Shown here: in pieces, positions 1-64,000 of the stretch
Layout: every line of letters begins with the position of its first letter
Position numbering within the stretch: position 1 is the stretch's first letter
Source of the DNA: an uncultured virus (IMG/VR IMGVR_UViG_2706794685_000007)
Lineage: Duplodnaviria > Heunggongvirae > Uroviricota > Caudoviricetes
DNA: 64,000 nucleotides
IMG/VR virus record: IMGVR_UViG_2706794685_000007
Direction: 5' to 3' (one strand)
Program-made: the position numbers and the translations under genes
Notes under the pieces: generated by a model
Database searches by the model: none
Told to the model about the DNA's origin: nothing
What the model saw: the letters and a program-made list of their open reading frames with translations, nothing else

Positions 1-761
1 TTCCTAAGATTAACCAGAGATGTTTTTATTTTATTTAATATACGGATATTTTTAATACCTAAGTCATTTGCTAAGACTTTTAACAAAAGAAAATCAGAAT
101 CAGTTTCATAAAAAACTTTACGTAAGTTCTTCTCAGGCGTAGGATCGTATTTTATTTCGACATCAATTACTTTTTCTCTGTACTCTAAAAACTGTTTTTT
201 TGCAGTTTCATCATGTAAATTATCTTCATTTAAAATTAGAACAACTTTGCAACCTTTTCTTCTTGCTAATTCATCAATAACCCCCATAATTTCTTTAACT
301 TCTAGCGAATTACCTTTTCTTTCAACATCATCAATACAAACCAAATAATTATTAACAAATTTATACTCAAGAGATGACAGCAGGTTATCTGTTTTGAACC
401 CAAAAAAATCGTTCTTTCCGAAATGTATTAAAAATTTTGACAAGGAGTTGTATTTCAACCATCCCCAAAACCCATTTCTATAACGAATCATAGTTCGATC
501 CGTTTCAGATAAAATTAGTTCTTTATATTTCTTTTCATTAATTGGTGTGGCACAATGATAAAGAGCTTTTTTAATATCACCAATAGAGTTAACCCCAAAC
601 AAAGAAACATACGAATATGCATTAAAATCTAATCCTTCAGAATGCTTAGTATAAAAACTATTCCAATAATGAGTTTTACCAACGCCCCAATCTCCTTTTA
701 TGACGGCAACCCGATGATCTGAAACTAGAAAATTTTTTAGAAATGATTCTATCGATTCCAT
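1..761 (-). CDS. KAP-family P-loop NTPase (3' end outside window), candidate phage-exclusion protein
   Basis: Not in the ORF track; manual translation from ATG at 761 gives MESIESFLKNFLVSDHRVAVIKGDWGVGKTHYW (Walker A), YSYVSLFG and VCIDDVER (Walker B); AAAGGA RBS; very AT-rich. Confidence 0.8.
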   Translation of the reverse strand, partial: MESIESFLKNFLVSDHRVAVIKGDWGVGKTHYWNSFYTKHSEGLDFNAYSYVSLFGVNSIGDIKKALYHCATPINEKKYKELILSETDRTMIRYRNGFWGWLKYNSLSKFLIHFGKNDFFGFKTDNLLSSLEYKFVNNYLVCIDDVERKGNSLEVKEIMGVIDELARRKGCKVVLILNEDNLHDETAKKQFLEYREKVIDVEIKYDPTPEKNLRKVFYETDSDFLLLKVLANDLGIKNIRILNKIKTSLVNLR

Positions 762-812
762 TAGTATCAATCCTTTAATTCATATATTGGGCGTAACAAA
801 CGCCCAATATAA

Positions 813-1172
813 TCAACCTTTCTTCATCAACTCTCGTTTGATTTCATCGGTACGCATCGTGACATCGGCAGCTGTGATCGCCTCGTTCAGTTTCACGATG
901 TCCTCGATTTCCTGCGGTGACTTCTCTGCCAGATGGAAAATAGCAGCACGAATCACATCAGAGCGGGTGAATTTCTCGAAGCGAGGGATGAACTTCATCA
1001 TCTCCAGCAGTTCGAAGTATTCGTCCTCCAGTGACATTGTGCGGCTTTTAATTTTCTCTTTGCCACGAGTCGGGCGTCCCTGTGGTCTGACTGGTTGGCG
1101 CAAAGGAGTTGTGTTCTTAGCCGGTGCATCAGGCTCTTTGCGCTTTGCTAGGTCACCCATTTTCATGGACAT
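813..1172 (-). CDS. Small partition partner of ParA (ParG/RHH-like centromere-binding protein)
   Basis: Translationally coupled to parA; basic disordered N-terminus followed by RHH-like RTMSL...TRSDVIRAAI. Confidence 0.6.
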   Translation of the reverse strand: MSMKMGDLAKRKEPDAPAKNTTPLRQPVRPQGRPTRGKEKIKSRTMSLEDEYFELLEMMKFIPRFEKFTRSDVIRAAIFHLAEKSPQEIEDIVKLNEAITAADVTMRTDEIKRELMKKG

Positions 1173-1840
1173 TATTCTTCTTCCTCCAGACTCAACAGAT
1201 AATCTACAAATTCTTCAAACTCGGCTTCCGCCTTTTTGTCGCGCTCGCTACCGGTCATTTCAAAGATAGAACGACCAGACTCTTCCGCATCATCATAGAC
1301 GTTGCGGTTATATAGATTGACTGGCGCAGACTCGATGCCAAACGTCTCAACAATCTCTTTAGCCGCCAGAATGCGAGACACTTGTGATGGCAAAGCCGGG
1401 CACTGGTTCATGACCGCGCGGACCTTCACTTTATCGTTTACATTGCGAACATTGTCGATAATAGGATCGATGTCACGTAAAGATTTCAAATCACGACGCT
1501 TAGGACGCAGCGGGATAATGATAACGTCAGCCATCAGCATCGCTTGTCGCTGAATTTCGGAGTCGAAGCCACCAGCATCTACCACTACAAACTCAGCTCT
1601 ACCCTGAAGCGATTTTAGGTGCTTAATGATGTCATCCTGAACGTATGCAAAAGGAATCAGCTCAAGGTCTTCGTTCTGTCGACGGTCTTCACACCAGCTC
1701 GTTGTCGTGCGCTGAATATCTATATCGGTAATATAAACCTTCTTCTTCTTTTTGACTTTCAGGCAAACGGCAATTTGCTGGGCAACGGTGGATTTGCCAG
1801 GCCCGCCCTTTGTGCCGCCAACCACAAAGATCTTGGTCAT
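1172..1840 (-). CDS. parA: ParA-family partition ATPase (type Ib)
   Basis: Deviant Walker A KGGPGKST, DIDIQ, VVVDAGG; no N-terminal HTH. Confidence 0.92.
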   Translation of the reverse strand: MTKIFVVGGTKGGPGKSTVAQQIAVCLKVKKKKKVYITDIDIQRTTTSWCEDRRQNEDLELIPFAYVQDDIIKHLKSLQGRAEFVVVDAGGFDSEIQRQAMLMADVIIIPLRPKRRDLKSLRDIDPIIDNVRNVNDKVKVRAVMNQCPALPSQVSRILAAKEIVETFGIESAPVNLYNRNVYDDAEESGRSIFEMTGSERDKKAEAEFEEFVDYLLSLEEEE

Positions 1841-2158
1841 TGGAGAGTTCCCTTTGCGTATATAATTATCGTCTGAAACAACTTGTTTTCTTATATGTGA
1901 TATAGCCTAAATGCCTACGGCTGCGGTGTAAAGGTTAAATGGCAGGTTGTGATTAACAATTGGCAAACATAGCTTGTATTTGTCTGTTGAAAAAAGTAAC
2001 AATGACCTCTATATTACAAGTACGGTGATATGCTGTACACAATTTGATAATGCACACGTAATGGGCTATAGCCTTTTAAAGTAATTTTTGAGTCGAAAAC
2101 TCAGTTTGAACAGAGGAGATTGATGGCCTTCCTACATCACGGCCATCAGGAGGAATAC

Positions 2159-2428
2159 ATGTCAGCACTAAAAAAGCAGCGCATCGATTTGAGATTAACC
2201 GATGACGATAAAAGCATCATCGAGGAAGCTGCCGCAATGTCTAACCAGAGCATTACTCAGTTTATGGTTAGCAGTGCATCTGAACGTGCCGTGAAAGTTA
2301 TAGAGCAACACCGTAGACTGGTTCTGAATGAAGAATCCTGGAATCTGGTTATGGACGCTATAAGCAATCCTCCGGCACCGAACGACAAGCTGAAACGAGC
2401 TGCTGATCGTCTGAAAAGCATGGAGTAG
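2159..2428 (+). CDS. ataR: DUF1778/RHH antitoxin, AtaR-like
   Basis: MSALKKQRIDLRLTDDDKSIIEEAA closely resembles E. coli AtaR; GGAGGA RBS upstream of ATG 2159. Confidence 0.88.
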   Translation: MSALKKQRIDLRLTDDDKSIIEEAAAMSNQSITQFMVSSASERAVKVIEQHRRLVLNEESWNLVMDAISNPPAPNDKLKRAADRLKSME

Positions 2429-2435
2429 TTTACTC

Positions 2436-2957
2436 GTGGATAATATAAAGATAGAAATTTTCTCTGGAGAGAAAGATTATGATTTGAATGGTTTTGATTG
2501 CGGTGAAGAATCACTAAATACCTTTTTAACCAACCACTTAAAAAGGCAGCATGAGGGAAAAATTCTTCGCGCTTATGTGCTTTGCACGAAAAAAGGCAGA
2601 CCAAAAGTGTTAGGGTATTACACTTTGTCAGGTAGCTGCTTTGAAAAGGAGTCCTTACCTTCAAGAAGCCAGCAAAAGAAGGTACCTTATCGGAATGTTC
2701 CAAGTGTTACTTTGGGTAGGCTGGCTTTGGACAAGTCCCTTCAAGGTCAAGGATTTGGCTCAATGCTTGTAACACATGCAATGCGCGTTGTGTACAATGC
2801 ATCTCTTGCTGTAGGCATTCATGGACTTTTCGTTGAGGCGTTAAATGACAAAGCCAAGGCGTTTTATAAAAGTTTAGACTTTATCCAGCTGGTTGGTAAC
2901 AACGAGCGTTCTTTGTTCTATCCTACAAAATCTATCGAAAAATTGTTCGAAGAATAA
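2436..2957 (+). CDS. ataT: GNAT acetyltransferase toxin, AtaT-like
   Basis: FDCGEESLN, LGYYTL, VTLGRLALDKSLQGQGFG acetyl-CoA loop; directly downstream of the antitoxin. Confidence 0.88.
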   Translation: MDNIKIEIFSGEKDYDLNGFDCGEESLNTFLTNHLKRQHEGKILRAYVLCTKKGRPKVLGYYTLSGSCFEKESLPSRSQQKKVPYRNVPSVTLGRLALDKSLQGQGFGSMLVTHAMRVVYNASLAVGIHGLFVEALNDKAKAFYKSLDFIQLVGNNERSLFYPTKSIEKLFEE

Positions 2958-2988
2958 TGTACTCCCCTCAAGTGAGGGGAACTTCGCA

Positions 2989-3204
2989 TCACCAACCGCA
3001 AACTCTCTCTCCCATCGTATTGTGAAAAAGGATTTGGCGTTCGGTTTCTTCGGTCATAACATCATTATTGCTGATATAGATAGGCCCAGCTCCATCGCAG
3101 AACAATACGCTGGCGGTTTGTGGTTTAATGACGCACCCACTTATCATACAACTCACGATGAACGGCAGAAGCATCTTTCTGACGTATTTTATTGCTCGTC
3201 TCAT
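2989..3204 (-). CDS. Probable o-spanin (Rz1-like lipoprotein); start may be 3174
   Basis: Lipobox ISGC after a hydrophobic stretch; overlaps the 3' end of the i-spanin gene. Confidence 0.65.
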   Translation of the reverse strand: MRRAIKYVRKMLLPFIVSCMISGCVIKPQTASVLFCDGAGPIYISNNDVMTEETERQILFHNTMGERVCGW

Positions 3205-3376
3205 TCACCACTTCCACTGTGCTTTGAAGTCGTTTTCTGTCTTCCTGTTTTGCCTTCTCTTCCATTGCTCGTCGCGCCGCATTCCCGCCCATCGTGTAAG
3301 CGCCGACAAGAACGAAAAGAACGGCAGCCAGCGTAATCAAAGCAACTTTTAGCTTTGTCATCAGGCTGCCTAGCAT
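3125..3376 (-). CDS. Probable i-spanin (Rz-like)
   Basis: N-terminal TM helix followed by a coiled coil; directly downstream of the endolysin. Confidence 0.65.
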   Translation of the reverse strand: MLGSLMTKLKVALITLAAVLFVLVGAYTMGGNAARRAMEEKAKQEDRKRLQSTVEVVNETSNKIRQKDASAVHRELYDKWVRH

Positions 3377-3377
3377 A

Positions 3378-4070
3378 TTAGACCATCCCTTTCTGGTGTC
3401 TTCTTACCTGCGACCAGGCAATGAATCCTGCCACAACAATAGTGGCAATACCGAAGATGATGCGTACTGTATCCCCACTAGAGATATGACCTTGTGCTTT
3501 ATCCATAGCAGCGGAAACCTGCGGCATAACATCGGCCAGCTGCGCCAGACCAATACCTGCTGTAACAGTTGCGCCTGCTGTTTCTTTAGTTACAGGAACA
3601 GCCTTCACGGTTTTCACCGGCTTAACGACTCCAGCTCGACGCAGACCTTCCTCAATAACTTCTGCCGCATACCAGGTGTTCAGCGTTTTTAGCGGACCTC
3701 GCCCATTCTCATGGCGAATGATTGCCTCAACCAAAGGTCGAAGGATGTCGTAATCATGCAGATCGATGATCATGTCTGCGGTTACACCAACGGCTTTAGA
3801 CACCTCATTAATGTAGGCGTCAGTATTGTTTTCATTCGGCGGTGCCCAACGTTCAATAACTTCACGAATGGTATCGATACTTGAGCCGTCTTTTGCGCGA
3901 CGTTTGTCGTGGTAGGTAATTAGAGTCACCGCCAGCGCACGAATCCCCCAAACAGGGTCTTTAAACGTGCAAAAGCGCGGTTCGTCTGGATTCGCAACCA
4001 GACCTTGCCACGGTGATCCTTTATCAAGATTACCGGGGTTATTATTACGAATGCCTCTCGGAGTCTTCAT
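3378..4070 (-). CDS. Putative endolysin/lysozyme-like protein with C-terminal membrane segment
   Basis: RGIRNNNPGNL, RWAPPNENNT and AIIRHENG motifs of a phage lysozyme-like family; position between holin-like gene and spanins; hydrophobic C-terminus. Confidence 0.7.
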   Translation of the reverse strand: MKTPRGIRNNNPGNLDKGSPWQGLVANPDEPRFCTFKDPVWGIRALAVTLITYHDKRRAKDGSSIDTIREVIERWAPPNENNTDAYINEVSKAVGVTADMIIDLHDYDILRPLVEAIIRHENGRGPLKTLNTWYAAEVIEEGLRRAGVVKPVKTVKAVPVTKETAGATVTAGIGLAQLADVMPQVSAAMDKAQGHISSGDTVRIIFGIATIVVAGFIAWSQVRRHQKGMV

Positions 4071-4083
4071 CCTTGTTCTCCTG

Positions 4084-4340
4084 TTATTGCAGTCCATTTT
4101 TTACGCCATATGCGGCTAATCCTAAAATTAGTGCGGTTATAATAAACGACGTCACTTTAGAAATAATGCCTCCAAAGAAGCCGCTTGAGATCGAATCTAA
4201 CCTATTAAGTAGTTTATCCAGATTGGAATGTTGAATACTGTGTTGAGCCGGAGTCATGTCACCAAAATAGTTTTTCAACTGCTCATGAACCTCATGAACT
4301 ATCTCCTCTCTGATTTCTTTTCCTAATTTACCAACAACTT
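4084..4340 (-). CDS. Putative holin (start hidden in N gap)
   Basis: Frame of the 64-aa ORF stays open up to the gap (VVGKLGKEIREEIVHEVHEQLKNYF...); single C-terminal TM; directly upstream of the endolysin. Confidence 0.5.
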
Positions 4341-4623
4341 NNNNNNNNNNNNNNNNNNNNNNNNNNNNNNNNNNNNNNNNNNNNNNNNNNNNNNNNNNNN
4401 NNNNNNNNNNNNNNNNNNNNNNNNNNNNNNNNNNNNNNNNNNNNNNNNNNNNNNNNNNNNNNNNNNNNNNNNNNNNNNNNNNNNNNNNNNNNNNNNNNNN
4501 NNNNNNNNNNNNNNNNNNNNNNNNNNNNNNNNNNNNNNNNNNNNNNNNNNNNNNNNNNNNNNNNNNNNNNNNNNNNNNNNNNNNNNNNNNNNNNNNNNNN
4601 NNNNNNNNNNNNNNNNNNNNNNN
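4341..4623. other. Undetermined sequence (N gap)
   Basis: Run of N. Confidence 1.
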
Positions 4624-5033
4624 CTATTGTAAGTAAAAACTTGTGAGACTCCACCAACTGTTACTGTAATATTGCTTGCCCTTCCCCCTGCGATGTATAA
4701 ACCCCCAGTGGGCGGTAAACCAGGAACGTAGTGAGCTTGCGTAAGCACGATCCCCACTAAACGACCTAAACCACAGCTCGAAGCACCAGCAATTGTACCT
4801 TGGTTCTTTTCAGCCAATGGCCAATCTGAACCTACAGCCCCCCAGTTTTCGACTTTATCAGGAGGATTCCCTTTATAGTAAGCGGTTGCAATTTTACAGC
4901 CCATAGATCTTCCCACCATTTGACTCATCATAAAAGGTTTACCCAGTCCTAATTTACTACCTGCGGCGCTCATCCATTGTTCGCCCGTTTCGTTCTTGGC
5001 CGAAGAACCGACCCATCCCGATGTTACCCCCAT
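4624..5033 (-). CDS. Tail-fibre tip adhesin with T2/S16 gp38-type N-terminal attachment domain (3' end in gap)
   Basis: GWVGSSAKNETGEQWMSAAGSKLGLGKPFMMSQMVGRS matches the gp38 N-terminal pattern; follows the fibre gene. Confidence 0.8.
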
Positions 5034-5118
5034 ATCATCTCCCCTTCTGAATGCGTGGGGTGAGTATCACCCCCACAATTTAAATTCAGTAGAAACCAGA
5101 AACTCCAACAGCTGTCGT

Positions 5119-8100
5119 TTACTTCTCCCGAAGTTCTTTAATCTCATGACGAAGTGTTTTAAAGCCCTCGACTAACAATGCAATTATGCCGTTGTAGTTA
5201 AGACACAGACGTTTTTCACCAGATATAACGTCTGTGTCTTCAGTTACCAGTTCAGACAATGCTTTTTGTGCATCCTGAGCAATTAAACCAACTGACGTTT
5301 TCCAACTATCATCAGAGAGTTGGATTTCATAAAGATAACCAGTAAGTGCCTCCAAACGATCTAACGCATTATCTAGCTTTACCAGATTACGCTTGTTACG
5401 CTTATCTGAGCGGATCTGAACATCATTAAATGAGCCATTTCCATTTACAGTCAAATTACCTGTTATCGTACCCCCACCGATAGGCAAAGCACCAATTTGA
5501 GCGGCACTTATACTAATATTTTTTGTTCCGTCGAAACTTACTCCATTTATAGTACGTGCTGTTTGTAGCTTAGTTGCTGATGCTGCGTTACCAGATGTAT
5601 TCTGATTTCCTGACGTATTCACACCTGGAAGATTAATGTTTGCGCTACCATCAAATGATACTCCACCTATTGTTCTTGATGTTTTTAATTTAGTAGCTGT
5701 TGCAGCATTACCTGATGTGTTCTGATTTCCAGCTTTGTTAACGCCTGGTAAATCTATATTCGCTGTACCATCAAACGATACCCCCCCTATATTTCTCGCT
5801 GTTTTCAGTTTCGTAGCCGAAACTGCATTTCCATTTGAGGCAAGGGCGCCTATCTCTGAAGCCGTTGGTTTATTTTGAGAACTGTAATTACGACGCCATG
5901 TTGGGCTATAGTTATCGCCGTTGTATGTATAAATAAACTCACTATTAAGAACAGCACCAGATGCACCTCCAGATGTTGAAGGTGTTGTAATGCGTATAGT
6001 GTAATTACTTGTACCGGTTGAAAACACCTCAATAACAGAACCAGCAAGAGGTATAACTCCACATCCCGTTGATGCATTTCCTATATAACAGTTACTACCA
6101 TAAGACCAGCTACAACGTGTGCTCCACTGAGTTGCATCAAATGCCCCTTGTGAATTTAACCATGCGACAAATTGTGCAGTTGTCCACTCTTGAGTATTCC
6201 CCGTAGCAAGATTAGCAACATATTTTGCTGCACCTAGTTGTTTTGGCGTGATGCTTATATTCTTTGAGCCATCAAAACTGACCCCATTTATTTTTCGTGC
6301 CGTTGCAAGTTTTGTCGCCGTTGCAGCATTACCTGACGTGTTCTGATTTCCAGCTTTATTGACACCAGGTAAGTCAATATTTGCAGTGCCATTAAACGAT
6401 ACCCCACCTATTGTTCTTGCCGTTTGCAGTCTCGTTGCGCTCCCTGCATTACCTGTTGTACTCTGATTTCCAACCTTGTTAACGCCTGGTAAGTCAATAT
6501 TTGCAGTGCCGTCAAATAACATTCCACCAATTGAACGAGGTGTTGCTAACTTAGTGGCAGAGGCAGCGTTTCCACTAGTACTCTGAGTTCCTGTTGAGTT
6601 TACACCTGGTAGATTTATATCTGATGAACCATCAAACGGTACTCCGCCAATTTTTCGTGCTGCTTTTAATTTTGTTGCAGTATCGGAATTTCCGTTAAGT
6701 GAGCCTGCAAGACCATTACTAAATGTTTGCTTTGCACTCCATGTATTGGCTGTACTCAATAAAGGTATTTTATCGCCACTTGTTCCATTTTCCTTCAATC
6801 CAAGATACTGAATAATCGCCTGTACACTTGCTTTAGAAAGAATATCTCGACCAACAGAAGTTATTGTTGCTAATCCAGCTGTATCATTCCCTGTAAAATA
6901 AGGAAGTTTATTAGCGGCTGTTGTTAGTCCAGCCAGTGCAGTCAGCGTAGCATCAAGAGGTTGTTTTGTGGCCAACTTGTTCGTCATTGTTGTGGCAAAA
7001 TCGGGATCATCACCCAAAGCCCTTGCCAACTCATTAAGAGTATCAAGCGCTTCAGGTGATGATCCTACAAGACCTGAGATCGCTTCTCTTACATAAGCAG
7101 TTGTGGCAATTTGCGTATTATTAGTGCCTTGAGTCGCCGTTGGTGCCGTTGGTGTGCCAGTAAATGCTGGGCTGTTGATTGCTGCTTTTCTATCAGCAAG
7201 ATCCTTTACACTTTTAACCGCTTTTGTTGTTGCGGCCAATGATTCAGAGGCGTTATTTGTATCGCTACTTAATTGAACCAGCCCTTTTTGTGAAGTTGTC
7301 GCGTCATTTGCAGTATATTTTGATTTAGCAAGATCAAACGCAGCCTTTACTGCTTTTGGTGTTGCTGCAAATTCTTCTGACGAACTGCTCGTCTCACTGC
7401 TTAATTTGACAATACCCTTCATAGTCAAACTGGCATCATGTAATGATATCGCTGACAAAGCTCTTTCTGCTCTAGTAGCAGCTATCTCTGCACGCTCTGC
7501 CGATGCAAGTGCTGATGTTTGGCTTTGCTTTGCTTCTTCTGCTTTAGCCGCAGATTCAGCTGATTTCGATGATGCGTTACTAGCACTAGTTGAGGCTTCA
7601 GCAGACTTTCGGCTAGCTTCATCCTTCGAAGCTCTAGCAGCAGACGCATAAGTTGAAGCCTGATTAGCGGATGTCTTCGCAGACCTTGCCGACTCTCTAG
7701 CCTGATTTGCAGAAGTTGATGCACTGCCAGCACCAGAAGCAGCATTCATTTCAGATAATTTTGCAGCCTCTTTAGAGACCAACGCAGCATTAGCCGAACT
7801 TGTGGCTTCTGTTGCCTTAGTGGAAGCTGTTGATGCAGAAATTGCAGCTGCGTTCTTCGCCTCTAAAGCACTTGTTTCTGATGCTTTAGCACTTGATGCA
7901 CTTTTATTTGCTGCATTTTTAGACGCTGTAGCATCCAACGCACTATTAGATGCCTGAGTAGCCTTACTGCTTGCTAGATTCGCACTCTTCGCCGCAGCCG
8001 ACGCACTGGCCGCAGCCTGTTTTGCTTTATCTCCTGCGGAATTAATTGCGTTAGTATTATTTTCATACCATTCTACGTGCTTATTATGCTCCGCGATAAT

Positions 8101-8490
8101 CTTAGAAAGAGGTTTTACATTAACATTAGTGCCATCTTCTCGCTCAAGAGTAACTTCATCTACGGCAGTTAACCAATTTCGAACTGTTTTTGCATCACCA
8201 GACATTCGTGATAAAAGAGCCGTAAATCTCGCACTAAACTGTGTCAAATCTCCTTCGTAGGTAGTGATGATCCTACATGGTATATCACTTTGCGTTTCAC
8301 CAGTATAGTTTTCAACCAACGTTAAGGTTGTGTCATTTGTTACGCTTTTAATTTCATACAATTTATTATCAGGTGCGACGACAATCATGCCAGGCAACAC
8401 ACCATTGGCCGTAACGTTCCATGCTGTCCCAGCACCAACCAGAGTATTGCTGCCTTGTGTAAATGTGATAGTACCTTCCCTGTACCACAT
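5119..8490 (-). CDS. Long side tail fibre with C-terminal intramolecular chaperone (peptidase S74-like)
   Basis: Ala/Ser-rich coiled coil, KGLVQLSS fibre repeats, many ATKL.TAR.IGGV.FDG.ANI repeats, FNDVQIRSDKRNK cleavage motif. Confidence 0.9.
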   Translation of the reverse strand: MWYREGTITFTQGSNTLVGAGTAWNVTANGVLPGMIVVAPDNKLYEIKSVTNDTTLTLVENYTGETQSDIPCRIITTYEGDLTQFSARFTALLSRMSGDAKTVRNWLTAVDEVTLEREDGTNVNVKPLSKIIAEHNKHVEWYENNTNAINSAGDKAKQAAASASAAAKSANLASSKATQASNSALDATASKNAANKSASSAKASETSALEAKNAAAISASTASTKATEATSSANAALVSKEAAKLSEMNAASGAGSASTSANQARESARSAKTSANQASTYASAARASKDEASRKSAEASTSASNASSKSAESAAKAEEAKQSQTSALASAERAEIAATRAERALSAISLHDASLTMKGIVKLSSETSSSSEEFAATPKAVKAAFDLAKSKYTANDATTSQKGLVQLSSDTNNASESLAATTKAVKSVKDLADRKAAINSPAFTGTPTAPTATQGTNNTQIATTAYVREAISGLVGSSPEALDTLNELARALGDDPDFATTMTNKLATKQPLDATLTALAGLTTAANKLPYFTGNDTAGLATITSVGRDILSKASVQAIIQYLGLKENGTSGDKIPLLSTANTWSAKQTFSNGLAGSLNGNSDTATKLKAARKIGGVPFDGSSDINLPGVNSTGTQSTSGNAASATKLATPRSIGGMLFDGTANIDLPGVNKVGNQSTTGNAGSATRLQTARTIGGVSFNGTANIDLPGVNKAGNQNTSGNAATATKLATARKINGVSFDGSKNISITPKQLGAAKYVANLATGNTQEWTTAQFVAWLNSQGAFDATQWSTRCSWSYGSNCYIGNASTGCGVIPLAGSVIEVFSTGTSNYTIRITTPSTSGGASGAVLNSEFIYTYNGDNYSPTWRRNYSSQNKPTASEIGALASNGNAVSATKLKTARNIGGVSFDGTANIDLPGVNKAGNQNTSGNAATATKLKTSRTIGGVSFDGSANINLPGVNTSGNQNTSGNAASATKLQTARTINGVSFDGTKNISISAAQIGALPIGGGTITGNLTVNGNGSFNDVQIRSDKRNKRNLVKLDNALDRLEALTGYLYEIQLSDDSWKTSVGLIAQDAQKALSELVTEDTDVISGEKRLCLNYNGIIALLVEGFKTLRHEIKELREK

Positions 8491-8584
8491 GTTGAATCTG
8501 CTCCTTTAATCAGGTGGGCTATCCTTGCCCACCATTAAGTATGTAACTACCTATTATTATCGATAAAAATATTTTTTTCCATAA

Positions 8585-11500
8585 TCAAAGTCGACCAATT
8601 CTTACCCTGAGTACATTATTGTCGTCGTAAACGTCGATTCTCTGCCCATTGATAACTAATCTCCCATTTCCTCCACTGTTACCGTTAATCTCAAGCGTTC
8701 CGTTTTTGCCAAATCTCCATCCGGCTCGTCCTCTTACGAAGTTTGTTGATTGTAAGTCACCTACCTTTGCGTTTGTGATAGTGCCATCTTTGATATAAGC
8801 ACCGTTCATATACGCAACGCTGTTTTCGATAACAAATGGCGTTGTGATCTTCCCATTAACATTGTTGACCAAACCAAATCGATCTGCCCGCACCAAAAAC
8901 TGAGAAAGCCCCGTTGTATCAATACCCAGCGCAATGCCCGCTACATACTTCTGCCCACCACTCGTTGAAGTTTCCATCTTCAATGTGTACGAGGTTGATA
9001 CTTTTCTATTAGCGTCAGCTATAGCAGAAGCCTGCTGCTGAATAACGGCAACATTTCCATCTACAGACGCTTTCAGTGTATCAATTCGTTTTCCTAGAGC
9101 GTTGTCTGCACTTGTTCTGGCCTTTGACTCTGACGTAATCGCTGCATTGATATAATTTGTTGTTTGCGACTGGAGATTAGTTACCCTTGTCGAAAGCGCT
9201 GCATCAGCATCAGTTCTGGCTTTCGTCTCTTCTGCTACAGCAGCCTTTATATCTTTACCTGTTTGTGTCTTTAGTGAGTTAATCTGCGACGTCAATGCGG
9301 TATCAGCGGCAGCTCTTGCTTGAGTTTCAACCGCAACAGCTGCACTTATATCCTTAGCAGTTTTTGTTTTAAAACTTGCCAAGTCTTTTGCAATGGCAGA
9401 ATCCTGACTTGTACGAGATGTCGATTCTCGCTCTATCGAGGACTGAAGATTATTAGCCCTCGTAGTAAGAGAAGAAATTTGTCTGGATAATGCATCGTTA
9501 GCGTCAGTTCTTGCTTTGGTTTCAACTGCTACCGCCGCTGCAATGTCTTTACCTGTTTTTGTTTTTAAACTACTAACTTCTCTTGATAGTGCACTATCGC
9601 CTGATGCTCTGGCTTCTCTTTCCTCATTAATAGCAGCTGATATGTCATCATCTACTTTTGCCTGCAATTGATTAATTTGTGTGGATAACGCTGAATCGCC
9701 GCTAACTCGCGCTTGTTGCTCACTTTTAATAGCAGCAGATATATCGTTATTAACTTTTGTTTGAAGTTGAGTTATTTGCCTTGATAATGCTTCATCTTGC
9801 GTTGCTCTTGTTTGTTGCTCTTCTCTAATAGCGGTTGAAATATCAGTATTTACTTTAGACTCCAGTTGTGTGATCTGCTTTGAAAGAGTCTCATTGGCCG
9901 ATGCTCTTGCAGATTGTTCGGTCCTTATTGCGGCACTGATATCACCTTCAAATTTACTCTGTAATTGTGTCACACGATTGGCTAACGCATTATCACCATC
10001 AGTTCTGGCTGTCGCTTCTTCGAGAATAGATGCTCGAATGTTGTCACCAATCTCGGCTCGTATCTCTTCAACCTTAGACGCCATTGCTGACACATCATCG
10101 ACAAGAATCTTTTGAGTCGTGGCAATTTTCGCGTTATTTACCAGCTGCCTGTGCTGATCTTCGTCCTGCCGCAACGCAAGATCGATATTTGTCTTAGAAA
10201 TGGCTTCAAGATTAGTTGTGATTTCTGAACTTACTCTTCCTACCTCAGCAACCGTTCTCCGCATTTCTTCTACAGCCGCAACACTTTCATCAACCGATGA
10301 TCTCATCGTTTCTATCTTTTTAGCATTCGCTAGATCTGCTTGTGCACGAACTTTACGCTCTTCGGCAATTAAAGATGATGCATTTTCAAGTGCCGCATTT
10401 GCTGCTTCTACGACACCAGCAACAGAATCACCTTGTTTTGATACTGTATTACGTAGTTCAATAAGTGCTGCATTTGAATTTTCAACTTGTCGTAATGCAT
10501 CATCTACTTTTTCCCGAGTGCTAGAAACTTCCGTTCTAAGCTCGCTTTGCGCATTCTCCAGTGTCTCGCTGCGTTCAGTAAACGATGTTTTGAACTCATC
10601 GATACTACTCGTTAGCTCCTTATTTAATGCGGAAATTTCACCTTCCAGAGATTCGACACTCTGATCGATATGATTATTGATTTCATCAACAGCTTGTTGA
10701 GAAGCCTTACTGTCAATTTCCTCATTTAAAGCCTGGCCAAGTTCTGACGAGGTAATTTTATTGGCTAAAAATGAAAGAACATCTCGCGTTGTGGCCTCTG
10801 TACCAAGATTTGAGTTTGGGCGACTCAACATGCCACGCTTATTTGCTGATCTAACCCAGTAATACCAAGTTTCACTATCCCCAAGACCAGCATGTGTAAA
10901 GGTGGTGCTTGCAGACTCTGCGATCAGTTTCGCCGTATCCAGATTGTTGGTCTGGGATGCGTAAACATTAATGTGATCAAGGTCTACCGAATCTGGATTG
11001 ACCCAATTCAGTATCACATTACGATAGTCCCCAACTGCCGTTAATGACGTTGGTGCATCCGGCGGTGTCATTGTGCCCAGCACCTGATAAACGGTACTGA
11101 TAATCTCTGTTTTTTTACCGTTGAATGAAACCGCATACAGTTGGAAGTCGTAGCGTCCATTCTCCGCGACATTAACGATTTCGTATTGCTCTTCGGTTAC
11201 ACGTGCCGATTGCCAGTTCGATACATTGTTTTCATCAGAACGTCGCCAACTGATCCAATACTCTGGAGATTTCCCTTCCCATGTTGCAGTCAGTTTTACT
11301 GACAGGTTGCCAGGGCTTGAGAGATAAGTCCCTTCAGTGATTTGCAAATTAGATGGCTTGGAGTAAGTCGGGTCCAATACCGTCGTATTCTGCGGGATAA
11401 GCGTTGCACCATTGTCGATTGCCTCATATTTAGACGGATTGTTCTCAACAGCGGTGATGTCAAAGCTACCCGACGTTTCCCCCTGAGCGATGTTAACGAT

Positions 11501-13297
11501 GCGAACGCGCATAGGTTCGAGATCTGGTTCTGTGATTGTCCATACACCGTTCAAAACAGGCGTTTCCGCTGACGACAGAGCTTTTGAAAACGTAACCTTT
11601 GTTATGTTTTCGCCAGTTTCAAGAACATCGCGTTCAACGATTTTGCCTTCCTGATTCAATATCCGAATAAAGCTGCCGCTTTTAGCTAACGACACAGGCG
11701 CATCGAGAGTGATGCTGTTTTTGGTAAACTCCACAATTCGACCGGAGTTACGTTTACCTGCACGATATTTGTTCTGAATCAGAACGGTTTCACCGGGCAT
11801 CAGAAATGAGGCGTCTAAACCGGCAGTAAATGTAATTACATCCGACTCCATTCTGGCGGTATACAAAAGCCACAAACCAACTCGGTGAGCTTGGCCTCGA
11901 CTTGTACATCCAAATGCTACGACTTCTGTTTTACGCTCACCATAACGGCGCATTGCGTCCTGATCTTCAACGTACTCAATGTTTTGCTTATAACCGTCCT
12001 CCTTGTTGTTGTAGGTCACGAGCGCAACGGATGGGCGATCTTTACGCGCAGAACCTTTATAGGTAAACAATCCATCTTTGACGTTCGAGTTGGTAAACAT
12101 CATTACTGGATCTGATGGGCTATCCTGCATGATGTTAACCATGCCACCAGCCCAAAACACCATGCCGCGGAATGCACCGGCAATATCCTGAATTAGTCGG
12201 TATGCATCCTGTCTACTGGTGATCTGCGTATTGATTGCAAAGCGTTTCTCTTTACCACCAAAGCCATCATCAACCTCTTCGTCACAATATCGACCGATCT
12301 GGTACAGTTGGCCGAGATCAATCATAGATTCCGACACATACTGACCAAGCCCATATCGAGAATTGGTAAGCAAGTCGAAGAGAATCCACGCAGGGTTTGA
12401 AGATGACAACAGCTTAAAAGAGCCATCCCATACGCCATCATAAGTGTTACTAGCCTCGTTGTAGTTTGATGGTACGCGAATTTTTAATCCCCGCACCAGA
12501 TAGGAACGAGAAGGCATAGAGCCGCCAAACTGCTCAGAATTAACCTTCAGTCCCACCAACACAGAGTTTGGGTAGTTCATCGGTGTATCAACGATCTCAC
12601 CGATTGAGTCCACCCATGTATCGTTATAAAGATACTGACCGCTGTTATCATCAGTAATACGAACTACTCGAACACTGTATGCCCGACCTGGCTTGGGTAA
12701 CTTCAGCTCATAACTACGATAATAAGCACCGGTTTTCTTCGCTGTTAACTTAATACCAACGTTTTTTTCACCTTCTGCGACCACATCTACAAATGTTGAA
12801 TCTCCATTTGAGATCTGGAACTTATACTCAACGGTAGTGCCGTTTGTATCACCCGTTTTTTGGTCTATTCTTCGCAGAGAAGGGAACTTCATGATGACTC
12901 GAACACGATCGGCCTCATCGTTATCTATTGAAACCGTCACATAATGCGATTTCTTTAGTTGGATATTGATCGATTTAGGTGTTTCGACGAAATCAAAGCC
13001 AGACATTGGTGTCTGGTCTTGCGAGCCGTCTCGAAAATCCCATGAAATTCCGCTAAAGTTTGAAGAGCCGTCTTCATTTACTATGGGCAAATCGTCGACA
13101 AAAATAGATCTTGCGCCATTTACCAAGCCGCCAATTACGCCTTCTCCAAGAAGATCGAGAATAGAGGCCATAGCACGAGAATTTACGGTATCGTCTGCTT
13201 CAACTGGTGTGCGACTAGAGCTTTTGCTACTTTTTTTGCCACCAGAACCTGCAATTAATAGAGGTAACTTTTTCTTCTTGAACTGTTCCATGCCCAA
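8585..13297 (-). CDS. Central tail fibre/tail tip protein J
   Basis: Lambda J-like N-terminus (SSNPAWILFDLLTNSRYGLG), FN3 domains, long coiled coil, C-terminal VYDDNNVLRVRIGRL. Confidence 0.92.
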   Translation of the reverse strand: MGMEQFKKKKLPLLIAGSGGKKSSKSSSRTPVEADDTVNSRAMASILDLLGEGVIGGLVNGARSIFVDDLPIVNEDGSSNFSGISWDFRDGSQDQTPMSGFDFVETPKSINIQLKKSHYVTVSIDNDEADRVRVIMKFPSLRRIDQKTGDTNGTTVEYKFQISNGDSTFVDVVAEGEKNVGIKLTAKKTGAYYRSYELKLPKPGRAYSVRVVRITDDNSGQYLYNDTWVDSIGEIVDTPMNYPNSVLVGLKVNSEQFGGSMPSRSYLVRGLKIRVPSNYNEASNTYDGVWDGSFKLLSSSNPAWILFDLLTNSRYGLGQYVSESMIDLGQLYQIGRYCDEEVDDGFGGKEKRFAINTQITSRQDAYRLIQDIAGAFRGMVFWAGGMVNIMQDSPSDPVMMFTNSNVKDGLFTYKGSARKDRPSVALVTYNNKEDGYKQNIEYVEDQDAMRRYGERKTEVVAFGCTSRGQAHRVGLWLLYTARMESDVITFTAGLDASFLMPGETVLIQNKYRAGKRNSGRIVEFTKNSITLDAPVSLAKSGSFIRILNQEGKIVERDVLETGENITKVTFSKALSSAETPVLNGVWTITEPDLEPMRVRIVNIAQGETSGSFDITAVENNPSKYEAIDNGATLIPQNTTVLDPTYSKPSNLQITEGTYLSSPGNLSVKLTATWEGKSPEYWISWRRSDENNVSNWQSARVTEEQYEIVNVAENGRYDFQLYAVSFNGKKTEIISTVYQVLGTMTPPDAPTSLTAVGDYRNVILNWVNPDSVDLDHINVYASQTNNLDTAKLIAESASTTFTHAGLGDSETWYYWVRSANKRGMLSRPNSNLGTEATTRDVLSFLANKITSSELGQALNEEIDSKASQQAVDEINNHIDQSVESLEGEISALNKELTSSIDEFKTSFTERSETLENAQSELRTEVSSTREKVDDALRQVENSNAALIELRNTVSKQGDSVAGVVEAANAALENASSLIAEERKVRAQADLANAKKIETMRSSVDESVAAVEEMRRTVAEVGRVSSEITTNLEAISKTNIDLALRQDEDQHRQLVNNAKIATTQKILVDDVSAMASKVEEIRAEIGDNIRASILEEATARTDGDNALANRVTQLQSKFEGDISAAIRTEQSARASANETLSKQITQLESKVNTDISTAIREEQQTRATQDEALSRQITQLQTKVNNDISAAIKSEQQARVSGDSALSTQINQLQAKVDDDISAAINEEREARASGDSALSREVSSLKTKTGKDIAAAVAVETKARTDANDALSRQISSLTTRANNLQSSIERESTSRTSQDSAIAKDLASFKTKTAKDISAAVAVETQARAAADTALTSQINSLKTQTGKDIKAAVAEETKARTDADAALSTRVTNLQSQTTNYINAAITSESKARTSADNALGKRIDTLKASVDGNVAVIQQQASAIADANRKVSTSYTLKMETSTSGGQKYVAGIALGIDTTGLSQFLVRADRFGLVNNVNGKITTPFVIENSVAYMNGAYIKDGTITNAKVGDLQSTNFVRGRAGWRFGKNGTLEINGNSGGNGRLVINGQRIDVYDDNNVLRVRIGRL

Positions 13298-13307
13298 AAA
13301 TCCTTGA

Positions 13308-13898
13308 TTACATAAGCTGGTCGATGGTGATAGAAGAACTCACGACCTGTGAGCCAACCAAAATTTCCTCACCATAGATAAGCTGTACAGGGTTGCCCTG
13401 GTTTGTTGTATTTTGAGGCCCATCAAAGTAAAAAGAGTTCGAATTATCAGCCTGTCTCACACTTTCGTTAGTGGCTTGTGGAGATATGATTTGCGCTATA
13501 CCGCCCATCATCAGTGACAAACCGAGAGGCGCAAGAGCGGGCACCCATATCGAGGCAACCATTAACACTGCTCCAACAACCGTCTGAAACCACCCAAAAG
13601 CAGATCCACCGCTTCCTCGCGGAACAGGGGTAATGCGGATTTTGGCAATGTTGTCAGACTGCCCCATCATCTGATATTCACTCTCGTCCACAGACCACTT
13701 GTGGCCCTGTTTATTGGTGATCTGGATGTGGTATCTGTCATAGGTTTTGATATTGCGCTTCATCCATGCTTTAAAACCAGGCTTATTGGCCTCAATTAAA
13801 TCCAGAGCCTGTTTTGTATTGCGCACCTTTAGATGCCAGTGGCGGCCAAAATGTTTGGCCATAGGGCCGCCAAGCTGCACATGAACTAACTCAGACAC
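13308..13898 (-). CDS. Tail assembly protein I
   Basis: NSFYFDGPQNTTNQGNPVQLIYGE motif; position between K and J. Confidence 0.88.
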   Translation of the reverse strand: MSELVHVQLGGPMAKHFGRHWHLKVRNTKQALDLIEANKPGFKAWMKRNIKTYDRYHIQITNKQGHKWSVDESEYQMMGQSDNIAKIRITPVPRGSGGSAFGWFQTVVGAVLMVASIWVPALAPLGLSLMMGGIAQIISPQATNESVRQADNSNSFYFDGPQNTTNQGNPVQLIYGEEILVGSQVVSSSITIDQLM

Positions 13899-14683
13899 GC
13901 CTCATCTCCCTTGAGCAAGTCTCTGTGACGCAAGTGATGCGTCGTATGTTTCTGATACATCCCGCCGTAATAAGCACGACAACTAAGGCGGTCGATCTGG
14001 TGATGAAGAATCATTCCATCGCCGATATAAACCGCGCAGTGGTCAGGCATTTTTCCGTATTGGATAAAGAAGACGTCCCCACGTTGAGGTTCTGTTCCGG
14101 GCGCAAGCCGTACCAATCCTTCGTTTCGGTAGTTCTGGTCGAGAATGTCGTTATCGCCGGTGTACCACGATGGAATATGCAGGTGTGCGTTCGGGTTTAG
14201 TTCGACGTTAAACTCACGCTTCAAATAGTCCCGACACAACATCCAGCAATCGAATACGCCAAATACATACGGTCTACCCAGGTATGGCATTTCGAAACCA
14301 TCAGGTGTGATCACATTCATCTCGCTAAAATGGAAAGGGGCATCTCCCTCAACATTCTTGCGAATAGCCAGAATCATCCACGGAACTTCCGTCGCTTCGC
14401 AGCCTGCACGATCGGCATCAGATGCTTCTGCTGATTCATCAGTATGTGAATGCCAGATTGCGATAACATCACCCGCATCCTCAGCCGCCATAATGTCGTC
14501 AACGTGCATTACAAAAGTGTTCTGCGGGTTCTCCGAAACATTCCGCGCTTCCATAAAGCGATATTTGTCGCCATTAGTTCTAACCAGAAAGCCACACGCT
14601 TCATTAGGGTAGCGATTTATGGCGCAGAGATAGATTTGCTGCATAACGTCAGAGCCAAGCTCAGGGATTGCTTTATTACCCAT
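13886..14683 (-). CDS. Tail assembly protein K (JAB + NlpC/P60)
   Basis: YPNEACG, WHSH, FGVFDCW, HCAVYIG motifs. Confidence 0.9.
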   Translation of the reverse strand: MGNKAIPELGSDVMQQIYLCAINRYPNEACGFLVRTNGDKYRFMEARNVSENPQNTFVMHVDDIMAAEDAGDVIAIWHSHTDESAEASDADRAGCEATEVPWMILAIRKNVEGDAPFHFSEMNVITPDGFEMPYLGRPYVFGVFDCWMLCRDYLKREFNVELNPNAHLHIPSWYTGDNDILDQNYRNEGLVRLAPGTEPQRGDVFFIQYGKMPDHCAVYIGDGMILHHQIDRLSCRAYYGGMYQKHTTHHLRHRDLLKGDEACLS

Positions 14684-15374
14684 ACCGCGTAGCTCCAATA
14701 AATCCGCCAAAATGGATCACACCGTCGGCAAAATAATTCCGACGCGCATTACAGGCGTCATAACGTTTTGTGCAGTAGTCCGCACCAGACATAGACGTCT
14801 GCTGGTTATTTTTGTCGAAATATGGACCGGTATAGCCGCATTCTGGCCCTCGATATTTCCACGGGCAGGTGTTTTTAATGATCTGACGATACGGCAGTTG
14901 CACCCCCATCAAATCGAACACACTGGACAATTCAAACTCGACAACCTGATGAGTTTCGAGAGTTTTCTGTTCGATAAACCACATTTCATCGGGGAAATGT
15001 TGGTTTGGATCTGCTGTTGGGTTGCCGTCTTTAAAATTAACGGCATCGAGGAAGCGAGCCAGCGTCATCTTGCGAATAATGCGGCAGCCAACAAGATCGT
15101 CGTTTGCCTGAACTTCCGCAGAGACGGTTCCGGCAAAGTTCGATACCTGAATTTTTGGACGTGGCAACGTTCCCTGGCCCGTTTTGTCAAAACCTGATGC
15201 TTTGATTGGCCACGGCTCGTATGTCACTCCTTGCCAGACGACCGGTTGCATCAGTTCGTTTGTTCCGGCGTGGAAGAATAGCTTCCCCCCTGAAGTTGTA
15301 TTCGACATATCCAGTACGAACAACTCAATGAGTGCAGAGGGAGATAAGCTCTGAATATCAGCTTTAATTCCCAT
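14676..15374 (-). CDS. Tail tip protein L
   Basis: CPWKYRGPECGYTG, CTKRYDAC and FGGFIG motifs; ATG 15374 has an RBS. Confidence 0.9.
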   Translation of the reverse strand: MGIKADIQSLSPSALIELFVLDMSNTTSGGKLFFHAGTNELMQPVVWQGVTYEPWPIKASGFDKTGQGTLPRPKIQVSNFAGTVSAEVQANDDLVGCRIIRKMTLARFLDAVNFKDGNPTADPNQHFPDEMWFIEQKTLETHQVVEFELSSVFDLMGVQLPYRQIIKNTCPWKYRGPECGYTGPYFDKNNQQTSMSGADYCTKRYDACNARRNYFADGVIHFGGFIGATRYG

Positions 15375-15456
15375 TGTTTCATCCTTGAAATAAGTAGGCG
15401 CTGACATCCTGTCAGCGCCACAATAATAGTAAATTAGCACTTACTTATCCAGATGC

Positions 15457-15792
15457 TTAAACCTCAAATACTTGTCTGAATGTAGCAGTTAAGACACAGT
15501 ACCCCTGATATCGCTTGACCGTATGACTGTCACATACAACTACAATCTGCTTGCCTCTTGGATTAACCCAATAGAACGATTCAACGCCTGATCGCTCAGT
15601 CAGGAAGTCATCGATTGCATTAATTTCGTTGTATGATCTGGTAAAGGTTAACGACCATTCTTCTTTAATACGATTAAGACCTTGAGCCTGTCGCTGCTCG
15701 TAGTCATCACCAAAATTAAGTACCGTTACATTCGGTTTTACGCTTTTTTCAGATTCGTAATCTGGATACCAATTAAACGTTTGTCTTTCCAT
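15457..15792 (-). CDS. Distal tail protein M
   Basis: FGDDYEQRQAQGLN, FLTERSGVESFYW, ATFRQVF. Confidence 0.9.
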   Translation of the reverse strand: MERQTFNWYPDYESEKSVKPNVTVLNFGDDYEQRQAQGLNRIKEEWSLTFTRSYNEINAIDDFLTERSGVESFYWVNPRGKQIVVVCDSHTVKRYQGYCVLTATFRQVFEV

Positions 15793-15834
15793 CTCACATC
15801 CTTGTGAGACTACCCCGGTCGGGGCAGTCGATAG

Positions 15835-18800
15835 TTAGTTACGTTGAGTGTTTGGGTTGAGTGATCCGCCAGGGCGTTTCTCTTGAGCGATAGTCTCAAG
15901 CGCGATTGCTTTCATCCGTTGAGCGGCATTGTTCCATATGCTTTCTGTATCGCCGGATTCAGTTGTGCTACCGTCACTATGGACGTTGATCTCAATTGAT
16001 ACCGGAGAAAGAACATTTCCTCCTCCACTCATACCATCGGTACTGAGCGTTACAGGGATTGTTCGACCATCAGGCAATGGAACATACGCCTCATTCATAT
16101 CGCCTTCCCCAAACAACGCCAATTGAGGTGAGTTGGCGATACCGCCTTTTTGGTATGCCCGGAGCGGGATCACGCCGTCTTTTCCGAATATTCCTCCATT
16201 TGCAAACTTCGGGATTGCAGGAATGCCTTTAGTTCCGTCAGCCACACTGCTGGTTGCGGTTTTAGCAGAGCTTGATGTCACGCTGTCGAAACCACCGCCA
16301 GCCCAAGCTGAAACAAGACCAGATGCAACCGTTGCTCCAAAACTCAACCACTTATTACCAGAGCCGGAAGCATTAGCTCCAAGCATTGCAAACGCGGCAG
16401 ACAGCGCGCCGGTAACAGAGCTGAGGTTCTGCATCGAGAAGATGGAGTCCTTCACGGCTTTTGTCTCGGCATCTTTGGCTTCAGTGCTATCAAATAGCCC
16501 TGATACCCAGCTACCAATCGCATTTGTTGCAGTGCCAATTGCGCTGGTGGTCTGCTGTGTTGTTTGCCCCAATCCAGTTACCGAACTGGACGTCTCCTTC
16601 GTGGCTTCTCCTACAGACTTGTCGCCGTTAACAGTGTTGCCCATTCGTACCCCTTGATTGGCAACGGCGGAAGCAACCCCGGTCAGCAAATTACCACTCT
16701 GTGAACTACCAGCTGCGGTGGTTCCCATCCCCAACATGTTCATTAGAGGCAGCGTGATCTGCGACTTCACGACCATATTGGTGATATCTTTCAAAATAGA
16801 CTGAGATAGGCTGGAGAAACTCATCTTCCCGTTAATAACGAAATCAGTCAGGACATCAGTTAAGCCACTAAACAAATCAGTCCAGGTGCTTTCGATCTGC
16901 TCTGCCAGGTTTTCGTATTCCAGTGCCAACTTCTGCGTCGCAGTCCCCGTCTCTTTAATAAGCGCGGTATTGCCAGCAGCAATCAGTTGATTGATTTTCT
17001 TTGTATAAAGCGCCACAACTTTAGGATCAGACGCCTTATCACGAAGTTCTATCAACGCTTTGAGATTGCGGTTGTAGGTGTCTTCGAAATCAGCAACTTT
17101 CTCTTCACGAGACGGCGTATAGCCAGCACTAATAATGGAATCCGACTCCGGTGCCCAGGTGGAGATCATCTGCTCAACATTGCGGCGATTAAACATCTCG
17201 CGATATTCAGGTGTCGCATTTTTGAGGTCTTCAAGACGTTTTTTCGCCTTGTCGATCATCTCTTGAGTGATGAACTCGTTAGGAACCGCATTAGCCAAAT
17301 CTGTCAGCGATTTCGTTGTATCGCGAAGAGACTGATCAAACGATACCGTAGCCTTAGAGCTTTCACCCATTTGCCCCATAAGCTGATCGGCTTTGTCCAG
17401 AGCCTTCTGGTATCCGGCTGCCAGTTTCTGTTGCGCTGCCTGTTCTTTCTTGGCCGCACGCTGCGAGGCATTAGCTGATCGTTGGGCTGCTTTTTCGGCG
17501 GCTGCTGCATCCTGTTCACGAGCTTTAGTCAGTGCAGCAATGGCTGCGGCACGCTCTTCATCGCTCATTTTCTCCAGAGAGCTGGCACTGGATGCTTTCT
17601 GCAAATTAAGCTGCGTCTTGAGTTGTTTAGGCCCAATAATCGGCTTACCTTCGAAGTCCATCATCGGAGTGCCGTCAGGCAAAGTACGCTGATAAGTCGC
17701 AGAATCCATCTGGTTTCGCATATATTGCGCCAACGCCTTCTGGGCAGCTTTATCAGTTGTACCTAACCCAAGAACAGTCCCCTGGTTTGACATTACGCCC
17801 TTACCAGTTTTGGCAGCGTTATCTCTCTCGAACTCTGCCTGAGTCAGTTCCTGAGCGACGACTTCCAAATTCTCCTGATAACCACGAATACTTCCTTGCA
17901 GTTTCTTGATCTGCTCGGTGTTTCCTTCCTTTTTCGCTTTTTCAAGCTGATCATTAAGAGTGGCTATTTGCCCCTCGACAGCATTCTTACGAGAAGAAAG
18001 TGAATCAACCAGTTTTTGCGCAGGCTCCAGATAGCTTTTGTTTACCGTTTCACGTAACGGTGCCAATAGCTTGTTCTTTTCGTCATCTGAAAGTGAACCG
18101 TCATCATTGATTTTCTGGATCTTATCCAGAGCCTCCTGCCGGGCTTTCACGAATGTTGCCGCAAAGTCTCTATTCTCTTCCCGTATTTTCTCTATCTGTG
18201 ATTCTGCCGCATCTTTTGCAAGACGTTTGGCTACAGCAATGTCTCCGCGTTCAATTGCCCCAGTAGTTTTATCGCGTTTCTTACGAAGGTCATTTAGCTC
18301 ATTTTCTATACGCTTACGTTCATCCTGATTAATCTTTACTGTAGTTCCGGCCATACCCGGCCCATAAACCACCTTTTCGCCAGATTTTAACTCTTGTTCC
18401 TTTTGCGTGATTTGTTGCTCAAGACGCGCTTTATACTCCGCCATCTGTGCACGTTTGGCCGCCGTCATCGCCTCTGGTATTTTCCTAATCTCGTCAACGA
18501 CCTTTGAAGTTTCGCTGCGGAGCATGGTCATGTACGTGATTAGGCCAGCAACAGCTACAGTGGCAACTGTAAATGCTGCCCCTATAGGATTTGCTGCAAT
18601 GAACGCCGTTAATCCAGCAAAAGCGCCTTTAAGCCCCGTAATCGCCCCACGGATGGCGAAAATAAGAGAGGGGATCGGAGCCAGCCCCATACGTGCCGCA
18701 CGATTGAATCGAGTTACTGCTGTAGCGCCGAGGTTAAATGGAGTCTGTATGGCGGTCGCCATCGTGGCAAAGGTGCTAACCATCTGGCTGCCTGCGCCAA

Positions 18801-20397
18801 CTACCCCCATGATCCCTGCTCGCATCAGTTTGAACGCAACCATCGCGGCCACGACCTTACCGAGATTAATTACCAGCTCTTGGTTCTTTGCTAACCATTG
18901 AGCAAGCTGACGCAACCCATCGATTGCCGTTGTTAACCCCGAACCTAAAGAATTGGCAAACGAAATCCCTTCGGCGCTATTCATGATTGAAGCCAGTTCT
19001 TTCATCCCCTTCGATAGAGAATCCAGATATCCGGCCTGACCAACCCGATCAGCAAATAACGTGAATGACGTCTGAAGTTGCGCCAGCGCACCTGTGTAGG
19101 TTTGCATCATGTCTTTCGCTGCGTTCTCATTCTCCGCACGCAGACCAACAAACATCAGAGACAACGCCTGTTTTGCCTCAACCGTACCGCTGGCAACGGC
19201 TTTAGTCAGTTCCCCCATAGTGATGCCTGCTGCGTCCGCCATTGCCTGCATCGCGTTAGGAACGGCTTCACCTAATTGCTGACGTAGCTCTTCCATTGAC
19301 ACGACGCCCTTACCGGACATCTGCTGAACGGCCACAGCCGCACGTTTCAACAGCTCACTATTACCACCAAAACGAGCAACGGAGTCCACCAGCGCCTTCA
19401 GAGAACCATCGGTTGGATCTAAGCCAGCAGAACGAAACTTCACGAAGGAGTCTGTTAACGCCTGCATCGCGAACGGCGCATTTTGAGCCATGTCTACGAT
19501 GTACTTCATATCATCAGCGGCAGCCTGGCCCGGGTTGGACTTCTCCTTATTCAACCCTCGAAGCATCACCCGCATACGTTCCATTTCGGCCGCAGCTTCA
19601 ATAATAGGCTTCTGCCAACCAAACATGATACTGGTGACGGTTCTTGCAGCATCTCCGATCTCACCAAGCAGGAAAATGTTGCCACGAAGGCCAGAGAACA
19701 TACTGCCTTCGTTATTTTTACCGATATGCCAAGAGTAACCACCACGTCCACCGCTACCCCCACCATTTCCGCTTCCTGATGTGCGAACGCGTACAGGCTT
19801 GTTAATCAGTTGCTGACGTCCGATAACTTCGTCCATCTGCTCACGAACTTTTTTTAGTCCCTCGGCAGCCTGGCTTGTTGTCACACCCCAATTACTGAGT
19901 CGCTTCGTCGTGGTATTAAGGCGCGTATTCATGCCACTCACGGACGCAGAGGCTTCTTTGACCTCCGTACCAAAACGGCTTGCGCTTTTGCTTGCATAGG
20001 TCGCCCAATCAGAGAAATCATTTAGCTCTGATTGCACTTTACGTAATGACGCGGTGAGTTTATCTACTGAAGAAGTTGTCGTATCGACGCGCTCAATCAG
20101 GGCTTTAAGACCAGAATTGAGGCTGGTGATGTTGCCACGCATTTTACGCGTAGCATCTGAAGCAAGCTCAAAACCGGCAGCTACATCCTGTAGTTTATCT
20201 GCCGTAGAATCGAGCTTGCTTTCCAGAACGCCAATGATACGGGCGACCGAACCCAAAGAGCGTTCAAAGGTTTGGATTTTTTGAGCAGGCTTTGTTACCT
20301 GCTCACCAAATCGAGTAAGCAGTTTTCCCGCACGATCGATTGACGCTGTAAACTGTTTGTCTTCCAGCGACAGGATAAACTCTACGTTTTGTGACAT
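15835..20397 (-). CDS. Tape measure protein
   Basis: ~1520-aa helical protein, tape-measure domain (QQMSGKGVVSMEELRQQLGE), FANGG..., EKRPGGSL end. Confidence 0.92.
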   Translation of the reverse strand: MSQNVEFILSLEDKQFTASIDRAGKLLTRFGEQVTKPAQKIQTFERSLGSVARIIGVLESKLDSTADKLQDVAAGFELASDATRKMRGNITSLNSGLKALIERVDTTTSSVDKLTASLRKVQSELNDFSDWATYASKSASRFGTEVKEASASVSGMNTRLNTTTKRLSNWGVTTSQAAEGLKKVREQMDEVIGRQQLINKPVRVRTSGSGNGGGSGGRGGYSWHIGKNNEGSMFSGLRGNIFLLGEIGDAARTVTSIMFGWQKPIIEAAAEMERMRVMLRGLNKEKSNPGQAAADDMKYIVDMAQNAPFAMQALTDSFVKFRSAGLDPTDGSLKALVDSVARFGGNSELLKRAAVAVQQMSGKGVVSMEELRQQLGEAVPNAMQAMADAAGITMGELTKAVASGTVEAKQALSLMFVGLRAENENAAKDMMQTYTGALAQLQTSFTLFADRVGQAGYLDSLSKGMKELASIMNSAEGISFANSLGSGLTTAIDGLRQLAQWLAKNQELVINLGKVVAAMVAFKLMRAGIMGVVGAGSQMVSTFATMATAIQTPFNLGATAVTRFNRAARMGLAPIPSLIFAIRGAITGLKGAFAGLTAFIAANPIGAAFTVATVAVAGLITYMTMLRSETSKVVDEIRKIPEAMTAAKRAQMAEYKARLEQQITQKEQELKSGEKVVYGPGMAGTTVKINQDERKRIENELNDLRKKRDKTTGAIERGDIAVAKRLAKDAAESQIEKIREENRDFAATFVKARQEALDKIQKINDDGSLSDDEKNKLLAPLRETVNKSYLEPAQKLVDSLSSRKNAVEGQIATLNDQLEKAKKEGNTEQIKKLQGSIRGYQENLEVVAQELTQAEFERDNAAKTGKGVMSNQGTVLGLGTTDKAAQKALAQYMRNQMDSATYQRTLPDGTPMMDFEGKPIIGPKQLKTQLNLQKASSASSLEKMSDEERAAAIAALTKAREQDAAAAEKAAQRSANASQRAAKKEQAAQQKLAAGYQKALDKADQLMGQMGESSKATVSFDQSLRDTTKSLTDLANAVPNEFITQEMIDKAKKRLEDLKNATPEYREMFNRRNVEQMISTWAPESDSIISAGYTPSREEKVADFEDTYNRNLKALIELRDKASDPKVVALYTKKINQLIAAGNTALIKETGTATQKLALEYENLAEQIESTWTDLFSGLTDVLTDFVINGKMSFSSLSQSILKDITNMVVKSQITLPLMNMLGMGTTAAGSSQSGNLLTGVASAVANQGVRMGNTVNGDKSVGEATKETSSSVTGLGQTTQQTTSAIGTATNAIGSWVSGLFDSTEAKDAETKAVKDSIFSMQNLSSVTGALSAAFAMLGANASGSGNKWLSFGATVASGLVSAWAGGGFDSVTSSSAKTATSSVADGTKGIPAIPKFANGGIFGKDGVIPLRAYQKGGIANSPQLALFGEGDMNEAYVPLPDGRTIPVTLSTDGMSGGGNVLSPVSIEINVHSDGSTTESGDTESIWNNAAQRMKAIALETIAQEKRPGGSLNPNTQRN

Positions 20398-20404
20398 TCC
20401 CTTG

Positions 20405-20764
20405 TCATCCTCTGCCAAATATTTGCATCAGTTGCTCTTTGGCGTCAGGGTCTGCCCTATCCTGGCTTGGATCGTAGACTTTATCTGTTACGACTGGTCT
20501 TCCAATCCTGAGTTGCAAACCCTCCATGAACGCCTTCACGCTCTCGCCATCTGCCTGAGCAGCGAGAGCGACTTGCAGGTTGCGGACATCCTCTTCCGCA
20601 CGTAGACGGTCGATGTTGCGACTGAGCATCCAGAACATCGTGAGAGGGATGTTCAGTAGTTCTAACGGCGACACGGCGTAGTGAGCAACTACACGACTGA
20701 AATAGAATCCGAGATCTATTGAGACGGTCCTTGTCCCGGATTCATCGCGGGAAATTACTTTGCC
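20405..20764 (-). CDS. Tail assembly chaperone GT, -1 frame extension
   Basis: -1 frame is open from GGCAAAG (20758-20764) through VISRDESGTRTVSIDLGFYFSRVVAHYAVSPLELL to 20405. Confidence 0.75.
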   Translation of the reverse strand, partial: GKVISRDESGTRTVSIDLGFYFSRVVAHYAVSPLELLNIPLTMFWMLSRNIDRLRAEEDVRNLQVALAAQADGESVKAFMEGLQLRIGRPVVTDKVYDPSQDRADPDAKEQLMQIFGRG

Positions 20765-21072
20765 CCTTCGCCAGCCGCTTTTTCGTTTTCTTCATCAATC
20801 ACTTCCATAGCGAAGGTGAAGATCTGCTGAAGTTGCGGAACAGTCAGTTTTTCAAGAACTTCGTCGGGCACTGAAGGGATAACCTTGCGAACCAGATCTG
20901 CATAAGCTGTCACTTGCTCAACAGGAGACATATTGGTCAGATCTTTACCTTCCATCTGCTTAATGGAAACGAACAGACCTACCGTCATTTCAACGATGGG
21001 ATATTCCTGGCCGCCAAATTTGACACTTTTTTTAGGAGGTAGGATGGAGTCGAGATCGAGTAATTTTGTCAT
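20755..21072 (-). CDS. Tail assembly chaperone G
   Basis: Position between tail tube gene and tape measure gene; ends in a slippery-like heptamer. Confidence 0.75.
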   Translation of the reverse strand: MTKLLDLDSILPPKKSVKFGGQEYPIVEMTVGLFVSIKQMEGKDLTNMSPVEQVTAYADLVRKVIPSVPDEVLEKLTVPQLQQIFTFAMEVIDEENEKAAGEGAK

Positions 21073-21139
21073 TTGTTAAAATCCTTTTAAAAGAGAGGCC
21101 CATCATGAGCCTCAATTTATAGATTAATAAGTTGCTTGA

Positions 21140-21877
21140 TTATTGATTAACCGTCACTAATTTGGTTACTTTCTTGCTACCGCTATTGCTGGTGAATGAT
21201 ATGTTTGCAGAACCTTGTTCCACACCACGCACAAGACCAGTCTGATCAACAGTGGCTTTTTTATTATCAGATGACCATACGCCTGTTTTATCAACTACAT
21301 CATCTGGGGTGAAATTAGCAGTCAGTTGAACTGTCGCCCCGACCTTTACACTCGGAGATTCAGGTGTAATCGTCACGTTTTTCACCGGTTTTGGGCCACT
21401 CATTTTGCCAAGAACCCCCTCATCATCAGGGTACGCGTTGAACTGAACAGAGAACACACGTACATCATCAGACTGGTAGGACATAGTGAAGTTGCCAGCG
21501 GTTGCCGCTTTCGGGAGCGTCAACACATAGTCGGTGGTGTCCTGCGGTGTCAGGACGAGTTCCTTCGCCACGTTGATCAGATTTACGCCCTGTGCAGATG
21601 TGATGGTGACGGAGTTGTCATCTTCGCTCAAAGTAGAACCAGGCATAAGATCGACCATGTTTTTGAGCACAGACTCGGCCAGAGGTGCGGTAATGGTAAT
21701 GTTACGCCCCTGAACCAATTCAGAGATTACAGTCTGACCTTGTTGATCGACTGTAACTTTAAGCGTTTCAGTGGCTACTTCAACCTGAACACCACCTTTG
21801 GTGTAACCCAGATCCACACCACCAAATGATACCTTGCAGGCACCAAGCTTGATGTTTTTTACATGGGTATTAGACAT
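21140..21877 (-). CDS. Major tail tube protein with C-terminal Ig-like (Big_2) domain
   Basis: DLGYTKGGVQV motif; C-terminal VKVGATVQLTA...WSSDNKKATVDQTGLV. Confidence 0.85.
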   Translation of the reverse strand: MSNTHVKNIKLGACKVSFGGVDLGYTKGGVQVEVATETLKVTVDQQGQTVISELVQGRNITITAPLAESVLKNMVDLMPGSTLSEDDNSVTITSAQGVNLINVAKELVLTPQDTTDYVLTLPKAATAGNFTMSYQSDDVRVFSVQFNAYPDDEGVLGKMSGPKPVKNVTITPESPSVKVGATVQLTANFTPDDVVDKTGVWSSDNKKATVDQTGLVRGVEQGSANISFTSNSGSKKVTKLVTVNQ

Positions 21878-21950
21878 TGATGGAAACTCCTTTTTCCGTT
21901 AATTTCACGCATTCATTGCGCTATATTTAAGTATATACTTACCTATTTAT

Positions 21951-22334
21951 TTAATTCAATAAATAGCCAGCAAATTCAACTGGAATACCGGCTTCTATTA
22001 ACGATCCATCATTTTTCGGATAAACGACAGGCATAGCCATAGGCCGTACAAGTCGAAAATAGACCTCTCCAGATTCCGTTTCCTCTACGGGAAACATATC
22101 AATGATCTTACGCGCTTTCTCAATAGTCGTTGTAATTGACGAGCCACGCACAATGATTGTGAACGACTCATGATAAAAGCCCTGTAACTCATGATCGATA
22201 CTGATACCGGTATTTGGGTTAATAAGCAGGACACCGGATTTGACATAGGCAGGTAAGTAATGACAGAAAATGTCTGTCCCTACCGTGCCAATCTTTGCCT
22301 TCTGCATCAAATTTGCAAATGCTTCAATAAACAC
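21951..22334 (-). CDS. Probable tail terminator/completion protein (GTG start inferred)
   Basis: Size and position immediately before the tail tube gene. Confidence 0.55.
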   Translation of the reverse strand: MFIEAFANLMQKAKIGTVGTDIFCHYLPAYVKSGVLLINPNTGISIDHELQGFYHESFTIIVRGSSITTTIEKARKIIDMFPVEETESGEVYFRLVRPMAMPVVYPKNDGSLIEAGIPVEFAGYLLN

Positions 22335-22335
22335 A

Positions 22336-22809
22336 TTAACCTCTCGTAAACCCGGCTTTTTTGGCAGCCTCAAGAATCGCTTCGGAGAACTGCTTCTCGC
22401 TAATTTCCACCGCTCTTTCCAGAAAGTGTGGACCAACACGAGGTTTTACACCTTCAATTGGTGGGTTTGTCACGTTCTTCATTCGAGAAAGATAACCGAG
22501 ACGGTATTTGCCCAGCTCCATGTACTTAGCATAGTCACCTACTTCTACGCCAGGATGCCCCTGACGTGGCTTTGCCCCAGACACAGAAAGCTCAATGCGC
22601 AGCCCTGAATAACCTTCTTTAATCACCCTAGCAAAGATGGCTGTCTCCAGAGATCCGGTTTCCAGCGGGGCCATTGCACGGCTGAGGCGCTCAACCAAAC
22701 GCGCCAGCTTTTCCATGTCCCGAATAAGATATCGCTTAAATGCTTTCTGGCTGTTGTTGAGTCTATTCCCCGCACGTTTGAACTGATGCGCATCGTATTT
22801 CAGACCCAT
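22336..22809 (-). CDS. Neck/tail completion protein (HK97 gp10-like)
   Basis: APLETGSLE, YAKYMELG, GPHFLERA motifs. Confidence 0.65.
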   Translation of the reverse strand: MGLKYDAHQFKRAGNRLNNSQKAFKRYLIRDMEKLARLVERLSRAMAPLETGSLETAIFARVIKEGYSGLRIELSVSGAKPRQGHPGVEVGDYAKYMELGKYRLGYLSRMKNVTNPPIEGVKPRVGPHFLERAVEISEKQFSEAILEAAKKAGFTRG

Positions 22810-23144
22810 ATATTCGCCCCTACTTCAAGATGCCCAGGTCTTCCTCGTAGCCCCCAGCGGCGATGAACACTGGACACCTTTAATTTTTGACCTTCAAGGA
22901 TCAGTACATCATCAAGTTCTACAGCCGATTCCAAAGGAACAACTAACACAGCATCAAACAGCTCCAGACTCGCCTTGCCACGACTACCAGAGCTATCAGC
23001 ACGAACTGACGATTTCTCATTACTCTGTTCGAATTTAACTACACCTACATTCGTCTTCCTGACGAACTGCAATTGCGCTTCACCGTAGACGTTCTTTGTG
23101 CCAAAGCGGTAGATCGCAATTTCTGTTTGCCATGAAATATTCAC
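22800..23144 (-). CDS. Probable head closure protein
   Basis: Beta-rich 114 aa; position in the neck cluster. Confidence 0.55.
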   Translation of the reverse strand: MNISWQTEIAIYRFGTKNVYGEAQLQFVRKTNVGVVKFEQSNEKSSVRADSSGSRGKASLELFDAVLVVPLESAVELDDVLILEGQKLKVSSVHRRWGLRGRPGHLEVGANIWV

Positions 23145-23215
23145 GCTCTCTCCCTGTTGTCGATCTCATTGCCAGCCAAAACTATTGCTTCCAAAACCAA
23201 ATAATGAGAAAGACA

Positions 23216-24049
23216 TTACGAACGTCGGACAATCATACGATTGTCTATATAACGGATCAGTAAACGCCAGGTGCTGCGAGCAACATGCACGTTTGCTGAT
23301 TTACCGGTACGATACATGTTGGTAGTTTCACCGATAGATTCTGACAAAATGCCATCCTCTCGTGCTGCGACGATATCATTGCCATTTGCTATCTCACACG
23401 CTTCATTAACAACGGCTAGCATTAACGCTTCTTTGAAGTAGTCAGGGAACTCTTCAAACTTCTCCTGAGTAATCTTTTCCCAATCGACTAAATCATGCCG
23501 GTACGCTCCATCTGCTCCCCACGGAATGTCATACACATTCAGCATATTTTGAGGGCGATCGTATCGGTCAAAGTCGATACGTAGAATTTTGCGGATTGAG
23601 AACGGTAAAGTTTTAATACGTCTTGTAGCCTCAATGAGACGCTTGCGCATTAAGCCTTCACCATCCGACAGCAAAGTGTCCCCATTCAGCATATCGATCG
23701 CCTGCATTTGAGCATCAGCGACAGTTGCAAACGACTGTTCTGGTATCGACAGTTCAAAAGTATTCAGCAGAACATACATTTGACGCTCTTCATGCGTCAG
23801 GCCCGATGCAACAGCCTTCACAATGACGTACCGCAGATCTCGCTCTTTCTCAGAGAGCTGGTTATATTCAGCCGACACGACAACCGGAATCGACATTTGA
23901 CCGCTGGTAATTTCTAGCGGCTCGCCATCAACGAGAATAGCCCCGGTGCTGTCCTTTACTGTGTAGGTGGCAGATTCGATATCCAGCACGTTGAAGGCAA
24001 ATGAAAGAGAAACAGCTTCACCGCTACGATACGAGTCGATCTGCGCCAT
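23216..24049 (-). CDS. Probable head-tail adaptor
   Basis: SFATVADA and GILSESIGETT motifs; position after the capsid genes. Confidence 0.6.
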   Translation of the reverse strand: MAQIDSYRSGEAVSLSFAFNVLDIESATYTVKDSTGAILVDGEPLEITSGQMSIPVVVSAEYNQLSEKERDLRYVIVKAVASGLTHEERQMYVLLNTFELSIPEQSFATVADAQMQAIDMLNGDTLLSDGEGLMRKRLIEATRRIKTLPFSIRKILRIDFDRYDRPQNMLNVYDIPWGADGAYRHDLVDWEKITQEKFEEFPDYFKEALMLAVVNEACEIANGNDIVAAREDGILSESIGETTNMYRTGKSANVHVARSTWRLLIRYIDNRMIVRRS

Positions 24050-24483
24050 TACTCACCGCCTTGTGCTTTCAGGATGCCGTCAATCATTTCGACAATTCCT
24101 TTCGCCTTAACACCAATCTTATTCCCAATTGAACGTAAACCGGCAATACCCTCACTATCAGCAATTGACTCCAGTTCTTCCCGTGTGAAAGTTTGAATTG
24201 GTTTAGCTGGTTCATCTGCCGTTCCGCGCTTCATTGGAACAATGTCAGGTGCTGATGGCTCAACAATCTGATCTACGTTCAGATCATTACGTTCGCCATA
24301 TGCAGCAGATGGAGAAACGTTTTTACCCTCAACAGTTGATGCGCGCATTGATGCACAAATCCTCTGCTGGTCGATAAAAGGTAACTCGGAAACGGATACC
24401 CCATTCTCAAACTTAACTCCACACAACATTCCCGAATAATCAGAAAATTGCGGTTCCAATAAACGAATTTTTGCTGGTTTCAT
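24049..24483 (-). CDS. Conserved virion-cluster hypothetical protein
   Basis: ORF coupled to the adaptor gene; helical C-terminus. Confidence 0.5.
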   Translation of the reverse strand: MKPAKIRLLEPQFSDYSGMLCGVKFENGVSVSELPFIDQQRICASMRASTVEGKNVSPSAAYGERNDLNVDQIVEPSAPDIVPMKRGTADEPAKPIQTFTREELESIADSEGIAGLRSIGNKIGVKAKGIVEMIDGILKAQGGE

Positions 24484-24580
24484 TACGCTTTCTCGCTATA
24501 CAGGCATATTTAAAACCTACAAAAAGGGTGGGCGTATAGCCCACCCTTAAGCATAGGTAATTACATACCTATTGTTTTAG

Positions 24581-25501
24581 TTAAATTTTTACATTGTTCA
24601 GTGCAGCGATAGCCTTATCGTGCTTATTCGCCAGAGAGCAGTACCATTTCACACGAGTACGTACTGCATCTTTATTCTGTACCGTGCCAATGTTCTCCAC
24701 AACGATACCAGCATTGTCACCGCCATACAGACCGGTAAGACCATTTTCTTCTGACAAATGCAGACAATAAATGTTAGCAGTACCTTCCTGGCCTTCCGTT
24801 TTCTGCTCTGAACCTTCAGTAACTTTAACCCCATTTTTAGGAATGAAGTCGTTAACAATAAATGGAATACCATTATGGCACAGCATAGGACGACCGAAGT
24901 TCTCCATCATGATTTCAGACGGGCCTACGTTTACTGTACGCAGCAGCGCACGGTAAGCACGCAGGTGCTCTGAACGCATCATGATGCAGTCAGCGCCCAA
25001 ATCTTTCACCGCATCGACCAGCTCGTCGAACATAGAGAAAGTCATAGATGCACCAGCAATGTCGATCTTCTGATCTTTGTGCATCAGACGCGGAATACCA
25101 TCAAACGCTTTGGTATTAGTTTCAGAATTACCCAAGATCAGATTTCGACGGAATGCACGAGCCAGACCTTTCACTTTCTGGCGAACCTGAACAGCCAACT
25201 GATTGTTAGTATCGGACATAGTTGTTGCCAAGAATTTATCAACGTCAACGTCACCAGCCAGAATACGCAGTTTTGCAACATGTTCGCTGAATGTTGCTGC
25301 GCCTTCCGCAATAGTATCGTTTACATCAATAAAGGTCGCTTCACTAAGCGTTGCTTCGCGATTATAAAGATATGCCTTCGAGTTAATCTTCATAAAAGGC
25401 AGAATCGCAAACAGGTCATCGCGATCGATGATAGTTTCGATCACACCCTGTTCAAGTTCATTATTGGATAGCTTTTCAGCTTCTTCACGCAGTAATGGCA
25501 T
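24581..25501 (-). CDS. Major capsid protein
   Basis: ILAGDVDVDKFL, AFDGI, RTRVKWYCSLA; follows scaffold gene. Confidence 0.88.
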   Translation of the reverse strand: MPLLREEAEKLSNNELEQGVIETIIDRDDLFAILPFMKINSKAYLYNREATLSEATFIDVNDTIAEGAATFSEHVAKLRILAGDVDVDKFLATTMSDTNNQLAVQVRQKVKGLARAFRRNLILGNSETNTKAFDGIPRLMHKDQKIDIAGASMTFSMFDELVDAVKDLGADCIMMRSEHLRAYRALLRTVNVGPSEIMMENFGRPMLCHNGIPFIVNDFIPKNGVKVTEGSEQKTEGQEGTANIYCLHLSEENGLTGLYGGDNAGIVVENIGTVQNKDAVRTRVKWYCSLANKHDKAIAALNNVKI

Positions 25502-25526
25502 CTATCAATTCCCTTTGATTTAGATG

Positions 25527-26414
25527 TTACTTAAGTCCAATTTTCCCAAGACCAGAGGTCAACTTATCCATAGTCGACTTGTTCTTCGGTTGGGATATTG
25601 TGTAGGTCGATTTGGAATGTGAGCCTACACCCTGCTTGGCTTCGCTACGCATCAATGCGTCAGCTTCCGGATCTGCCCGCACAATGCGTTCAATCGCGGA
25701 TTCAAACGGCAACGGCTTACCTTCACCGTCAACCAGAACAGCTCGTTCTTTATGACCTGCCGGTTTGTCATAACCCACTACGCTACCGTCTTCACCCACT
25801 TCAAAATGAGAACCGTAGATCACGCGGGCTTTTGCCGGGGTCATCAGAACTTTGTCACGTAGGAAGAGAGAGTTACTGAAGGAAGCGCCCACGGTCATCT
25901 CGACTAATTGAGATTTCAGTGATGCGTTTTCACTTTCCAGTGCTGTATAACGTTCGTCACGCTGTGCCAGCTCTGCCTGGTGTGCTTCGATCATCTGTTT
26001 TTTAACAGCATCGAACTCACCACGACGCTCCAGTTCAGCTTGCTCCGCCTCACGACGTGCATTTTCTGCGGCCTGTTCAGCTTCTAAAAGCTGGCGAGCA
26101 CGCGCCGGGTCGATATCACCGTACTGAGCAAGCTGATCGGCCAATGTGCGCTCTTTCTCTTTGCGCTTCATGTTCTCCTTCAGCAGTTCAGCACCAGCTT
26201 TCTTGGTTTTACGAAGTTCGGCCAGTAACTCTTCCTGAGTCATGCCAGCGTATTCGTCATCGCCCTTCGGCTGCTCTTTTTGTTCACCCTGTTTGTCAGG
26301 ATCTTGTGTGCTCTGCTCATTATCAGCAGCTACACCGCCAGCGCCTCCACGCTCATGCGCTTCAGCGACATCCATCAGACCACGACGGGCCAAAAGCATT
26401 TGCCACAGATTCAT
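25527..26414 (-). CDS. Capsid scaffold protein
   Basis: Charged coiled coil between portal and capsid genes. Confidence 0.7.
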   Translation of the reverse strand: MNLWQMLLARRGLMDVAEAHERGGAGGVAADNEQSTQDPDKQGEQKEQPKGDDEYAGMTQEELLAELRKTKKAGAELLKENMKRKEKERTLADQLAQYGDIDPARARQLLEAEQAAENARREAEQAELERRGEFDAVKKQMIEAHQAELAQRDERYTALESENASLKSQLVEMTVGASFSNSLFLRDKVLMTPAKARVIYGSHFEVGEDGSVVGYDKPAGHKERAVLVDGEGKPLPFESAIERIVRADPEADALMRSEAKQGVGSHSKSTYTISQPKNKSTMDKLTSGLGKIGLK

Positions 26415-26435
26415 AAAAATTCCTTTTGTTACTTA

Positions 26436-28010
26436 TCACTCGTTCTCTTGAGTAGATGAGTCCCCATTCCCTCGGGGTTGATCTTGCCCGCTTTCTTGGG
26501 CTGCACCACGATCATAAGTAAGTACTGACTTATTTTCAAGGGTATTTAGATCATTTTTTGGAGGAAAATTCAAGAGATCTTTATCAAATTCCTTTTTCAT
26601 CGCCTCAGTAATGTTCGGGAAAATCTTCTCAATAAGCATTTCCATCTGGTGACGACGTACAGAGTCCGGTGCCTGAAGTAATGACAGTTTCTCGGCAACA
26701 GAAAATTCATCAGTAAGGCCACGAATATCGAAACTTTCTGGATACGCAATTAAAGAGTGGTCTTCGTCCAGATCTACCCCCATCCATTTCGCAACCAGTA
26801 GCATGATTTGGCGTTCAGCCCTTTCCAGACGCTCTGCTTTTGTGACAAGCAAGCTATTTACACGCTGGAAGTCATACATTTTTGCGGCACCAGATGAATT
26901 ATCGATTCCCTGTGCGTTGTCCTGCTTCGTTCGCTCACCAGCTACACCAACTGAATGGTAGATTTCGTTAATCACCGTCTTAATCGTAGTGATGATCATC
27001 TGAGCTTGTTTCGGGTCTGGTGACAGATAAAACGGCTGGTTTCCACCTTCAGAATCGTAGGTGAAGACTCGCTTTGTGCCCATTTCAAGCACTTTAGTGT
27101 GGTTTTCATCACCAGGTAAAAGCGACTGTACCGGTATAGCCAACTGGCTAAATGTCTGATCCTGAATAATGGCATCAAGGTTTGACAGATAGTTTGCAAC
27201 CGCACGATCAAGATAAGCGATATCATCGATCAACGATGGGCTGAAATACGGTGATTCACTTTCTCCAATACAATCAACAGGAAACACAGGAACTACGCCG
27301 AGATTATGCTCACCGCTATCCTCTAAAATAACTTTTGCCTGACGGCGACCTGCTCCACCAGCGCCCTTCTTCACTTCCTCACGGAACAGATACCACTCGT
27401 TTTGTGTCCACAGACGATAACGTTGGTATTCCTGACCTGTAGAAGTAAAAGGATCTGCGTCATCACGAGCGACTTCCACAATTAACGCCCACAACATATT
27501 CCCGTCGTCGTCCCATGCCACATCCAGCATTTGCTGAGGTGAAATCCAGTAGGCGTAGGCGCGAGCATCTTTCTTTTTCTCGTCAGCTACTGACTCAACA
27601 TCACCACTCATCGTGCTATCGACAACAACCCATATGCGACCGTAAATAGACGACTGCAAATCAATGGCGGCCATAAATGAGTCAATAGAGGCATTCTGGC
27701 GAGTCGCACGTTTCCAGAAATTGCGGATCTGCTCTGGTGCCTCTTCGATATTTCTATGAATGTCTTCTTTAAAGAGATATTTGTTGATGAGGTTTACCAC
27801 CTCACGAGTGTGGTTGAAGCGATAGGCACGCTCAACACGCTCCTTAAACTCCTGATCTCCCTCTTTAAAGTAACGAAAGATATTGTCTGTAAACCAACCA
27901 CGCCCGCCAGCGTAAGTGCTGGCGAGGAAGTCCCAATGTTCTTTTTTCTTTTCGTATTCCGGGTGGCGTCGCGCCACCAGATCCTTAATTTGTTTGTCGT
28001 TCAAATCCAT
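26436..28010 (-). CDS. Portal protein
   Basis: 524 aa after TerL; LGVVPVFPV, SSGAAK motifs. Confidence 0.85.
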   Translation of the reverse strand: MDLNDKQIKDLVARRHPEYEKKKEHWDFLASTYAGGRGWFTDNIFRYFKEGDQEFKERVERAYRFNHTREVVNLINKYLFKEDIHRNIEEAPEQIRNFWKRATRQNASIDSFMAAIDLQSSIYGRIWVVVDSTMSGDVESVADEKKKDARAYAYWISPQQMLDVAWDDDGNMLWALIVEVARDDADPFTSTGQEYQRYRLWTQNEWYLFREEVKKGAGGAGRRQAKVILEDSGEHNLGVVPVFPVDCIGESESPYFSPSLIDDIAYLDRAVANYLSNLDAIIQDQTFSQLAIPVQSLLPGDENHTKVLEMGTKRVFTYDSEGGNQPFYLSPDPKQAQMIITTIKTVINEIYHSVGVAGERTKQDNAQGIDNSSGAAKMYDFQRVNSLLVTKAERLERAERQIMLLVAKWMGVDLDEDHSLIAYPESFDIRGLTDEFSVAEKLSLLQAPDSVRRHQMEMLIEKIFPNITEAMKKEFDKDLLNFPPKNDLNTLENKSVLTYDRGAAQESGQDQPRGNGDSSTQENE

Positions 28011-28036
28011 TTGAATAACCTTAGATAATTACTTAC

Positions 28037-29293
28037 CTATCGAGAACCACCAAGAATAACACGGTTTTTGACTGGATACCTACGATGTACTGGATAGCCC
28101 AATGCGTCTGCACTATGCTCAATGCCACCTGTCTTATCCATATCTCGTGTTCCAGGCTTGTAGATGACTTTTTCCAGTGAATCAATCAAATGCTTGCACT
28201 TCGGATCGATATACAGCCGGATATCTCCAGATGCGGACATCAGCATTCGGTTAACAGCATTAACACGATCCGCAATTGGCGGGTGCTTTTTCGAATAATC
28301 GACACGTAAGAATCCCTTCTCTTTGAATATGTCTACGTCAGACTCCCCACGAGCATGTTGGCGATAAGCACCTGCCGGATCTGGAAATACCGTTACCTGT
28401 GATTTCCAGCGCCAGAAGCGTCTCTCAAGCTCATCACAAACTTCTGCCGTGTTAGAGGAAAAGAGCACCAATTCATCAATTGCCCATAGCTCACCATTTG
28501 GCTGAGGTTGCAAAATTACTGAAGACATCGGGTCAATGTTGAAGTCCTGCCCTACCCATATAGGCAACCGAGGGTTGAACTGAAGCGGTTTTACATGCAC
28601 GTTACGATCGAACGGGTAGTAAACGCGCCCGGACATGTTCTCAAAGCTGGCCAGGTACTCCTGAGCGAACGATTTGGGGTCCATATCGTTCTTAGCAGCT
28701 TCAATTTCCGCCGTAGGTACAAACGGAGAATCGGCAGTTACAAACTGCCAGCTCTTCCACTGTCCCTTTCTTTGCAGCTCTACGTTCTGGCCTATAGTCC
28801 ACAGTTTGTGAAATTCCGAGAAGCCTTTTGGCGTACCAATGATCAGTGCACCGCCGCGTGTCGATGAAAGAGTAGGTCGTAACACCTTGTACCAGGTGTC
28901 AGCCTTCATATCCTGAAATTCATCAAGCACTACAAAATGCAACGCTACGCCGCGCAGAGTGTCAGGCTTATCAGCACCTTTGAGGGCGATCTCCGAACCG
29001 TTCTTCAACACGATTGTCATCGTGGTGTCGTTCTTTTTCCTAACCCACTTACGAGGCAGAACTTCCTGTAGATCGTCCCACAAAATCTGGCGAGCCATCT
29101 GGTAAGTAGGAGCGACATACCAGACCCTTTGCTTTTTTTCCTTTGCCGCCGCACGAATAATAGTGGAGATCGACAACCGGGATTTTCCCCAGCGTCGACC
29201 AGCACAAACAACTTTAAATCGATGCGGAGACTGGAAGACTTTCATCTGTCCAGAATGCAGTTGCACAAGACTGAGCGAGGACGGGATTGCCAT
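28037..29293 (-). CDS. Terminase large subunit
   Basis: AGRRWGKS Walker A, VVLDE Walker B, IGTP, GQDFN and HSADALGY nuclease motifs. Confidence 0.95.
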   Translation of the reverse strand: MAIPSSLSLVQLHSGQMKVFQSPHRFKVVCAGRRWGKSRLSISTIIRAAAKEKKQRVWYVAPTYQMARQILWDDLQEVLPRKWVRKKNDTTMTIVLKNGSEIALKGADKPDTLRGVALHFVVLDEFQDMKADTWYKVLRPTLSSTRGGALIIGTPKGFSEFHKLWTIGQNVELQRKGQWKSWQFVTADSPFVPTAEIEAAKNDMDPKSFAQEYLASFENMSGRVYYPFDRNVHVKPLQFNPRLPIWVGQDFNIDPMSSVILQPQPNGELWAIDELVLFSSNTAEVCDELERRFWRWKSQVTVFPDPAGAYRQHARGESDVDIFKEKGFLRVDYSKKHPPIADRVNAVNRMLMSASGDIRLYIDPKCKHLIDSLEKVIYKPGTRDMDKTGGIEHSADALGYPVHRRYPVKNRVILGGSR

Positions 29294-29925
29294 TATTTGT
29301 CCTCCCCTTCACTTCCATCATCTGTCGCATCAAATTCGCTTAGAGCTTCTTCTTCCAACGTCTCAAGCAATTCGTCATCGATGATTTCAGGCTCGTCGTC
29401 TTCCTGACGTAATTTCGCCACCTGGGAAGGCGTAAGCTCACCAAATACCAGGTTCGGAATTTCTTCCTCGTCATTTTCCGCATGATCCATGCCCAATGCT
29501 TTGGACGAAACTTCAAAGCATTTTGCAAGGGTATTACTGGCTCTCTGTAAGCTCTTGAGAGAATCCTCAATCGCCCCTAAAGGCTTACCCTCACGTTTGG
29601 CCGTAGTGACTTCGACCATCACCATCTGCCCCAACGCATACGCCCAGCCGTCATAACGTGTACGACGTTCTTCTATCTTTTCCGCACGGGCTTTAGCGCG
29701 AAGCTCTGCGTCAGATTTAAGAGACTCACGAACCATCTTCCCAACAGAGTCCGCGCCTTTCTCTAATCCTCGCTTTTTGAAATGTCTGGAGAGTGTTTCA
29801 CGACGAATGCCGTACTCTTCCTCCAGCTTTGAGAGTGTATATTCGCCTGACGTCCATTTGGCTTCAGCTTCGGCCCACTCCGCTGGTGTCAGGCGAGTTT
29901 TTACCTCGTCTTTTTCGACCGTCAT
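29293..29925 (-). CDS. Terminase small subunit
   Basis: N-terminal HTH (LSKLEEEYGIRRETLSRHF), coupled to TerL, acidic tail. Confidence 0.75.
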   Translation of the reverse strand: MTVEKDEVKTRLTPAEWAEAEAKWTSGEYTLSKLEEEYGIRRETLSRHFKKRGLEKGADSVGKMVRESLKSDAELRAKARAEKIEERRTRYDGWAYALGQMVMVEVTTAKREGKPLGAIEDSLKSLQRASNTLAKCFEVSSKALGMDHAENDEEEIPNLVFGELTPSQVAKLRQEDDEPEIIDDELLETLEEEALSEFDATDDGSEGEDK

Positions 29926-30120
29926 AGATCCCTCTAAAACACACAGAGCGCGTCCATGCGCTCTAAAACAACTTGTTTACTGCATCTGCTAACCAACTTG
30001 TTTTCTGGGGTGTTTAATTAGGTCTGGCATGTCTTACGAAGCCTGCTTCCGTATATATTTAATAAGTTACTTATTATTTATATATACAGATGCAGGTCTT
30101 TAAATAAGCTCCCAGACCGA

Positions 30121-30387
30121 TTACATCACCAGTAACTTCGCTTTGGCTCGACCTAAAGTGGTTAACCCAAGAGTTCGGCGGTGATAGCGATTGTCACTGC
30201 GTTGGCGCGTATGCCCTTTCTCCACCAGCCCCTTTTTTATCAGAGCGCGAATTGAGAACTGGATACTTTGCTTGGTTGTCTTGTACGGCAAAACTTCAAG
30301 CAATTCGTCCAGGTCAAGTAGATGACCTCGCTCATAACCGAGATTGAGCGTTTTGATGATGTCCTTTTGTTTATCGGTTAACGTCAT
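30121..30387 (-). CDS. Winged-HTH DNA-binding protein
   Basis: LTDKQKDII...SIRALIKKGLVEK...LTTLGR pattern. Confidence 0.65.
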   Translation of the reverse strand: MTLTDKQKDIIKTLNLGYERGHLLDLDELLEVLPYKTTKQSIQFSIRALIKKGLVEKGHTRQRSDNRYHRRTLGLTTLGRAKAKLLVM

Positions 30388-30396
30388 GGCAAATCC

Positions 30397-31287
30397 TTAT
30401 GCCGGTAAAGCAATTTCTAACGGTTTATCCAAAGGTTGTTTGTCGAATGCCAGCAATGGCAGCGTGTCAGGCAGTCGACGACCAAAGTCAGGGTTTCGAT
30501 ACACACCATACAACGGAGACGTAAAGCTCAGGTTGTGAATGTCCTTGAGCAGCTTCACAATGCTGGCCTCGTCCACCAGACTGTCGGCAATGTCCTGAAT
30601 CGTCGTGCCACGATTCCGCCCAGCTTTTGCCAGGGAACTGTTCTTGTGGTAGTCCGCCACCAGATCACGCAGTGCACGGCGACGACGAGACTCGCTCATT
30701 GCGAACAACTCTTTGACGATCGCCTCGTTATCACCCGTGTCGGAACGGAAATGGCGCTGGAATACACGCAGTGCACTTTCATAGCTCTTCGGTCGCTCAG
30801 GGCGGATGAACTTAAACCCTGCTTTCATGGCGAAGGGATTGTATTTGCTCATCGAGGACTGGATCTCAATGATTGGCCGGTCATGCATCCTGCTAACCAG
30901 GTTAATCATTCGATAAGAGACGCCTACGCCACGATACTGAGTATCCACAACTGAGCGACTGATCACCGCAAAGTTGTTATTCACGTACCGACCCCAGTAC
31001 TGGTTAGCCACGGTGGTATTAGTGGTTGGTTTCAACTTAGGAAACATGCGGTGGCGAGGTGCCAACAGTAGTTTCGGGTAAGCCATAACCACGACGCCCA
31101 CCAGACGATCATCAAGTTCGCAGCGATAGTAAGTTGGCGCGAAAGGTTTGCCGTCTGTTTTGTAGTGAAGCGACTTAAGAGCGTGCCAGTCCTCTACAGT
31201 TCCCTTTGTAACAGTCATTCGCTCCAGAAAGTCCAGATGACGCGGAAACTCTTCAGGGCGGTAGCGTTTAATGATGATGTCCGTCAT
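30397..31287 (-). CDS. GNAT-fold (Mom-like) acetyltransferase
   Basis: SLHY, LVGVVVMAYP, ISRSVVDTQYRGVGVS (GNAT motif A). Confidence 0.7.
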   Translation of the reverse strand: MTDIIIKRYRPEEFPRHLDFLERMTVTKGTVEDWHALKSLHYKTDGKPFAPTYYRCELDDRLVGVVVMAYPKLLLAPRHRMFPKLKPTTNTTVANQYWGRYVNNNFAVISRSVVDTQYRGVGVSYRMINLVSRMHDRPIIEIQSSMSKYNPFAMKAGFKFIRPERPKSYESALRVFQRHFRSDTGDNEAIVKELFAMSESRRRRALRDLVADYHKNSSLAKAGRNRGTTIQDIADSLVDEASIVKLLKDIHNLSFTSPLYGVYRNPDFGRRLPDTLPLLAFDKQPLDKPLEIALPA

Positions 31288-31949
31288 AAATGGACCTCAT
31301 CATGACTACCATTGTGATATTCCACCTTCACGCGTTCTTTGTAGTGCTTGGTGATCTGCATATCCGGGCGCAGCGCGTTCTTCAGGTCTTCGTGAGTCGT
31401 CGCCACCATTACCGTCGCACCAACCTTTCGAGCGGCACGCTGGAGGTTAGATGCCACAACCTGAGCGGTTACACGGTCTAGAACAGCACCGAACTCGTCA
31501 GCAGCCCACACTTTAGCGCCTGACTCAATCAGTTTGGCAATCTTGAGACGATATTTCTGGCCGTCTGACATTTCAGAAGGCTTGCGAACAAACAGATATG
31601 CATCGTTCAGACCAGCCATAGATAACAACCCAAGCGCATCGCTGGTCGTTTTGCCCAACTGATCGATGACGTTAACCTCATTATCGAAGGTAAAATCATC
31701 GATGGAGGCTACAGACAGCCCTTCATCCTTCATCTGTCGTTGCAACTCGCGCAGCACAACGGATTTGCCGGAACCGGATTGGCCGGTGATGTACACCACA
31801 TCGCCCTGCTTCACTTCCAGCTCCAGATTGTCGTAAAGCGTCCACTCTTTTTCGTCCAGGCCAAGCCCGAACGACTCAGCGATTTCCAACGTGCGCGTGG
31901 TTTTATTTACGCGTGTCTGAAACGATACGTTGATGTTGTATTTGCTCAT
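31284..31949 (-). CDS. Soluble ABC-type ATPase
   Basis: GQSGSGKS, MSDGQKYR signature, WAADE, VATTH; no permease gene nearby. Confidence 0.88.
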   Translation of the reverse strand: MSKYNINVSFQTRVNKTTRTLEIAESFGLGLDEKEWTLYDNLELEVKQGDVVYITGQSGSGKSVVLRELQRQMKDEGLSVASIDDFTFDNEVNVIDQLGKTTSDALGLLSMAGLNDAYLFVRKPSEMSDGQKYRLKIAKLIESGAKVWAADEFGAVLDRVTAQVVASNLQRAARKVGATVMVATTHEDLKNALRPDMQITKHYKERVKVEYHNGSHDEVHL

Positions 31950-32614
31950 GCAGCCATCTCCCCGGAAGAGATCTTCTCCGCATATGCCACAAATGCGTCT
32001 ACCCCGCTTTCTCCCGTCATTTCTTCCATATGGGCAAGCAAATCACCAACAACAATGGCAGAGCCAGCAGGGAGAGTTTTAAAGCCCAATACGTCGACAA
32101 CACGTACTTCTTCCGCTGCAACTTCACGACTGATCTCGGTGTGTTCATCCTTCTGTCGTTTAGTTTCTTCGCTAAGATCGATAACTAGCGAGTCGGTGTC
32201 CATTTCTTCTGTCATACTGCCAACGAGAACATTCAACTCACGCTCTTCAAAGCCGAAAACCTCGATATCGTCCAGAACAAGCGACTCAAGCTCTTTCTGT
32301 AGCTTAATTGCATCGTAATCAATGCTGGCAAGTCGGTTATCTTCAAGGCGCTTCGCACGAACCTCGTCATCACTGAGATCATCGCGAACAATAACCGGTA
32401 CACGCTCAAGTCCAGCAAAAATTGCAGCCTCACGGCGGCCGTGGCCAGTAATAATTACGTCGTTCTTATCGACCGTAATTGGCTGGTCAAATCCGCGCTT
32501 TTTAATGGCTGCGGCCAGATCTCTGATCTGCTGTTCATCATGCTTTTTGGCATTCATCTCATAGGGAATAAGATCTGCCGGGTCGCGATATACGATTTCA
32601 AACTTTTTGGTCAT
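31946..32614 (-). CDS. ParB/Srx-domain protein
   Basis: LIPYEMNAKKH, GFDQPI, IITGHGRREAA, RLEDNRL. Confidence 0.88.
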   Translation of the reverse strand: MTKKFEIVYRDPADLIPYEMNAKKHDEQQIRDLAAAIKKRGFDQPITVDKNDVIITGHGRREAAIFAGLERVPVIVRDDLSDDEVRAKRLEDNRLASIDYDAIKLQKELESLVLDDIEVFGFEERELNVLVGSMTEEMDTDSLVIDLSEETKRQKDEHTEISREVAAEEVRVVDVLGFKTLPAGSAIVVGDLLAHMEEMTGESGVDAFVAYAEKISSGEMAA

Positions 32615-33294
32615 TACATACGCTCCTTGTAGTAGTCGACCAGCCACACTAGAGCCTCACCAGCGTTTTCCATTTCATTGCCAGTATTAATTGCCTGGTC
32701 TTTGATGATGTTTTTTATGGTTTCTGCAACGCGATCTGACGCATCGAAGGTTACTTTGAAGCGCATGGTCTGATGTTCCGCACCGACACGTTCGGTTTTC
32801 TCTCGTTTGTCGGTATCGACAGGCTCATCACTACCACGAGACAACGCCTCCAGTGCTTCAAGGTCGATTGCCGCCTCTTTTGCTAAAACCATCGAGATTT
32901 CGTCGTCATACGGGGCGATTTCAGACAGTTGATAGTCAAGTTCTGACTGAATTTCTTCAATGAAGCGTTGCAATGCGATTTGGTCGTCTTCACCGTATCG
33001 CTCGTTGTCCACCAGTGACATCTGTTTTGCCACGACATCGCTAATTTTGCCCACAGAAAGCACAGGAACCGTTGAAATTCCTTGCTCAATAGCAGCACGC
33101 CAGCGATGTTCGCCGCCGAGGATTTCAAAAAATCCATCTTCAAGCTCACGAGCCAAAATTGGCTTAAAAAAGCCCAATTTTTCGATAGAACCTTTCAGTT
33201 TTTCGAAATTCTGCGCACCAACCGAATTGGTGTTCCAGGTATTCGGGCGAAGGTTGGCAACATCAACCTGCAAAATCGTGATTTTTACGTCCAT
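32614..33294 (-). CDS. ParB/Srx-domain protein
   Basis: LRPNTWNTN, GFFKPIL, EILGGEHRWRAA. Confidence 0.88.
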   Translation of the reverse strand: MDVKITILQVDVANLRPNTWNTNSVGAQNFEKLKGSIEKLGFFKPILARELEDGFFEILGGEHRWRAAIEQGISTVPVLSVGKISDVVAKQMSLVDNERYGEDDQIALQRFIEEIQSELDYQLSEIAPYDDEISMVLAKEAAIDLEALEALSRGSDEPVDTDKREKTERVGAEHQTMRFKVTFDASDRVAETIKNIIKDQAINTGNEMENAGEALVWLVDYYKERM

Positions 33295-33376
33295 TTTATT
33301 GCTACAATCCACTAAGTAATCACTTACTTATTATAATAGCCAAATAACATACAAAAGGCACTAAGGAAAGAGGTTT

Positions 33377-34936
33377 ATGACTGTTCGGATTGTATCTAAC
33401 GCAGTAAATGCGCTTATTTCTGGCGCAGATGACAAGGTAAAGCAACTGGTGCAGCAAATGTTGAGCTACGAAGTCGAGGCTGGCGACTGGAAGGGCACAA
33501 GCACAATGTTCAACTGGAGCAAAAACTCGTTCCCTGCTGGCTTTGCCAAGCCCGTGGCGGCTAATTTGAACAAGGCGGGCATCAAATGTGTTCATATCCG
33601 CAAAGACAAAGCCCCGGCGCTTGGTAAACCAAATCCGGCGGTTAACCCATTCCCATACAATCCTGATTATGCGTATCAGGATCAGACTGTGGAAACACTG
33701 GTTCGAGAGGGAATGATGATTGCGCAGATCGCTACTGGTGGCGGGAAATCTAACGTTGCCTGCAAAGCAGCTGCACGTATCGGTCGAATGACATTATTTT
33801 TAACAACCCGCTCTGTTCTGATGTTTCAAATGGCCGAAAACTTCCAGAGATCCATCGACTACCGCGCCGAAAATGGCGAACCGTGGTTAAAGGGCCAAAA
33901 GGTTGGAGTCATTGGCTCGGGTGAGTTCCAGGTATCACGACATATCAACGTCGCTACAGTTCAAACTCTGGCAAGTTTCCTTGAAGAACCACCACGCGAT
34001 GCAACACCAGATAAAAAGAGCTACCACCTCAAACGTCGGGAGTTGGTGAAACGCTTCCTTTCAAGTGTGTCTCTGCTTATTCTGGAAGAAGCGCATGAGT
34101 CTTCAGGCTCTAATTTCTATGACATTGCTAGATTATGTGTGAACGCAGACTATCGTCTGGCGCTTACAGCCACGCCGTTCATGAAGGATTCGACGGAAGC
34201 CAACATGCGCCTGATGGCGATGGCCGGGCGAATTGAAATTAAAGTCACAGAAAAGTATCTGATTGATCGAGGCATTCTGGCAAAGCCGTACTTCCTTTAT
34301 CATAAAGTTGCCTACAAGCCAGACGAGGCCAGAATCAAGGCCGAACTTGCCAACAAACACCTCAATTTTAGAGTTGGTATGAGCACCGCCTACCAAAAGG
34401 CTTATCAGTTGGGGATCGTGTATAATTTGGGACGTAACGAGGCCATTGTGCGCGAAGCATTGCTCTATAAGCAACATTCTCTCAATTGCATGACTCTGGT
34501 TCGTCTTAAACGCCACGGGCAAATCCTGATGGAGATGATGAAGGAGTCCGGCCTTATAGTTGACTTCATCTATGGGGAATCGAACCAGGCGACAAGGCAA
34601 GCAAAGCTGAACAGTTTAGCGTCTGGCGAAATAGATGTTTTAATAGGCTCGACTATTCTGGATGTCGGTGTTGATGTGCCAAGCGTTGGTGCGGTCATTC
34701 TGGCTGGTGGTGGGAAAGCAGAAGTTGAAATGAGACAGCGTGTCGGTCGTGGCTTACGAGCCAAGAAGAATCAGGCAAACGTGTGTTTTATCACTGATTT
34801 CATTGACATTAGCAACAAATACCTGTTGTCTCACTCTTATGAGCGAAAACACATCATCGACACCACACCTGGCTTTGCAGAAGGTGTATTGCCTGTTGAT
34901 GGCGCATTCGATTTTGGAGTTCTGAAACGAGATTAG
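33377..34936 (+). CDS. SF2 (DEAH-type) helicase
   Basis: ATGGGKS, LEEAH, LTATP, DVGVDVP, QRVGRGLR. Confidence 0.92.
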   Translation: MTVRIVSNAVNALISGADDKVKQLVQQMLSYEVEAGDWKGTSTMFNWSKNSFPAGFAKPVAANLNKAGIKCVHIRKDKAPALGKPNPAVNPFPYNPDYAYQDQTVETLVREGMMIAQIATGGGKSNVACKAAARIGRMTLFLTTRSVLMFQMAENFQRSIDYRAENGEPWLKGQKVGVIGSGEFQVSRHINVATVQTLASFLEEPPRDATPDKKSYHLKRRELVKRFLSSVSLLILEEAHESSGSNFYDIARLCVNADYRLALTATPFMKDSTEANMRLMAMAGRIEIKVTEKYLIDRGILAKPYFLYHKVAYKPDEARIKAELANKHLNFRVGMSTAYQKAYQLGIVYNLGRNEAIVREALLYKQHSLNCMTLVRLKRHGQILMEMMKESGLIVDFIYGESNQATRQAKLNSLASGEIDVLIGSTILDVGVDVPSVGAVILAGGGKAEVEMRQRVGRGLRAKKNQANVCFITDFIDISNKYLLSHSYERKHIIDTTPGFAEGVLPVDGAFDFGVLKRD

Positions 34937-34938
34937 TT

Positions 34939-35217
34939 ATGAGTGAAAAGAAAACAACTTATTGCCAAGTGGCATTGTCTGATAAGGCCAATGAAAAACT
35001 TGGAAAATTTCAAATAAAACTCAAAGAGAAAAAAATCAAGATGTCTAAGGCTGAAGTTATCAATGCCATTCTGGAGACGATGACTATGGCTGAATTTGAC
35101 AAAGTCACATCTGCCGTTGGGGTTTCCGCTAAGACGCGTGAGAAAATCATGCGCATCTATGAAAACTCCAATATGACAAAAAAAGATTTAGAGGAAATAC
35201 TGAGCAGGTTGCCGTAA
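34939..35217 (+). CDS. Small basic protein, possibly RHH DNA-binding
   Basis: CQVALS...MSKAEVINAIL pattern; follows helicase. Confidence 0.5.
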   Translation: MSEKKTTYCQVALSDKANEKLGKFQIKLKEKKIKMSKAEVINAILETMTMAEFDKVTSAVGVSAKTREKIMRIYENSNMTKKDLEEILSRLP

Positions 35218-35249
35218 CATTTCATATTTACCCCCTATCTACTAATTCT

Positions 35250-35849
35250 ATGATGTGCTCACTTGTTAGAAAGAAGCACATCATGAGTTGGTTAAAAGAA
35301 TTATCATTTGTTGACACCACTGGCGCTAAGAAAAATCATTCTTTCTGGAAAGTCAGCGATCCTTCTGATTTTCTTGTTGGTGCTAATGCTGCTTTTGAAT
35401 TGCTTAACTTTTATCAACGTTATCCTGAAATGAAACACAGTCCACTCCTGTACAGAATAACAAACGATATGAATAGGTCTGGTTTATTATCAAGTGAGTC
35501 AGCGAAAGGCTTTTTTAGCAAAATAACGCCACACATATCATTCGATGCTGCAAACGAAATTGATTATCTATCCACGAAACCTCAAGAACAATTATCTGTA
35601 CCACCTGAGAAAAAAGAAAGACGAATTGCCAGCATTGAAAATATATCGAAAGAGCTTCGCACAACAACGTTGAGGCTGCTGAACTTTCTTACGCTACTGA
35701 ATTGGATAGATGATCAAACATTGATTCCATCAACCGAAGCGTTGGATAACAGAGTCCTTCGTCTAAACAAAAAATCGCAATTTGGTTTTGTGTTCACCAA
35801 AAAAGGTGAAGATTTAATCAAAAGAAAATATAGATTATTGAATAATTAA
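35250..35849 (+). CDS. Hypothetical protein
   Basis: 199-aa ORF followed by a hairpin near 35857-35885. Confidence 0.55.
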   Translation: MMCSLVRKKHIMSWLKELSFVDTTGAKKNHSFWKVSDPSDFLVGANAAFELLNFYQRYPEMKHSPLLYRITNDMNRSGLLSSESAKGFFSKITPHISFDAANEIDYLSTKPQEQLSVPPEKKERRIASIENISKELRTTTLRLLNFLTLLNWIDDQTLIPSTEALDNRVLRLNKKSQFGFVFTKKGEDLIKRKYRLLNN

Positions 35850-35994
35850 TAGTCTACATGCAGGTGTATGAGAGCACCTGTATGTGACATTCATCACATT
35901 TTTTGAAGTACACACCTCCGGCTGAAAAAATTTCTTGATTGGCTGAACGATATTTGTAGGCTTTTCAATTGATAACTAAGGTCGGATACTGTAG

Positions 35995-36483
35995 ATGAGT
36001 ATTTCTATAAACAAAATAATTAACTCTTTACGACATAAAATATCACATGGAAAAGATGTTCTTTTTAAAGACAAATATTATCTATTCAACTTAGAGCCGT
36101 ACAAATGTACAAAATTTTATATCACTCGCAACCGTAAATATTCAGTTTCAATCACAAAAGACATGAAGAAAATCTCTTCAGAAGAGTACTTCATATCACA
36201 TATTTATATCTACCCATTTAAATTAGAACCATTAAATATAATTCTTCCAACAATAAAAGGGGTTGAACTTGAAGGTTATACTTTAAGCTCTAACTTTAAT
36301 GATATGGGTGTACAAAAACCAGGGACAAGGTCATACTACGCCTACAAAGTAAAATGCAATAACTACAACGCACTTAACATGCTAATCAGCAAACTTGAAA
36401 CGGAGATAGTCGAAGGAAATCTAAATGACGATCATGAAAAATTAGAACAAATAGAAAGACTTAGAAAGTGTGATGTTAAATAA
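35995..36483 (+). CDS. Hypothetical protein (low GC)
   Basis: 162-aa AT-rich ORF. Confidence 0.5.
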   Translation: MSISINKIINSLRHKISHGKDVLFKDKYYLFNLEPYKCTKFYITRNRKYSVSITKDMKKISSEEYFISHIYIYPFKLEPLNIILPTIKGVELEGYTLSSNFNDMGVQKPGTRSYYAYKVKCNNYNALNMLISKLETEIVEGNLNDDHEKLEQIERLRKCDVK

Positions 36484-37098
36484 TTGGATTATCATGATAT
36501 GAAAATGAAACTTTCGTTACTCCTTGCTTGCATATACCTCCCGGCGTTTTCCGCCAACGCATTATCAGATTTCGTCTCTGACATGCAAAAAACGTACAGC
36601 ATGTTTACCTCCGAAGACGTAGTAGAATACAAATCACGAGGTCTGAATCAGCCAGTTTGGTTCAGATTCTCAGACAACGCAGAAGAAACAATACTTAATG
36701 GAGGAAAAGAAAGATTACGGTTGCAAATTAACGGGACCGCTGTACCAGAAAACGTTAATGTAAGCTCTGACGAAGCCATGAAGCCATCTGGAATTGTTTT
36801 AGAAGTTCAAGACGGCACACTTTACTGTGATGAAATGGCTACAACAGGTTGCCAAGTAAACATTAGGGTTGGCAATGAAGACCCTATCGTTACTTACGCC
36901 AAGGCTGAAGGGAATACAAGTGGAAAGGTATTGTTTATCGATGAAAATACCTCAAAACGTATCGTTCGTGACATACAGAAAACAGCGAACTCTAAATCCG
37001 TCGATAAAAAAATCTATGTTGAGGTTCCCTTCTTTGTCGTTGGTAACAAAGAATTTAAATTTGGGTTGCTGAAAACACCTCTAAGAGTATCAGAATGA
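36484..37098 (+). CDS. Putative exported protein
   Basis: Signal-peptide-like MKMKLSLLLACIYLPAFSANA. Confidence 0.6.
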   Translation: MDYHDMKMKLSLLLACIYLPAFSANALSDFVSDMQKTYSMFTSEDVVEYKSRGLNQPVWFRFSDNAEETILNGGKERLRLQINGTAVPENVNVSSDEAMKPSGIVLEVQDGTLYCDEMATTGCQVNIRVGNEDPIVTYAKAEGNTSGKVLFIDENTSKRIVRDIQKTANSKSVDKKIYVEVPFFVVGNKEFKFGLLKTPLRVSE

Positions 37099-37619
37099 GA
37101 ACATTGGACATCACCTACGGCATACCGGCTGAAGTATGGCCGCGAGACTACGAACATGCTGAACGTACCTTGCTCTTCTGGCGGAAAGCTAAATTTCCTG
37201 TCAGAGTCACACTTGAAGATGGTCAGGTGTTTTGCATGTATGTGCAGGGAACAATGTCTTCCCGCAACAAGCTAGATTTATGTCCAGCACCGCTTGATAA
37301 TGACAATCGTATAAGACTCCCACTTGAGCGCATTAGTACAATTGAATCAGGTGTCATTGATGGCATTGCTTACGATTTCAAAGGGAGACTAACAATACAT
37401 CCTGACTATGTAGATAACCAGCCATCACGTCGTGACTTTTTTAAGATATGTCGTCAGGCTTACCAAAACGGCAAATCTATAAGGGTCTACATGGCAGACG
37501 GTCGCGAAATTGAGGGAACGTCAGATGGTGTTGACGCCTGTCTAGTCACACTTAAGTTGGAGGACGGTAGAAAAATACTTATTTTCTTCGATTGGGTTGA
37601 ACGAATCCTTCCGTTCTAA
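37095..37619 (+). CDS. Protein with two Sm/Hfq-like repeats (inferred)
   Basis: PVRVTLEDGQVF...LPLERISTI and SIRVYMADGREIEG...IFFDWVERI. Confidence 0.5.
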   Translation: MRTLDITYGIPAEVWPRDYEHAERTLLFWRKAKFPVRVTLEDGQVFCMYVQGTMSSRNKLDLCPAPLDNDNRIRLPLERISTIESGVIDGIAYDFKGRLTIHPDYVDNQPSRRDFFKICRQAYQNGKSIRVYMADGREIEGTSDGVDACLVTLKLEDGRKILIFFDWVERILPF

Positions 37620-37792
37620 TTTCTATAAGGGCAATAACCGGCTAAGTCCGGTTATTATTTTACATGTCATTCATTTAATACCTTTTCAATTCTACCCCGT
37701 ATAAATATATAAGGTCGAAAGCCGGAATCAATTATTTATTTAGGGAACACCTTCGACGATCTCGCTTTTATTTCTAGGACTTTCATCCCTGC

Positions 37793-37840
37793 AAAAATTT
37801 TAAAAAAATCGCTTGCAATCTTTTTTCGCATATCGATAAT
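37793..37840 (+). promoter_or_regulatory. Probable strong sigma70 promoter with UP element
   Basis: A/T tract, then TTGCAA (37813) and GATAAT (37835) with 16-bp spacing. Confidence 0.55.
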
Positions 37841-37907
37841 TGAACTCGTCGAAAGCAAACAAGCTAACGACAAATAAATTTAAATATTTACATTAAGGAA
37901 TAAAATC

Positions 37908-38558
37908 ATGGCTAACATTATCATTTCTAAAAAGTCTATCATTGAAGCTGCATCTATTGTATCCGACGAGCTGCGCGAAAAAGCAGATCTGGCAACTCAA
38001 ACATATAACGAACATTATAAAAATGGCACGCACACTAAAGCAGACAAAGCAAATATGCAAGCTGCGACCACTAAACTTGCTTACTTCATCAACAACGTCG
38101 TAAACGCAGTAGAAGACGAAAAATTATGCTCTGTTTTCTACTATGCGATTAAAGCAAGCAAACAAGCGCCAGAAGTATTTTTCCGTGATGCAATGACTAA
38201 TAGTTATTCACTGGAAAAACTGGTTTATCTGGTTAAATCAATTAAATCTGGTAAATGCGTTTATTCCATCGCTGATATGTCTGGATCTCGTGTATTTGCT
38301 TTAATCGATATGATTAACGACGAGATCGACACGTTCACCAATGGCGCTGTTTTCGATTTAATGAATGAAGCTAAAAAAGCGTGTGAGATTAAATTGGACG
38401 CTGGCTATACTCAAGCCAACCAGTTGATCAATCTTTGCGAACGTCTTGGACTTGTTGAAAAAGTCAAAGGAGCTGGGATCGCAAAAGCTGGTACTCAGCA
38501 ATATCGCTTCATTAAAAATGATTTCTACAATTATTTAGCTGACGCTTTCAAAGCGTAA
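37908..38558 (+). CDS. Hypothetical early protein
   Basis: 216 aa, TAAGGA RBS, downstream of the promoter. Confidence 0.75.
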   Translation: MANIIISKKSIIEAASIVSDELREKADLATQTYNEHYKNGTHTKADKANMQAATTKLAYFINNVVNAVEDEKLCSVFYYAIKASKQAPEVFFRDAMTNSYSLEKLVYLVKSIKSGKCVYSIADMSGSRVFALIDMINDEIDTFTNGAVFDLMNEAKKACEIKLDAGYTQANQLINLCERLGLVEKVKGAGIAKAGTQQYRFIKNDFYNYLADAFKA

Positions 38559-38606
38559 TTAATGGAATTAAGCGCCCATAGTGGGCGCTTTAAAGGAGCT
38601 TTAAAG

Positions 38607-38810
38607 ATGGTCAGCTATGACAAGATCCGCGCGGAATATCGCGCAAAGTATCGCGCTTATAAACTAGAATTAATCGATGATTTGATCGCGCAACGCGACC
38701 AATTAAATTTTACGTTTTCTGATTTGCTTAACAGCAAGCGAGATTGCAAGCGCAAACGTGAATACTTACGTTTAAGCGCATTAATCGGAAAACTTCAAAA
38801 TTCTATTTAA
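38607..38810 (+). CDS. Hypothetical protein (MVSYDKIRAEY...)
   Basis: AAGGAG RBS before ATG 38607. Confidence 0.6.
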   Translation: MVSYDKIRAEYRAKYRAYKLELIDDLIAQRDQLNFTFSDLLNSKRDCKRKREYLRLSALIGKLQNSI

Positions 38811-38831
38811 TTTTTTTTAAGGAGCTTAATC

Positions 38832-39062
38832 ATGTTTGTTCTTATCGCTGGCGTTAACGTCCATAATGAATATTATGTTAATCGCATCGCTGGGATCGCT
38901 GGTTACGCTGGGCGCGCAGTCGAGCTTATAGATGAAACGACGCGCAAAATTGACTTATTGAGCGACCAGGAGCGAAAAAAAGCAGACGTGAACGACGCTG
39001 ATATATTTTTAATGTTAAAAGCGTTTGTCGAAATGGGATTTAAAATCAGTTTACACAAATAA
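38832..39062 (+). CDS. Hypothetical protein
   Basis: AAGGAG RBS; 76 aa. Confidence 0.65.
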   Translation: MFVLIAGVNVHNEYYVNRIAGIAGYAGRAVELIDETTRKIDLLSDQERKKADVNDADIFLMLKAFVEMGFKISLHK

Positions 39063-39068
39063 AATCGA

Positions 39069-39091
39069 GCGCCCACTATGGGCGCTTTTTT
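39069..39091 (+). terminator. Rho-independent terminator
   Basis: AGCGCCCA-cta-TGGGCGCT followed by a T run. Confidence 0.75.
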
Positions 39092-39677
39092 CGTTTCCAA
39101 TACACCTACCATAACGCGCCAATGATGGCGCGTTTTTATTGTCTTTAACTCACTCCAACAACATAAAAATAAGCGCCAAAATAACGCCATAGACGCGCTT
39201 TTATATCCTTGTCAGTACATACCCATTACTTAACACATTAACGCGCTTAAAACACGTTATATTGCGCTATAGAGTATGGTTAATCATTGGCTTTTAGTCT
39301 TGCTATGTGATCCGCGTTTATTTGTCGGCGCGGATCGGCATTTTGTTTTGTTCCGTATCCGCTCGCGTATTATGTGCGCGTGATTTTTCACATAATCACA
39401 CCACTTAATCACGTATGCGATTACGCTACGAAAGAAATCTGGATGTCTCAGGCGACGAAAGTCATCATAATTTTCCCCGCTCACCTGTCCGACAACCGCT
39501 GGTTGGATTCCACCAGCTTCCCGATGTTTTTTCTACATAAAGGCGAATGCAGCCGTTTCCCGAAAAAATCCTGGCCGTTCCCCGTCGGTTCATGAATACG
39601 TTCCTCGCCGTTTCTGAAAATTTCCCTGCGGCATCTGGTGGCTATAGAGAAAGGGCCGTTACTGGCCCTCTTCTCAG

Positions 39678-40160
39678 TTACACGCCATCAAGGATGTGGA
39701 TGCGGTTGCTTGCGTATACATTCAGCATAAAGTTAGCGCAAAACAGTTTCCATGTATCAACGCCAGCGGTATACGTAATGTTTTTGCATTTAATTGCATT
39801 GTTGGCGATCCGCATCCCCTGCGATACTGCTTCATCGTCGGAAAATTTGAACGACGATTGAGTTTTAATCCAGACAGAAATCTGCGTAGCGAACTCAATC
39901 AGCTTGGACTGGCAGAATCGCCCGGAGCGCACCGGAAAGACGAACGTTCCGAATCCAGAATTTACCACATACGCTTTCTCAAATACCCGCGAGTAACGAC
40001 GATTGCCAATGATGTCGCGTGCAATAATGCATTTTTCTTGTGCTGACAGTTCTACCGTCTCATTGTCGCGCCATGCACCAAGTACTCGTTTTTCAATGTC
40101 AGAGAACGTTACAGCGATATTGCCATGTGCGGGTGCGTTTACAGTAGCGATAAAATTCAT
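39678..40160 (-). CDS. Hypothetical protein
   Basis: 160 aa, AAGGA RBS. Confidence 0.7.
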   Translation of the reverse strand: MNFIATVNAPAHGNIAVTFSDIEKRVLGAWRDNETVELSAQEKCIIARDIIGNRRYSRVFEKAYVVNSGFGTFVFPVRSGRFCQSKLIEFATQISVWIKTQSSFKFSDDEAVSQGMRIANNAIKCKNITYTAGVDTWKLFCANFMLNVYASNRIHILDGV

Positions 40161-40364
40161 GATTAATTCCTTATCGTAAATAACAAATTGTTTTCTTGTT
40201 GGCGTTAATTATCGTTGTACGAATAAGGCGTCAAAGTGGAAAGTTGCGGTAGCCGGACGGGAACAGGTGGGTTTGTCGGTTGCCTGGAGGTAAGAGGTTG
40301 GTGTTTTTAGCCTGCGGGAAACAGGATGGTCATTTAAGGCCACCAGCAGTGGTGGCCTTAATAA

Positions 40365-40508
40365 TTATCGACCGATTACGCTAAGGATCTTTTCCTCAAC
40401 TGATTTGTTGTTGCGACTAAACTGCCTTGCGTATCTGATGACAGAAGAGGCGTTTTGCTTTCTGACTATCTCGGCTCTTTCCTTCAGGCGTTTCTTGAAA
40501 TCGCCCAT
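40365..40508 (-). CDS. Small basic hypothetical protein (47 aa)
   Basis: Manual translation MGDFKKRLKERAEIVRKQNASSVIRYARQFSRNNKSVEEKILSVIGR, directly after the upstream stop. Confidence 0.5.
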   Translation of the reverse strand: MGDFKKRLKERAEIVRKQNASSVIRYARQFSRNNKSVEEKILSVIGR

Positions 40509-40510
40509 AT

Positions 40511-40885
40511 TTACCACCAGGCGCAGAAGGTCAGTCTGTTATTGTGAAAGTCGTGGTTCTTAATCAGCTCTTCCACAAGTTTTTTCAACTCCCCCACGTC
40601 ATGCCAGTACCCTTCATCGTACTCCTGACTGCCGAAGAAAAAACCTTCACAGGTAGGTAAGTACTCTTCGCAGTTACTTTCGTTCATGTGCATCAAATGA
40701 GCTTTCAGAGCACAAATGTCATTCATCGTTAATTCTAAAAGCTCACAATTTTTGACTTCACCTACGTTGCGTTCCATCCACCCAAAGAGAGCATTGAACT
40801 TACGGAAGTAAGCAACCTTCTTTCTGGATGCATCGTTATTCAGATCGTTTTTTGGTTGCGTCTCAATGTAGATATCAAGTCCCAT
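40511..40885 (-). CDS. Conserved phage hypothetical protein (MGLD...GFFFGS...Y type)
   Basis: MGLDIY, YFRKFNAL, LPTCEGFFFGSQEYDEGY. Confidence 0.7.
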   Translation of the reverse strand: MGLDIYIETQPKNDLNNDASRKKVAYFRKFNALFGWMERNVGEVKNCELLELTMNDICALKAHLMHMNESNCEEYLPTCEGFFFGSQEYDEGYWHDVGELKKLVEELIKNHDFHNNRLTFCAWW

Positions 40886-41003
40886 GATGGTTTCCTTATC
40901 AAGTTGCTTTCAGTGAAAGCATTTTCACAAATCAGATAAGGCAGAAAACAAATTGTTATCGGGCATAAGAAAATGGCGCGGTTTACGCGCCATTCAAAGA
41001 GGA

Positions 41004-41399
41004 TTAAGCGAATACGCTTTCAGGGATTAAGGTGTCAGCAGGAATGCCGGAGGTAATGCGCAGACCATACTGACCAATCCAGGTAGTGTTAGTGTTCAGA
41101 CTGGAAGCGAATACGGTGTTAACCATATTCATCATGGTTTCAAACACCTCTTTATTCACCTTACGGAAGTAACTTTCAATTTTCAACAACAACGGGTCCG
41201 TTGCATCAAAAATGGACTGATATTGCGCCTCATATTCCCCGCCTGATGTATCTCCTTTACGCACAATAGTACTTGCCTGAACTTCAGTTCCAGTTTCGGT
41301 GTTGTACGTAACGACGGTGATTTTAGCTACATTCTTACCTTCGGCGCTTTCTGAAGCATAGTAGACATCAACTGTCAGGTTTTCTCGTTTAACGCTCAT
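41004..41399 (-). CDS. Hypothetical protein
   Basis: ORF with GGAGAG RBS. Confidence 0.6.
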   Translation of the reverse strand: MSVKRENLTVDVYYASESAEGKNVAKITVVTYNTETGTEVQASTIVRKGDTSGGEYEAQYQSIFDATDPLLLKIESYFRKVNKEVFETMMNMVNTVFASSLNTNTTWIGQYGLRITSGIPADTLIPESVFA

Positions 41400-41524
41400 A
41401 TCACTCTCCATAGTGTCTTGGTTATTTTTCTATTTTATAGACATAGGTATGTACTTACAATACAAAAAACCCCGTAAGGATGGCGGGGCTGTCGTACTGT
41501 CGACTAATTACCACTTGCACATTA

Positions 41525-41836
41525 TCAGGCTATTGCCATCACTGATGCTCTCTGAATCTCTTGCTGGGCCACGCGGTTAACTTCCATCAAAGCCAGTTCG
41601 AGCTGATGTTCCGGCCACATTCTTTGAAATGCCATCCAGCCTTTTCCACGCTGGCGACGAACATTCATTACATAACGAGTAAAGGTGTTTTTATCGAAAG
41701 ACACCGCTGTTTCACGGAACAGACGAATAGAGGTTCCATTGGCAACGATGTCCAGCAAAGTTAATTGAGCAACCAGTGCAGGCTTCTCTTTTCTCTTCTG
41801 GTCTTTGTCCAGACCAAGAACCAATGATTTTTTCAT
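41525..41836 (-). CDS. Hypothetical protein
   Basis: GGAG RBS before ATG 41836. Confidence 0.6.
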   Translation of the reverse strand: MKKSLVLGLDKDQKRKEKPALVAQLTLLDIVANGTSIRLFRETAVSFDKNTFTRYVMNVRRQRGKGWMAFQRMWPEHQLELALMEVNRVAQQEIQRASVMAIA

Positions 41837-41990
41837 CACAACTCCGTAAACAACTTGTTTTCTCAATGGCGTAAATAATACCAGTAAGAAAACGGCTACA
41901 AAGCATATTGATCAGGCGCATGAGCGATATGCAGGTTCTTCCCTGCGGCTACAGATGAAGTTAAGCCAGCAATGCTGGCTTTGGTTGGGC

Positions 41991-42320
41991 TTACGCGAAT
42001 ATCGCAAGGAAGTCCTGAACGTCCCAATGCTGGACGAGGTGAAGATAGACCTTAGAAATCACGTCATTTTCGCTATCGCATGTGAAGTAGTACTTCTGGC
42101 TGCGGTTGTATGTGTCCACACAAAATTCGCTCATATCCATAAAGTCAGCATCTTCACCCATGTCGCAAATCATCAAAGCAGGTGCGTCATCACGAGTCAT
42201 CAGCTCCAGCACCCATCTTGAATTAATCAGAGTGGAAGACCAACCTTCCAGCTCATAAAACTGGTCAAACTCTTTTTGAGTCAATTTCTTAATTTGGTTG
42301 ATGTCGATATTTGCAAACAT
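41991..42320 (-). CDS. Acidic hypothetical protein
   Basis: AAGGA RBS before ATG 42320; Asp/Glu- and aromatic-rich. Confidence 0.6.
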   Translation of the reverse strand: MFANIDINQIKKLTQKEFDQFYELEGWSSTLINSRWVLELMTRDDAPALMICDMGEDADFMDMSEFCVDTYNRSQKYYFTCDSENDVISKVYLHLVQHWDVQDFLAIFA

Positions 42321-42458
42321 AAAGCAATCCTTAAACATGTTGTTTTCTGAATTACGTAAACAATACCAGTAAGAAAACGGCCACAAAGTATATCGTTACG
42401 GTGCTACGCTGCCCCGAGGTTAATAGCGACAAAAGCCACCGTGCTGGTGGCCTCACTC

Positions 42459-42677
42459 TTAATCTTGGTCGTCCGGGAACTCGCTGTGTACCGCGCCCAC
42501 CAGCTCCCGCTTTTCATCTTCACTCAGCAGGTGCCAGATATCCTTCCCTTTGGGCGATTCCCCTTCTGCCGGGACGAACGACCACAACTTGCGGTACAAC
42601 TCCGGCCCCACTGCATCCAGACACTCAGCCAGGGAATCCACGCCCCACACCTCAACCGTCACAGGCATCTTAATCAT
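42459..42677 (-). CDS. Hypothetical protein
   Basis: GAGGA RBS; 72 aa. Confidence 0.55.
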   Translation of the reverse strand: MIKMPVTVEVWGVDSLAECLDAVGPELYRKLWSFVPAEGESPKGKDIWHLLSEDEKRELVGAVHSEFPDDQD

Positions 42678-44218
42678 CTCTTCATCCTCACTTCGTTTCT
42701 ATAACGTCTAAATATGCTGTTTACTTGTTGGTGTTATTATCGCAATAAGATAAAGGCGAAAAAGGATTTTATGTCGGGAAAGCCAGGCTGGGCAGTGAAT
42801 ATCCGGGAACGACACGAGAGCCAGTATTTACGATATTCTGCTCTACGCGCGCCGCGGGGCTGGTGGGTAGAATAATCCTCTCCCCGAAAACCTACTGAAA
42901 TCGATTGTGACCCGCTGGCTGTCTGGCACAATTACGCTGTATCTGGCATTCAGAGGGAATCCAGCGGTAAGCAAGTCAGCCTGCACGTGAGCGCCTCTCT
43001 TCTTCCCGCACATTACAGGTGGGTAGCTGCAACTCTCTCGCTATACCGGTACGCCGCCGTTCCTGAACCGGCATCGAGCCTTTTCCCGAAATCCACACAG
43101 GCAACTCGACCGTTTCCCTGAAAATCCCCAGCCGTTTCTGTAGCGTATGCAACCTTTTCTCTGTATGGACCGAAGGCTGACCGTAGGGGTGTTACGGGGG
43201 GTGATGGTAAGATGTTGAATAAATACGAAAAAGGAGGCGACACACCTCCTTCCCTCTCCACTTATACATACCTGGCTTCTTCGCTATACATGTTGTGTTT
43301 TATCTGTCTCAACCTCTCTATAGGCGTTAATGCTCACTCCTTCCAGAATGTTCTATACGGCGACTATTTCTGTTGGTGAATTGGGTGTGTTGTTTTCTCT
43401 GTCGGTGTATGTGGTTTCGTTAGTTTTGCGGTGGTTCTTCTATGGGGGTGTTCTCGTCGTTTTGGTGATTGTTCTTCTCCGTGTATGGAGTAATGGCAGG
43501 TGGGCGATTGCTTTCGTTATTGTGTTTGAGTTGTTTGTCTGGAGTGTGTGAAGGCTTTTGTAGTTATTCGTGTATTGGGTAATGGCGTTTCCCGTGATTG
43601 TTATGTTTCGTGTCTTTTGGGATTGAGAGAAACCTTGCGGTTACAGGCTTCGTTAGGGTTTCAGCGGTTCAGGTGTTTCTTCGCTGTTTGGGTAATGGCG
43701 TGTCGTGGGTATCGCGCGTATGAATGTTTTCGGATTGCCTGTGAAAGTTAGGTTGGTTGTCCGGTAGCCTGGGGAGAAGAGGTGGGTCTTTTCGGTAGCC
43801 TGCCATAAAGAGGTTGGTTGTTTTGGGTAATGGCATATGTGTTATTTGGTTGTTTTGTTATGCCTGAAAATAAGTTGTTTATATGGTTGTGTAACGCAAC
43901 GGGAGCGATTTTGAGCGTGTGTTTTTGTTGGTAGTGTGTTGAGTCGTCTGTGGTGAAATTTGGACGCTGTGGCGCTATCTGCTGCGTAGAATTACGGGTA
44001 TAAGAAGTGATGTGTGATAACGTCAATTTTTTAGACCAAATCGGGAGAAAGCGTTGATGTTTCGTTGATCTGTTATTTAGTTGTTTTCTTATTGGTATAA
44101 ACAACCATAACCTATTGATATTTAATGATGTGATTGCTGGTATGGGAGGGTAGTAGTGGCGATCAACGGGTTCTTATAGAAAAGAATCAAATTGTGACCG
44201 CCATTATCAACGGTTTGA

Positions 44219-44404
44219 TTAGATGAGATGGTCTAATTCATCATCTATCATGGCTTTGACGCTGGAGTCGTTCACTCCATATTTATTTATGAGCTGTTTC
44301 AGCTCTGTCGAAAACTGAAGGTAGATATCGTGAGCGTTTTTCACTGTAGGTTCAACGCCACTCATTTCAAGCGCCTTTAGTAGATATGAGTCTTCTTTAA
44401 GCAT
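44219..44404 (-). CDS. Hypothetical protein
   Basis: GGAG RBS; 61 aa. Confidence 0.5.
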   Translation of the reverse strand: MLKEDSYLLKALEMSGVEPTVKNAHDIYLQFSTELKQLINKYGVNDSSVKAMIDDELDHLI

Positions 44405-44440
44405 AAATTCTCCGTTATCTAGTATGAAGCGATTGCCGGA

Positions 44441-44740
44441 TTACCATTGCCAGCACTCAAGCCCTTCAACGACCGGTGCGCCACAATCAAAATGTACAGA
44501 GTTAAAGCCTACATCAAGTACTTTCTGAATGTTCGCAATCGCACCCTCGGATATACCATATCGACGCAACTCATCTTTCCAGTCATCGTCCTGTAACCCG
44601 GCGTGGACAATGCAACCGTACTCAATTTGTGAAACCCAATCCAGCTCATTGCTTGCGATCATGAATCGGCGAGCATCTTCCTCTGATGTATGAGATGAAC
44701 TGATCAATGCCACCTGGTAGGCTTGGGTAATGTTCAACAT
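44441..44740 (-). CDS. Conserved hypothetical protein
   Basis: ISSSHTSEED...VHFDCGAPVVEGLECWQW; GGAG RBS. Confidence 0.65.
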   Translation of the reverse strand: MLNITQAYQVALISSSHTSEEDARRFMIASNELDWVSQIEYGCIVHAGLQDDDWKDELRRYGISEGAIANIQKVLDVGFNSVHFDCGAPVVEGLECWQW

Positions 44741-44855
44741 TTCAACTACTCCAAAACAAGTTGTTTTCTTATGTGGCTTATTATCTCAATCAACAAAAGG
44801 TAGAAAACAAATTGTTTTAGGGATTGTGTAAATCAGGAGGGATTGTGTCTATATG

Positions 44856-44882
44856 AAAATGCCCGGCGTGTTGCCGGGCATT
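44856..44882 (-). terminator. Terminator downstream of metG
   Basis: AATGCCCGGC-gtgtt-GCCGGGCATT hairpin with T run on minus strand. Confidence 0.7.
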
Positions 44883-44901
44883 GCGAAGAGAGGTTGTTTA
44901 A

Positions 44902-46935
44902 TTACTTAACCTGGTGGCCAGGTTTAGCACCAGCATCCGGGCTTAACAGGAAGATATCTTTCCCGCCAGGACCGGCAGCCATCACCATGCCTTCAGAGAT
45001 ACCGAAGCGCATTTTACGTGGTGCCAGGTTAGCCACCATAATGGTGTGACGACCAATCAGTGCCTGTGGATCTGGATAAGCGGAACGGATGCCTGAGAAG
45101 ACATTACGCTTTTCACCACCGAGATCCAGCGTCAGGCGAAGCAGTTTGTCAGAACCTTCGACAAACTCCGCGTTTTCAATCAGCGCCACACGCAGGTCAA
45201 CTTTGGCGAAGTCGTCAAAGGTGATGGTTTCCTGAATCGGTTCGTCAGCCAGTGGGCCAGTTACCGGTGCAGCTGTGGCTTTCACTTCTTCTTTGGATGC
45301 TTCCACCAGTGCTTCCACCTGTTTCATATCGATACGGTTATACAGTGCCTTGAACGGATTCACTTTATGGCCCAGAAGCGGTTGCTGGATACCATCCCAG
45401 GTCAGTTCTGTATTCAGGAATGCTTCTGCACGTTCAGTCAGTTTCGGCAGTACCGGTTTCAGGTACGTCATCAGCACGCGGAACAGGTTAATGCCCATAG
45501 AGCAAATCGCCTGCAGATCTGCATCGCGACCTTCCTGCTTCGCCACCACCCACGGAGCCTGTTCATCGACATAGCGATTAGCCAGGTCAGCCAATGCCAT
45601 GATTTCACGGATAGCTTTACCAAATTCGCGGCTTTCCCATGCTTCGCCAATCACTTCAGCGGCATCAGTAAAGGTTTTGTACAGTTGCGGGTCAGCCAGT
45701 TCGCTTGTCAGCACGCCGTCAAAACGCTTGTTGATAAAGCCTGCATTACGGGAGGCCAGGTTAACCACTTTGTTCACGATATCGGCATTCACGCGCTGAA
45801 CGAAATCTTCCAGGTTGAGATCGATATCATCAATGCGCGAAGAGAGTTTCGCAGTGTAGTAGTAACGCAGGCTGTCAGCGTCAAAATGATTCAGCCAGGT
45901 GCTGGCTTTAATAAAGGTGCCGCGAGACTTGGACATCTTCGCGCCGTTCACCGTCACATAGCCGTGAACAAACAGGTTGGTCGGCTTGCGGAAGTTGCTG
46001 CCTTCCAGCATGGCAGGCCAGAACAGACTGTGGAAGTAAACGATATCTTTGCCGATGAAGTGGTACAGCTCGGCGGTGGAGTCTTTCTTCCAGTATTCGT
46101 CGAAGCTTACGCTGTCGCCGCGCTTGTCGCACAGATTCTTGAAAGAACCCATGTAGCCAATCGGCGCGTCCAGCCAGACGTAGAAATATTTGCCCGGCGC
46201 GTTCGGAATTTCAAAACCGAAGTAAGGGGCGTCGCGGGAGATATCCCACTGTTGCAGGCCAGATTCAAACCACTCCTGCATTTTATTTGCCACCTGCTCC
46301 TGCAACGCACCGCTGCGGGTCCATGCCTGCAACATTTCGCTGAAAGAGGGCAGATCAAAGAAGAAGTGTTCAGAATCACGCATTACCGGCGTAGCGCCAG
46401 AAACCACCGATTTCGGCTCGATCAGTTCAGTCGGGCTGTAGGTCGCGCCGCAGACTTCGCAGTTATCGCCGTATTGATCCGGGGATTTACATTTCGGGCA
46501 GGTGCCTTTTACAAAACGGTCCGGCAGGAACATGCATTTTTCCGGATCGTACAGCTGTGAGATGGTGCGGTTTTTAATAAAACCGTTTTCTTTCAGGCGA
46601 GAGTAGATAAGCTCGGACAACTGACGGTTCTCTTCGCTGTGCGTCGAGTGATAGTTGTCATAGCTGATGTTAAAGCCTGCGAAATCAGTCTGATGTTCCT
46701 GACTCATTTCGCCAATCATCTGTTCCGGTGTGATACCAAGCTGCTGTGCTTTCAGCATGATTGGCGTACCGTGGGCATCGTCGGCACAGATGAAATTAAC
46801 CTCGTGGCCGCGCATTCGCTGGTAACGAACCCAGACATCAGCCTGGATGTGCTCCAGCATATGGCCGAGGTGGATTGAGCCGTTAGCGTACGGCAGCGCG
46901 CACGTCACCAGAATTTTCTTCGCGACTTGGGTCAT
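44902..46935 (-). CDS. metG: Methionyl-tRNA synthetase (677 aa)
   Basis: [25 protein letters not shown], Zn knuckle CPKC/CEVC, KMSKS, C-terminal tRNA-binding domain; Escherichia-type sequence. Confidence 0.98.
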
Positions 46936-47092
46936 AGTAGGCATTACTTCTTTGTAGTGAAAAGGGGCTTGATAGTAACAAAATGGCCTTATGTCTGCCA
47001 TGTGATAACAGCATTTCTCATAAATGATTAAATGTCGTAGCTGGAGTACACTACAAGGCGACAATTGCGCAAATTAAAATAAAGGAGACGGG

Positions 47093-48193
47093 ATGAGCGA
47101 GTCCAAATCGCCGGATGCCCTGAGAGCAATGGTAGCCGGTACGCTGGCTAATTTTCAGCACCCAACCCTGAAACACAACTTGACTACGCTTAAAGCGTTA
47201 CACCATGTTGCGTTGATGGATGACACACTGCATGTCGAACTAATCATGCCTTTCGTGTGGAATAAGCCTTTTGAAGACCTGAAAGAGCAATGTAGTGGTG
47301 ATCTGCTCCGTATCACTGGCGCAAAGGCTATTGACTGGAAGCTGTCGTACAACATTGCCACGCTTAAGCGCGTCAAAAACCAACCAGGCATTAATGGCGT
47401 TAAGAACATTATCGCCGTCAGCTCAGGCAAGGGCGGCGTGGGTAAATCCTCCACAGCAGTAAACTTGGCACTGGCTTTGGCTGCTGAAGGTGCGAAAGTT
47501 GGTATTTTGGATGCCGATATCTATGGTCCATCAATTCCAACCATGCTGGGCGCGGAAAACCAACGTCCAACCTCACCGGACGGTACTCACATGGCACCTA
47601 TCATGTCTCATGGCCTGGCAACCAACTCTATTGGTTATCTGGTCACCGATGACAATGCAATGGTGTGGCGTGGACCGATGGCGAGCAAGGCGCTGATGCA
47701 GATGTTGCAGGAAACACTGTGGCCTGATCTGGACTATCTCGTTCTCGATATGCCACCGGGCACTGGTGATATTCAATTGACGCTGGCGCAGAACATTCCT
47801 GTAACTGGTGCGGTTGTGGTAACTACGCCGCAAGACATCGCGCTGATCGATGCGAAGAAAGGCATTGTGATGTTCGAAAAAGTCGAAGTGCCGGTACTGG
47901 GTATCGTTGAAAACATGAGTGTGCATATTTGCAGTAACTGCGGTCATCACGAGCCAATTTTTGGCACCGGTGGAGCACAGAAACTGGCCGAGAAATACAA
48001 CACGCAGTTGTTAGGCCAAATGCCACTTCATATCTCTCTTCGTGAAGATCTGGATAACGGAACACCAACCGTTATTAGTCGTCCAGATAGCGAATTTACG
48101 GCTATTTATCGTGACCTCGCAGATCGCGTTGCTGCCCAAATGTATTGGCAAGGTGAAGTAATACCTGGCGAAATCGCATTCCGCGCAGTGTGA
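47093..48193 (+). CDS. apbC: Mrp/ApbC Fe-S cluster carrier ATPase
   Basis: SGKGGVGKSS, DADIYGPS, VWRGPM, DMPPGTGD, CSNC; divergent from metG as on enterobacterial chromosomes. Confidence 0.96.
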   Translation: MSESKSPDALRAMVAGTLANFQHPTLKHNLTTLKALHHVALMDDTLHVELIMPFVWNKPFEDLKEQCSGDLLRITGAKAIDWKLSYNIATLKRVKNQPGINGVKNIIAVSSGKGGVGKSSTAVNLALALAAEGAKVGILDADIYGPSIPTMLGAENQRPTSPDGTHMAPIMSHGLATNSIGYLVTDDNAMVWRGPMASKALMQMLQETLWPDLDYLVLDMPPGTGDIQLTLAQNIPVTGAVVVTTPQDIALIDAKKGIVMFEKVEVPVLGIVENMSVHICSNCGHHEPIFGTGGAQKLAEKYNTQLLGQMPLHISLREDLDNGTPTVISRPDSEFTAIYRDLADRVAAQMYWQGEVIPGEIAFRAV

Positions 48194-48194
48194 T

Positions 48195-48219
48195 AAAAAG
48201 GCGGTGCATTGCACCGCCT
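48195..48219. terminator. Hairpin terminator between convergent apbC and umuD-like gene
   Basis: AGGCGGTGCA-t-TGCACCGCCT preceded by an A run. Confidence 0.65.
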
Positions 48220-48230
48220 AATCAGTTCTC

Positions 48231-48620
48231 CTACATCACAGGACAATCATCAAACTCGCCACTTCTTGCGTCGTTGATAATGTGAGTGATCACACCAAAC
48301 ACGGCATTGCTGCCCGTGCATCCATCGTCATCCTTTGGCAATGCTTCCTTCTTACCGGTTCTTAAATCCTCCAGATGCTGACGTGGAGACTTCCGGTATC
48401 TTTTTACGCGATATTCCCCATCCAGAGCGCATACAAGCAGAGAACCATCAACCGGGGTAAGTGAGGAATCAACCACCAGCAATGCACCCTGTAATATTCC
48501 CTCACGATGATGACTATCAGCTGCTCTCATGAAGTAGGTCGCTGAAGGATGTCTAATTATCTGCTGATCAAGAGAAATACGGCTCTCAGCATAATCCGCC
48601 GCAGGAGAAGGGAAGCCCAT
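48231..48620 (-). CDS. UmuD'-like S24-family protein (HumD-like)
   Basis: Starts MGFPSPAADY, matching the post-cleavage N-terminus of UmuD'; HPSATYF, LLVVD, VKR, VFGVITH. Confidence 0.85.
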   Translation of the reverse strand: MGFPSPAADYAESRISLDQQIIRHPSATYFMRAADSHHREGILQGALLVVDSSLTPVDGSLLVCALDGEYRVKRYRKSPRQHLEDLRTGKKEALPKDDDGCTGSNAVFGVITHIINDARSGEFDDCPVM

Positions 48621-48636
48621 AGCGTTTTGCCCTCAA

Positions 48637-48656
48637 TACTGTTCATTTACACAGTA
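48637..48656. promoter_or_regulatory. LexA (SOS) box
   Basis: TACTGTTCATTTACACAGTA = CTG-N10-CAG, 16 bp upstream of the umuD-like start. Confidence 0.85.
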
Positions 48657-48792
48657 TACATGAAAGAAGCTCACTCAGTGCAACTGATCGGTACATAGCA
48701 CCAGACAAAGGAACGTTATTTTCTCGAACAAGAAAAGGTAGAAAACAAATTGTTTAAGGCCACAACTAGTGGCCTTAATGGAGAAGGGATGC

Positions 48793-49317
48793 TTATTGGC
48801 TATGGCTAAAAATCAAATGAGACACTTCATTTGGTTGTAGCTCGTCAAGATCCGGGGCCACAAAACCTTTTCCGAAAGACTTCACAAGTGATTCACCAGC
48901 CGCATCATTGTCACCTATTACGCGAAAGTCATACGGCAGCATTGCCAGTTGACGACGTAATCCTGCTGAGAAAGTCGAACCTAACAGCGCCCACGAATTT
49001 CCGCCCGCGTTGTGCACTGCTGCACTTTTAAAAATCGACTCAGTTATCCATATCGGTCCATCTTTTAAAGGAAGATAGGTTCCCCATAGTAGCTGTCTGC
49101 CGTGCGCTCGTGTGAAATACCGGGCCATCTTCGGATTGCTATGCTGCTTAGGAGCGCCTGGTCTGTATGTCTGATACCCGGCCAACATCCCATCAAACCT
49201 GTATAGAGGGAATGTAACAACTCCTTCGCTTTCATCGATCCACTGTCTATATGGATGCACATCATAGCGGTAGTTACGAGTTAGCAAATGAGCTTCCAGC
49301 TTTCCAAATTTAGTCAT
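48793..49317 (-). CDS. Small Toprim/primase-like protein
   Basis: VTFPLY, GYQTYRP, IWITESIFKS, VIGDND, DLDE. Confidence 0.65.
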   Translation of the reverse strand: MTKFGKLEAHLLTRNYRYDVHPYRQWIDESEGVVTFPLYRFDGMLAGYQTYRPGAPKQHSNPKMARYFTRAHGRQLLWGTYLPLKDGPIWITESIFKSAAVHNAGGNSWALLGSTFSAGLRRQLAMLPYDFRVIGDNDAAGESLVKSFGKGFVAPDLDELQPNEVSHLIFSHSQ

Positions 49318-49330
49318 AACTTCGCATCCC

Positions 49331-50185
49331 TCATAACACTTCCCATTTATCACCATATTTCTCCATAGCTCTTAGCCAATAAACATGGCCACTAGGCATA
49401 GTGATGTGAGGCTCGCCAAACTCTTCTCCATGTACATCAAAGATGTCCCCAACAGAAAATTGGGGGATTTCTGTTCCGTTTTCACCTATATGTGTAATTC
49501 GTATACGTTTCGGTTGGGATTGTCCACCTTTGAGCGAGTTGTTCACTGCTCTGGCAATTTTCTCCCGCAATTGCTGCGTTCCGTGATACGTAACCGCAAT
49601 ATCCCGCAACTCATTCACTAGTTCTCGAATTTGGTGATCTTTAAGCTCATTATTTGGGTGATTGGTAACAACTCTGGTTAATTCCCCATTGTCTTTTGCT
49701 CTTACGTATGCAGCTCTTGTGCATTCGCCCCATGTATTACCGCCTACATTAACTTCGTAGATTAGGCTGGACTTATCTGTCAATTCGGAACAAATACGGG
49801 CCGTGGTCTGGCAACTAGAGCATTCGCAGTTATCGCGGAAACCGTGGTCTACTGGCTTCGGTTTAACATCATCAACTTTTTCTACCCTATTGGAATTTAA
49901 ATACTTCGAAGCCTTGCTATGCCAATCGCTGGTTTTAGGATCTTGTCCATCCATCAAACGCCAGGCTTCAGCTATTAACTCATAACTAGTGACTGTAGCT
50001 TCCTGCGCATCACCAATAAGTCGTGTAATCTCTCTTTCAAGCCGACCGCCTAACTCCGTTTTAGTGCAATGTTCTGACCAATCGCCAGTCTCAAGAAGCG
50101 CGAGAATGCTTAAAATATCGTCCAATAGAACGGTAGTATTATCGACTTCCTTCTGAAACTCACCGGCTACTGATTTATGCATCAT
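49331..50185 (-). CDS. Mosaic phage hypothetical protein
   Basis: Contains CECSSC and a LKDHQIRELVNELRDIA lambdoid module. Confidence 0.6.
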   Translation of the reverse strand: MMHKSVAGEFQKEVDNTTVLLDDILSILALLETGDWSEHCTKTELGGRLEREITRLIGDAQEATVTSYELIAEAWRLMDGQDPKTSDWHSKASKYLNSNRVEKVDDVKPKPVDHGFRDNCECSSCQTTARICSELTDKSSLIYEVNVGGNTWGECTRAAYVRAKDNGELTRVVTNHPNNELKDHQIRELVNELRDIAVTYHGTQQLREKIARAVNNSLKGGQSQPKRIRITHIGENGTEIPQFSVGDIFDVHGEEFGEPHITMPSGHVYWLRAMEKYGDKWEVL

Positions 50186-50403
50186 TCGTCATCCTCATCC
50201 GAGTCATCCTCATCACAGGATGAGAGTAGTGGGTTAGTCATTCGCCCTACTTGAGTGGCGTAGCCACGCCGACAGAGATTGCGCAGCACACTGTATATTT
50301 CGAACATCTCGGTTCGTTCATCGCCAACATCAAGCTCAGATGCTATAGCGTGGCATTCAGTCGCGAGAGCCGATATTTTCTGAAATAACTCTGCTTTATT
50401 CAC
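50182..50403 (-). CDS. Hypothetical protein
   Basis: GTG start (VNKAELFQ), acidic tail. Confidence 0.5.
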   Translation of the reverse strand: MNKAELFQKISALATECHAIASELDVGDERTEMFEIYSVLRNLCRRGYATQVGRMTNPLLSSCDEDDSDEDDE

Positions 50404-50971
50404 TCTTCGACTCCTGCGGAGGTTCTGGTAGCGGCATCCAGTGAGTTGCTTGCTCAATACCATTACCCGGCTTAATCGTTACATCTCCGCGCCGAAAGGT
50501 GATTCCGGTATAGCGTGCGGAGCATATTAGCGGTTCAACCAGAGAGCTATCGAAATTCACCGAAATAAGCACGTTCTGGCCCTTTTCAGGCATTCGCTCA
50601 CTACAGCTTATCCAACCATCCGGAGTTACCGGATGGGGTCCAGCGAACTCGGGAATGTCAGGACCTTTTCTGATAGCTTTAGCCAGATCCAGCGGGTCAT
50701 CGTAAAGCCAGTCGCCAGTTTGTGGGTGATTTGCTTCTGCAAGCTGCGCAGCCCATTCAAGACCATCTTTTTGACCTTGGAGATAATCAAGCGGCAACTC
50801 TTCATGATTACTTGCAGGTTCTGCACTATCAGCTTCGCGCCGCTTCTGTAGCTCTGCTGCCATCGCTCTCACGACTTCAACTGGTGCCCTTGCAGCAAAC
50901 TCTATGTTGGTGATCAGCTCATTAAGATATTGCTCGCCTGGATACTGTTTCTTATCGGTTATAGTGGTCAT
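50396..50971 (-). CDS. DUF551 (Eaa-like) domain protein
   Basis: GWISCSERMPE...ATHWMPLPEPP. Confidence 0.8.
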   Translation of the reverse strand: MTTITDKKQYPGEQYLNELITNIEFAARAPVEVVRAMAAELQKRREADSAEPASNHEELPLDYLQGQKDGLEWAAQLAEANHPQTGDWLYDDPLDLAKAIRKGPDIPEFAGPHPVTPDGWISCSERMPEKGQNVLISVNFDSSLVEPLICSARYTGITFRRGDVTIKPGNGIEQATHWMPLPEPPQESKSE

Positions 50972-50972
50972 A

Positions 50973-51359
50973 TCACTCTCCTTTTCCCTGAAGCATAGCA
51001 GCGCGGCAGGCATTCCAGCCTCTCACCTCTGCAATAGCGGCAACAGCATCAACCGCGTACATGCTAAGAGGATTAGGCATTGGTTTTTCTTCCGGTACTA
51101 CTGGAACGGGTGGAGCGGCGTAGACCTCAATAATTCCATTATCAATAGGCCATTCTCCATCCTTGAGGTAGTCACTTGTGCCGTCAACTTGCTGTTCTGC
51201 AATGTGGAATGCACCTATTGGTTTTGCTTCCAGCGATGCCAGAGCAATTCGTGCCAGTTCTTCCGCTTCTTCTGCTGGCAGTACAACGTTGCTACCAGGT
51301 CCGTATGTTTCGCGCCACTGTTTGATTGTCAGTAGTCGCTCTTTGGTAATAGTGGTCAT
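50973..51359 (-). CDS. Lambdoid Eaa/Ea22-region protein
   Basis: MTTITKERL, ELARIALASLEA, GWNACRAAML. Confidence 0.75.
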   Translation of the reverse strand: MTTITKERLLTIKQWRETYGPGSNVVLPAEEAEELARIALASLEAKPIGAFHIAEQQVDGTSDYLKDGEWPIDNGIIEVYAAPPVPVVPEEKPMPNPLSMYAVDAVAAIAEVRGWNACRAAMLQGKGE

Positions 51360-51369
51360 GTGTTACTCC

Positions 51370-51633
51370 TTAACCCGCAGTGCTTTCAACTGATGAGGGG
51401 AACAAAATCCTTTCATCAAATCCGGCATTCATATCATGGACAGCAACACACCAATCCATCGACGAACGATTATCAAGAGCCTCCATGATTTCATCCATGC
51501 GGCGCAGGTCATACAGGTAAATGCTTTTATCGCCAATGGTGTAAAAACCAATTTTTTTCGGTGATGGGCAGCGATCAAGAACGTCCTGTAATTCGTTCAA
51601 CCATGCCCGTTCTTTTTTTGTTAAAGTTGCCAT
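51370..51633 (-). CDS. Lambdoid hypothetical protein
   Basis: MATLTKKERAWLNELQDVLDRCPS. Confidence 0.65.
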   Translation of the reverse strand: MATLTKKERAWLNELQDVLDRCPSPKKIGFYTIGDKSIYLYDLRRMDEIMEALDNRSSMDWCVAVHDMNAGFDERILFPSSVESTAG

Positions 51634-51634
51634 A

Positions 51635-52156
51635 TCACTCTCCTTTGATGCGAATGCCTGCTGCAATGCTGTTTATGATGCTGTCAGTGCATGGAGTAGA
51701 AAGCTGGGCATCTCCAGCAATTTTCATGACCTCAACATCCGCATATCGAATACCGAGGTGTATCAGACCGGCTATACCTGACTTAAGTCGAACATTTTCC
51801 ATAAACAGATCTTTTTCCCGCTGTTTAGCGGCTTCCAACTCCATCGACAATTTTTCCAACTGCTCTTTATGCTTCTTGTATTCCTGATACGCGTGCCAAG
51901 ACTGACCTTTGCGCACACTATCAGTGATATCAGCAACCTGCTCCGGTGTTAGCGTGGTCAGTGGCTGTGCTGGAAAAATCATCACTTTCCCGGCATCCCA
52001 ATCAAAACCCGCCTGAATTGACTGAACCTCAACTGATGGTGTTGAACCGATGCGACCAGGCGAATGAACAACGATCGTTACATCCATATCGCGACGATGG
52101 CTGTGGTTGTTGGACAAAATACGATTCACCAACTCAGAAAATTTGGAAAATTTCAT
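51635..52156 (-). CDS. Lambdoid hypothetical protein
   Basis: AGFDWDAGK; ends AAGIRIKGE. Confidence 0.65.
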
Positions 52157-52476
52157 GCTGATCCCTCTTTCTCTCCCCGGATAATTCTGTTGCACACATC
52201 CACACACTCGTCGCAGATGAAAACGGCGTCCCCAGCAATTAACTTTTTGACGGCGTACTGGGATTTGTTGCAGAAGCTGCAACAAAGTGTTCGCCTGACT
52301 GATAAGGATGGAGCGCCAGATGTCAGCCGCTCCATATCGTTCTTGCGACGCAATATCACACGGCTGAACTCAACCAGTTTCTCCGGGGATATCTCCTCCT
52401 CCGTAGCAAGCGCCTCTAATCGTTCGAGTATGTGGAAGGCTTTTTTCTGGGTAATTGCAGAATGCGATGTGGTCAT
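52153..52476 (-). CDS. Stand-alone ClpX C4 zinc-finger domain protein
   Basis: [34 protein letters not shown]. Confidence 0.85.
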
Positions 52477-52477
52477 C

Positions 52478-53008
52478 TCACTCTCCTTTGATGCGAATGC
52501 CAGCGGCGCGGGAATCATTCCATCGCTTTACTTCTTCACGAATTACGTCAATGCATTCTTTCGAATCCATTAGGTAATCTTCATCAAAAAGACGTTCCTG
52601 TTCGTTTTCTATCGCAACAATGATTGCTTCAACTAACTTTTGTGCCTGAGAATCACTTTCTAACTCTGCTATGCGCTTACTTCCATCCGAGATAACGCCC
52701 TCGTAATACTCACGCTGCTCGTTGAGTTTTGATTTTGCCAACTCCAGTTGTTTTGTTAGTTCCGCAATACGGCAAACATCGTTGATACGCGTTTCCTCTA
52801 ATGCGTTGATCTCATCCAGTAGTGCCAGCACGGTTTCTGGTCCGGCCAGAAATTTGAAGGCGTTGAGGGCATCAATATCAACACCGCTATCTTTAAGTTC
52901 CTGTTCACTTAACAAGTCATCATCAGCTGGCAACATTAACAGGCGTTCCATTGCTGGAATTGCACGTTCCGCCACCTCACGCAGTGCCTGGTAATTAATT
53001 TCGCTCAC
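52478..53008 (-). CDS. Ead/Ea22-like protein
   Basis: [21 protein letters not shown]; ends AAGIRIKGE. Confidence 0.8.
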
Positions 53009-53249
53009 TGGCTGCCTCCTGCTTTTCTGCCTTCAACACCATGCGAGAACCATCATCCAGCTCCCACACTATCTCACCACCTTCAGCCATGACCAGTTGC
53101 CACACCAATTGAGCAGCCTCATTGGTAACATCACGACCTGGATCATTGCCAACGCGCATACGTCCACCTTCAACATCGCGCATTTTTGCCAGCATGATAG
53201 TTTTTGATAGCGGTGAAAAACCAAGCTGTAGTCGTGCTGAATTACTCAC
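52995..53249 (-). CDS. Hypothetical protein
   Basis: LGFSPLSKTI...RDVTNEA. Confidence 0.6.
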   Translation of the reverse strand: MSNSARLQLGFSPLSKTIMLAKMRDVEGGRMRVGNDPGRDVTNEAAQLVWQLVMAEGGEIVWELDDGSRMVLKAEKQEAASERN

Positions 53250-53788
53250 TGGTTGCCTCCTTTGCGAAGCTGGGCAGCAAAGTCAACTAACCACTCAGTC
53301 ATTTCAACCTTCCCTACCAGGTCTGAACCAGGGTGCATACAGCAATCACTCTGCGCCGCTTTGAAATCCTTATACTCATATTCTTGGGCCACCAGATTTT
53401 TTGCAGCTTCTATAGCAGCATCCACCCCCTGCGCACGTACTTCAGCCAGAAAAGCATCGGTGGCTGGAGTCTCCGTTAATTCGCTAACCCAATTATCTCC
53501 GTGTTCCTCGGCACACATCGCATCGAATGCTCGCTCAGATTCTTTCAGGGCTGCATTCTCCGCCGCTAATGCGTCTCTCTGCGCCCGCAACTTCTCAATT
53601 TCGGCAGCCATGTAGTAACCAACCATAGCGAAGACGGCAAAAGAGTTGTCTGCCTCATCAGGCGACACTGAGGCCATTAGCAGACCATCGTAATAATCGT
53701 GACTCCCATTGGTGATCGCCACCTCATAGGAGTCGTGGTTCTCACGCTTGTGAATGAGAACTACGGGGTTTTCGATTTTGTTACTCAT
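53246..53788 (-). CDS. Lambdoid Eae-like protein
   Basis: LAAENAALK, ETPATDAFLAEVRAQGV, FAAQLRKG. Confidence 0.75.
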   Translation of the reverse strand: MSNKIENPVVLIHKRENHDSYEVAITNGSHDYYDGLLMASVSPDEADNSFAVFAMVGYYMAAEIEKLRAQRDALAAENAALKESERAFDAMCAEEHGDNWVSELTETPATDAFLAEVRAQGVDAAIEAAKNLVAQEYEYKDFKAAQSDCCMHPGSDLVGKVEMTEWLVDFAAQLRKGGNQ

Positions 53789-53926
53789 GTGTTTTTCTCT
53801 TCTTTGCTGTTACATAAGCACTACCAAGTGCTGGTTTATTTTCACAAATAAGAAAATGTAGAAAACAATTTATTTAAGGCCACAACTTATGGCCTTTATT
53901 TATTCATGCCGAAGGATTTGTAGCGT

Positions 53927-54307
53927 CTAATTGCCGTATAAAATGGGGTGAGGTGCTTGCCAGTAGGCTCCACCGGTCCATGTGAACCCCATGCGAATAA
54001 GAGTGTTTATTGCGGCTTTGGTAGACTCCGATTCGACACTGGCTTTACGAAACTCTTGAACCTCTTTCGCCAACCTGTATGTAATTGTGCAGGGGACGAT
54101 TGCAGCCCAGCCTTTCTCATGACTGTTAATGACCATCTGGATGTGACCATCCAGAATAGGTTGATTAGACATGTTATTGAAAATGTCTGCCTGTTTTTGA
54201 ATGTGAAGAAAAAGCCTTGCCAGCTCCATTTGCTCACTACGAGACAAGGGATTATCAAGAGGGCTTTTTGCAAAAGCGGCTATACGCTGTGCGTCAATGC
54301 CAAACAT
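53927..54307 (-). CDS. Hypothetical protein
   Basis: Coupled to upstream ORF. Confidence 0.6.
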   Translation of the reverse strand: MFGIDAQRIAAFAKSPLDNPLSRSEQMELARLFLHIQKQADIFNNMSNQPILDGHIQMVINSHEKGWAAIVPCTITYRLAKEVQEFRKASVESESTKAAINTLIRMGFTWTGGAYWQAPHPILYGN

Positions 54308-55011
54308 CAGCGCACCTCACCATCTTTATGGCTGGAGTTAACTTCCGCCATTAAATGTCTGACGTAATCGACAAGAGAGCCACCTGGTGGAATCTGGCAT
54401 TCCTCAACTAACTGGAAGTAGATATCCGCAGCATTACGTGTATTGCTACCCGCGCATATTCTTTCTTCCCGAAGTGCATGAAGCTCGTTGATCAAACGGT
54501 CACACTCTCCGTTACGCTGATCCACAACAGCCTCAAGTTCTGCGACGCGTTCACCTGGCGTCTTACCTTCTTCGCGTTGGATGGTAACGACGAAATCGCC
54601 AATTGCAGGGACGTTGTAATCCAGCTCAAGGTAGTTTTTGGCACCGCTGCGGACGAACTCACCCGCGAACATGGTGGCGAACATCTCAGAGGCCATTGTG
54701 CTGTTGAAAAGTGACTCCAGATCTAACGGAGTCCCGGCAGCCAGAGCCTCTTTTGCTGTATCCATTGTATCCATGAACCGATCAAACTCATTAGCGCGCT
54801 TTTCCAGGTCTTTCCATTGCTCGCTCCAACGTTTGGCAATGAAGTCTATGAATGTTTTCGCGGATTCATCAAAATCCCCCTCAAACTTAACGATGCCTTT
54901 ATCAATAATGATCTGGCCTACCGCATCCTCTGCATAACCTTTCAATGTAAACTTGAAAGGAAAATCAGAATGGCCTGTGACGTTAAAATGCTCTAACTGG
55001 AGGTTGTTCAT
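54307..55011 (-). CDS. Hypothetical protein
   Basis: 234 aa; FEGDFDESAKTF and SGAKNYLE modules. Confidence 0.6.
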   Translation of the reverse strand: MNNLQLEHFNVTGHSDFPFKFTLKGYAEDAVGQIIIDKGIVKFEGDFDESAKTFIDFIAKRWSEQWKDLEKRANEFDRFMDTMDTAKEALAAGTPLDLESLFNSTMASEMFATMFAGEFVRSGAKNYLELDYNVPAIGDFVVTIQREEGKTPGERVAELEAVVDQRNGECDRLINELHALREERICAGSNTRNAADIYFQLVEECQIPPGGSLVDYVRHLMAEVNSSHKDGEVR

Positions 55012-55072
55012 ATGTTTTTCTCTTATCGTTTAGTTATTACATTCTTACACAAATTAAGTAAGTATTTACCTA

Positions 55073-56758
55073 TCATTTAACGCGTTTGAAAACGTATACG
55101 CTGACTGTGATCCCTGTGTCTTCAAACTCGTTGGTAAACGACTTCCCTCTGGCATAAACGTAATTATCCATCGTCATCCAGTCCAGTATTGGCGCAGTGC
55201 CCGGCAATACTGCTACAAGACGCCCGCCGACTTTCAGATGCCCCAGCGCAGCCAGCGTGTGCTCTCTATGACGACCAAGCGAGTACGGCGGGTTCATAAC
55301 GATTTTGTCGAACTGATAACCTGCGTTGTCCTCAGACCACTTTATGAAGTCGCAGCAAATCGTGTTCGTATACCCTTTTCCACGCAGGATATCAGCGAAG
55401 AGAGGTGCGATTTCTATGCAGGTAACATCTTCCAGATCGGCGTTAATATAGGCCAGAAGATCCCCACGTCCGGCTTGAGGCTCCAACAGCTTCTCACCAG
55501 GCTTCAATTCAGTGGCTCTGGCAACGTACTCAGCAATCAAGCGTGGGGTAGGGTAGAACTGGTGTGATTTTGTATCCGGTATTAAACCGGTAGCCACAAT
55601 CGTATTTAGCGTATGGCCGATCTCATACGGGAACTGCCAGTGCTTTTTCTCCTGCACGCCGCCAATGAAGCTCAGTGTGCGCTCAAGCTCTTCCACCTGC
55701 GACTTCTGGAGAGCTGAATCAGAGAAGTACCATACGCCTTTGTCTTTGCTCAATCGCCCGTCACGAAGCGCAGTGCGAACCGGCACGGAGATCGTCTTCT
55801 GGATTAACCCGAACTGCTTTGGTGCCCGTGTTTTTGGCGCAGTTCGGCATGGCGCGGGGATTGCAGCAGGCATACTGTAAGCCAGCACCTCATTCAACTT
55901 CCAGGCCACGTCAGGATGTATTTCAAAGTGAACGTTGCCGTTCTTGAACATCTTCACGCGCATCAGATTTCCATCGACGTTCATCCAGTCACCGGTCTGG
56001 CAGTCGTTTGCCCGATACGCAGCTGATAGCACCTCAGCAGTGCGGTTGATGGTAATAAATTCTTTGTGCGCGAAGAAATGAAGCAAGACACGCAGATCGT
56101 CGATGTAGTCCTCTTTGCGATAGTTCACGCTAACGCTGTCACGCCAGAAATCAGAAATGCAGTCAGCGATTATCAGACGCTCGCTGAAACCGTTTGTCTT
56201 ATTTGTCTTGTGCGCAGGACTCAGCGCCTTAAACAAGCCATACACGCGCTCAGAGAGATATTTGTGCCTGTCATTCAGCAAATTAAGCATCGTTGGTATG
56301 ACCGTTTCTGCTTTGAACTCCGGTACACCAACGAACTCTTTAACCTTCATCTGATAGCCGGTTCTGTCAGTTTTGATGACTTCCTGCTTGCCCTCGATAA
56401 ATAGCTCACGCCACTCGTCGCGACGGGAAGCTGGCATGATCAGCAGAACGTTAGTCATATCCGTAACCTTCCTCCAGTACTCGGCCCAAATATTCTGTTT
56501 CACCCATTCCAGATCGACGTTATCCAGCCAGACTCGATTCAAACGTGAGCGATCTTCATCTGGTCGGTGGTTTAGTCGAAGCAGGCGATTAATCATGTTG
56601 TGGCGTTCATCGCCATAAACGAAGTCGTGTACCTGATACATGAAGGAGATCTCTTTCTCGCACTCGGCCACAATTTCGTGGATGACGTTCATTTCCTGTC
56701 GATAGTCGATAGCAGTGTTTGAGCTGGCATCGCCCATGATGGAAAGGGCTGTATTCAT
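55073..56758 (-). CDS. DUF4942-type domain plus SAM-dependent N6-adenine methyltransferase
   Basis: HQFYPTP, LLEPQAGRG (motif I), IVMNPPY (motif IV); N-terminal HKTNK and MFKNGNVH; probable start MNTALS at 56758. Confidence 0.8.
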   Translation of the reverse strand: MNTALSIMGDASSNTAIDYRQEMNVIHEIVAECEKEISFMYQVHDFVYGDERHNMINRLLRLNHRPDEDRSRLNRVWLDNVDLEWVKQNIWAEYWRKVTDMTNVLLIMPASRRDEWRELFIEGKQEVIKTDRTGYQMKVKEFVGVPEFKAETVIPTMLNLLNDRHKYLSERVYGLFKALSPAHKTNKTNGFSERLIIADCISDFWRDSVSVNYRKEDYIDDLRVLLHFFAHKEFITINRTAEVLSAAYRANDCQTGDWMNVDGNLMRVKMFKNGNVHFEIHPDVAWKLNEVLAYSMPAAIPAPCRTAPKTRAPKQFGLIQKTISVPVRTALRDGRLSKDKGVWYFSDSALQKSQVEELERTLSFIGGVQEKKHWQFPYEIGHTLNTIVATGLIPDTKSHQFYPTPRLIAEYVARATELKPGEKLLEPQAGRGDLLAYINADLEDVTCIEIAPLFADILRGKGYTNTICCDFIKWSEDNAGYQFDKIVMNPPYSLGRHREHTLAALGHLKVGGRLVAVLPGTAPILDWMTMDNYVYARGKSFTNEFEDTGITVSVYVFKRVK

Positions 56759-56784
56759 AATTGCACCATTAAGAAATGATTTGT

Positions 56785-57047
56785 NNNNNNNNNNNNNNNN
56801 NNNNNNNNNNNNNNNNNNNNNNNNNNNNNNNNNNNNNNNNNNNNNNNNNNNNNNNNNNNNNNNNNNNNNNNNNNNNNNNNNNNNNNNNNNNNNNNNNNNN
56901 NNNNNNNNNNNNNNNNNNNNNNNNNNNNNNNNNNNNNNNNNNNNNNNNNNNNNNNNNNNNNNNNNNNNNNNNNNNNNNNNNNNNNNNNNNNNNNNNNNNN
57001 NNNNNNNNNNNNNNNNNNNNNNNNNNNNNNNNNNNNNNNNNNNNNNN
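56785..57047. other. Undetermined sequence (N gap)
   Basis: Run of N. Confidence 1.
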
Positions 57048-57498
57048 TATATACTCCAACCATTGCAGGCATTATCGCACACGGGTATCCCATATTTATG
57101 GTAAATTGAGGATTTGTAATAGTGATAATCTCTGCATCAAGGGGCATCATCTCACCGTGATATACCATTTTACCTGCGCTATTATACATGGCAATACCAT
57201 ATCCTGAATGTGGTAACACCATATCAGAAAAAGCATAAACTGTTATCGTTCCGGGGTTTCCTCCAACCTGATTCAGTCTGAGAACATTATACCCATCTCT
57301 AAATTCATGAACGAACATCATATTCGCCTTATTACTGCTTTTTATAAAGAAAAAACATGATTTGTTCGACGGTATTGAAGTCTTAAAAACAGAACCTTTA
57401 GACGTGGACATTGTCCCCCTATTAATCAAATTTTGCGGTGTAAATTCTGGACTCATCCACACATTACCATTTGACTGAGTAATTGACATCCCGAACAT
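57048..57498 (-). CDS. Probable tail-tip/receptor-binding protein of the type normally downstream of J (3' end in gap)
   Basis: MFGMSITQSNG...ITVYAFS...GYGIAMYNSAGKMVY repeat pattern. Confidence 0.6.
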
Positions 57499-57503
57499 TA
57501 TTG

Positions 57504-57785
57504 TTATCCCCAATATGTATATATATAAGATCCAAGTCCCTTGTATAAATTTGACCAACTTACTGTATTGCCGTTAATAGTGATAGTTGGTGTAGGTATA
57601 TTTACATGGTTATCGTTATTTAAAGGCATCAATGAGCACACAGCATGTAATGATTTGCCAGGTGGTGGATTTGGGTAAGTCTTAGAGCCTGACGTGGTTG
57701 TAAATCGATCAAGAAAAAAAATAGGAGTAAGGAAGCCGGTAACGTTAACTCCCTTATTATTGTAGATCCCTGTACCGTATGCCAT
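57504..57785 (-). CDS. Probable small tail-tip protein of the type normally downstream of J
   Basis: MAYGTGIYNNKG...SGSKTY...PTITINGNTVSWS. Confidence 0.6.
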   Translation of the reverse strand: MAYGTGIYNNKGVNVTGFLTPIFFLDRFTTTSGSKTYPNPPPGKSLHAVCSLMPLNNDNHVNIPTPTITINGNTVSWSNLYKGLGSYIYTYWG

Positions 57786-57839
57786 TTTTCATCCTTGTTT
57801 TTATCAACATAATATGGCCGATCATGCGGCCATATCAGA

Positions 57840-58409
57840 TCAATTAGAGCTTTGAAAGGCTTTGTGTGGCTGTGTTGCGAGGTTATGTCGATGGCTTAAC
57901 TCACGCATCATGTCTTCAAGGCGACTCTTTGTGTCGTCGAGTTGGTCAGCCATTGCTCCTAAAAGCTGACGAACTACCATCGGATCGTCGCTGTTTAGTG
58001 ATGGCATTTTATAACCCGCCTGAGAAGACATCAGATTGAATGCTGACATCAACATCGTTAGAGAGGATTTAAGCCCGGCAATTTCACGATCTTTGCTGGC
58101 AATAATCGTCTCACTTTTGTTACTGTCATGAGTTCCTTGAGTCTCGATCACCATATCCAAAGTCTCTTGCAACTTATCAGCTCTCTGTTTTTCAGCAAGA
58201 TAATGAACACCGAAATGATGTGCTAAAGCTACAACCTGAGTTGGCTCTTCAAAGGTGGACTCAAAATTAAGTGCTGTAACCACTCTCTCAAAAATGGAAA
58301 CGTCTTCTATTCCTCGAAGAATGGCTAACATTTTGACAAGTTCATTAGCATCCATTTCTTCGAATAGGGCGTTTTGTTCATCAGCTATTGCTTTGCATTT
58401 CTCGCACAT
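57840..58409 (-). CDS. Coiled-coil hypothetical protein
   Basis: 189 aa, AAGGA RBS. Confidence 0.6.
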   Translation of the reverse strand: MCEKCKAIADEQNALFEEMDANELVKMLAILRGIEDVSIFERVVTALNFESTFEEPTQVVALAHHFGVHYLAEKQRADKLQETLDMVIETQGTHDSNKSETIIASKDREIAGLKSSLTMLMSAFNLMSSQAGYKMPSLNSDDPMVVRQLLGAMADQLDDTKSRLEDMMRELSHRHNLATQPHKAFQSSN

Positions 58410-58548
58410 ATGTTTTCCTTAATGCTTAAACAAGTTGTTTTCTTATTGGCTTTATTGTGATGTGGCATAAAAGGGGAGCAAGCTAAACGTAAAGGTGCAA
58501 ACTCTCTATTTCGGTCAACGAAACACAATGGCCATTTGACCCTTGTCA

Positions 58549-58707
58549 TTAACACGTTGCTTTACGGACTAGCGGATAAGCGAAGTAGATCGCCAGACCA
58601 ATGAGGACGCCATCAGAAATGACAGACATCATCTTTCCCGTAAAATCCACCAACACCGCCATCACCAGAAGAGCAATGACGGTCACAAGCCGGAATCTCT
58701 CAAGCAT
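58549..58707 (-). CDS. Small membrane protein (DUF3927-like)
   Basis: Manual translation MLERFRLVTVIALLVMAVLVDFTGKMMSVISDGVLIGLAIYFAYPLVRKATC; coupled to the TerB-like gene. Confidence 0.65.
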   Translation of the reverse strand: MLERFRLVTVIALLVMAVLVDFTGKMMSVISDGVLIGLAIYFAYPLVRKATC

Positions 58708-59132
58708 TAGAGATAAGCATCCAGTGACAACTGAAGCGCCTGGGCGATCTTTTTCAGCGCCTGCTCTTCTGGTTCATCAATGCCGTCTTGGTCGGCAATA
58801 TCAAGGCACAGACAAAGTACATCTACTGCATCATCAGTCCCGGCCACATCCGCCAGCTCACGTAAAGCCTGGGCATTAGCACGGCGCGGTGAGGCTTCGT
58901 ATTGAGCGCGGATATTGGCGCTCATCTGGGCAATCTCACCAGCAAAAGGAGAAAATGCAGGCAGAGCTGCAATTGTTTTCTCAAGAATGGAAATTTCTTT
59001 TGCATCGCATGTACCGTTGGCATAGGAGATCATGTACCCACCCCACACGGTGGCTTCAACCGCATCACGGTTCTCCATTTTTTTGACTTCGATAACTGCT
59101 TTACGAGTTTTCTTTTTGAAGAAACCTAACAT
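58707..59132 (-). CDS. TerB-family protein
   Basis: ENRDAVEA, IADQDGIDEPEEQALKKIAQALQL. Confidence 0.8.
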   Translation of the reverse strand: MLGFFKKKTRKAVIEVKKMENRDAVEATVWGGYMISYANGTCDAKEISILEKTIAALPAFSPFAGEIAQMSANIRAQYEASPRRANAQALRELADVAGTDDAVDVLCLCLDIADQDGIDEPEEQALKKIAQALQLSLDAYL

Positions 59133-59225
59133 GTGTTTTCCTTTTGTTATTGGTCAAAACAAGTTGTTTTCTAGTTAAATAAATTGCTTACGCAAAGACG
59201 GTCAATGCATATGCACTAACAACCG

Positions 59226-59414
59226 TCAGAAATAACCAAGTACCGAACCGACTGGAAAAATAAAAATCCCAACTACACGAGCCAAGGTCATGCCAGCCTG
59301 AAACTGGAGATCGCCAGAGCAAACAAGTTTTATAATGTTCGATACCCAACCGGCGGCCATGAGGGCAAGAATTGCCAGCCAAATTTTTCCAAAGTGATTT
59401 GAAAACCAGTTCAT
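59226..59414 (-). CDS. Small membrane protein
   Basis: GWVSNIIKL...ARVVGIFIFPVGSVLGYF. Confidence 0.65.
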   Translation of the reverse strand: MNWFSNHFGKIWLAILALMAAGWVSNIIKLVCSGDLQFQAGMTLARVVGIFIFPVGSVLGYF

Positions 59415-59423
59415 ACAACCGCC

Positions 59424-59918
59424 TTAGTCACAGCATGATCCTGAGTAACTGGATGAACTTGAGGTATCGCATCCACCGTCATCCCATCCAGAGTGACAGG
59501 TCGCTCTACTGGAGTGGTGGTAATTGTCGTCGACGGAGGTGTGGTGATGGATGAATCCGGCATCAAAAGGCTCTGACCGGCTGGAACGGCTACCGTCGCC
59601 AGTGAAACTATAATGAGAACGTAGGCCATTGGTTTCAGCCTCTTTCTTTGAAAATTTTCCATTCGAACTGTCCTTGTTGTTTTTCTCCTTCACTAAAGGC
59701 CGTGCATTTTTCGCTTCGCGTGAAGAACCAGAGGCAACAATCGCCCACACGTTCGCAACAACTGACGCTTGATTATCTAAACGTTCATTCAGCAACCGAA
59801 CGGTAGTCTCTAGTTCATCAAGGCGTGACATAACACGACCGCTAAATAATTCGGCCAAAATTTGACGTAAAGAACGAGGACGTTTAGTTACAGAAGTGAA
59901 ATAGGTTTGACGTGCCAT
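59424..59918 (-). CDS. Hypothetical protein with low-complexity Ser/His/Cys tail
   Basis: GGAG RBS before ATG 59918. Confidence 0.55.
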   Translation of the reverse strand: MARQTYFTSVTKRPRSLRQILAELFSGRVMSRLDELETTVRLLNERLDNQASVVANVWAIVASGSSREAKNARPLVKEKNNKDSSNGKFSKKEAETNGLRSHYSFTGDGSRSSRSEPFDAGFIHHHTSVDDNYHHSSRATCHSGWDDGGCDTSSSSSYSGSCCD

Positions 59919-60063
59919 GTGGACTCCATCCAGTGTCATAAAGAGTTGCGGCTGGCAATCGCCAGCCGCCTTTCTCGTTCCATCCTGGAACTGTGTCTTA
60001 CCGACACATTGTCATCCTGACGCCGATAAGATACATGATTTATAATGATAGGTAAACACTTAC

Positions 60064-60657
60064 TTACTGTTTGTTATAAACAAAACCAATATCTTTCTTG
60101 TGAGGCATATCTGCTGCTGAAAAAGCTGCGATCTTCGCGAGTCGATCACATATTTCATTTTCACGATGCCCGGCGTGACCTTTAACCCACTTCCAGCGAA
60201 CATTATGTCGACTTGCGGCCTCATCCAGACGCTTCCACAGATCAACATTCTTTACCGGTTTTTTGTCAGAAGTCATCCATCCATTGCGTTTCCACCATTT
60301 CATCCACTGTGTCATGCCGTTTTTCAGATACTGGCTATCAGAGTGCAAAATAACGTTGCATGGATATTTCAAACGCTCCAGCCCGATAAGTGCCCCCATC
60401 ATCTCCATGCGGTTATTGGTGGTGCTATGAAAACCATCTGAGAACTCGCGTTCCTCGCCACGATACTGGAGAACGATACCGTAACCGCCCGGGCCACCCG
60501 GATTTTTAAGGCAAGAGCCATCACTAAAGATTTTCACGGTTTTAAGCTGGGGATTGAACTCTACGACAGGCGTTGTGGGATTGGTGCGGGGAGAATTTTT
60601 GTTTTTGTCTTTTTTGCGAGTTTTTGCTTGCGGTCGGGCTGGTGTCTTCGTTGTCAT
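60064..60657 (-). CDS. rnhA: Ribonuclease HI
   Basis: [55 protein letters not shown] before ATG 60657; basic N-terminal extension. Confidence 0.95.
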
Positions 60658-60744
60658 ATAAACTCCTGAATCAAGCGCCGCGCCGATTTTTCCTCGCGCG
60701 TGCGCACACGCGTGCGTGTTAATAATTATTAAAATAAACAAATT

Positions 60745-61196
60745 ACTTCCCAGAACAGGTTTTTATAAACCTGAACTGAACGAACGAAGTGAGTGAAGTT
60801 CACCTCGAACGAAGTGAGAGGTTGTCTTTTCAGGTAATACTCTCCCAGGGAGGTGAGTATAAAATTCCTCACCAACCTGGTCGTTTCATAACCTGAAAAG
60901 CTATGGTCTAAGTCTACTGCCAGCTTAGACTTGGGAAGTTATGGATGACAGCACCCCAGAACCGAGATCTTCCCACACTTTATGAAGGGGAGTACTGGAT
61001 TCAACCTCTCGAAACACCCCAGACTCGACAATCATAAAGTGACCCTTGTCTCCGCTCACTTTGGTTCCCCCTTCCCCGACACCTAAACGGCACCGGTTCT
61101 ACGCTGGTAGTGAGCTTTTTTAAACCTGACGCCAGTGACGCTTACCCCCACCCATCAGGTCGAGTCTCCAGTCTACGACTGGAAACTATCAGATCT
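60745..61196. other. Highly base-paired non-coding element (structured RNA or ssDNA)
   Basis: At least ten complementary segment pairs of 5-10 bp and no ORF of 60 aa or more in the track. Confidence 0.6.
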
Positions 61197-61238
61197 TAGC
61201 ACTTACAATTCATCTTATGAATAGTTTGTACTTATCTA

Positions 61239-61469
61239 TCATTTCGATTGATTATTTTCTCGACCATGTAGTTGAACATTCAAGGCAAACACCTCGTTGA
61301 TCAACTCACCTAAAAGCTGTTCAACAAGTTCGCGATGCTCCCCAAGATGCAAGCACTTAATTGCCCACTCGTACAAGTTGAAAGCCTGCTCACGATCTTT
61401 CATCATTTCACGAGCCTGGGCCAGAAAATCGCTGTCTACGAGCGCAACGACATTAGTCGGGTATGACAT
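61239..61469 (-). CDS. Hypothetical protein
   Basis: AAGGA RBS before ATG 61469. Confidence 0.6.
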   Translation of the reverse strand: MSYPTNVVALVDSDFLAQAREMMKDREQAFNLYEWAIKCLHLGEHRELVEQLLGELINEVFALNVQLHGRENNQSK

Positions 61470-61657
61470 GTTGGTTTCCTTAAAGTGGTTCATAAAATCG
61501 ATTTTAAAGCGTCTGGGAAGGGGGGTCTAGTGGATTCTGTAGTGATGTTCAGGTCTGGAGTCTCTGATACAAAACAGCCTGCTTCCGTATATTAATAATT
61601 AATATGTAGTTATTTATATATATACAGAAGCAGGCTAATTACAGACGCCAGAACAAA

Positions 61658-62251
61658 CTAAGCAGCCTTCTTTGATGGTCTTTTTTTCCTGATCACATTC
61701 GCAGGATCATACCCTCCCAGACTTTTCATGACGTCCAAAGGGATCTTGCTTATAGAGTGCCCAGCGTCCTGACAGAATCCTCGAAAAACAACGAGCATAC
61801 TGCCACCGGGGTTGATGTTTACTTCTACCTGACCCAAATTGACGTCAGGCTCGACAAACGCTACGCGGCCACCAGACAGAATAATCGTCTCATTCGCATA
61901 CTCTGTTGCACGCTCATACCACTTTGTATCGAGGGATTGAGGAATTAGCATCACTGTAGTAACTCCGCGAGCCTGCTCACGTATAGCAGCATCAATCCAG
62001 GGGGAGATTTTGGAGTAGGGTGGATTGAGGAAGGCAATTGTACCTGGCTGTCCCCATTCAGATTTCAAAGCATCACGCTCAATGCCTATGAAATTAGGCA
62101 GCTTTGCGTTGTCCTTGTTGCAGGCAACGTCAACATCAAATGTCACTCCAAGATAACGTTGAATGGCAGAAAACAGCCAATCAGGTGTTCTCCAGAGGTC
62201 ACGAAGAGAGTTGTCGCGCTTTCGCTGTTTGATTTTTTCGGCTGCAATCAT
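61658..62251 (-). CDS. Phage N6-adenine DNA methyltransferase
   Basis: DLWRTPDWLF, FDVDVA, FLNPPYS, DTKWY, GRVAF. Confidence 0.9.
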   Translation of the reverse strand: MIAAEKIKQRKRDNSLRDLWRTPDWLFSAIQRYLGVTFDVDVACNKDNAKLPNFIGIERDALKSEWGQPGTIAFLNPPYSKISPWIDAAIREQARGVTTVMLIPQSLDTKWYERATEYANETIILSGGRVAFVEPDVNLGQVEVNINPGGSMLVVFRGFCQDAGHSISKIPLDVMKSLGGYDPANVIRKKRPSKKAA

Positions 62252-62433
62252 CTTCTTTCTCGATAGGTAAGTAAATACCTATTTTTGCATTTGATTTTAT
62301 GTATGGCAATCAAATAAAACGCGCCAGAAATGCGAACAAGAAGCTCTCTGGCGCGTTTTTTTGGTGCTGGGTATGGGTTATCTTACCCAGCACTATAAAG
62401 CTCTCTATGGGCTTTATTTTCAGTAGGGGAACG

Positions 62434-63243
62434 TCATCCAATAGTGTACTCCGCGACAAACTTCTTAACGATCGGTGATTCTTCGTTCAATGTTAGATTT
62501 CCACCGTCTCTAACGGCAATTCCTGTAGCTGGAAATACAGCCATCATTTGCCCAGCCTGAGTTGACGCAGTGTTAAGCGGATACGGTTTTTCTGGATTGC
62601 TCATTAAAGCAATCTTAATACTATTACTTGTAGCCTTCTTTTCTGTAAGAAGGTGTCTCATGGAAATTACCGTGTAAACACTAATATCTGGACCTCCGCT
62701 AAACCAATTAAGAAGGTTTAATATCTTATCCTTCGCTTTGACAGGCGCGTTTTCGTAAGCGTCTAAGAAAATATCTTTTTCTAAGCCTGCTTTATTGAAA
62801 AACGAATCATCTTTATCACTTAAAGTAAAACTAGGACCTCTTGCAGCACGAGTTTTTTTATTTGTATTGCTATCATTTGACTGTTGAACTTTTAATTCAT
62901 CATTAACCTCAACACAATCTTCAACCTCAATGATCCCCAACTGTTCTGGCTCATTTTCGGCAGCTTCACCACTTTCAGCGTTAATTACGTTTATAGGCTC
63001 ATGCGCTAACTCCAACTCATTTAAAGCAGAGCTGAAATCACCTGCTTTTTCTTCATTGAACAGTTCTTCGGCAACATCATCAGAACTCATGGCTACGCCA
63101 GCATCGATGCCGAGAAGCAGATCGTCAATATCATCAGTATTTTCAACCTGTGCAGCTTTTTTTACTGGTTCATCAAGTGATTGCAACATGGCTGTCAGCT
63201 CATCCAGATCATCATTTGTCATTACATTTTCAACCGAACTCAT
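62434..63243 (-). CDS. Hypothetical protein with very acidic N-terminal half
   Basis: 269 aa; Asp/Glu-rich first ~130 aa. Confidence 0.7.
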   Translation of the reverse strand: MSSVENVMTNDDLDELTAMLQSLDEPVKKAAQVENTDDIDDLLLGIDAGVAMSSDDVAEELFNEEKAGDFSSALNELELAHEPINVINAESGEAAENEPEQLGIIEVEDCVEVNDELKVQQSNDSNTNKKTRAARGPSFTLSDKDDSFFNKAGLEKDIFLDAYENAPVKAKDKILNLLNWFSGGPDISVYTVISMRHLLTEKKATSNSIKIALMSNPEKPYPLNTASTQAGQMMAVFPATGIAVRDGGNLTLNEESPIVKKFVAEYTIG

Positions 63244-63403
63244 GTAAGTCTCCTTCTGTTTAGTTGCATTTGCGTTTCGATGGCTACATTTTGACTAAAC
63301 CTATCAGGCGGAAAAGTATTAAATACAGGCAGGAAATGATTGAAAGGCGACTGTTCTTTAAAAGAAAGCCTGCTTCAAACTCTCTTTAAAGCAGGCTTTT
63401 GTT

Positions 63404-63961
63404 TTACACAATTTCAGAGGGTAATTTAAAAAATCCGTATTTATTACGTGCCTTAAAGAAGCATTGCATCATTAAGTTTGTGTCATATAAGGCACTATGT
63501 GCTTTGGCATGATCGTATATAAAGCCAAGAGAGAAGGCCAATTCTTCAAGGCGAGGACGTTTACCGTCTTCTGTGGCCCACAATCCCGATAACATAGTAT
63601 CTATAACGGGAACGTCTGGCAGTCTTACTCCATACCCTGAAAACTCGTGTCTAATAAATGGTATATCAAACGCTTCGCCGTTATGAGCAACCCACGCACT
63701 ACATGCCTCCATATAAGCGCCAATTTCGCTAGCATGATTTGACAACAAAGGTTCAGCTGCGAGCTGTTCTAATGAAATGCCATGAACGGCTTGAGCTTTC
63801 GGATCTATGTTTCTGCGAGGGTTAAAACGCATCTCCAGACTATCAATATGTCTCTGTGTCTCCAGTTCATAGCGGGTAATTGCGATTTCAATAATTTTAT
63901 GACCAGCAAGGAAATCCAGTCCCGTAGACTCGATATCGATGCCTGCAACAATCGTTGTCAT
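63404..63961 (-). CDS. DEDDh 3'-5' exonuclease (DnaQ-like)
   Basis: DIESTGL, VAHNGEAFD, AHSALYD. Confidence 0.9.
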   Translation of the reverse strand: MTTIVAGIDIESTGLDFLAGHKIIEIAITRYELETQRHIDSLEMRFNPRRNIDPKAQAVHGISLEQLAAEPLLSNHASEIGAYMEACSAWVAHNGEAFDIPFIRHEFSGYGVRLPDVPVIDTMLSGLWATEDGKRPRLEELAFSLGFIYDHAKAHSALYDTNLMMQCFFKARNKYGFFKLPSEIV

Positions 63962-64000
63962 CAGAACTCCTTACAACTTCTTAGCGCCCTTAAGTAGTGC

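Follow-up and report, generated by a model that had tools for sequence, protein, structure and literature searches.

Hairpins with looped GGA in the virion-gene leaders of an SSU5-type phage-plasmid, with host CsrA as a possible reader

Leader hairpins of the virion and lysis genes

The window analyzed here, a 64,000-nucleotide stretch of DNA from an uncultured virus (IMG/VR record IMGVR_UViG_2706794685_000007), is that of an SSU5-type phage-plasmid. One 800-bp probe matched 780 plasmid records, and the hosts of its relatives are Enterobacterales, according to their sequence records. To our knowledge, the control of lytic genes in SSU5-type phage-plasmids is essentially unstudied. A preliminary description had listed nine GGA-loop hairpins on the minus strand, all of which lie at the coordinates it gave, both by reading of the sequence and by a script that re-found every one. 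It had assigned them to the leaders of many virion genes, which is wrong for the hairpins at 59977 and 60011, as these precede a hypothetical non-virion gene located after an RNase H gene; its gene labels "wHTH" and "G" found no support in Pfam. The features are collected in Table 1.

The hairpins are of two kinds. The first comprises small hairpins that hold the GGA of the SD in their loop, a few bases 5' of the start codon, and the second comprises stronger, GC-rich hairpins placed 20-25 nt further 5', with loops of the form A(N)GGA(U) and, in some cases, a terminator-like tail. As previously claimed, the hairpins at 8513, 15397, 59977 and 60011 are not the SD, being located 34 to about 100 nt 5' of the start codon. 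MFE folds of the leaders retain the L, M, fibre, tube and 59977 hairpins and omit the G SD hairpin and the TerS hairpins; in the M fold the start codon pairs with sequence just 3' of the tape-measure stop codon.

Also found in these leaders were copies of an 18-bp palindromic DNA motif, often directly followed by the upstream GC-rich hairpins. A reading of this motif mainly as an RNA hairpin was rejected, as it would leave the sense strand of some copies with A·C mismatches. Matches to a sigma-70 pattern lie 5' of the motif in the fibre leader and 3' of it in the L leader. Of four RNA runs compared, two gave contigs only, uneven in depth in one run and uninformative on transcript starts or levels, and the two with raw reads gave 0 reads. 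Several of the upstream hairpins look like terminators or attenuators, to judge from their sequence: 15397-15419 and 59948-59969 match the terminator pattern and the fibre hairpin does not, and T runs follow the hairpins at 21095-21113 and 24526-24546.

Table 1. Positions in the window of the leader hairpins, the palindromic motif copies and a candidate reader gene.
Feature	Position	Strand	Remarks
SD hairpin, lysis-region gene (start 3376)	3382-3397	-	Script scan
Fibre SD, AAGGAG	8501-8506	-	Outside any hairpin; its GGA about 20 nt 3' of the loop GGA
Fibre-leader upstream hairpin	8513-8533	-	GC-rich stem of 7 bp; loop AAGGATA, its GGA 34 nt 5' of the start codon (ATG, 8490)
Palindromic motif, TARGTA-N6-TAYYTA (18 bp)	8536-8553	.	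Directly 5' of the fibre hairpin
SD hairpin, tail-assembly gene I (start 13898)	13901-13915	-	Script scan
L SD hairpin	15377-15390	-	Stem TTTCA/TGAAA, loop AGGA
L-leader upstream hairpin	15397-15419	-	9-10 bp stem, loop core ACAGGATGT; terminator-like
Palindromic motif copy	15430-15447	.	Upstream of the L hairpin
M SD hairpin	15792-15809	-	7-bp stem, loop AGGA
GC-rich hairpin after the tape-measure stop codon	15810-15827	-	Covarying stems; loop GACC, replaced by GGAA in the Enterobacter plasmid and SSU5
"G" SD hairpin (gene after the tube gene)	21076-21090	-	6-bp A/T stem, loop GGA; kept by relatives with shifted stems
G-leader terminator-like hairpin after the tube gene	21095-21113	-	Followed by TCTTTT; loop without GGA in this window
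Tube-gene SD hairpin	21882-21897	-	Stem GGAAA/TTTCC, loop AAGGAG; relatives vary only in stem length
Tube-leader hairpin behind the motif	21907-21921	-	Loop ATGAA, no GGA
Palindromic motif copy	21928-21945	.	Upstream of the tube leader; 0 mismatches
Hairpin of intrinsic-terminator form after the capsid-like gene	24526-24546	-	Followed by TTTTT; loop TATAC, no GGA; behind a motif copy at 24554-24571
SD hairpin, capsid-like gene (start 25501)	25504-25519	-	Loop AGGGAA; other stems in SSU5 and K. oxytoca orthologues
SD hairpin, DUF6651 gene (start 26414)	26416-26427	-	4-bp A/T stem, loop GGAA
TerS SD hairpin	29925-29936	-	Stem TAGA/TCTA, loop GGGA
TerS-leader upstream hairpin	29945-29964	-	Loop ATGGAC; absent from the preliminary description
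SD hairpin, 88-aa gene (start 30387)	30388-30403	-	4-bp stem, loop TAAGGATT; identical in three relatives, absent in K. oxytoca
FljA-family gene (Flag1_repress, PF03614), candidate reader	37095-37619	+	Pfam E = 8.8e-80
Structured 5' leader, hypothetical non-virion gene (start 59918)	59920-60035	-	Highly conserved; gene follows the RNase H gene
CAGGATG-loop hairpins in the 59918 leader	60011-60021, 59977-59991	-	
Further hairpins in the 59918 leader	about 59994-60006; 59948-59969; 59920-59932	-	The second GC-rich and terminator-like, the third an SD hairpin
Palindromic motif copy	60049-60066	.	Upstream of the 59918-gene leader

In the leader of the 59918 gene, both CAGGATG hairpins were kept in 29 of 30 loci, and the hairpin between them covaries in the divergent locus L275. 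A long-range MFE fold of the whole leader was set aside, as it is lost in L275 while the local hairpins are kept there. Searches with Rfam gave no match to 59850-60120 at E ≤ 10 and no family at gathering score anywhere in the window. It is conceivable, if improbable, that the 59920-60035 leader acts as a decoy, a small RNA recognized by the reader of the virion hairpins.

Enrichment of looped GGA and conservation of the stems

The minus strand as a whole carries 1473 small hairpins, 100 of them with GGA in the loop, so a hand-picked list means little by itself. GGA was the most frequent loop trinucleotide, ranking first of 64 (97/912, or 10.6%, vs. 7.4% overall). We counted the cases in which the GGA of the SD zone lay in the loop of a perfect hairpin with a stem of at least 4 bp, and compared them to a null in which 3' flanks were swapped among leaders (2000 swaps), which preserves positional composition. 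Across the whole window, 14 of 55 SD-zone GGAs were looped vs. 5.1 ± 2.2 after swapping, and a single swap in 2000 reached 14. The excess is located entirely within the virion/lysis block, where 9 of 17 SD GGAs were looped vs. 2.1 ± 1.3 (0/2000 swaps reached nine) and stems of at least 5 bp accounted for 5/17 vs. 0.74 (0/2000); the remainder of the window had no excess, with 5/37 looped vs. 3.7 expected. Lambda (6/46) and an E. coli region (5/45) were both at expectation, and the six lambda matches include 2 of the 16 SD GGAs of its virion genes. Among relatives, looped SD GGAs numbered 10 of 23 in SSU5 (3.2 expected), 9 of 22 in an Enterobacter plasmid (2.8 expected) and 5 of 16 in a distant K. 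oxytoca plasmid (1.6 expected), and orthologous genes there carry other stems. The L SD stem is ACTCA/TGAGT in a group of 74% identity, and the M SD stem is altered in Klebsiella and K. oxytoca relatives.

Pairs in the upstream L stem were counted on an ungapped, loop-centred alignment, which left out the 7 of 80 loci that lack the loop core (L035, L082-L087). A MAFFT alignment of the whole M-L spacer was not used for pair counts, as its gaps fell within the stem. In the L stem, 96.8% of cells were paired vs. 71.2 ± 2.4 in shuffles and 27-57% in slid controls. Seven of 9 pairs show double changes, and G·U pairs, where they arise, do so on the mRNA strand; most of the double changes go back to one Klebsiella/E. 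coli split, the relatives not being independent samples. The upstream non-SD stems covary more generally, again with G·U pairs restricted to the mRNA strand.

The L, TerS, G-leader and fibre hairpins keep GGA while neighbouring loop bases and stems change. The loop contains GGA in 68 of 80 loci for the L upstream hairpin and in 59 of 70 for the G-leader hairpin of relatives (as AGGAT, AGGAA or TGGA). The TerS upstream hairpin keeps it in 72 of 73 loci, with variation at other loop positions (A[AT]GGA[TAC]) and a compensatory stem change. In the fibre leader the figure is 42 of 63 under strict criteria, with 13 distinct 5' arms; in PhiR41_1, as in one IMG/VR locus, the loop reads ATAGAAC, and a group of 11 loci has CTG instead. 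By our estimate, a random loop of 5-7 nt would contain GGA in a few per cent of cases. Stem covariation around invariant GGA loops, proposed earlier as a check, was thus found for the stems, and for GGA in the L, TerS, G-leader and most fibre loci, but not in the tube leader, where the hairpin was present in 69 of 74 loci and a GGA loop in one. The GGA-free versions (the tube leader, the post-capsid hairpin, the G-leader of this window and the PhiR41_1 fibre hairpin) imply that the hairpins have a function independent of GGA. On the strength of these alignments, the upstream non-SD hairpins are best described as conserved RNA structures whose loops keep A(N)GGA(U).

It is very improbable that the hairpins arose by chance and composition, as accidental small inverted repeats in A/T-rich leaders with an obligatory GGA that were then picked by eye: such a reading draws on the 100 GGA-loop hairpins of the minus strand, the weakness of 4-bp A/T stems such as AAAAggaaTTTT and the several SD hairpins whose invariance among relatives makes them uninformative on structure, but it is largely refuted by the flank-swap null, the lambda and E. 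coli controls, the strong L-stem covariation and the different stems carried by orthologous genes of a 65%-identical relative.

CsrA as a candidate reader

Published rules for CsrA sites describe GGA in an apical loop, the sequences A(N)GGA, AUGGA or CAAGGAUG, and the pairing of an upstream site with a site at the SD (PMC5207318, PMC4066749, PMC2896534); AUGGA in apical loops is also the CLIP motif of CsrA (PMC5207318). The hairpins fit these rules. Their upstream loops read AAGGAT, ATGGA and CAGGATG, and the base after the loop GGA is mostly U and seldom G, which points to the CsrA consensus more than to pairing with the anti-SD. The M SD hairpin contains ACAAGGATGT, as previously noted, and agrees with the SELEX consensus (PMC2896534) at 10 of 12 positions. 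When sites were scored against this consensus (RUACARGGAUGU), matches at 9 or more of 12 positions were found for 6 of 17 late SD sites, M among them, vs. 2/37, 2/46 and 1/16 in controls.

GGA pairs lie at -35/-10 in the L leader, -34/about -14 in the fibre leader and -30/-6 in the TerS leader, and the 59918 gene has three sites; CsrA bridges sites 10-63 nt apart. The M, G, tube, capsid-like, DUF6651 and 88-aa genes have a single GGA site in this window. Upstream and SD hairpins together would form a two-site layout for a dimeric protein that binds GGA loops. CsrA may hold the upstream loop and reach across to the one at the SD, which would keep ribosomes out, and virion proteins would then be made only once late mRNA outnumbers free CsrA or CsrB/C sequester it. 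A Pfam search (PF02599, E ≤ 1) found no csrA gene anywhere in the PhiR41_1 record but did detect one in the control genome, that of E. coli, and for an element without its own csrA a host protein is a sensible candidate reader.

Our tentative reading, which we consider quite possible, is that these are selected GGA-loop hairpins of late mRNA for which host CsrA is the best-fitting known reader, acting through a two-site translational block. The hairpins, their excess over controls, the way they are conserved and their agreement with the site rules are observed; that a protein binds them, that this protein is CsrA and that the effect runs in this direction is what we infer. Several observations pull the other way: an SD needs GGA-like sequence anyway, and a looped SD could simply aid initiation; GGA is not universal among the upstream hairpins, as the tube leader and the post-capsid loop illustrate; and an excess restricted to virion genes would be natural for a dedicated phage regulator, for which a FljA-like candidate exists. 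The CsrA-type character that had been ascribed to the hairpins is partly supported: it gains from their enrichment, conservation and fit to published rules, and loses from the equivalent hairpins without GGA and from the terminator-like look of several upstream hairpins.

A close parallel is the lysis gene cel of ColE7, which is described as repressed by CsrA through the GGA loop of the intercistronic terminator hairpin T1 together with the SD (Yang et al. 2010, PMC2896534). That system shares with the present one an extrachromosomal element, a late or lysis function, and the combination of a terminator-hairpin GGA with an SD GGA, and its two-site layout matches the L, TerS and fibre leaders and, in relatives, the G leaders. 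It differs in concerning one gene, for which binding and regulation were demonstrated (PMC2896534), whereas here about ten virion-gene leaders carry putative sites identified from sequence. The CsrA/RsmA operators of glgC, pgaA and cstA likewise have an apical-loop GGA, A(N)GGA and an upstream tether with an SD site (PMC5207318, PMC4066749). Unlike in these chromosomal operators, the upstream stems here are 7-10 bp long and GC-rich, several are terminator-like, and the targets are phage structural genes. A literature search returned no account of phage structural genes under host CsrA control, and a 2025 paper calls untested whatever part CsrA plays in the life cycles of phages (PMC11879866).

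Possible cis-acting or phage-encoded control, and the biology of the family

The hairpins might instead function without any trans-acting reader, which we judge somewhat unlikely. As cis-acting presenters or insulators of the RBS, they would keep the SD single-stranded in a long polycistronic mRNA or serve translational coupling; the upstream hairpins would be intercistronic attenuators or stabilisers of mRNA ends, and the loop GGA a by-product, for example a duplicated SD-like sequence. In keeping with this, hairpins occur at genes at least 20 nt from the upstream gene and not at overlapping pairs, the pairing of the M start codon with sequence after the tape-measure stop is a classic coupling layout, and the terminator pattern of the L and 59948-59969 hairpins, along with the T runs after the tube- and capsid-gene hairpins, suits attenuators. 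The tube leader, moreover, keeps its hairpin without GGA, and some folds do not exceed shuffled sequences in stability (z = -0.87 for the fibre leader and -0.22 for the tube leader). This explanation does not account for the retention of GGA in the TerS, L and G-leader hairpins while other loop bases and stems change, nor for the U after GGA, where ribosome pairing would favour G, and the virion genes of lambda do without such hairpins.

A second alternative, which we regard as unlikely, is that the reader is not CsrA and that the element's own FljA-family protein binds the hairpin leaders, leaving the virion genes untranslated in the plasmid-prophage state. FljA-type repressors are reported to block translation of fliC mRNA (PMC2652032). 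In E. coli, the fliC 5' UTR places a hairpin with a GGAA loop 5' of an AGGAU SD, a layout that broadly resembles that of the leaders described here; the element does encode a FljA-family protein, a putative reader of its own leaders. The gene was found in all five whole records of relatives, K. pneumoniae and K. oxytoca plasmids included, and in 4 of 5 IMG/VR records, the exception being an 84%-complete record, so that 9 of 10 related records have it. Since K. pneumoniae normally lacks flagella, a fliC target cannot be the reason that the gene is kept there. An AlphaFold model of the protein (pLDDT 80.5, pTM 0.78) has two units, each of a helix and five strands, and matches Hfq with target TM 0.68-0.83; among the matches listed, 19 of 30 have an rmsd of 1.1-1.8 Å over 56-61 columns. 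The protein is thus predicted, on this model, to have an Hfq/Sm-like RNA-binding fold. An excess of hairpins limited to virion genes also suits a dedicated phage factor. A FljA-family reader would work like FljA at fliC, or like the phage translational repressors MS2 coat protein, with its replicase operator, and T4 RegA. There, as putatively here, translation is repressed at an operator hairpin that contains the RBS or lies next to it; those repressors are phage-encoded, unlike host CsrA, control one or few early genes and have operators that are not GGA loops.

Arguing against the FljA-family protein, the K. oxytoca lineage encodes a very divergent FljA-like protein (35.5 bits vs. 243-323 in the other four records), yet its AGGAT loops persist, which is a better fit to an invariant host reader. 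The loops fit the CsrA consensus without further assumption, and the FljA-like protein could instead have host flagellin as its sole target, or DNA. We consider it improbable that the hairpins are operators of a tandem Sm/Hfq-like FljA-family protein that locks virion translation and may either rival host CsrA or work with it at these GGA loops. If they were, FljA, the repressor in Salmonella phase variation, would be a phage repressor of late-gene translation that has been domesticated.

The system lends itself to direct tests in E. coli K-12, recorded as a host of PhiR41_1, and loci that naturally lack GGA loops could serve as controls in such tests. SSU5-type phage-plasmids are common in E. 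coli, Klebsiella, Salmonella and Enterobacter. If the GGA-loop hairpins are indeed operators conserved across the family, particle production in these elements would be gated at translation, and such a gate would tie virion output to the global Csr state of the host or to a FljA-family phage protein.

Identity of the element and GGA loops in its leaders

Judged by nucleotide identity, the window is 64 kb of an SSU5-type phage-plasmid, because over bases 8000-22000 its identity is 100% with Escherichia phage CMS-2020a (CP054387.1), 97.8% with phage PhiR41_1, about 90% with phage Cyrano and 79.5% with Salmonella phage SSU5, and because one 800-bp probe matched 780 related plasmid records from Klebsiella, Escherichia, Enterobacter, Yersinia, Salmonella and Citrobacter. 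Genes overlapping the two masked runs of N (see the table of features) were excluded from every count.

Each of the nine GGA-loop hairpins listed in the preliminary description was found again in its place on the minus strand, by sequence and by script, and the four said to lie outside the Shine-Dalgarno (SD) sequence clearly do so by position. Two of the nine (59977-59991 and 60011-60021) had been taken for virion-gene leaders, but the gene downstream of them encodes a hypothetical 164-aa protein and follows an RNase H gene.

Perfect hairpins with stems of at least 4 bp and loops of 3-8 nt number 1473 on the minus strand, 100 of which carry a GGA loop. GGA is the trinucleotide commonest inside loops (97 of 912 occurrences, 10.6%, vs 7.4% overall; rank 1 of 64), and it ranks first of 64 again when stems are at least 6 bp (16/912 vs 0.8% overall). 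For a test restricted to leaders, start codons were taken from the PhiR41_1 annotation (76 of 104 mapped) together with nine added ORF starts; five rows mapping to a non-start codon were discarded (38606, from two queries, 44143, 48618 and 59137), as were leaders containing N, and 79 leaders were used. GGA occurs 6-17 nt 5' of the start in 55 of these, and in 14 of the 55 a perfect hairpin of at least 4 bp holds it in its loop. Shuffling each leader gave an expectation of 4.3±2.0, with 14 reached in 1 of 500 trials, and swapping 3' flanks between leaders, so that positional composition is preserved, gave 5.1±2.2, with 14 reached in 1 of 2000.

Within the window this excess is confined entirely to the virion/lysis block, where 9 of 17 SD-zone GGAs lie in hairpin loops vs 2.1±1.3 expected (0/2000), or 5 of 17 vs 0.74 with stems of at least 5 bp (0/2000). 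The remaining genes of the window had no excess (5/37 vs 3.7 expected; 604/2000), nor did two controls, lambda (6/46 vs 3.7; 329/2000) and a 49-kb region of E. coli K-12 (5/45 vs 2.9; 332/2000). The division into virion genes and the rest was no free post-hoc choice, since it follows the claim of the preliminary description. The same leader test gave 10/23 vs 3.2 expected in SSU5 (0/1000), 9/22 vs 2.8 in a related Enterobacter plasmid (0/1000) and 5/16 vs 1.6 in a K. oxytoca plasmid about 65% identical (17/1000). At orthologous genes of the relatives the same SD loop is flanked by differing stems: the SD stem of the capsid-like gene is ATCAA/TTGAT in the window, TCAT/ATGA in SSU5 and ATATA/TATAT in K. 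oxytoca, and the SD hairpin of gene M has three distinct stems across the window and its relatives. A chance origin of the hairpins is very improbable.

Upstream hairpins in relatives and their role in cis

The GGA of the upstream hairpin and that of the SD lie at -35 and -10 in the leader of gene L, at -34 and about -14 in the fibre leader, and at -30 and -6 in the TerS leader. To compare relatives, neighbourhoods of five genes were taken from IMG/VR, and hairpins were counted under a strict rule (at least 5 bp, G·U allowed, at least 3 G-C pairs). The preliminary description had proposed stem covariation around invariant GGA loops as a check. In the L leader the hairpin is present in 70 of 80 loci with 14 different 5' arms and has a GGA loop in 68; the exceptions include a loop AGAAT in one locus and a six-locus group that lacks the hairpin. 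One IMG/VR relative has six tandem GATGGT units in place of the L-leader hairpin (L035:734-844). When the 21 different L hairpins are aligned without gaps, paired cells make up 96.8%, vs 71.2±2.4% in shuffles (0/500) and 27-57% with the partner slid. Both partners have changed in seven of the nine stem pairs, and in two pairs G·U occurs as an alternative, a pairing possible on the mRNA strand only; independent covariation events are few, because most double changes represent a single Klebsiella/E. coli split.

The TerS leader has a GGA loop in 72 of 73 loci (ATGGAC, AAGGAT or AAGGAA), with compensatory stem change. Retention of GGA falls to 42 of 63 loci in the fibre leader, where an 11-locus group has the loop CTG and PhiR41_1 has ATAGAAC, and stands at 59 of 70 in the terminator-like hairpin 3' of the tube gene, with the window among the 11 that lack it. 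In the tube leader a hairpin is present in 69 of 74 loci, usually with the loop ATGAA, but only 1 of 74 has a GGA loop.

The L hairpin also has a terminator-like pattern, T runs follow the hairpins downstream of both the tube and the capsid gene, and the start codon of M pairs with bases just 3' of the tape-measure stop (15775-15835, minus strand; MFE z = -3.7), an arrangement suited to translational coupling through unfolding. The basic role of the hairpins is therefore probably that of attenuators, stabilisers or coupling devices, for which GGA is not needed. The GGA itself looks like an added, selected feature, and we consider it rather unlikely that the hairpins are purely cis-acting. Pattern scans for promoters around the hairpins gave matches of inconsistent placement.

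Palindromes and other conserved intergenic sequences

An 18-bp palindrome, TARGTA-N6-TAYYTA, has 25 matches at up to two mismatches (about 13 sites) vs 0.49 expected; the sites are nearly all intergenic and are present at nearly every larger intergenic gap. Copies lie just upstream of the hairpins of the L, fibre and tube leaders, of the one after the capsid gene, and of the leader of the gene starting at 59918, and at the portal gene the palindrome overlaps the stop codon of TerL as well as the portal's own SD. In the K. oxytoca relative another half-site (TATGTA..TACATA) occupies these positions, as would follow from co-evolution of a DNA-binding protein with its sites. These palindromes scattered over the intergenic gaps probably form a dispersed operator set like that of P1 C1.

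The leader of the 164-aa gene is conserved more than the gene itself, being kept in one IMG/VR locus (L275) at 64% protein identity, and may be a small RNA or act as a regulatory RNA in cis; Rfam had no match at gathering score in the window and none at E ≤ 10 in 59850-60120. Upstream of TerS, at about 30042-30097 and 29966-30003 (minus strand), are a long inverted repeat whose centre is AT-rich and, in two copies, AACAAGTTG(G/T)TT. This is probably the packaging (cos/pac) region, because the linear record of SSU5 begins 134 nt before TerS.

Features of the window
Feature	Coordinates	Strand	Remarks
Virion and lysis genes	from about 33 kb down to 3 kb	-	
N runs	4341-4623 and 56785-57047		masked
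FljA-family (Flag1_repress) protein	37095-37619	+	174 aa; Pfam E = 8.8e-80
Methionyl-tRNA synthetase	44905-46935	-	full-length; accessory gene
Mrp/NUBPL-type P-loop ATPase	47093-48190	+	accessory gene
TerB-domain protein	58710-59132	-	accessory gene
Leader of hypothetical 164-aa gene	59920-60066	-	roughly 150 nt; five hairpins and a terminator-like stem
18-bp palindrome	8536-8553, 15430-15447, 21928-21945, 24554-24571, 26515-26532, 28022-28039		
18-bp palindrome, further copies	33313-33330, 55055-55072, 60049-60066, 62264-62281		
18-bp palindrome, approximate	about 41441-41458 and 30063-30080		

Candidate readers of the GGA loops

The element encodes a candidate reader of its own. The FljA-family gene belongs to the core of SSU5-type elements, Klebsiella ones included: it is retained in five of five related records, Klebsiella plasmids among them, and in four of five IMG/VR records, which weighs against a firm assignment to CsrA. 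FljA-type proteins are described in PMC2652032 as blocking translation of fliC mRNA, and the E. coli fliC leader has a GGAA-loop hairpin upstream of its AGGAU SD. The predicted structure (pLDDT 80.5) is built of two units, each a helix plus five strands, and matches Hfq at a target TM of 0.68-0.83, which would suit an RNA reader. Among the papers listed for FljA combined with Sm or Hfq terms, none mentions FljA, and hence none an Sm-like fold of it, and no paper was found that ties FljA to SSU5 or pHCM2 elements in this role. That this protein reads the hairpins seems unlikely.

Host CsrA, the most favoured of the explanations considered, is a possible reader of the GGA loops, which we put forward tentatively from the sequences of the sites. 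No csrA gene was found on the element, as searched in the whole PhiR41_1 record at E ≤ 1, and literature on CsrA with phage late genes, lysogeny or phage CsrA yielded no example of phage structural genes regulated by the host's CsrA. The window's loops agree with published rules, CsrA sites being described as having GGA in an apical loop, as A(N)GGA and, from CLIP data, as AUGGA (PMC4066749, PMC5207318). Against the SELEX consensus RUACARGGAUGU, given in PMC2896534 along with a two-site tether-and-bridge mode, 6 of 17 late SD sites match at least 9 of 12 positions vs 2 of 37 in the rest of the window, 2 of 46 in lambda and 1 of 16 among lambda virion genes. In the upstream loops GGA is mostly followed by U rather than by the G that would favour anti-SD pairing. 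A close precedent for these leaders is the ColE7 lysis gene, which CsrA is described as repressing via a terminator-hairpin loop and the SD (PMC2896534).

What the first reader, a model, noticed from the sequence alone, without database searches (positions are those of the whole stretch)
60745..61196. ~450-nt multi-stem non-coding element directly upstream of RNase H: candidate RNA-primed origin or novel structured RNA/ssDNA
Seen pairings: 60745-52/60932-39, 60756-62/60767-73, 60826-35/60891-900 (10 bp), 60845-49/60876-80, 60852-57/60868-73, 60906-12/60924-30, 60976-85/61032-41 (10 bp), 61054-60/61109-15, 61167-73/61177-83. 61021-29/61159-67 crosses another stem (pseudoknot or switch) and partly overlaps 61124-29/61155-60. 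Two hairpins display CGAACGAAGTGAG (60781, 60806), a tandem-GA/GAA-loop motif like plasmid ssi/pas hairpins. The minus strand has G-tracts (61067-77, 61145-53), and an alternating GC run (60695-60718) and an AT tract separate the element from rnhA. Established: ColE1 uses a folded G-tract RNA, an R-loop and RNase H for priming. Inference: an RNA + RNase H replication-priming module, or an undescribed ncRNA.
Basis: partly seen in the sequence, partly recalled or inferred. Interest (0 to 1): 0.82.

Follow-up and report, generated by a model that had tools for sequence, protein, structure and literature searches.

The report
Undescribed structured RNA of SSU5-type phage-plasmids
The 450-base "gap" before the RNase H gene of this phage-plasmid is a gene for a large, intricately folded non-coding RNA that is better conserved than the neighbouring protein genes, matches no RNA family in the Rfam library, and is probably not a replication primer.

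Summary
Window 60727-61186 (minus strand) is a multi-helix element that folds far better than shuffles.

- **Structure:** across 57 distinct relatives, 127 consensus pairs are 99.5% kept, and 13 pairs show two-sided compensatory changes against 1-4 in slid controls.
- **Strand:** G-U pairs assign it to the minus (gene-sense) strand, 99.5% paired against 87.9% on the plus strand.
- **Conservation:** the core is 90-97.6% identical between lineages whose flanking genes are 73-85% identical.
- **Coding:** it is non-coding, with no 3-base periodicity, and the annotated 44-aa ORF is broken in 15 of 57.
- **Known families:** there is no Rfam match.
- **Expression:** in published data for the 96.7%-identical phage-plasmid Cyrano, the feature inside it has roughly 6-46-fold higher expression values than its flanks in the plasmid state.
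- **Spread:** it occurs in 687 PLSDB plasmids and in 232 of 5,426 complete E. coli genomes.

The "RNA + RNase H priming module" is not. A RepA gene is annotated 17 kb away in the relative Cyrano, and 8 of 42 metagenomic relatives keep the RNA but have lost rnhA.

Function is unknown. My best guess is a trans-acting RNA that displays invariant loops. The twin 13-nt motif recurs in T4-like phages.

Two earlier agents of this scan noted this RNA in passing on other DNA.

The parts
60727..61186 (-). Proposed ~460-nt structured non-coding RNA (5' end about 61186, 3' end in the U-rich tract 60727-60744). Both ends are inferred, not mapped.
   Evidence: Folding z = -7.25. 127 consensus pairs in 18 helices, 99.5% paired, 13 pairs with two-sided changes against 1-4 in slid controls. 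The same helices are 87.9% paired if read on the plus strand. Core identity 90-97.6% against 73-85% in the flanks. Expression of CYRAN_81 in Cyrano.
61193..61221 (-). Promoter-like element: weak -35 TTCATA (61221..61216), 17-nt spacer, extended -10 TGcTAAGAT (61201..61193).
   Evidence: T, A, A, T of the -10 hexamer (q41, 42, 45, 46) are invariant in 57 sequences although the surrounding leader varies; coordinates. It is inferred. It scores 8 of 12 here and so falls below the threshold of the scan, which did not list it.
61223..61236 (.). Degenerate copy of the 14-bp palindrome GGTAAGTACTTACC (perfect in SSU5-type relatives), centred about -40 from the inferred start. Possible regulator site.
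   Evidence: Alignment A1. The palindrome has 11 sites with up to 3 mismatches in the window against 1.29 expected, 0 of 100 shuffles. This copy itself has more than 3 mismatches and is not among the 11.
61163..61186 (-). 5' hairpin H1. Its sequence differs completely between lineages but the pairing is kept.
   Evidence: 5 of 8 pairs have two-sided changes.
60806..60818 (-). Twin motif copy 1: CUCACUUCGUUCG, flanked by ACCU/AGGU.
   Evidence: Exact repeat, invariant in 57 sequences. The same hairpin occurs in two unrelated metagenome contigs.
60781..60793 (-). Twin motif copy 2: CUCACUUCGUUCG within UUCACUCACUUCGUUCGUUCA.
   Evidence: The extended form occurs in T4-like phages and in 23 other viral contigs against 0 for the reversed control.
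60745..60773 (-). 3' hairpin (60755-60773, covarying) and UGGGAAGU (60745-60752), which can pair with ACUUCCCA at 60932-60939.
   Evidence: Helix 18 has one pair with a two-sided change (UA to GC in 9 sequences). The long-range complement is listed.
60727..60744 (-). U-rich tract, proposed terminator tail.
   Evidence: U-rich in most lineages although the sequence varies. The terminator scan did not call it. Read counts fall sharply between CYRAN_81 and rnhA.
60691..60726 (-). AT-rich spacer and alternating purine-pyrimidine GC tract between the RNA and the rnhA ribosome-binding site.
   Evidence: Retained, at least in part, in the 8 relatives that lack rnhA.
60064..60657 (-). rnhA: RNase HI with a roughly 39-residue basic N-terminal extension.
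   Evidence: PF00075, E = 1.1e-44, residues 40-178.
61239..61469 (-). Conserved 76-aa three-helix protein of unknown function, always upstream of the RNA.
   Evidence: No Pfam family. 27 homologs, those with a source name being enterobacterial 'hypothetical proteins'. AlphaFold2 pLDDT 78.9. No PDB fold match at E <= 0.001. Present in 7 of the 8 rnhA-less loci examined.
60937..60968 (-). Protospacer matched by an E. coli type I-E CRISPR spacer (AAG just 5' at 60969-60971).
   Evidence: 28 of 32 bases match the last spacer of the array beside iap.

Best explanation
SHOWN. The element is a conserved, highly structured non-coding sequence whose pairing pattern is that of an RNA read from the minus strand, the same sense as the flanking genes. 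It is confined to SSU5/pHCM2-type phage-plasmids and is kept under stronger constraint than the adjacent protein genes. In the close relative Cyrano, a feature in its middle is covered far more deeply by RNA-seq than its flanks while the element lives as a plasmid.

INFERRED. It is its own transcription unit:
- a conserved extended -10 promoter at 61201..61193;
- a start near 61186;
- a multi-domain RNA of about 460 nt;
- an end in a U-rich tract at 60744..60727;
- a GC-rich hairpin region that shields rnhA from read-through.

MOST LIKELY MECHANISM (inference). It acts as an RNA in trans, as a scaffold or decoy that presents invariant single-stranded segments to a protein or RNA partner. 126 of 187 unpaired core columns never vary. 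The most conserved part carries two copies of a 13-nt motif that T4-like phages and other viral contigs also carry in non-coding DNA. Several mutually exclusive pairings suggest that it can switch shape: three CUCAC-type segments face two GUGAG-type segments, two UGGGAAG segments compete for one CUUCCCA, and a crossing 6-bp helix overlaps helix 2. The partner and the biological output are unknown. Candidates are lysogeny or lytic control, exclusion of other phages, or plasmid maintenance.
For: - **Structure:** z = -7.25 on the minus strand. Consensus energy is -149.7 on the minus strand against -114.5 kcal/mol on the plus strand.
- **Covariation:** on 57 distinct sequences, 99.5% of 7,236 cells are paired (0 of 500 shuffles as high). 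13 pairs and 173 cells show two-sided changes, against 1-4 pairs and 2-22 cells when partners are slid.
- **Strand:** 8 invariant and 28 variable G-U pairs. The same helices read on the plus strand are only 87.9% paired.
- **Conservation:** an island of 90-97.6% identity against 73-85% in flanking genes.
- **Non-coding:** variable columns fall 35/32/31 by phase. The 44-aa ORF is broken in 15 of 57.
- **Promoter:** the -10 positions are invariant in an otherwise variable leader.
- **Expression (PMC9928086; sections 6 and 18 and supplement rows read):** CYRAN_81 is 12-fold above the prophage median in Table 1. Raw counts for CYRAN_80/81/82 are 62/1187/78 in one sample. The log2(fpkm+5) excess over rnhA is 2.5-5.5 units in the ten samples.
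- **Independence from rnhA:** 8 of 42 relatives keep the RNA without rnhA.
- **Unpaired constraint:** 61 of 187 unpaired core columns vary, so 126 are invariant.
- **Motif beyond this family:** the exact 13-mer occurs 3 times in phage EC-W2 and 2 times in phage JC221, with 0 in controls. 23 viral contigs hold the 18-nt form against 0 for the reversed control. In one family the motif sits in the loop of a hairpin followed by a U-run.
Against: - No transcript end, strand or size has been measured. The paper does not say whether counting was strand-specific.
- The RNA-library contigs I laid cannot show strand, ends or even transcription. One of them runs on into rnhA and the upstream ORF.
- The promoter scores only 8 of 12 in this window and was not listed by the scan. 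No intrinsic terminator was called on the minus strand of the element.
- Most of the core never varies, so 10 of 18 helices show no change that tests pairing (8 of them never vary at all), and none of the proposed alternative pairings is tested by covariation.
- No partner was found. There is no complementarity longer than 13 nt elsewhere in the Cyrano genome. In one E. coli chromosome the 13-mer has no exact copy on either strand.
- The RNA could instead be a processed 3' part of the small ORF's mRNA, or act in cis.
Confidence: 0.6

Rival explanations
1. RNA-primed or R-loop origin. The transcript hybridises to its template through its G-tracts, RNase H trims it, and the 3' end primes DNA synthesis at the AT-rich and GC-tract region. 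This would serve lytic rather than plasmid replication.
For: - G-tracts lie at 61145-53 and 61065-77, with an AT-rich spacer and an alternating GC tract just downstream.
- rnhA follows the RNA in 34 of 42 relatives.
- The phage-plasmid carries UvsW, UvsY, gp32-like and RecA-like genes. From recalled knowledge, not tested here, T4 starts replication from R-loops at its uvsY origin and UvsW removes them.
- In the T4-like phage EC-W2, the 13-mer forms an inverted repeat around an 85-nt AT-rich stretch just upstream of the probable uvsY gene.
- On the plus strand the 13-mer can form a C-G-closed GAA-triloop hairpin. A review links hairpins of this kind to the G4 origin, RSF1010 ssiA and N4 promoters (passages read).
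Against: - RepA is annotated 17 kb away in Cyrano.
- The RNA is abundant in the plasmid state, when lytic replication is off, while rnhA is nearly silent.
- rnhA is lost in 8 of 42 relatives while the RNA is kept.
- Selection acts on RNA folding along the whole length, including G-U pairs. A primer that must hybridise to DNA does not need this.
- No promoter for an antisense control RNA was found inside the RNA, and there is no Rfam RNA I match.
- The GAA hairpins lie on the template strand, not on the strand an R-loop would displace.
Confidence: 0.12
2. Cis-acting leader or attenuator. The structured RNA is a long sensor that decides whether transcription coming from upstream, or from its own promoter, reads on into rnhA and the downstream genes.
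For: - It sits between co-directional genes and ends in a U-rich tract followed by a GC hairpin.
- Mutually exclusive pairings are possible.
- RNA-library contigs join the element to rnhA, and in one run also to the upstream ORF.
Against: - The element keeps its full sequence where rnhA has been replaced by unrelated DNA.
- A 460-nt near-invariant sensor with no match to any riboswitch or leader family in Rfam would be unprecedented.
- Counts fall sharply at its 3' side in all ten samples, so no read-through condition has been seen.
Confidence: 0.15
3. DNA-level element. The conservation reflects protein-binding sites or single-strand DNA hairpins (for example primase or polymerase entry sites at the twin GAA-loop motifs), and transcription is incidental.
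For: - The plus strand also folds better than shuffles, z = -5.9.
- The twin motif region is the longest invariant stretch.
- The motif occurs in both orientations in T4-like phages.
- There is literature on GAA mini-hairpins at priming and promoter sites.
Against: Compensatory changes that pass through G-U intermediates, and 8 invariant G-U pairs, fit RNA of one strand and not duplex DNA sites or the plus strand. The transcript is abundant.
Confidence: 0.08
4. Type III toxin-antitoxin-like pair. An abundant structured RNA, a leaky terminator, then a nuclease gene (rnhA) that the RNA holds in check.
For: The layout promoter, RNA, terminator-like tract, nuclease gene, with the RNA far more abundant than the nuclease mRNA.
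Against: - There is no tandem array of 30-40-nt repeats, only two 13-nt motifs 25 nt apart.
- The downstream protein is an ordinary RNase HI domain.
- The RNA persists without rnhA in 8 of 42 relatives.
Confidence: 0.03

Closest known systems
ColE1-type primer RNA II with RNase H processing, antisense RNA I and Rop (textbook knowledge, recalled)
   Same: A folded RNA of about 450-550 nt with G-rich segments, transcribed towards an AT-rich region. An RNase H gene and a small helical protein gene lie beside it.
   Different: The relative Cyrano has a RepA gene 17 kb from its copy. No RNA I-like antisense promoter or Rfam hit was found. The small protein has no Rop family or fold match. The RNA is kept where rnhA is lost. 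No sequence similarity.
Large structured non-coding RNAs of unknown function found on phages and mobile elements (GOLLD, ROOL, HEARO, OLE and the like; names recalled, families held in Rfam)
   Same: Several hundred nucleotides, many helices, strong conservation of unpaired nucleotides, carried by a phage, function unknown.
   Different: No match to any of the 4,227 Rfam models, even at E <= 10 on the element alone. The host range is Enterobacteriaceae phage-plasmids.
Single-strand initiation and hairpin-promoter signals built on C-GAA-G mini-hairpins (G4 origin, RSF1010 ssiA, N4 virion RNA polymerase promoters; review PMC13037366, passages read)
   Same: On the plus strand each 13-mer can form C-G, tandem G-A, A-T and C-G pairs around a GAA triloop.
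   Different: Here the motifs lie inside a transcribed RNA gene on its template strand. Covariation points to the other strand as RNA. No primase or polymerase link was tested.
Lysogeny-expressed regulatory RNAs of plasmid prophages (P1 c4, P4 CI, N15 CA RNA; recalled)
   Same: An RNA made from the resident plasmid prophage while lytic genes are silent.
   Different: Those RNAs are much shorter and act by base pairing to repeated target sites in the same phage. No target longer than 13 nt was found in the Cyrano genome.

Membership tests
ColE1-type RNA II / RNase H origin | Antisense RNA I transcribed from a promoter inside the 5' part of the primer RNA | tested here: not met
   The only plus-strand promoter-like site near the 5' part (61180-61209) would start outside the RNA and read away from it. 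No RNA I or other antisense-RNA family was found in Rfam.
ColE1-type RNA II / RNase H origin | Replication without a plasmid-encoded initiator protein; the primer RNA region is the origin | tested here: not met
   RepA is annotated at 60633-61688 of Cyrano, and the element lies at 78478-79060. Whether the element acts as a second, lytic origin was not testable.
ColE1-type RNA II / RNase H origin | Obligatory partnership with RNase H | tested here: inconclusive
   rnhA follows the RNA in 34 of 42 relatives and is missing in 8 of 42. The host RNase HI could substitute.
ColE1-type RNA II / RNase H origin | Rop-like helical-bundle protein | tested here: not met
   The 76-aa neighbour has no Pfam family. 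Its three-helix model has no PDB match at E <= 0.001.
Any described RNA family (Rfam 15) | Covariance-model score at or near the family's gathering threshold | tested here: not met
   The best hits are microRNA and sRNA models at 15-24 bits against thresholds of 46-81. No tRNA or tmRNA was found.
ssi / mini-hairpin initiation signals | C-G-closed GNA triloop hairpin on the strand that becomes single-stranded | tested here: inconclusive
   The sequence fits on the plus strand (read directly; motif class). The plus strand is the template strand of the RNA gene.
ssi / mini-hairpin initiation signals | Primase- or polymerase-dependent initiation at the hairpin | not testable with these tools
   Needs in vitro priming or an M13-type ssi rescue assay.
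Type III toxin-antitoxin antitoxin RNA | Tandem array of near-identical repeats about 30-40 nt long, processed by the adjacent toxin | tested here: not met
   Only two 13-nt copies 25 nt apart. The neighbour is RNase HI, PF00075.
Protein-coding gene (annotated as CYRAN_81 in Cyrano and covered by 'hypothetical protein' annotations in PLSDB records) | Open frame kept in relatives, with third-position bias of changes | tested here: not met
   The frame is broken in 15 of 57. Variable columns fall 35/32/31 by phase. No Pfam family.
PeSL cassettes of T4-type phages | Early promoter plus stem-loop rich in poly-G/poly-C | tested here: not met
   The passages read in PMC2839356 describe G/C-tract stems. 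The shared 13-mer is different. The figures with the sequences were not visible.

The most novel reading that the evidence does not exclude
This is a new class of large, tertiary-structured RNA that is a core, lysogeny-expressed function of one of the commonest phage-plasmid families in Enterobacteriaceae. It works as the RNA subunit of a ribonucleoprotein, or as a ribozyme or molecular decoy, and recognises its partner through a 13-nt loop module. Unrelated lytic phages (T4-like) and environmental viruses carry the same module. The module would then mark a shared and so far unknown piece of phage RNA or DNA biology, for example a common host factor that both kinds of phage must capture, or a means by which the resident plasmid interferes with incoming T4-like phages.
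Probability: 0.3. Interest if true: 0.9.

Novelty: categorically new. Interest (0 to 1): 0.78.

Why it matters
SSU5/pHCM2-type phage-plasmids are widespread in E. coli, Klebsiella, Enterobacter and Salmonella. I found the element in 687 PLSDB records and in 232 of 5,426 complete E. coli genomes. [quoted passage not shown]

Their best-conserved 400 bases turn out to be an unannotated RNA gene that automatic pipelines either skip or mislabel as a small "hypothetical protein".

A large RNA with this many invariant unpaired nucleotides usually has a sophisticated job. Finding it would open a handle on how these elements control their double life as plasmid and phage. The 13-nt module shared with T4-like phages gives a concrete, testable entry point. 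The RNA is also a good candidate for structure determination and for an Rfam entry.

Tried and rejected
- **Known RNA families.** Rfam at E <= 1 on 3 kb and E <= 10 on the element gave only chance-level microRNA and sRNA hits. ARAGORN found nothing in the window.
- **Coding.** Rejected.
- **Rop-like partner.** The 76-aa neighbour has no family and no fold match.
- **Antisense targets.** The longest complementarity to the rest of the Cyrano genome is 13 nt, at chance level. A search of all complete E. coli genomes at E <= 10 found nothing chromosomal except a CRISPR spacer. The 13-mer has 0 exact copies in one E. coli chromosome and 5 one-mismatch copies, against 4 for the control.
- **Distant homologs.** An nhmmer profile of the element against every locus held found only the 20-35-nt motif outside the family, apart from one marginal 97-column alignment. 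Eleven loci with upstream DNA lack the element: nine encode more distant RNase H relatives (38-49% identity), none with a comparable co-directional upstream gap, and two (L065, L066) encode a closer relative, 89% over residues 24-184.
- **Sequencing runs.** The raw-read run X10 laid no read, so it is no test. Contigs of runs X1-X3 hold the stretch but cannot show strand, ends or transcription.
- **Papers that did not bear on it.** The PeSL paper (passages) describes different stems. A preprint on another phage-plasmid family, p-p47 (passages), is irrelevant.
- **Literature searches for a description of this RNA.** Searches found none. One search was badly framed and uninformative.

Full report
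**What the window is.** The 701 bases around the finding are 100% identical to Escherichia phage CMS-2020a. They are 82-98% identical to 11 other records of SSU5-type phages, including SSU5, Cyrano, PhiR41_1 and Klebsiella phage-plasmids; all 12 records cover at least 80% of the query. All local genes lie on the minus strand:
- a phage Dam methylase at 61658-62251;
- a 76-aa ORF at 61239-61469;
- the 581-nt gap at 60658-61238;
- RNase HI at 60064-60657.

Annotated relatives leave the gap empty or place a small "hypothetical protein" in it.

**Checking the observation.** The gap folds far better than dinucleotide shuffles on both strands: z = -5.9 on the plus strand and -7.25 on the minus strand, with 0 of 100 shuffles as good.

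**Relatives.**
- A distant BLAST finds the gap in 687 PLSDB plasmids, 650 of them covering at least 80%: Klebsiella 310, Escherichia 195, Enterobacter 88, Salmonella 49, Citrobacter 24, Cronobacter 10 and others.
- At least 80% of the RNA is held in 232 of 5,426 complete E. coli genomes, always on plasmids. RefSeq annotates nothing there.
- Of 79 IMG/VR loci fetched through their RNase H relative, 67 hold the element. One locus has no upstream DNA. The other 11 lack it; nine of them encode more distant RNase H (38-49% identity), none with a comparable co-directional upstream gap, and two (L065, L066) encode a closer relative, 89% over residues 24-184.

From the 70 copies I kept 59 distinct sequences. 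I left out L004, which duplicates the window, and L046, which is cut by its contig end. The remaining 57 were aligned as A1.

**Conservation.** Across eight lineage representatives, mean pairwise identity is 73-85% in the flanking genes and 90-97.6% in 61143-60787. It drops again in the AT-rich spacer. Where RNase H proteins are 76-84% identical, the RNA is 86-92% identical.

**It is RNA, on the minus strand, and non-coding.**
- The consensus fold is stronger on the minus strand, -149.7 against -114.5 kcal/mol.
- On A1, 127 pairs in 18 helices are paired in 99.5% of 7,236 cells.
- 13 pairs and 173 cells show changes on both sides. With partners slid by 1-3 columns these numbers are 1-4 pairs and 2-22 cells. 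0 of 500 column shuffles reach the observed paired fraction, the number of two-sided cells or the covariation score.
- Helices 1, 2, 3, 8, 14 and 18 carry the compensatory changes. Eight helices never vary, and two more vary only by unpaired cells, so these ten say nothing about pairing.
- Eight pairs are always G-U and 28 are sometimes G-U. The same helices read on the plus strand pair in only 87.9% of cells.
- Variable columns show no codon phase (35/32/31). 18% of paired and 33% of unpaired core columns vary, so 126 unpaired columns are invariant.
- The 44-aa ORF that Cyrano annotates as CYRAN_81 is frameshifted or stopped in 15 of 57 sequences.

**Anatomy (inferred from A1; coordinates).**
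- *Promoter.* The leader varies between lineages, but the T, A, A, T positions of a -10 hexamer never do. With the TG two bases upstream this reads as an extended -10 (61201..61193) behind a weak -35 (61221..61216). It scores 8 of 12 in this window and the consensus scan did not list it.
- *Possible regulator site.* A 14-bp palindrome that is perfect in SSU5-type sequences lies about 40 bases upstream of the inferred start. Copies with up to three mismatches occur 11 times in the window against 1.29 expected. In Cyrano, copies with up to two mismatches lie close upstream of several genes, including the putative repressor gene.
- *RNA body.* It begins with a hairpin whose sequence is replaced wholesale between lineages while staying paired. 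A near-invariant core of about 420 nt follows. It ends with a covarying hairpin, UGGGAAGU, and a U-rich tract.
- *Downstream.* The terminator scan did not call the U-rich tract. An AT-rich spacer, the alternating GC tract and a GC hairpin then precede the rnhA ribosome-binding site.

| Feature | Length (nt) | Raw counts in one sample | log2(fpkm+5) over ten samples |
|---|---|---|---|
| CYRAN_80 | 231 | 62 | not listed here |
| CYRAN_81 | 135 | 1187 | 6.8-10.35 |
| CYRAN_82 (rnhA) | 594 | 78 | 2.6-5.0 |

The methods section does not say whether counting was strand-specific. So the data show a sharply bounded, abundant RNA, and the strand rests on the covariation.

Three runs on record as RNA, from two studies, hold the stretch as contigs. 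In one, the only contig in 59800-62300 spans 60433-61524. Contigs cannot show transcription, ends or strand.

**Against the RNase H priming model.**
- Cyrano's RepA gene lies at 60.6-61.7 kb and the element at 78.5-79.1 kb.
- Of 42 metagenomic copies with at least 700 nt of downstream DNA, 34 are followed by rnhA. Eight are not: there rnhA is truncated or replaced. The U-tract and at least part of the GC tract remain in all eight, and the small ORF is seen upstream in the seven examined.
- No antisense promoter or RNA I-like match exists.
- The small protein is a three-helix protein with no family or fold match.

A role as a lytic origin is not excluded. The element carries T4-like recombination and replication genes, and the motif described next sits upstream of the probable uvsY gene in a T4-like phage.

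**The twin motif.** The most conserved stretch carries two copies of CUCACUUCGUUCG. Copy 1 is flanked by ACCU/AGGU.
- The exact 13-mer occurs three times in the T4-like Enterobacter phage EC-W2 and twice in Yersinia phage JC221. The reversed control gives none.
- In EC-W2 two copies form an inverted repeat around an 85-nt AT-rich stretch between the capsid vertex gene and the probable uvsY gene, followed by TTGACT-17-TATAAT.
- An 18-nt form that excludes the SSU5 family hits 23 IMG/VR contigs, by my reading about 14 unrelated families. The reversed control hits 0.
- By my count, nine of those 14 families continue with YTCA. None of the 23 contigs has a frame that stays open across the whole locus.
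- In one family the motif lies in the loop of a hairpin followed by a U-run.
- Two soil-type metagenome contigs share the copy-1 hairpin, stem included, and little else.
A review (passages read) links such mini-hairpins to the G4 origin, RSF1010 ssiA and N4 promoters.

I cannot tell which strand or molecule matters in the other phages.

**Alternative pairings.**
- AAGUGAGC can pair with either motif copy, and GAGGUGA with either neighbour.
- Two UGGGAAG segments compete for one CUUCCCA.

None of these alternatives is decided by the data.

**Verdict.** This is a real, previously undescribed large structured RNA gene. Its function is unknown, and it is more likely a trans-acting RNA than a replication primer. 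Literature searches found no description of it. Two earlier agents of this scan noted the same RNA in passing on other DNA, while studying the neighbouring GC tract.

Noticed in passing
window 60937-60968 (minus); locus L263 1500-1531: The last spacer of the type I-E CRISPR array beside iap matches the RNA gene in 28 of 32 bases, with an AAG just 5' of the protospacer. Such matches lie at 30 chromosomal places among 5,426 complete E. coli genomes; I examined one of them. E. coli lineages have therefore met this element and sampled its most conserved gene.
   Followed up: partly
window 21930, 22252, 24556, 26517, 28024, 39210, 40656, 41446, 55057, 60051, 62266 (14-mers): A 14-bp palindrome of the GGTAAGTACTTACC type occurs 11 times with up to 3 mismatches against 1.29 expected. 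The sites I checked lie close upstream of genes, including the putative repressor gene in Cyrano. It may be an operator or a phage-specific promoter element. A degenerate copy sits about 40 bases upstream of the RNA's inferred start.
   Followed up: partly
L258 1396-1408 and 1505-1517; L260-L262; L269-L291: The 13-nt twin motif and its 18-22-nt extension recur in non-coding DNA of T4-like phages and about 14 families of environmental viral contigs (reversed control: 0). Often a C-GAA-G/C-UUC-G hairpin lies next to it. I found no description of this motif in the papers I read.
   Followed up: partly
L235 1026-1225; L249 1086-1222: Two unrelated 5.5-kb contigs from one metagenome share only a 54-nt segment containing CCCGACCGAAGG...GGGAACCC and the hairpin ACCU-CUCACUUCGUUCG-AGGU that is copy 1 of the twin motif. 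Neither has an Rfam match.
   Followed up: partly
L221, L248, L219, L237, L246, L251, L252, L255: In 8 of 42 metagenomic relatives rnhA has been truncated or replaced by unrelated DNA directly behind the GC tract, so this junction is a hotspot for gene replacement.
   Followed up: partly
Cyrano record 40268-40822 (CYRAN_43): The paper's Table 1 lists this 'hypothetical protein', next to the integrase and tRNA genes, at 723-fold above the prophage background, by far the highest in Cyrano.
   Followed up: no
window 60541-60657 (minus): The RNase HI carries a roughly 39-residue lysine-, arginine- and proline-rich N-terminal extension before the PF00075 domain. This part is the least conserved of the gene (48% identity in the profile).
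   Followed up: no
window 60691-60715: The alternating purine-pyrimidine GC tract is conserved in all lineages and kept, at least partly, where rnhA is lost. Earlier agents of the scan treated it as part of a hairpin behind the RNA.
   Followed up: partly
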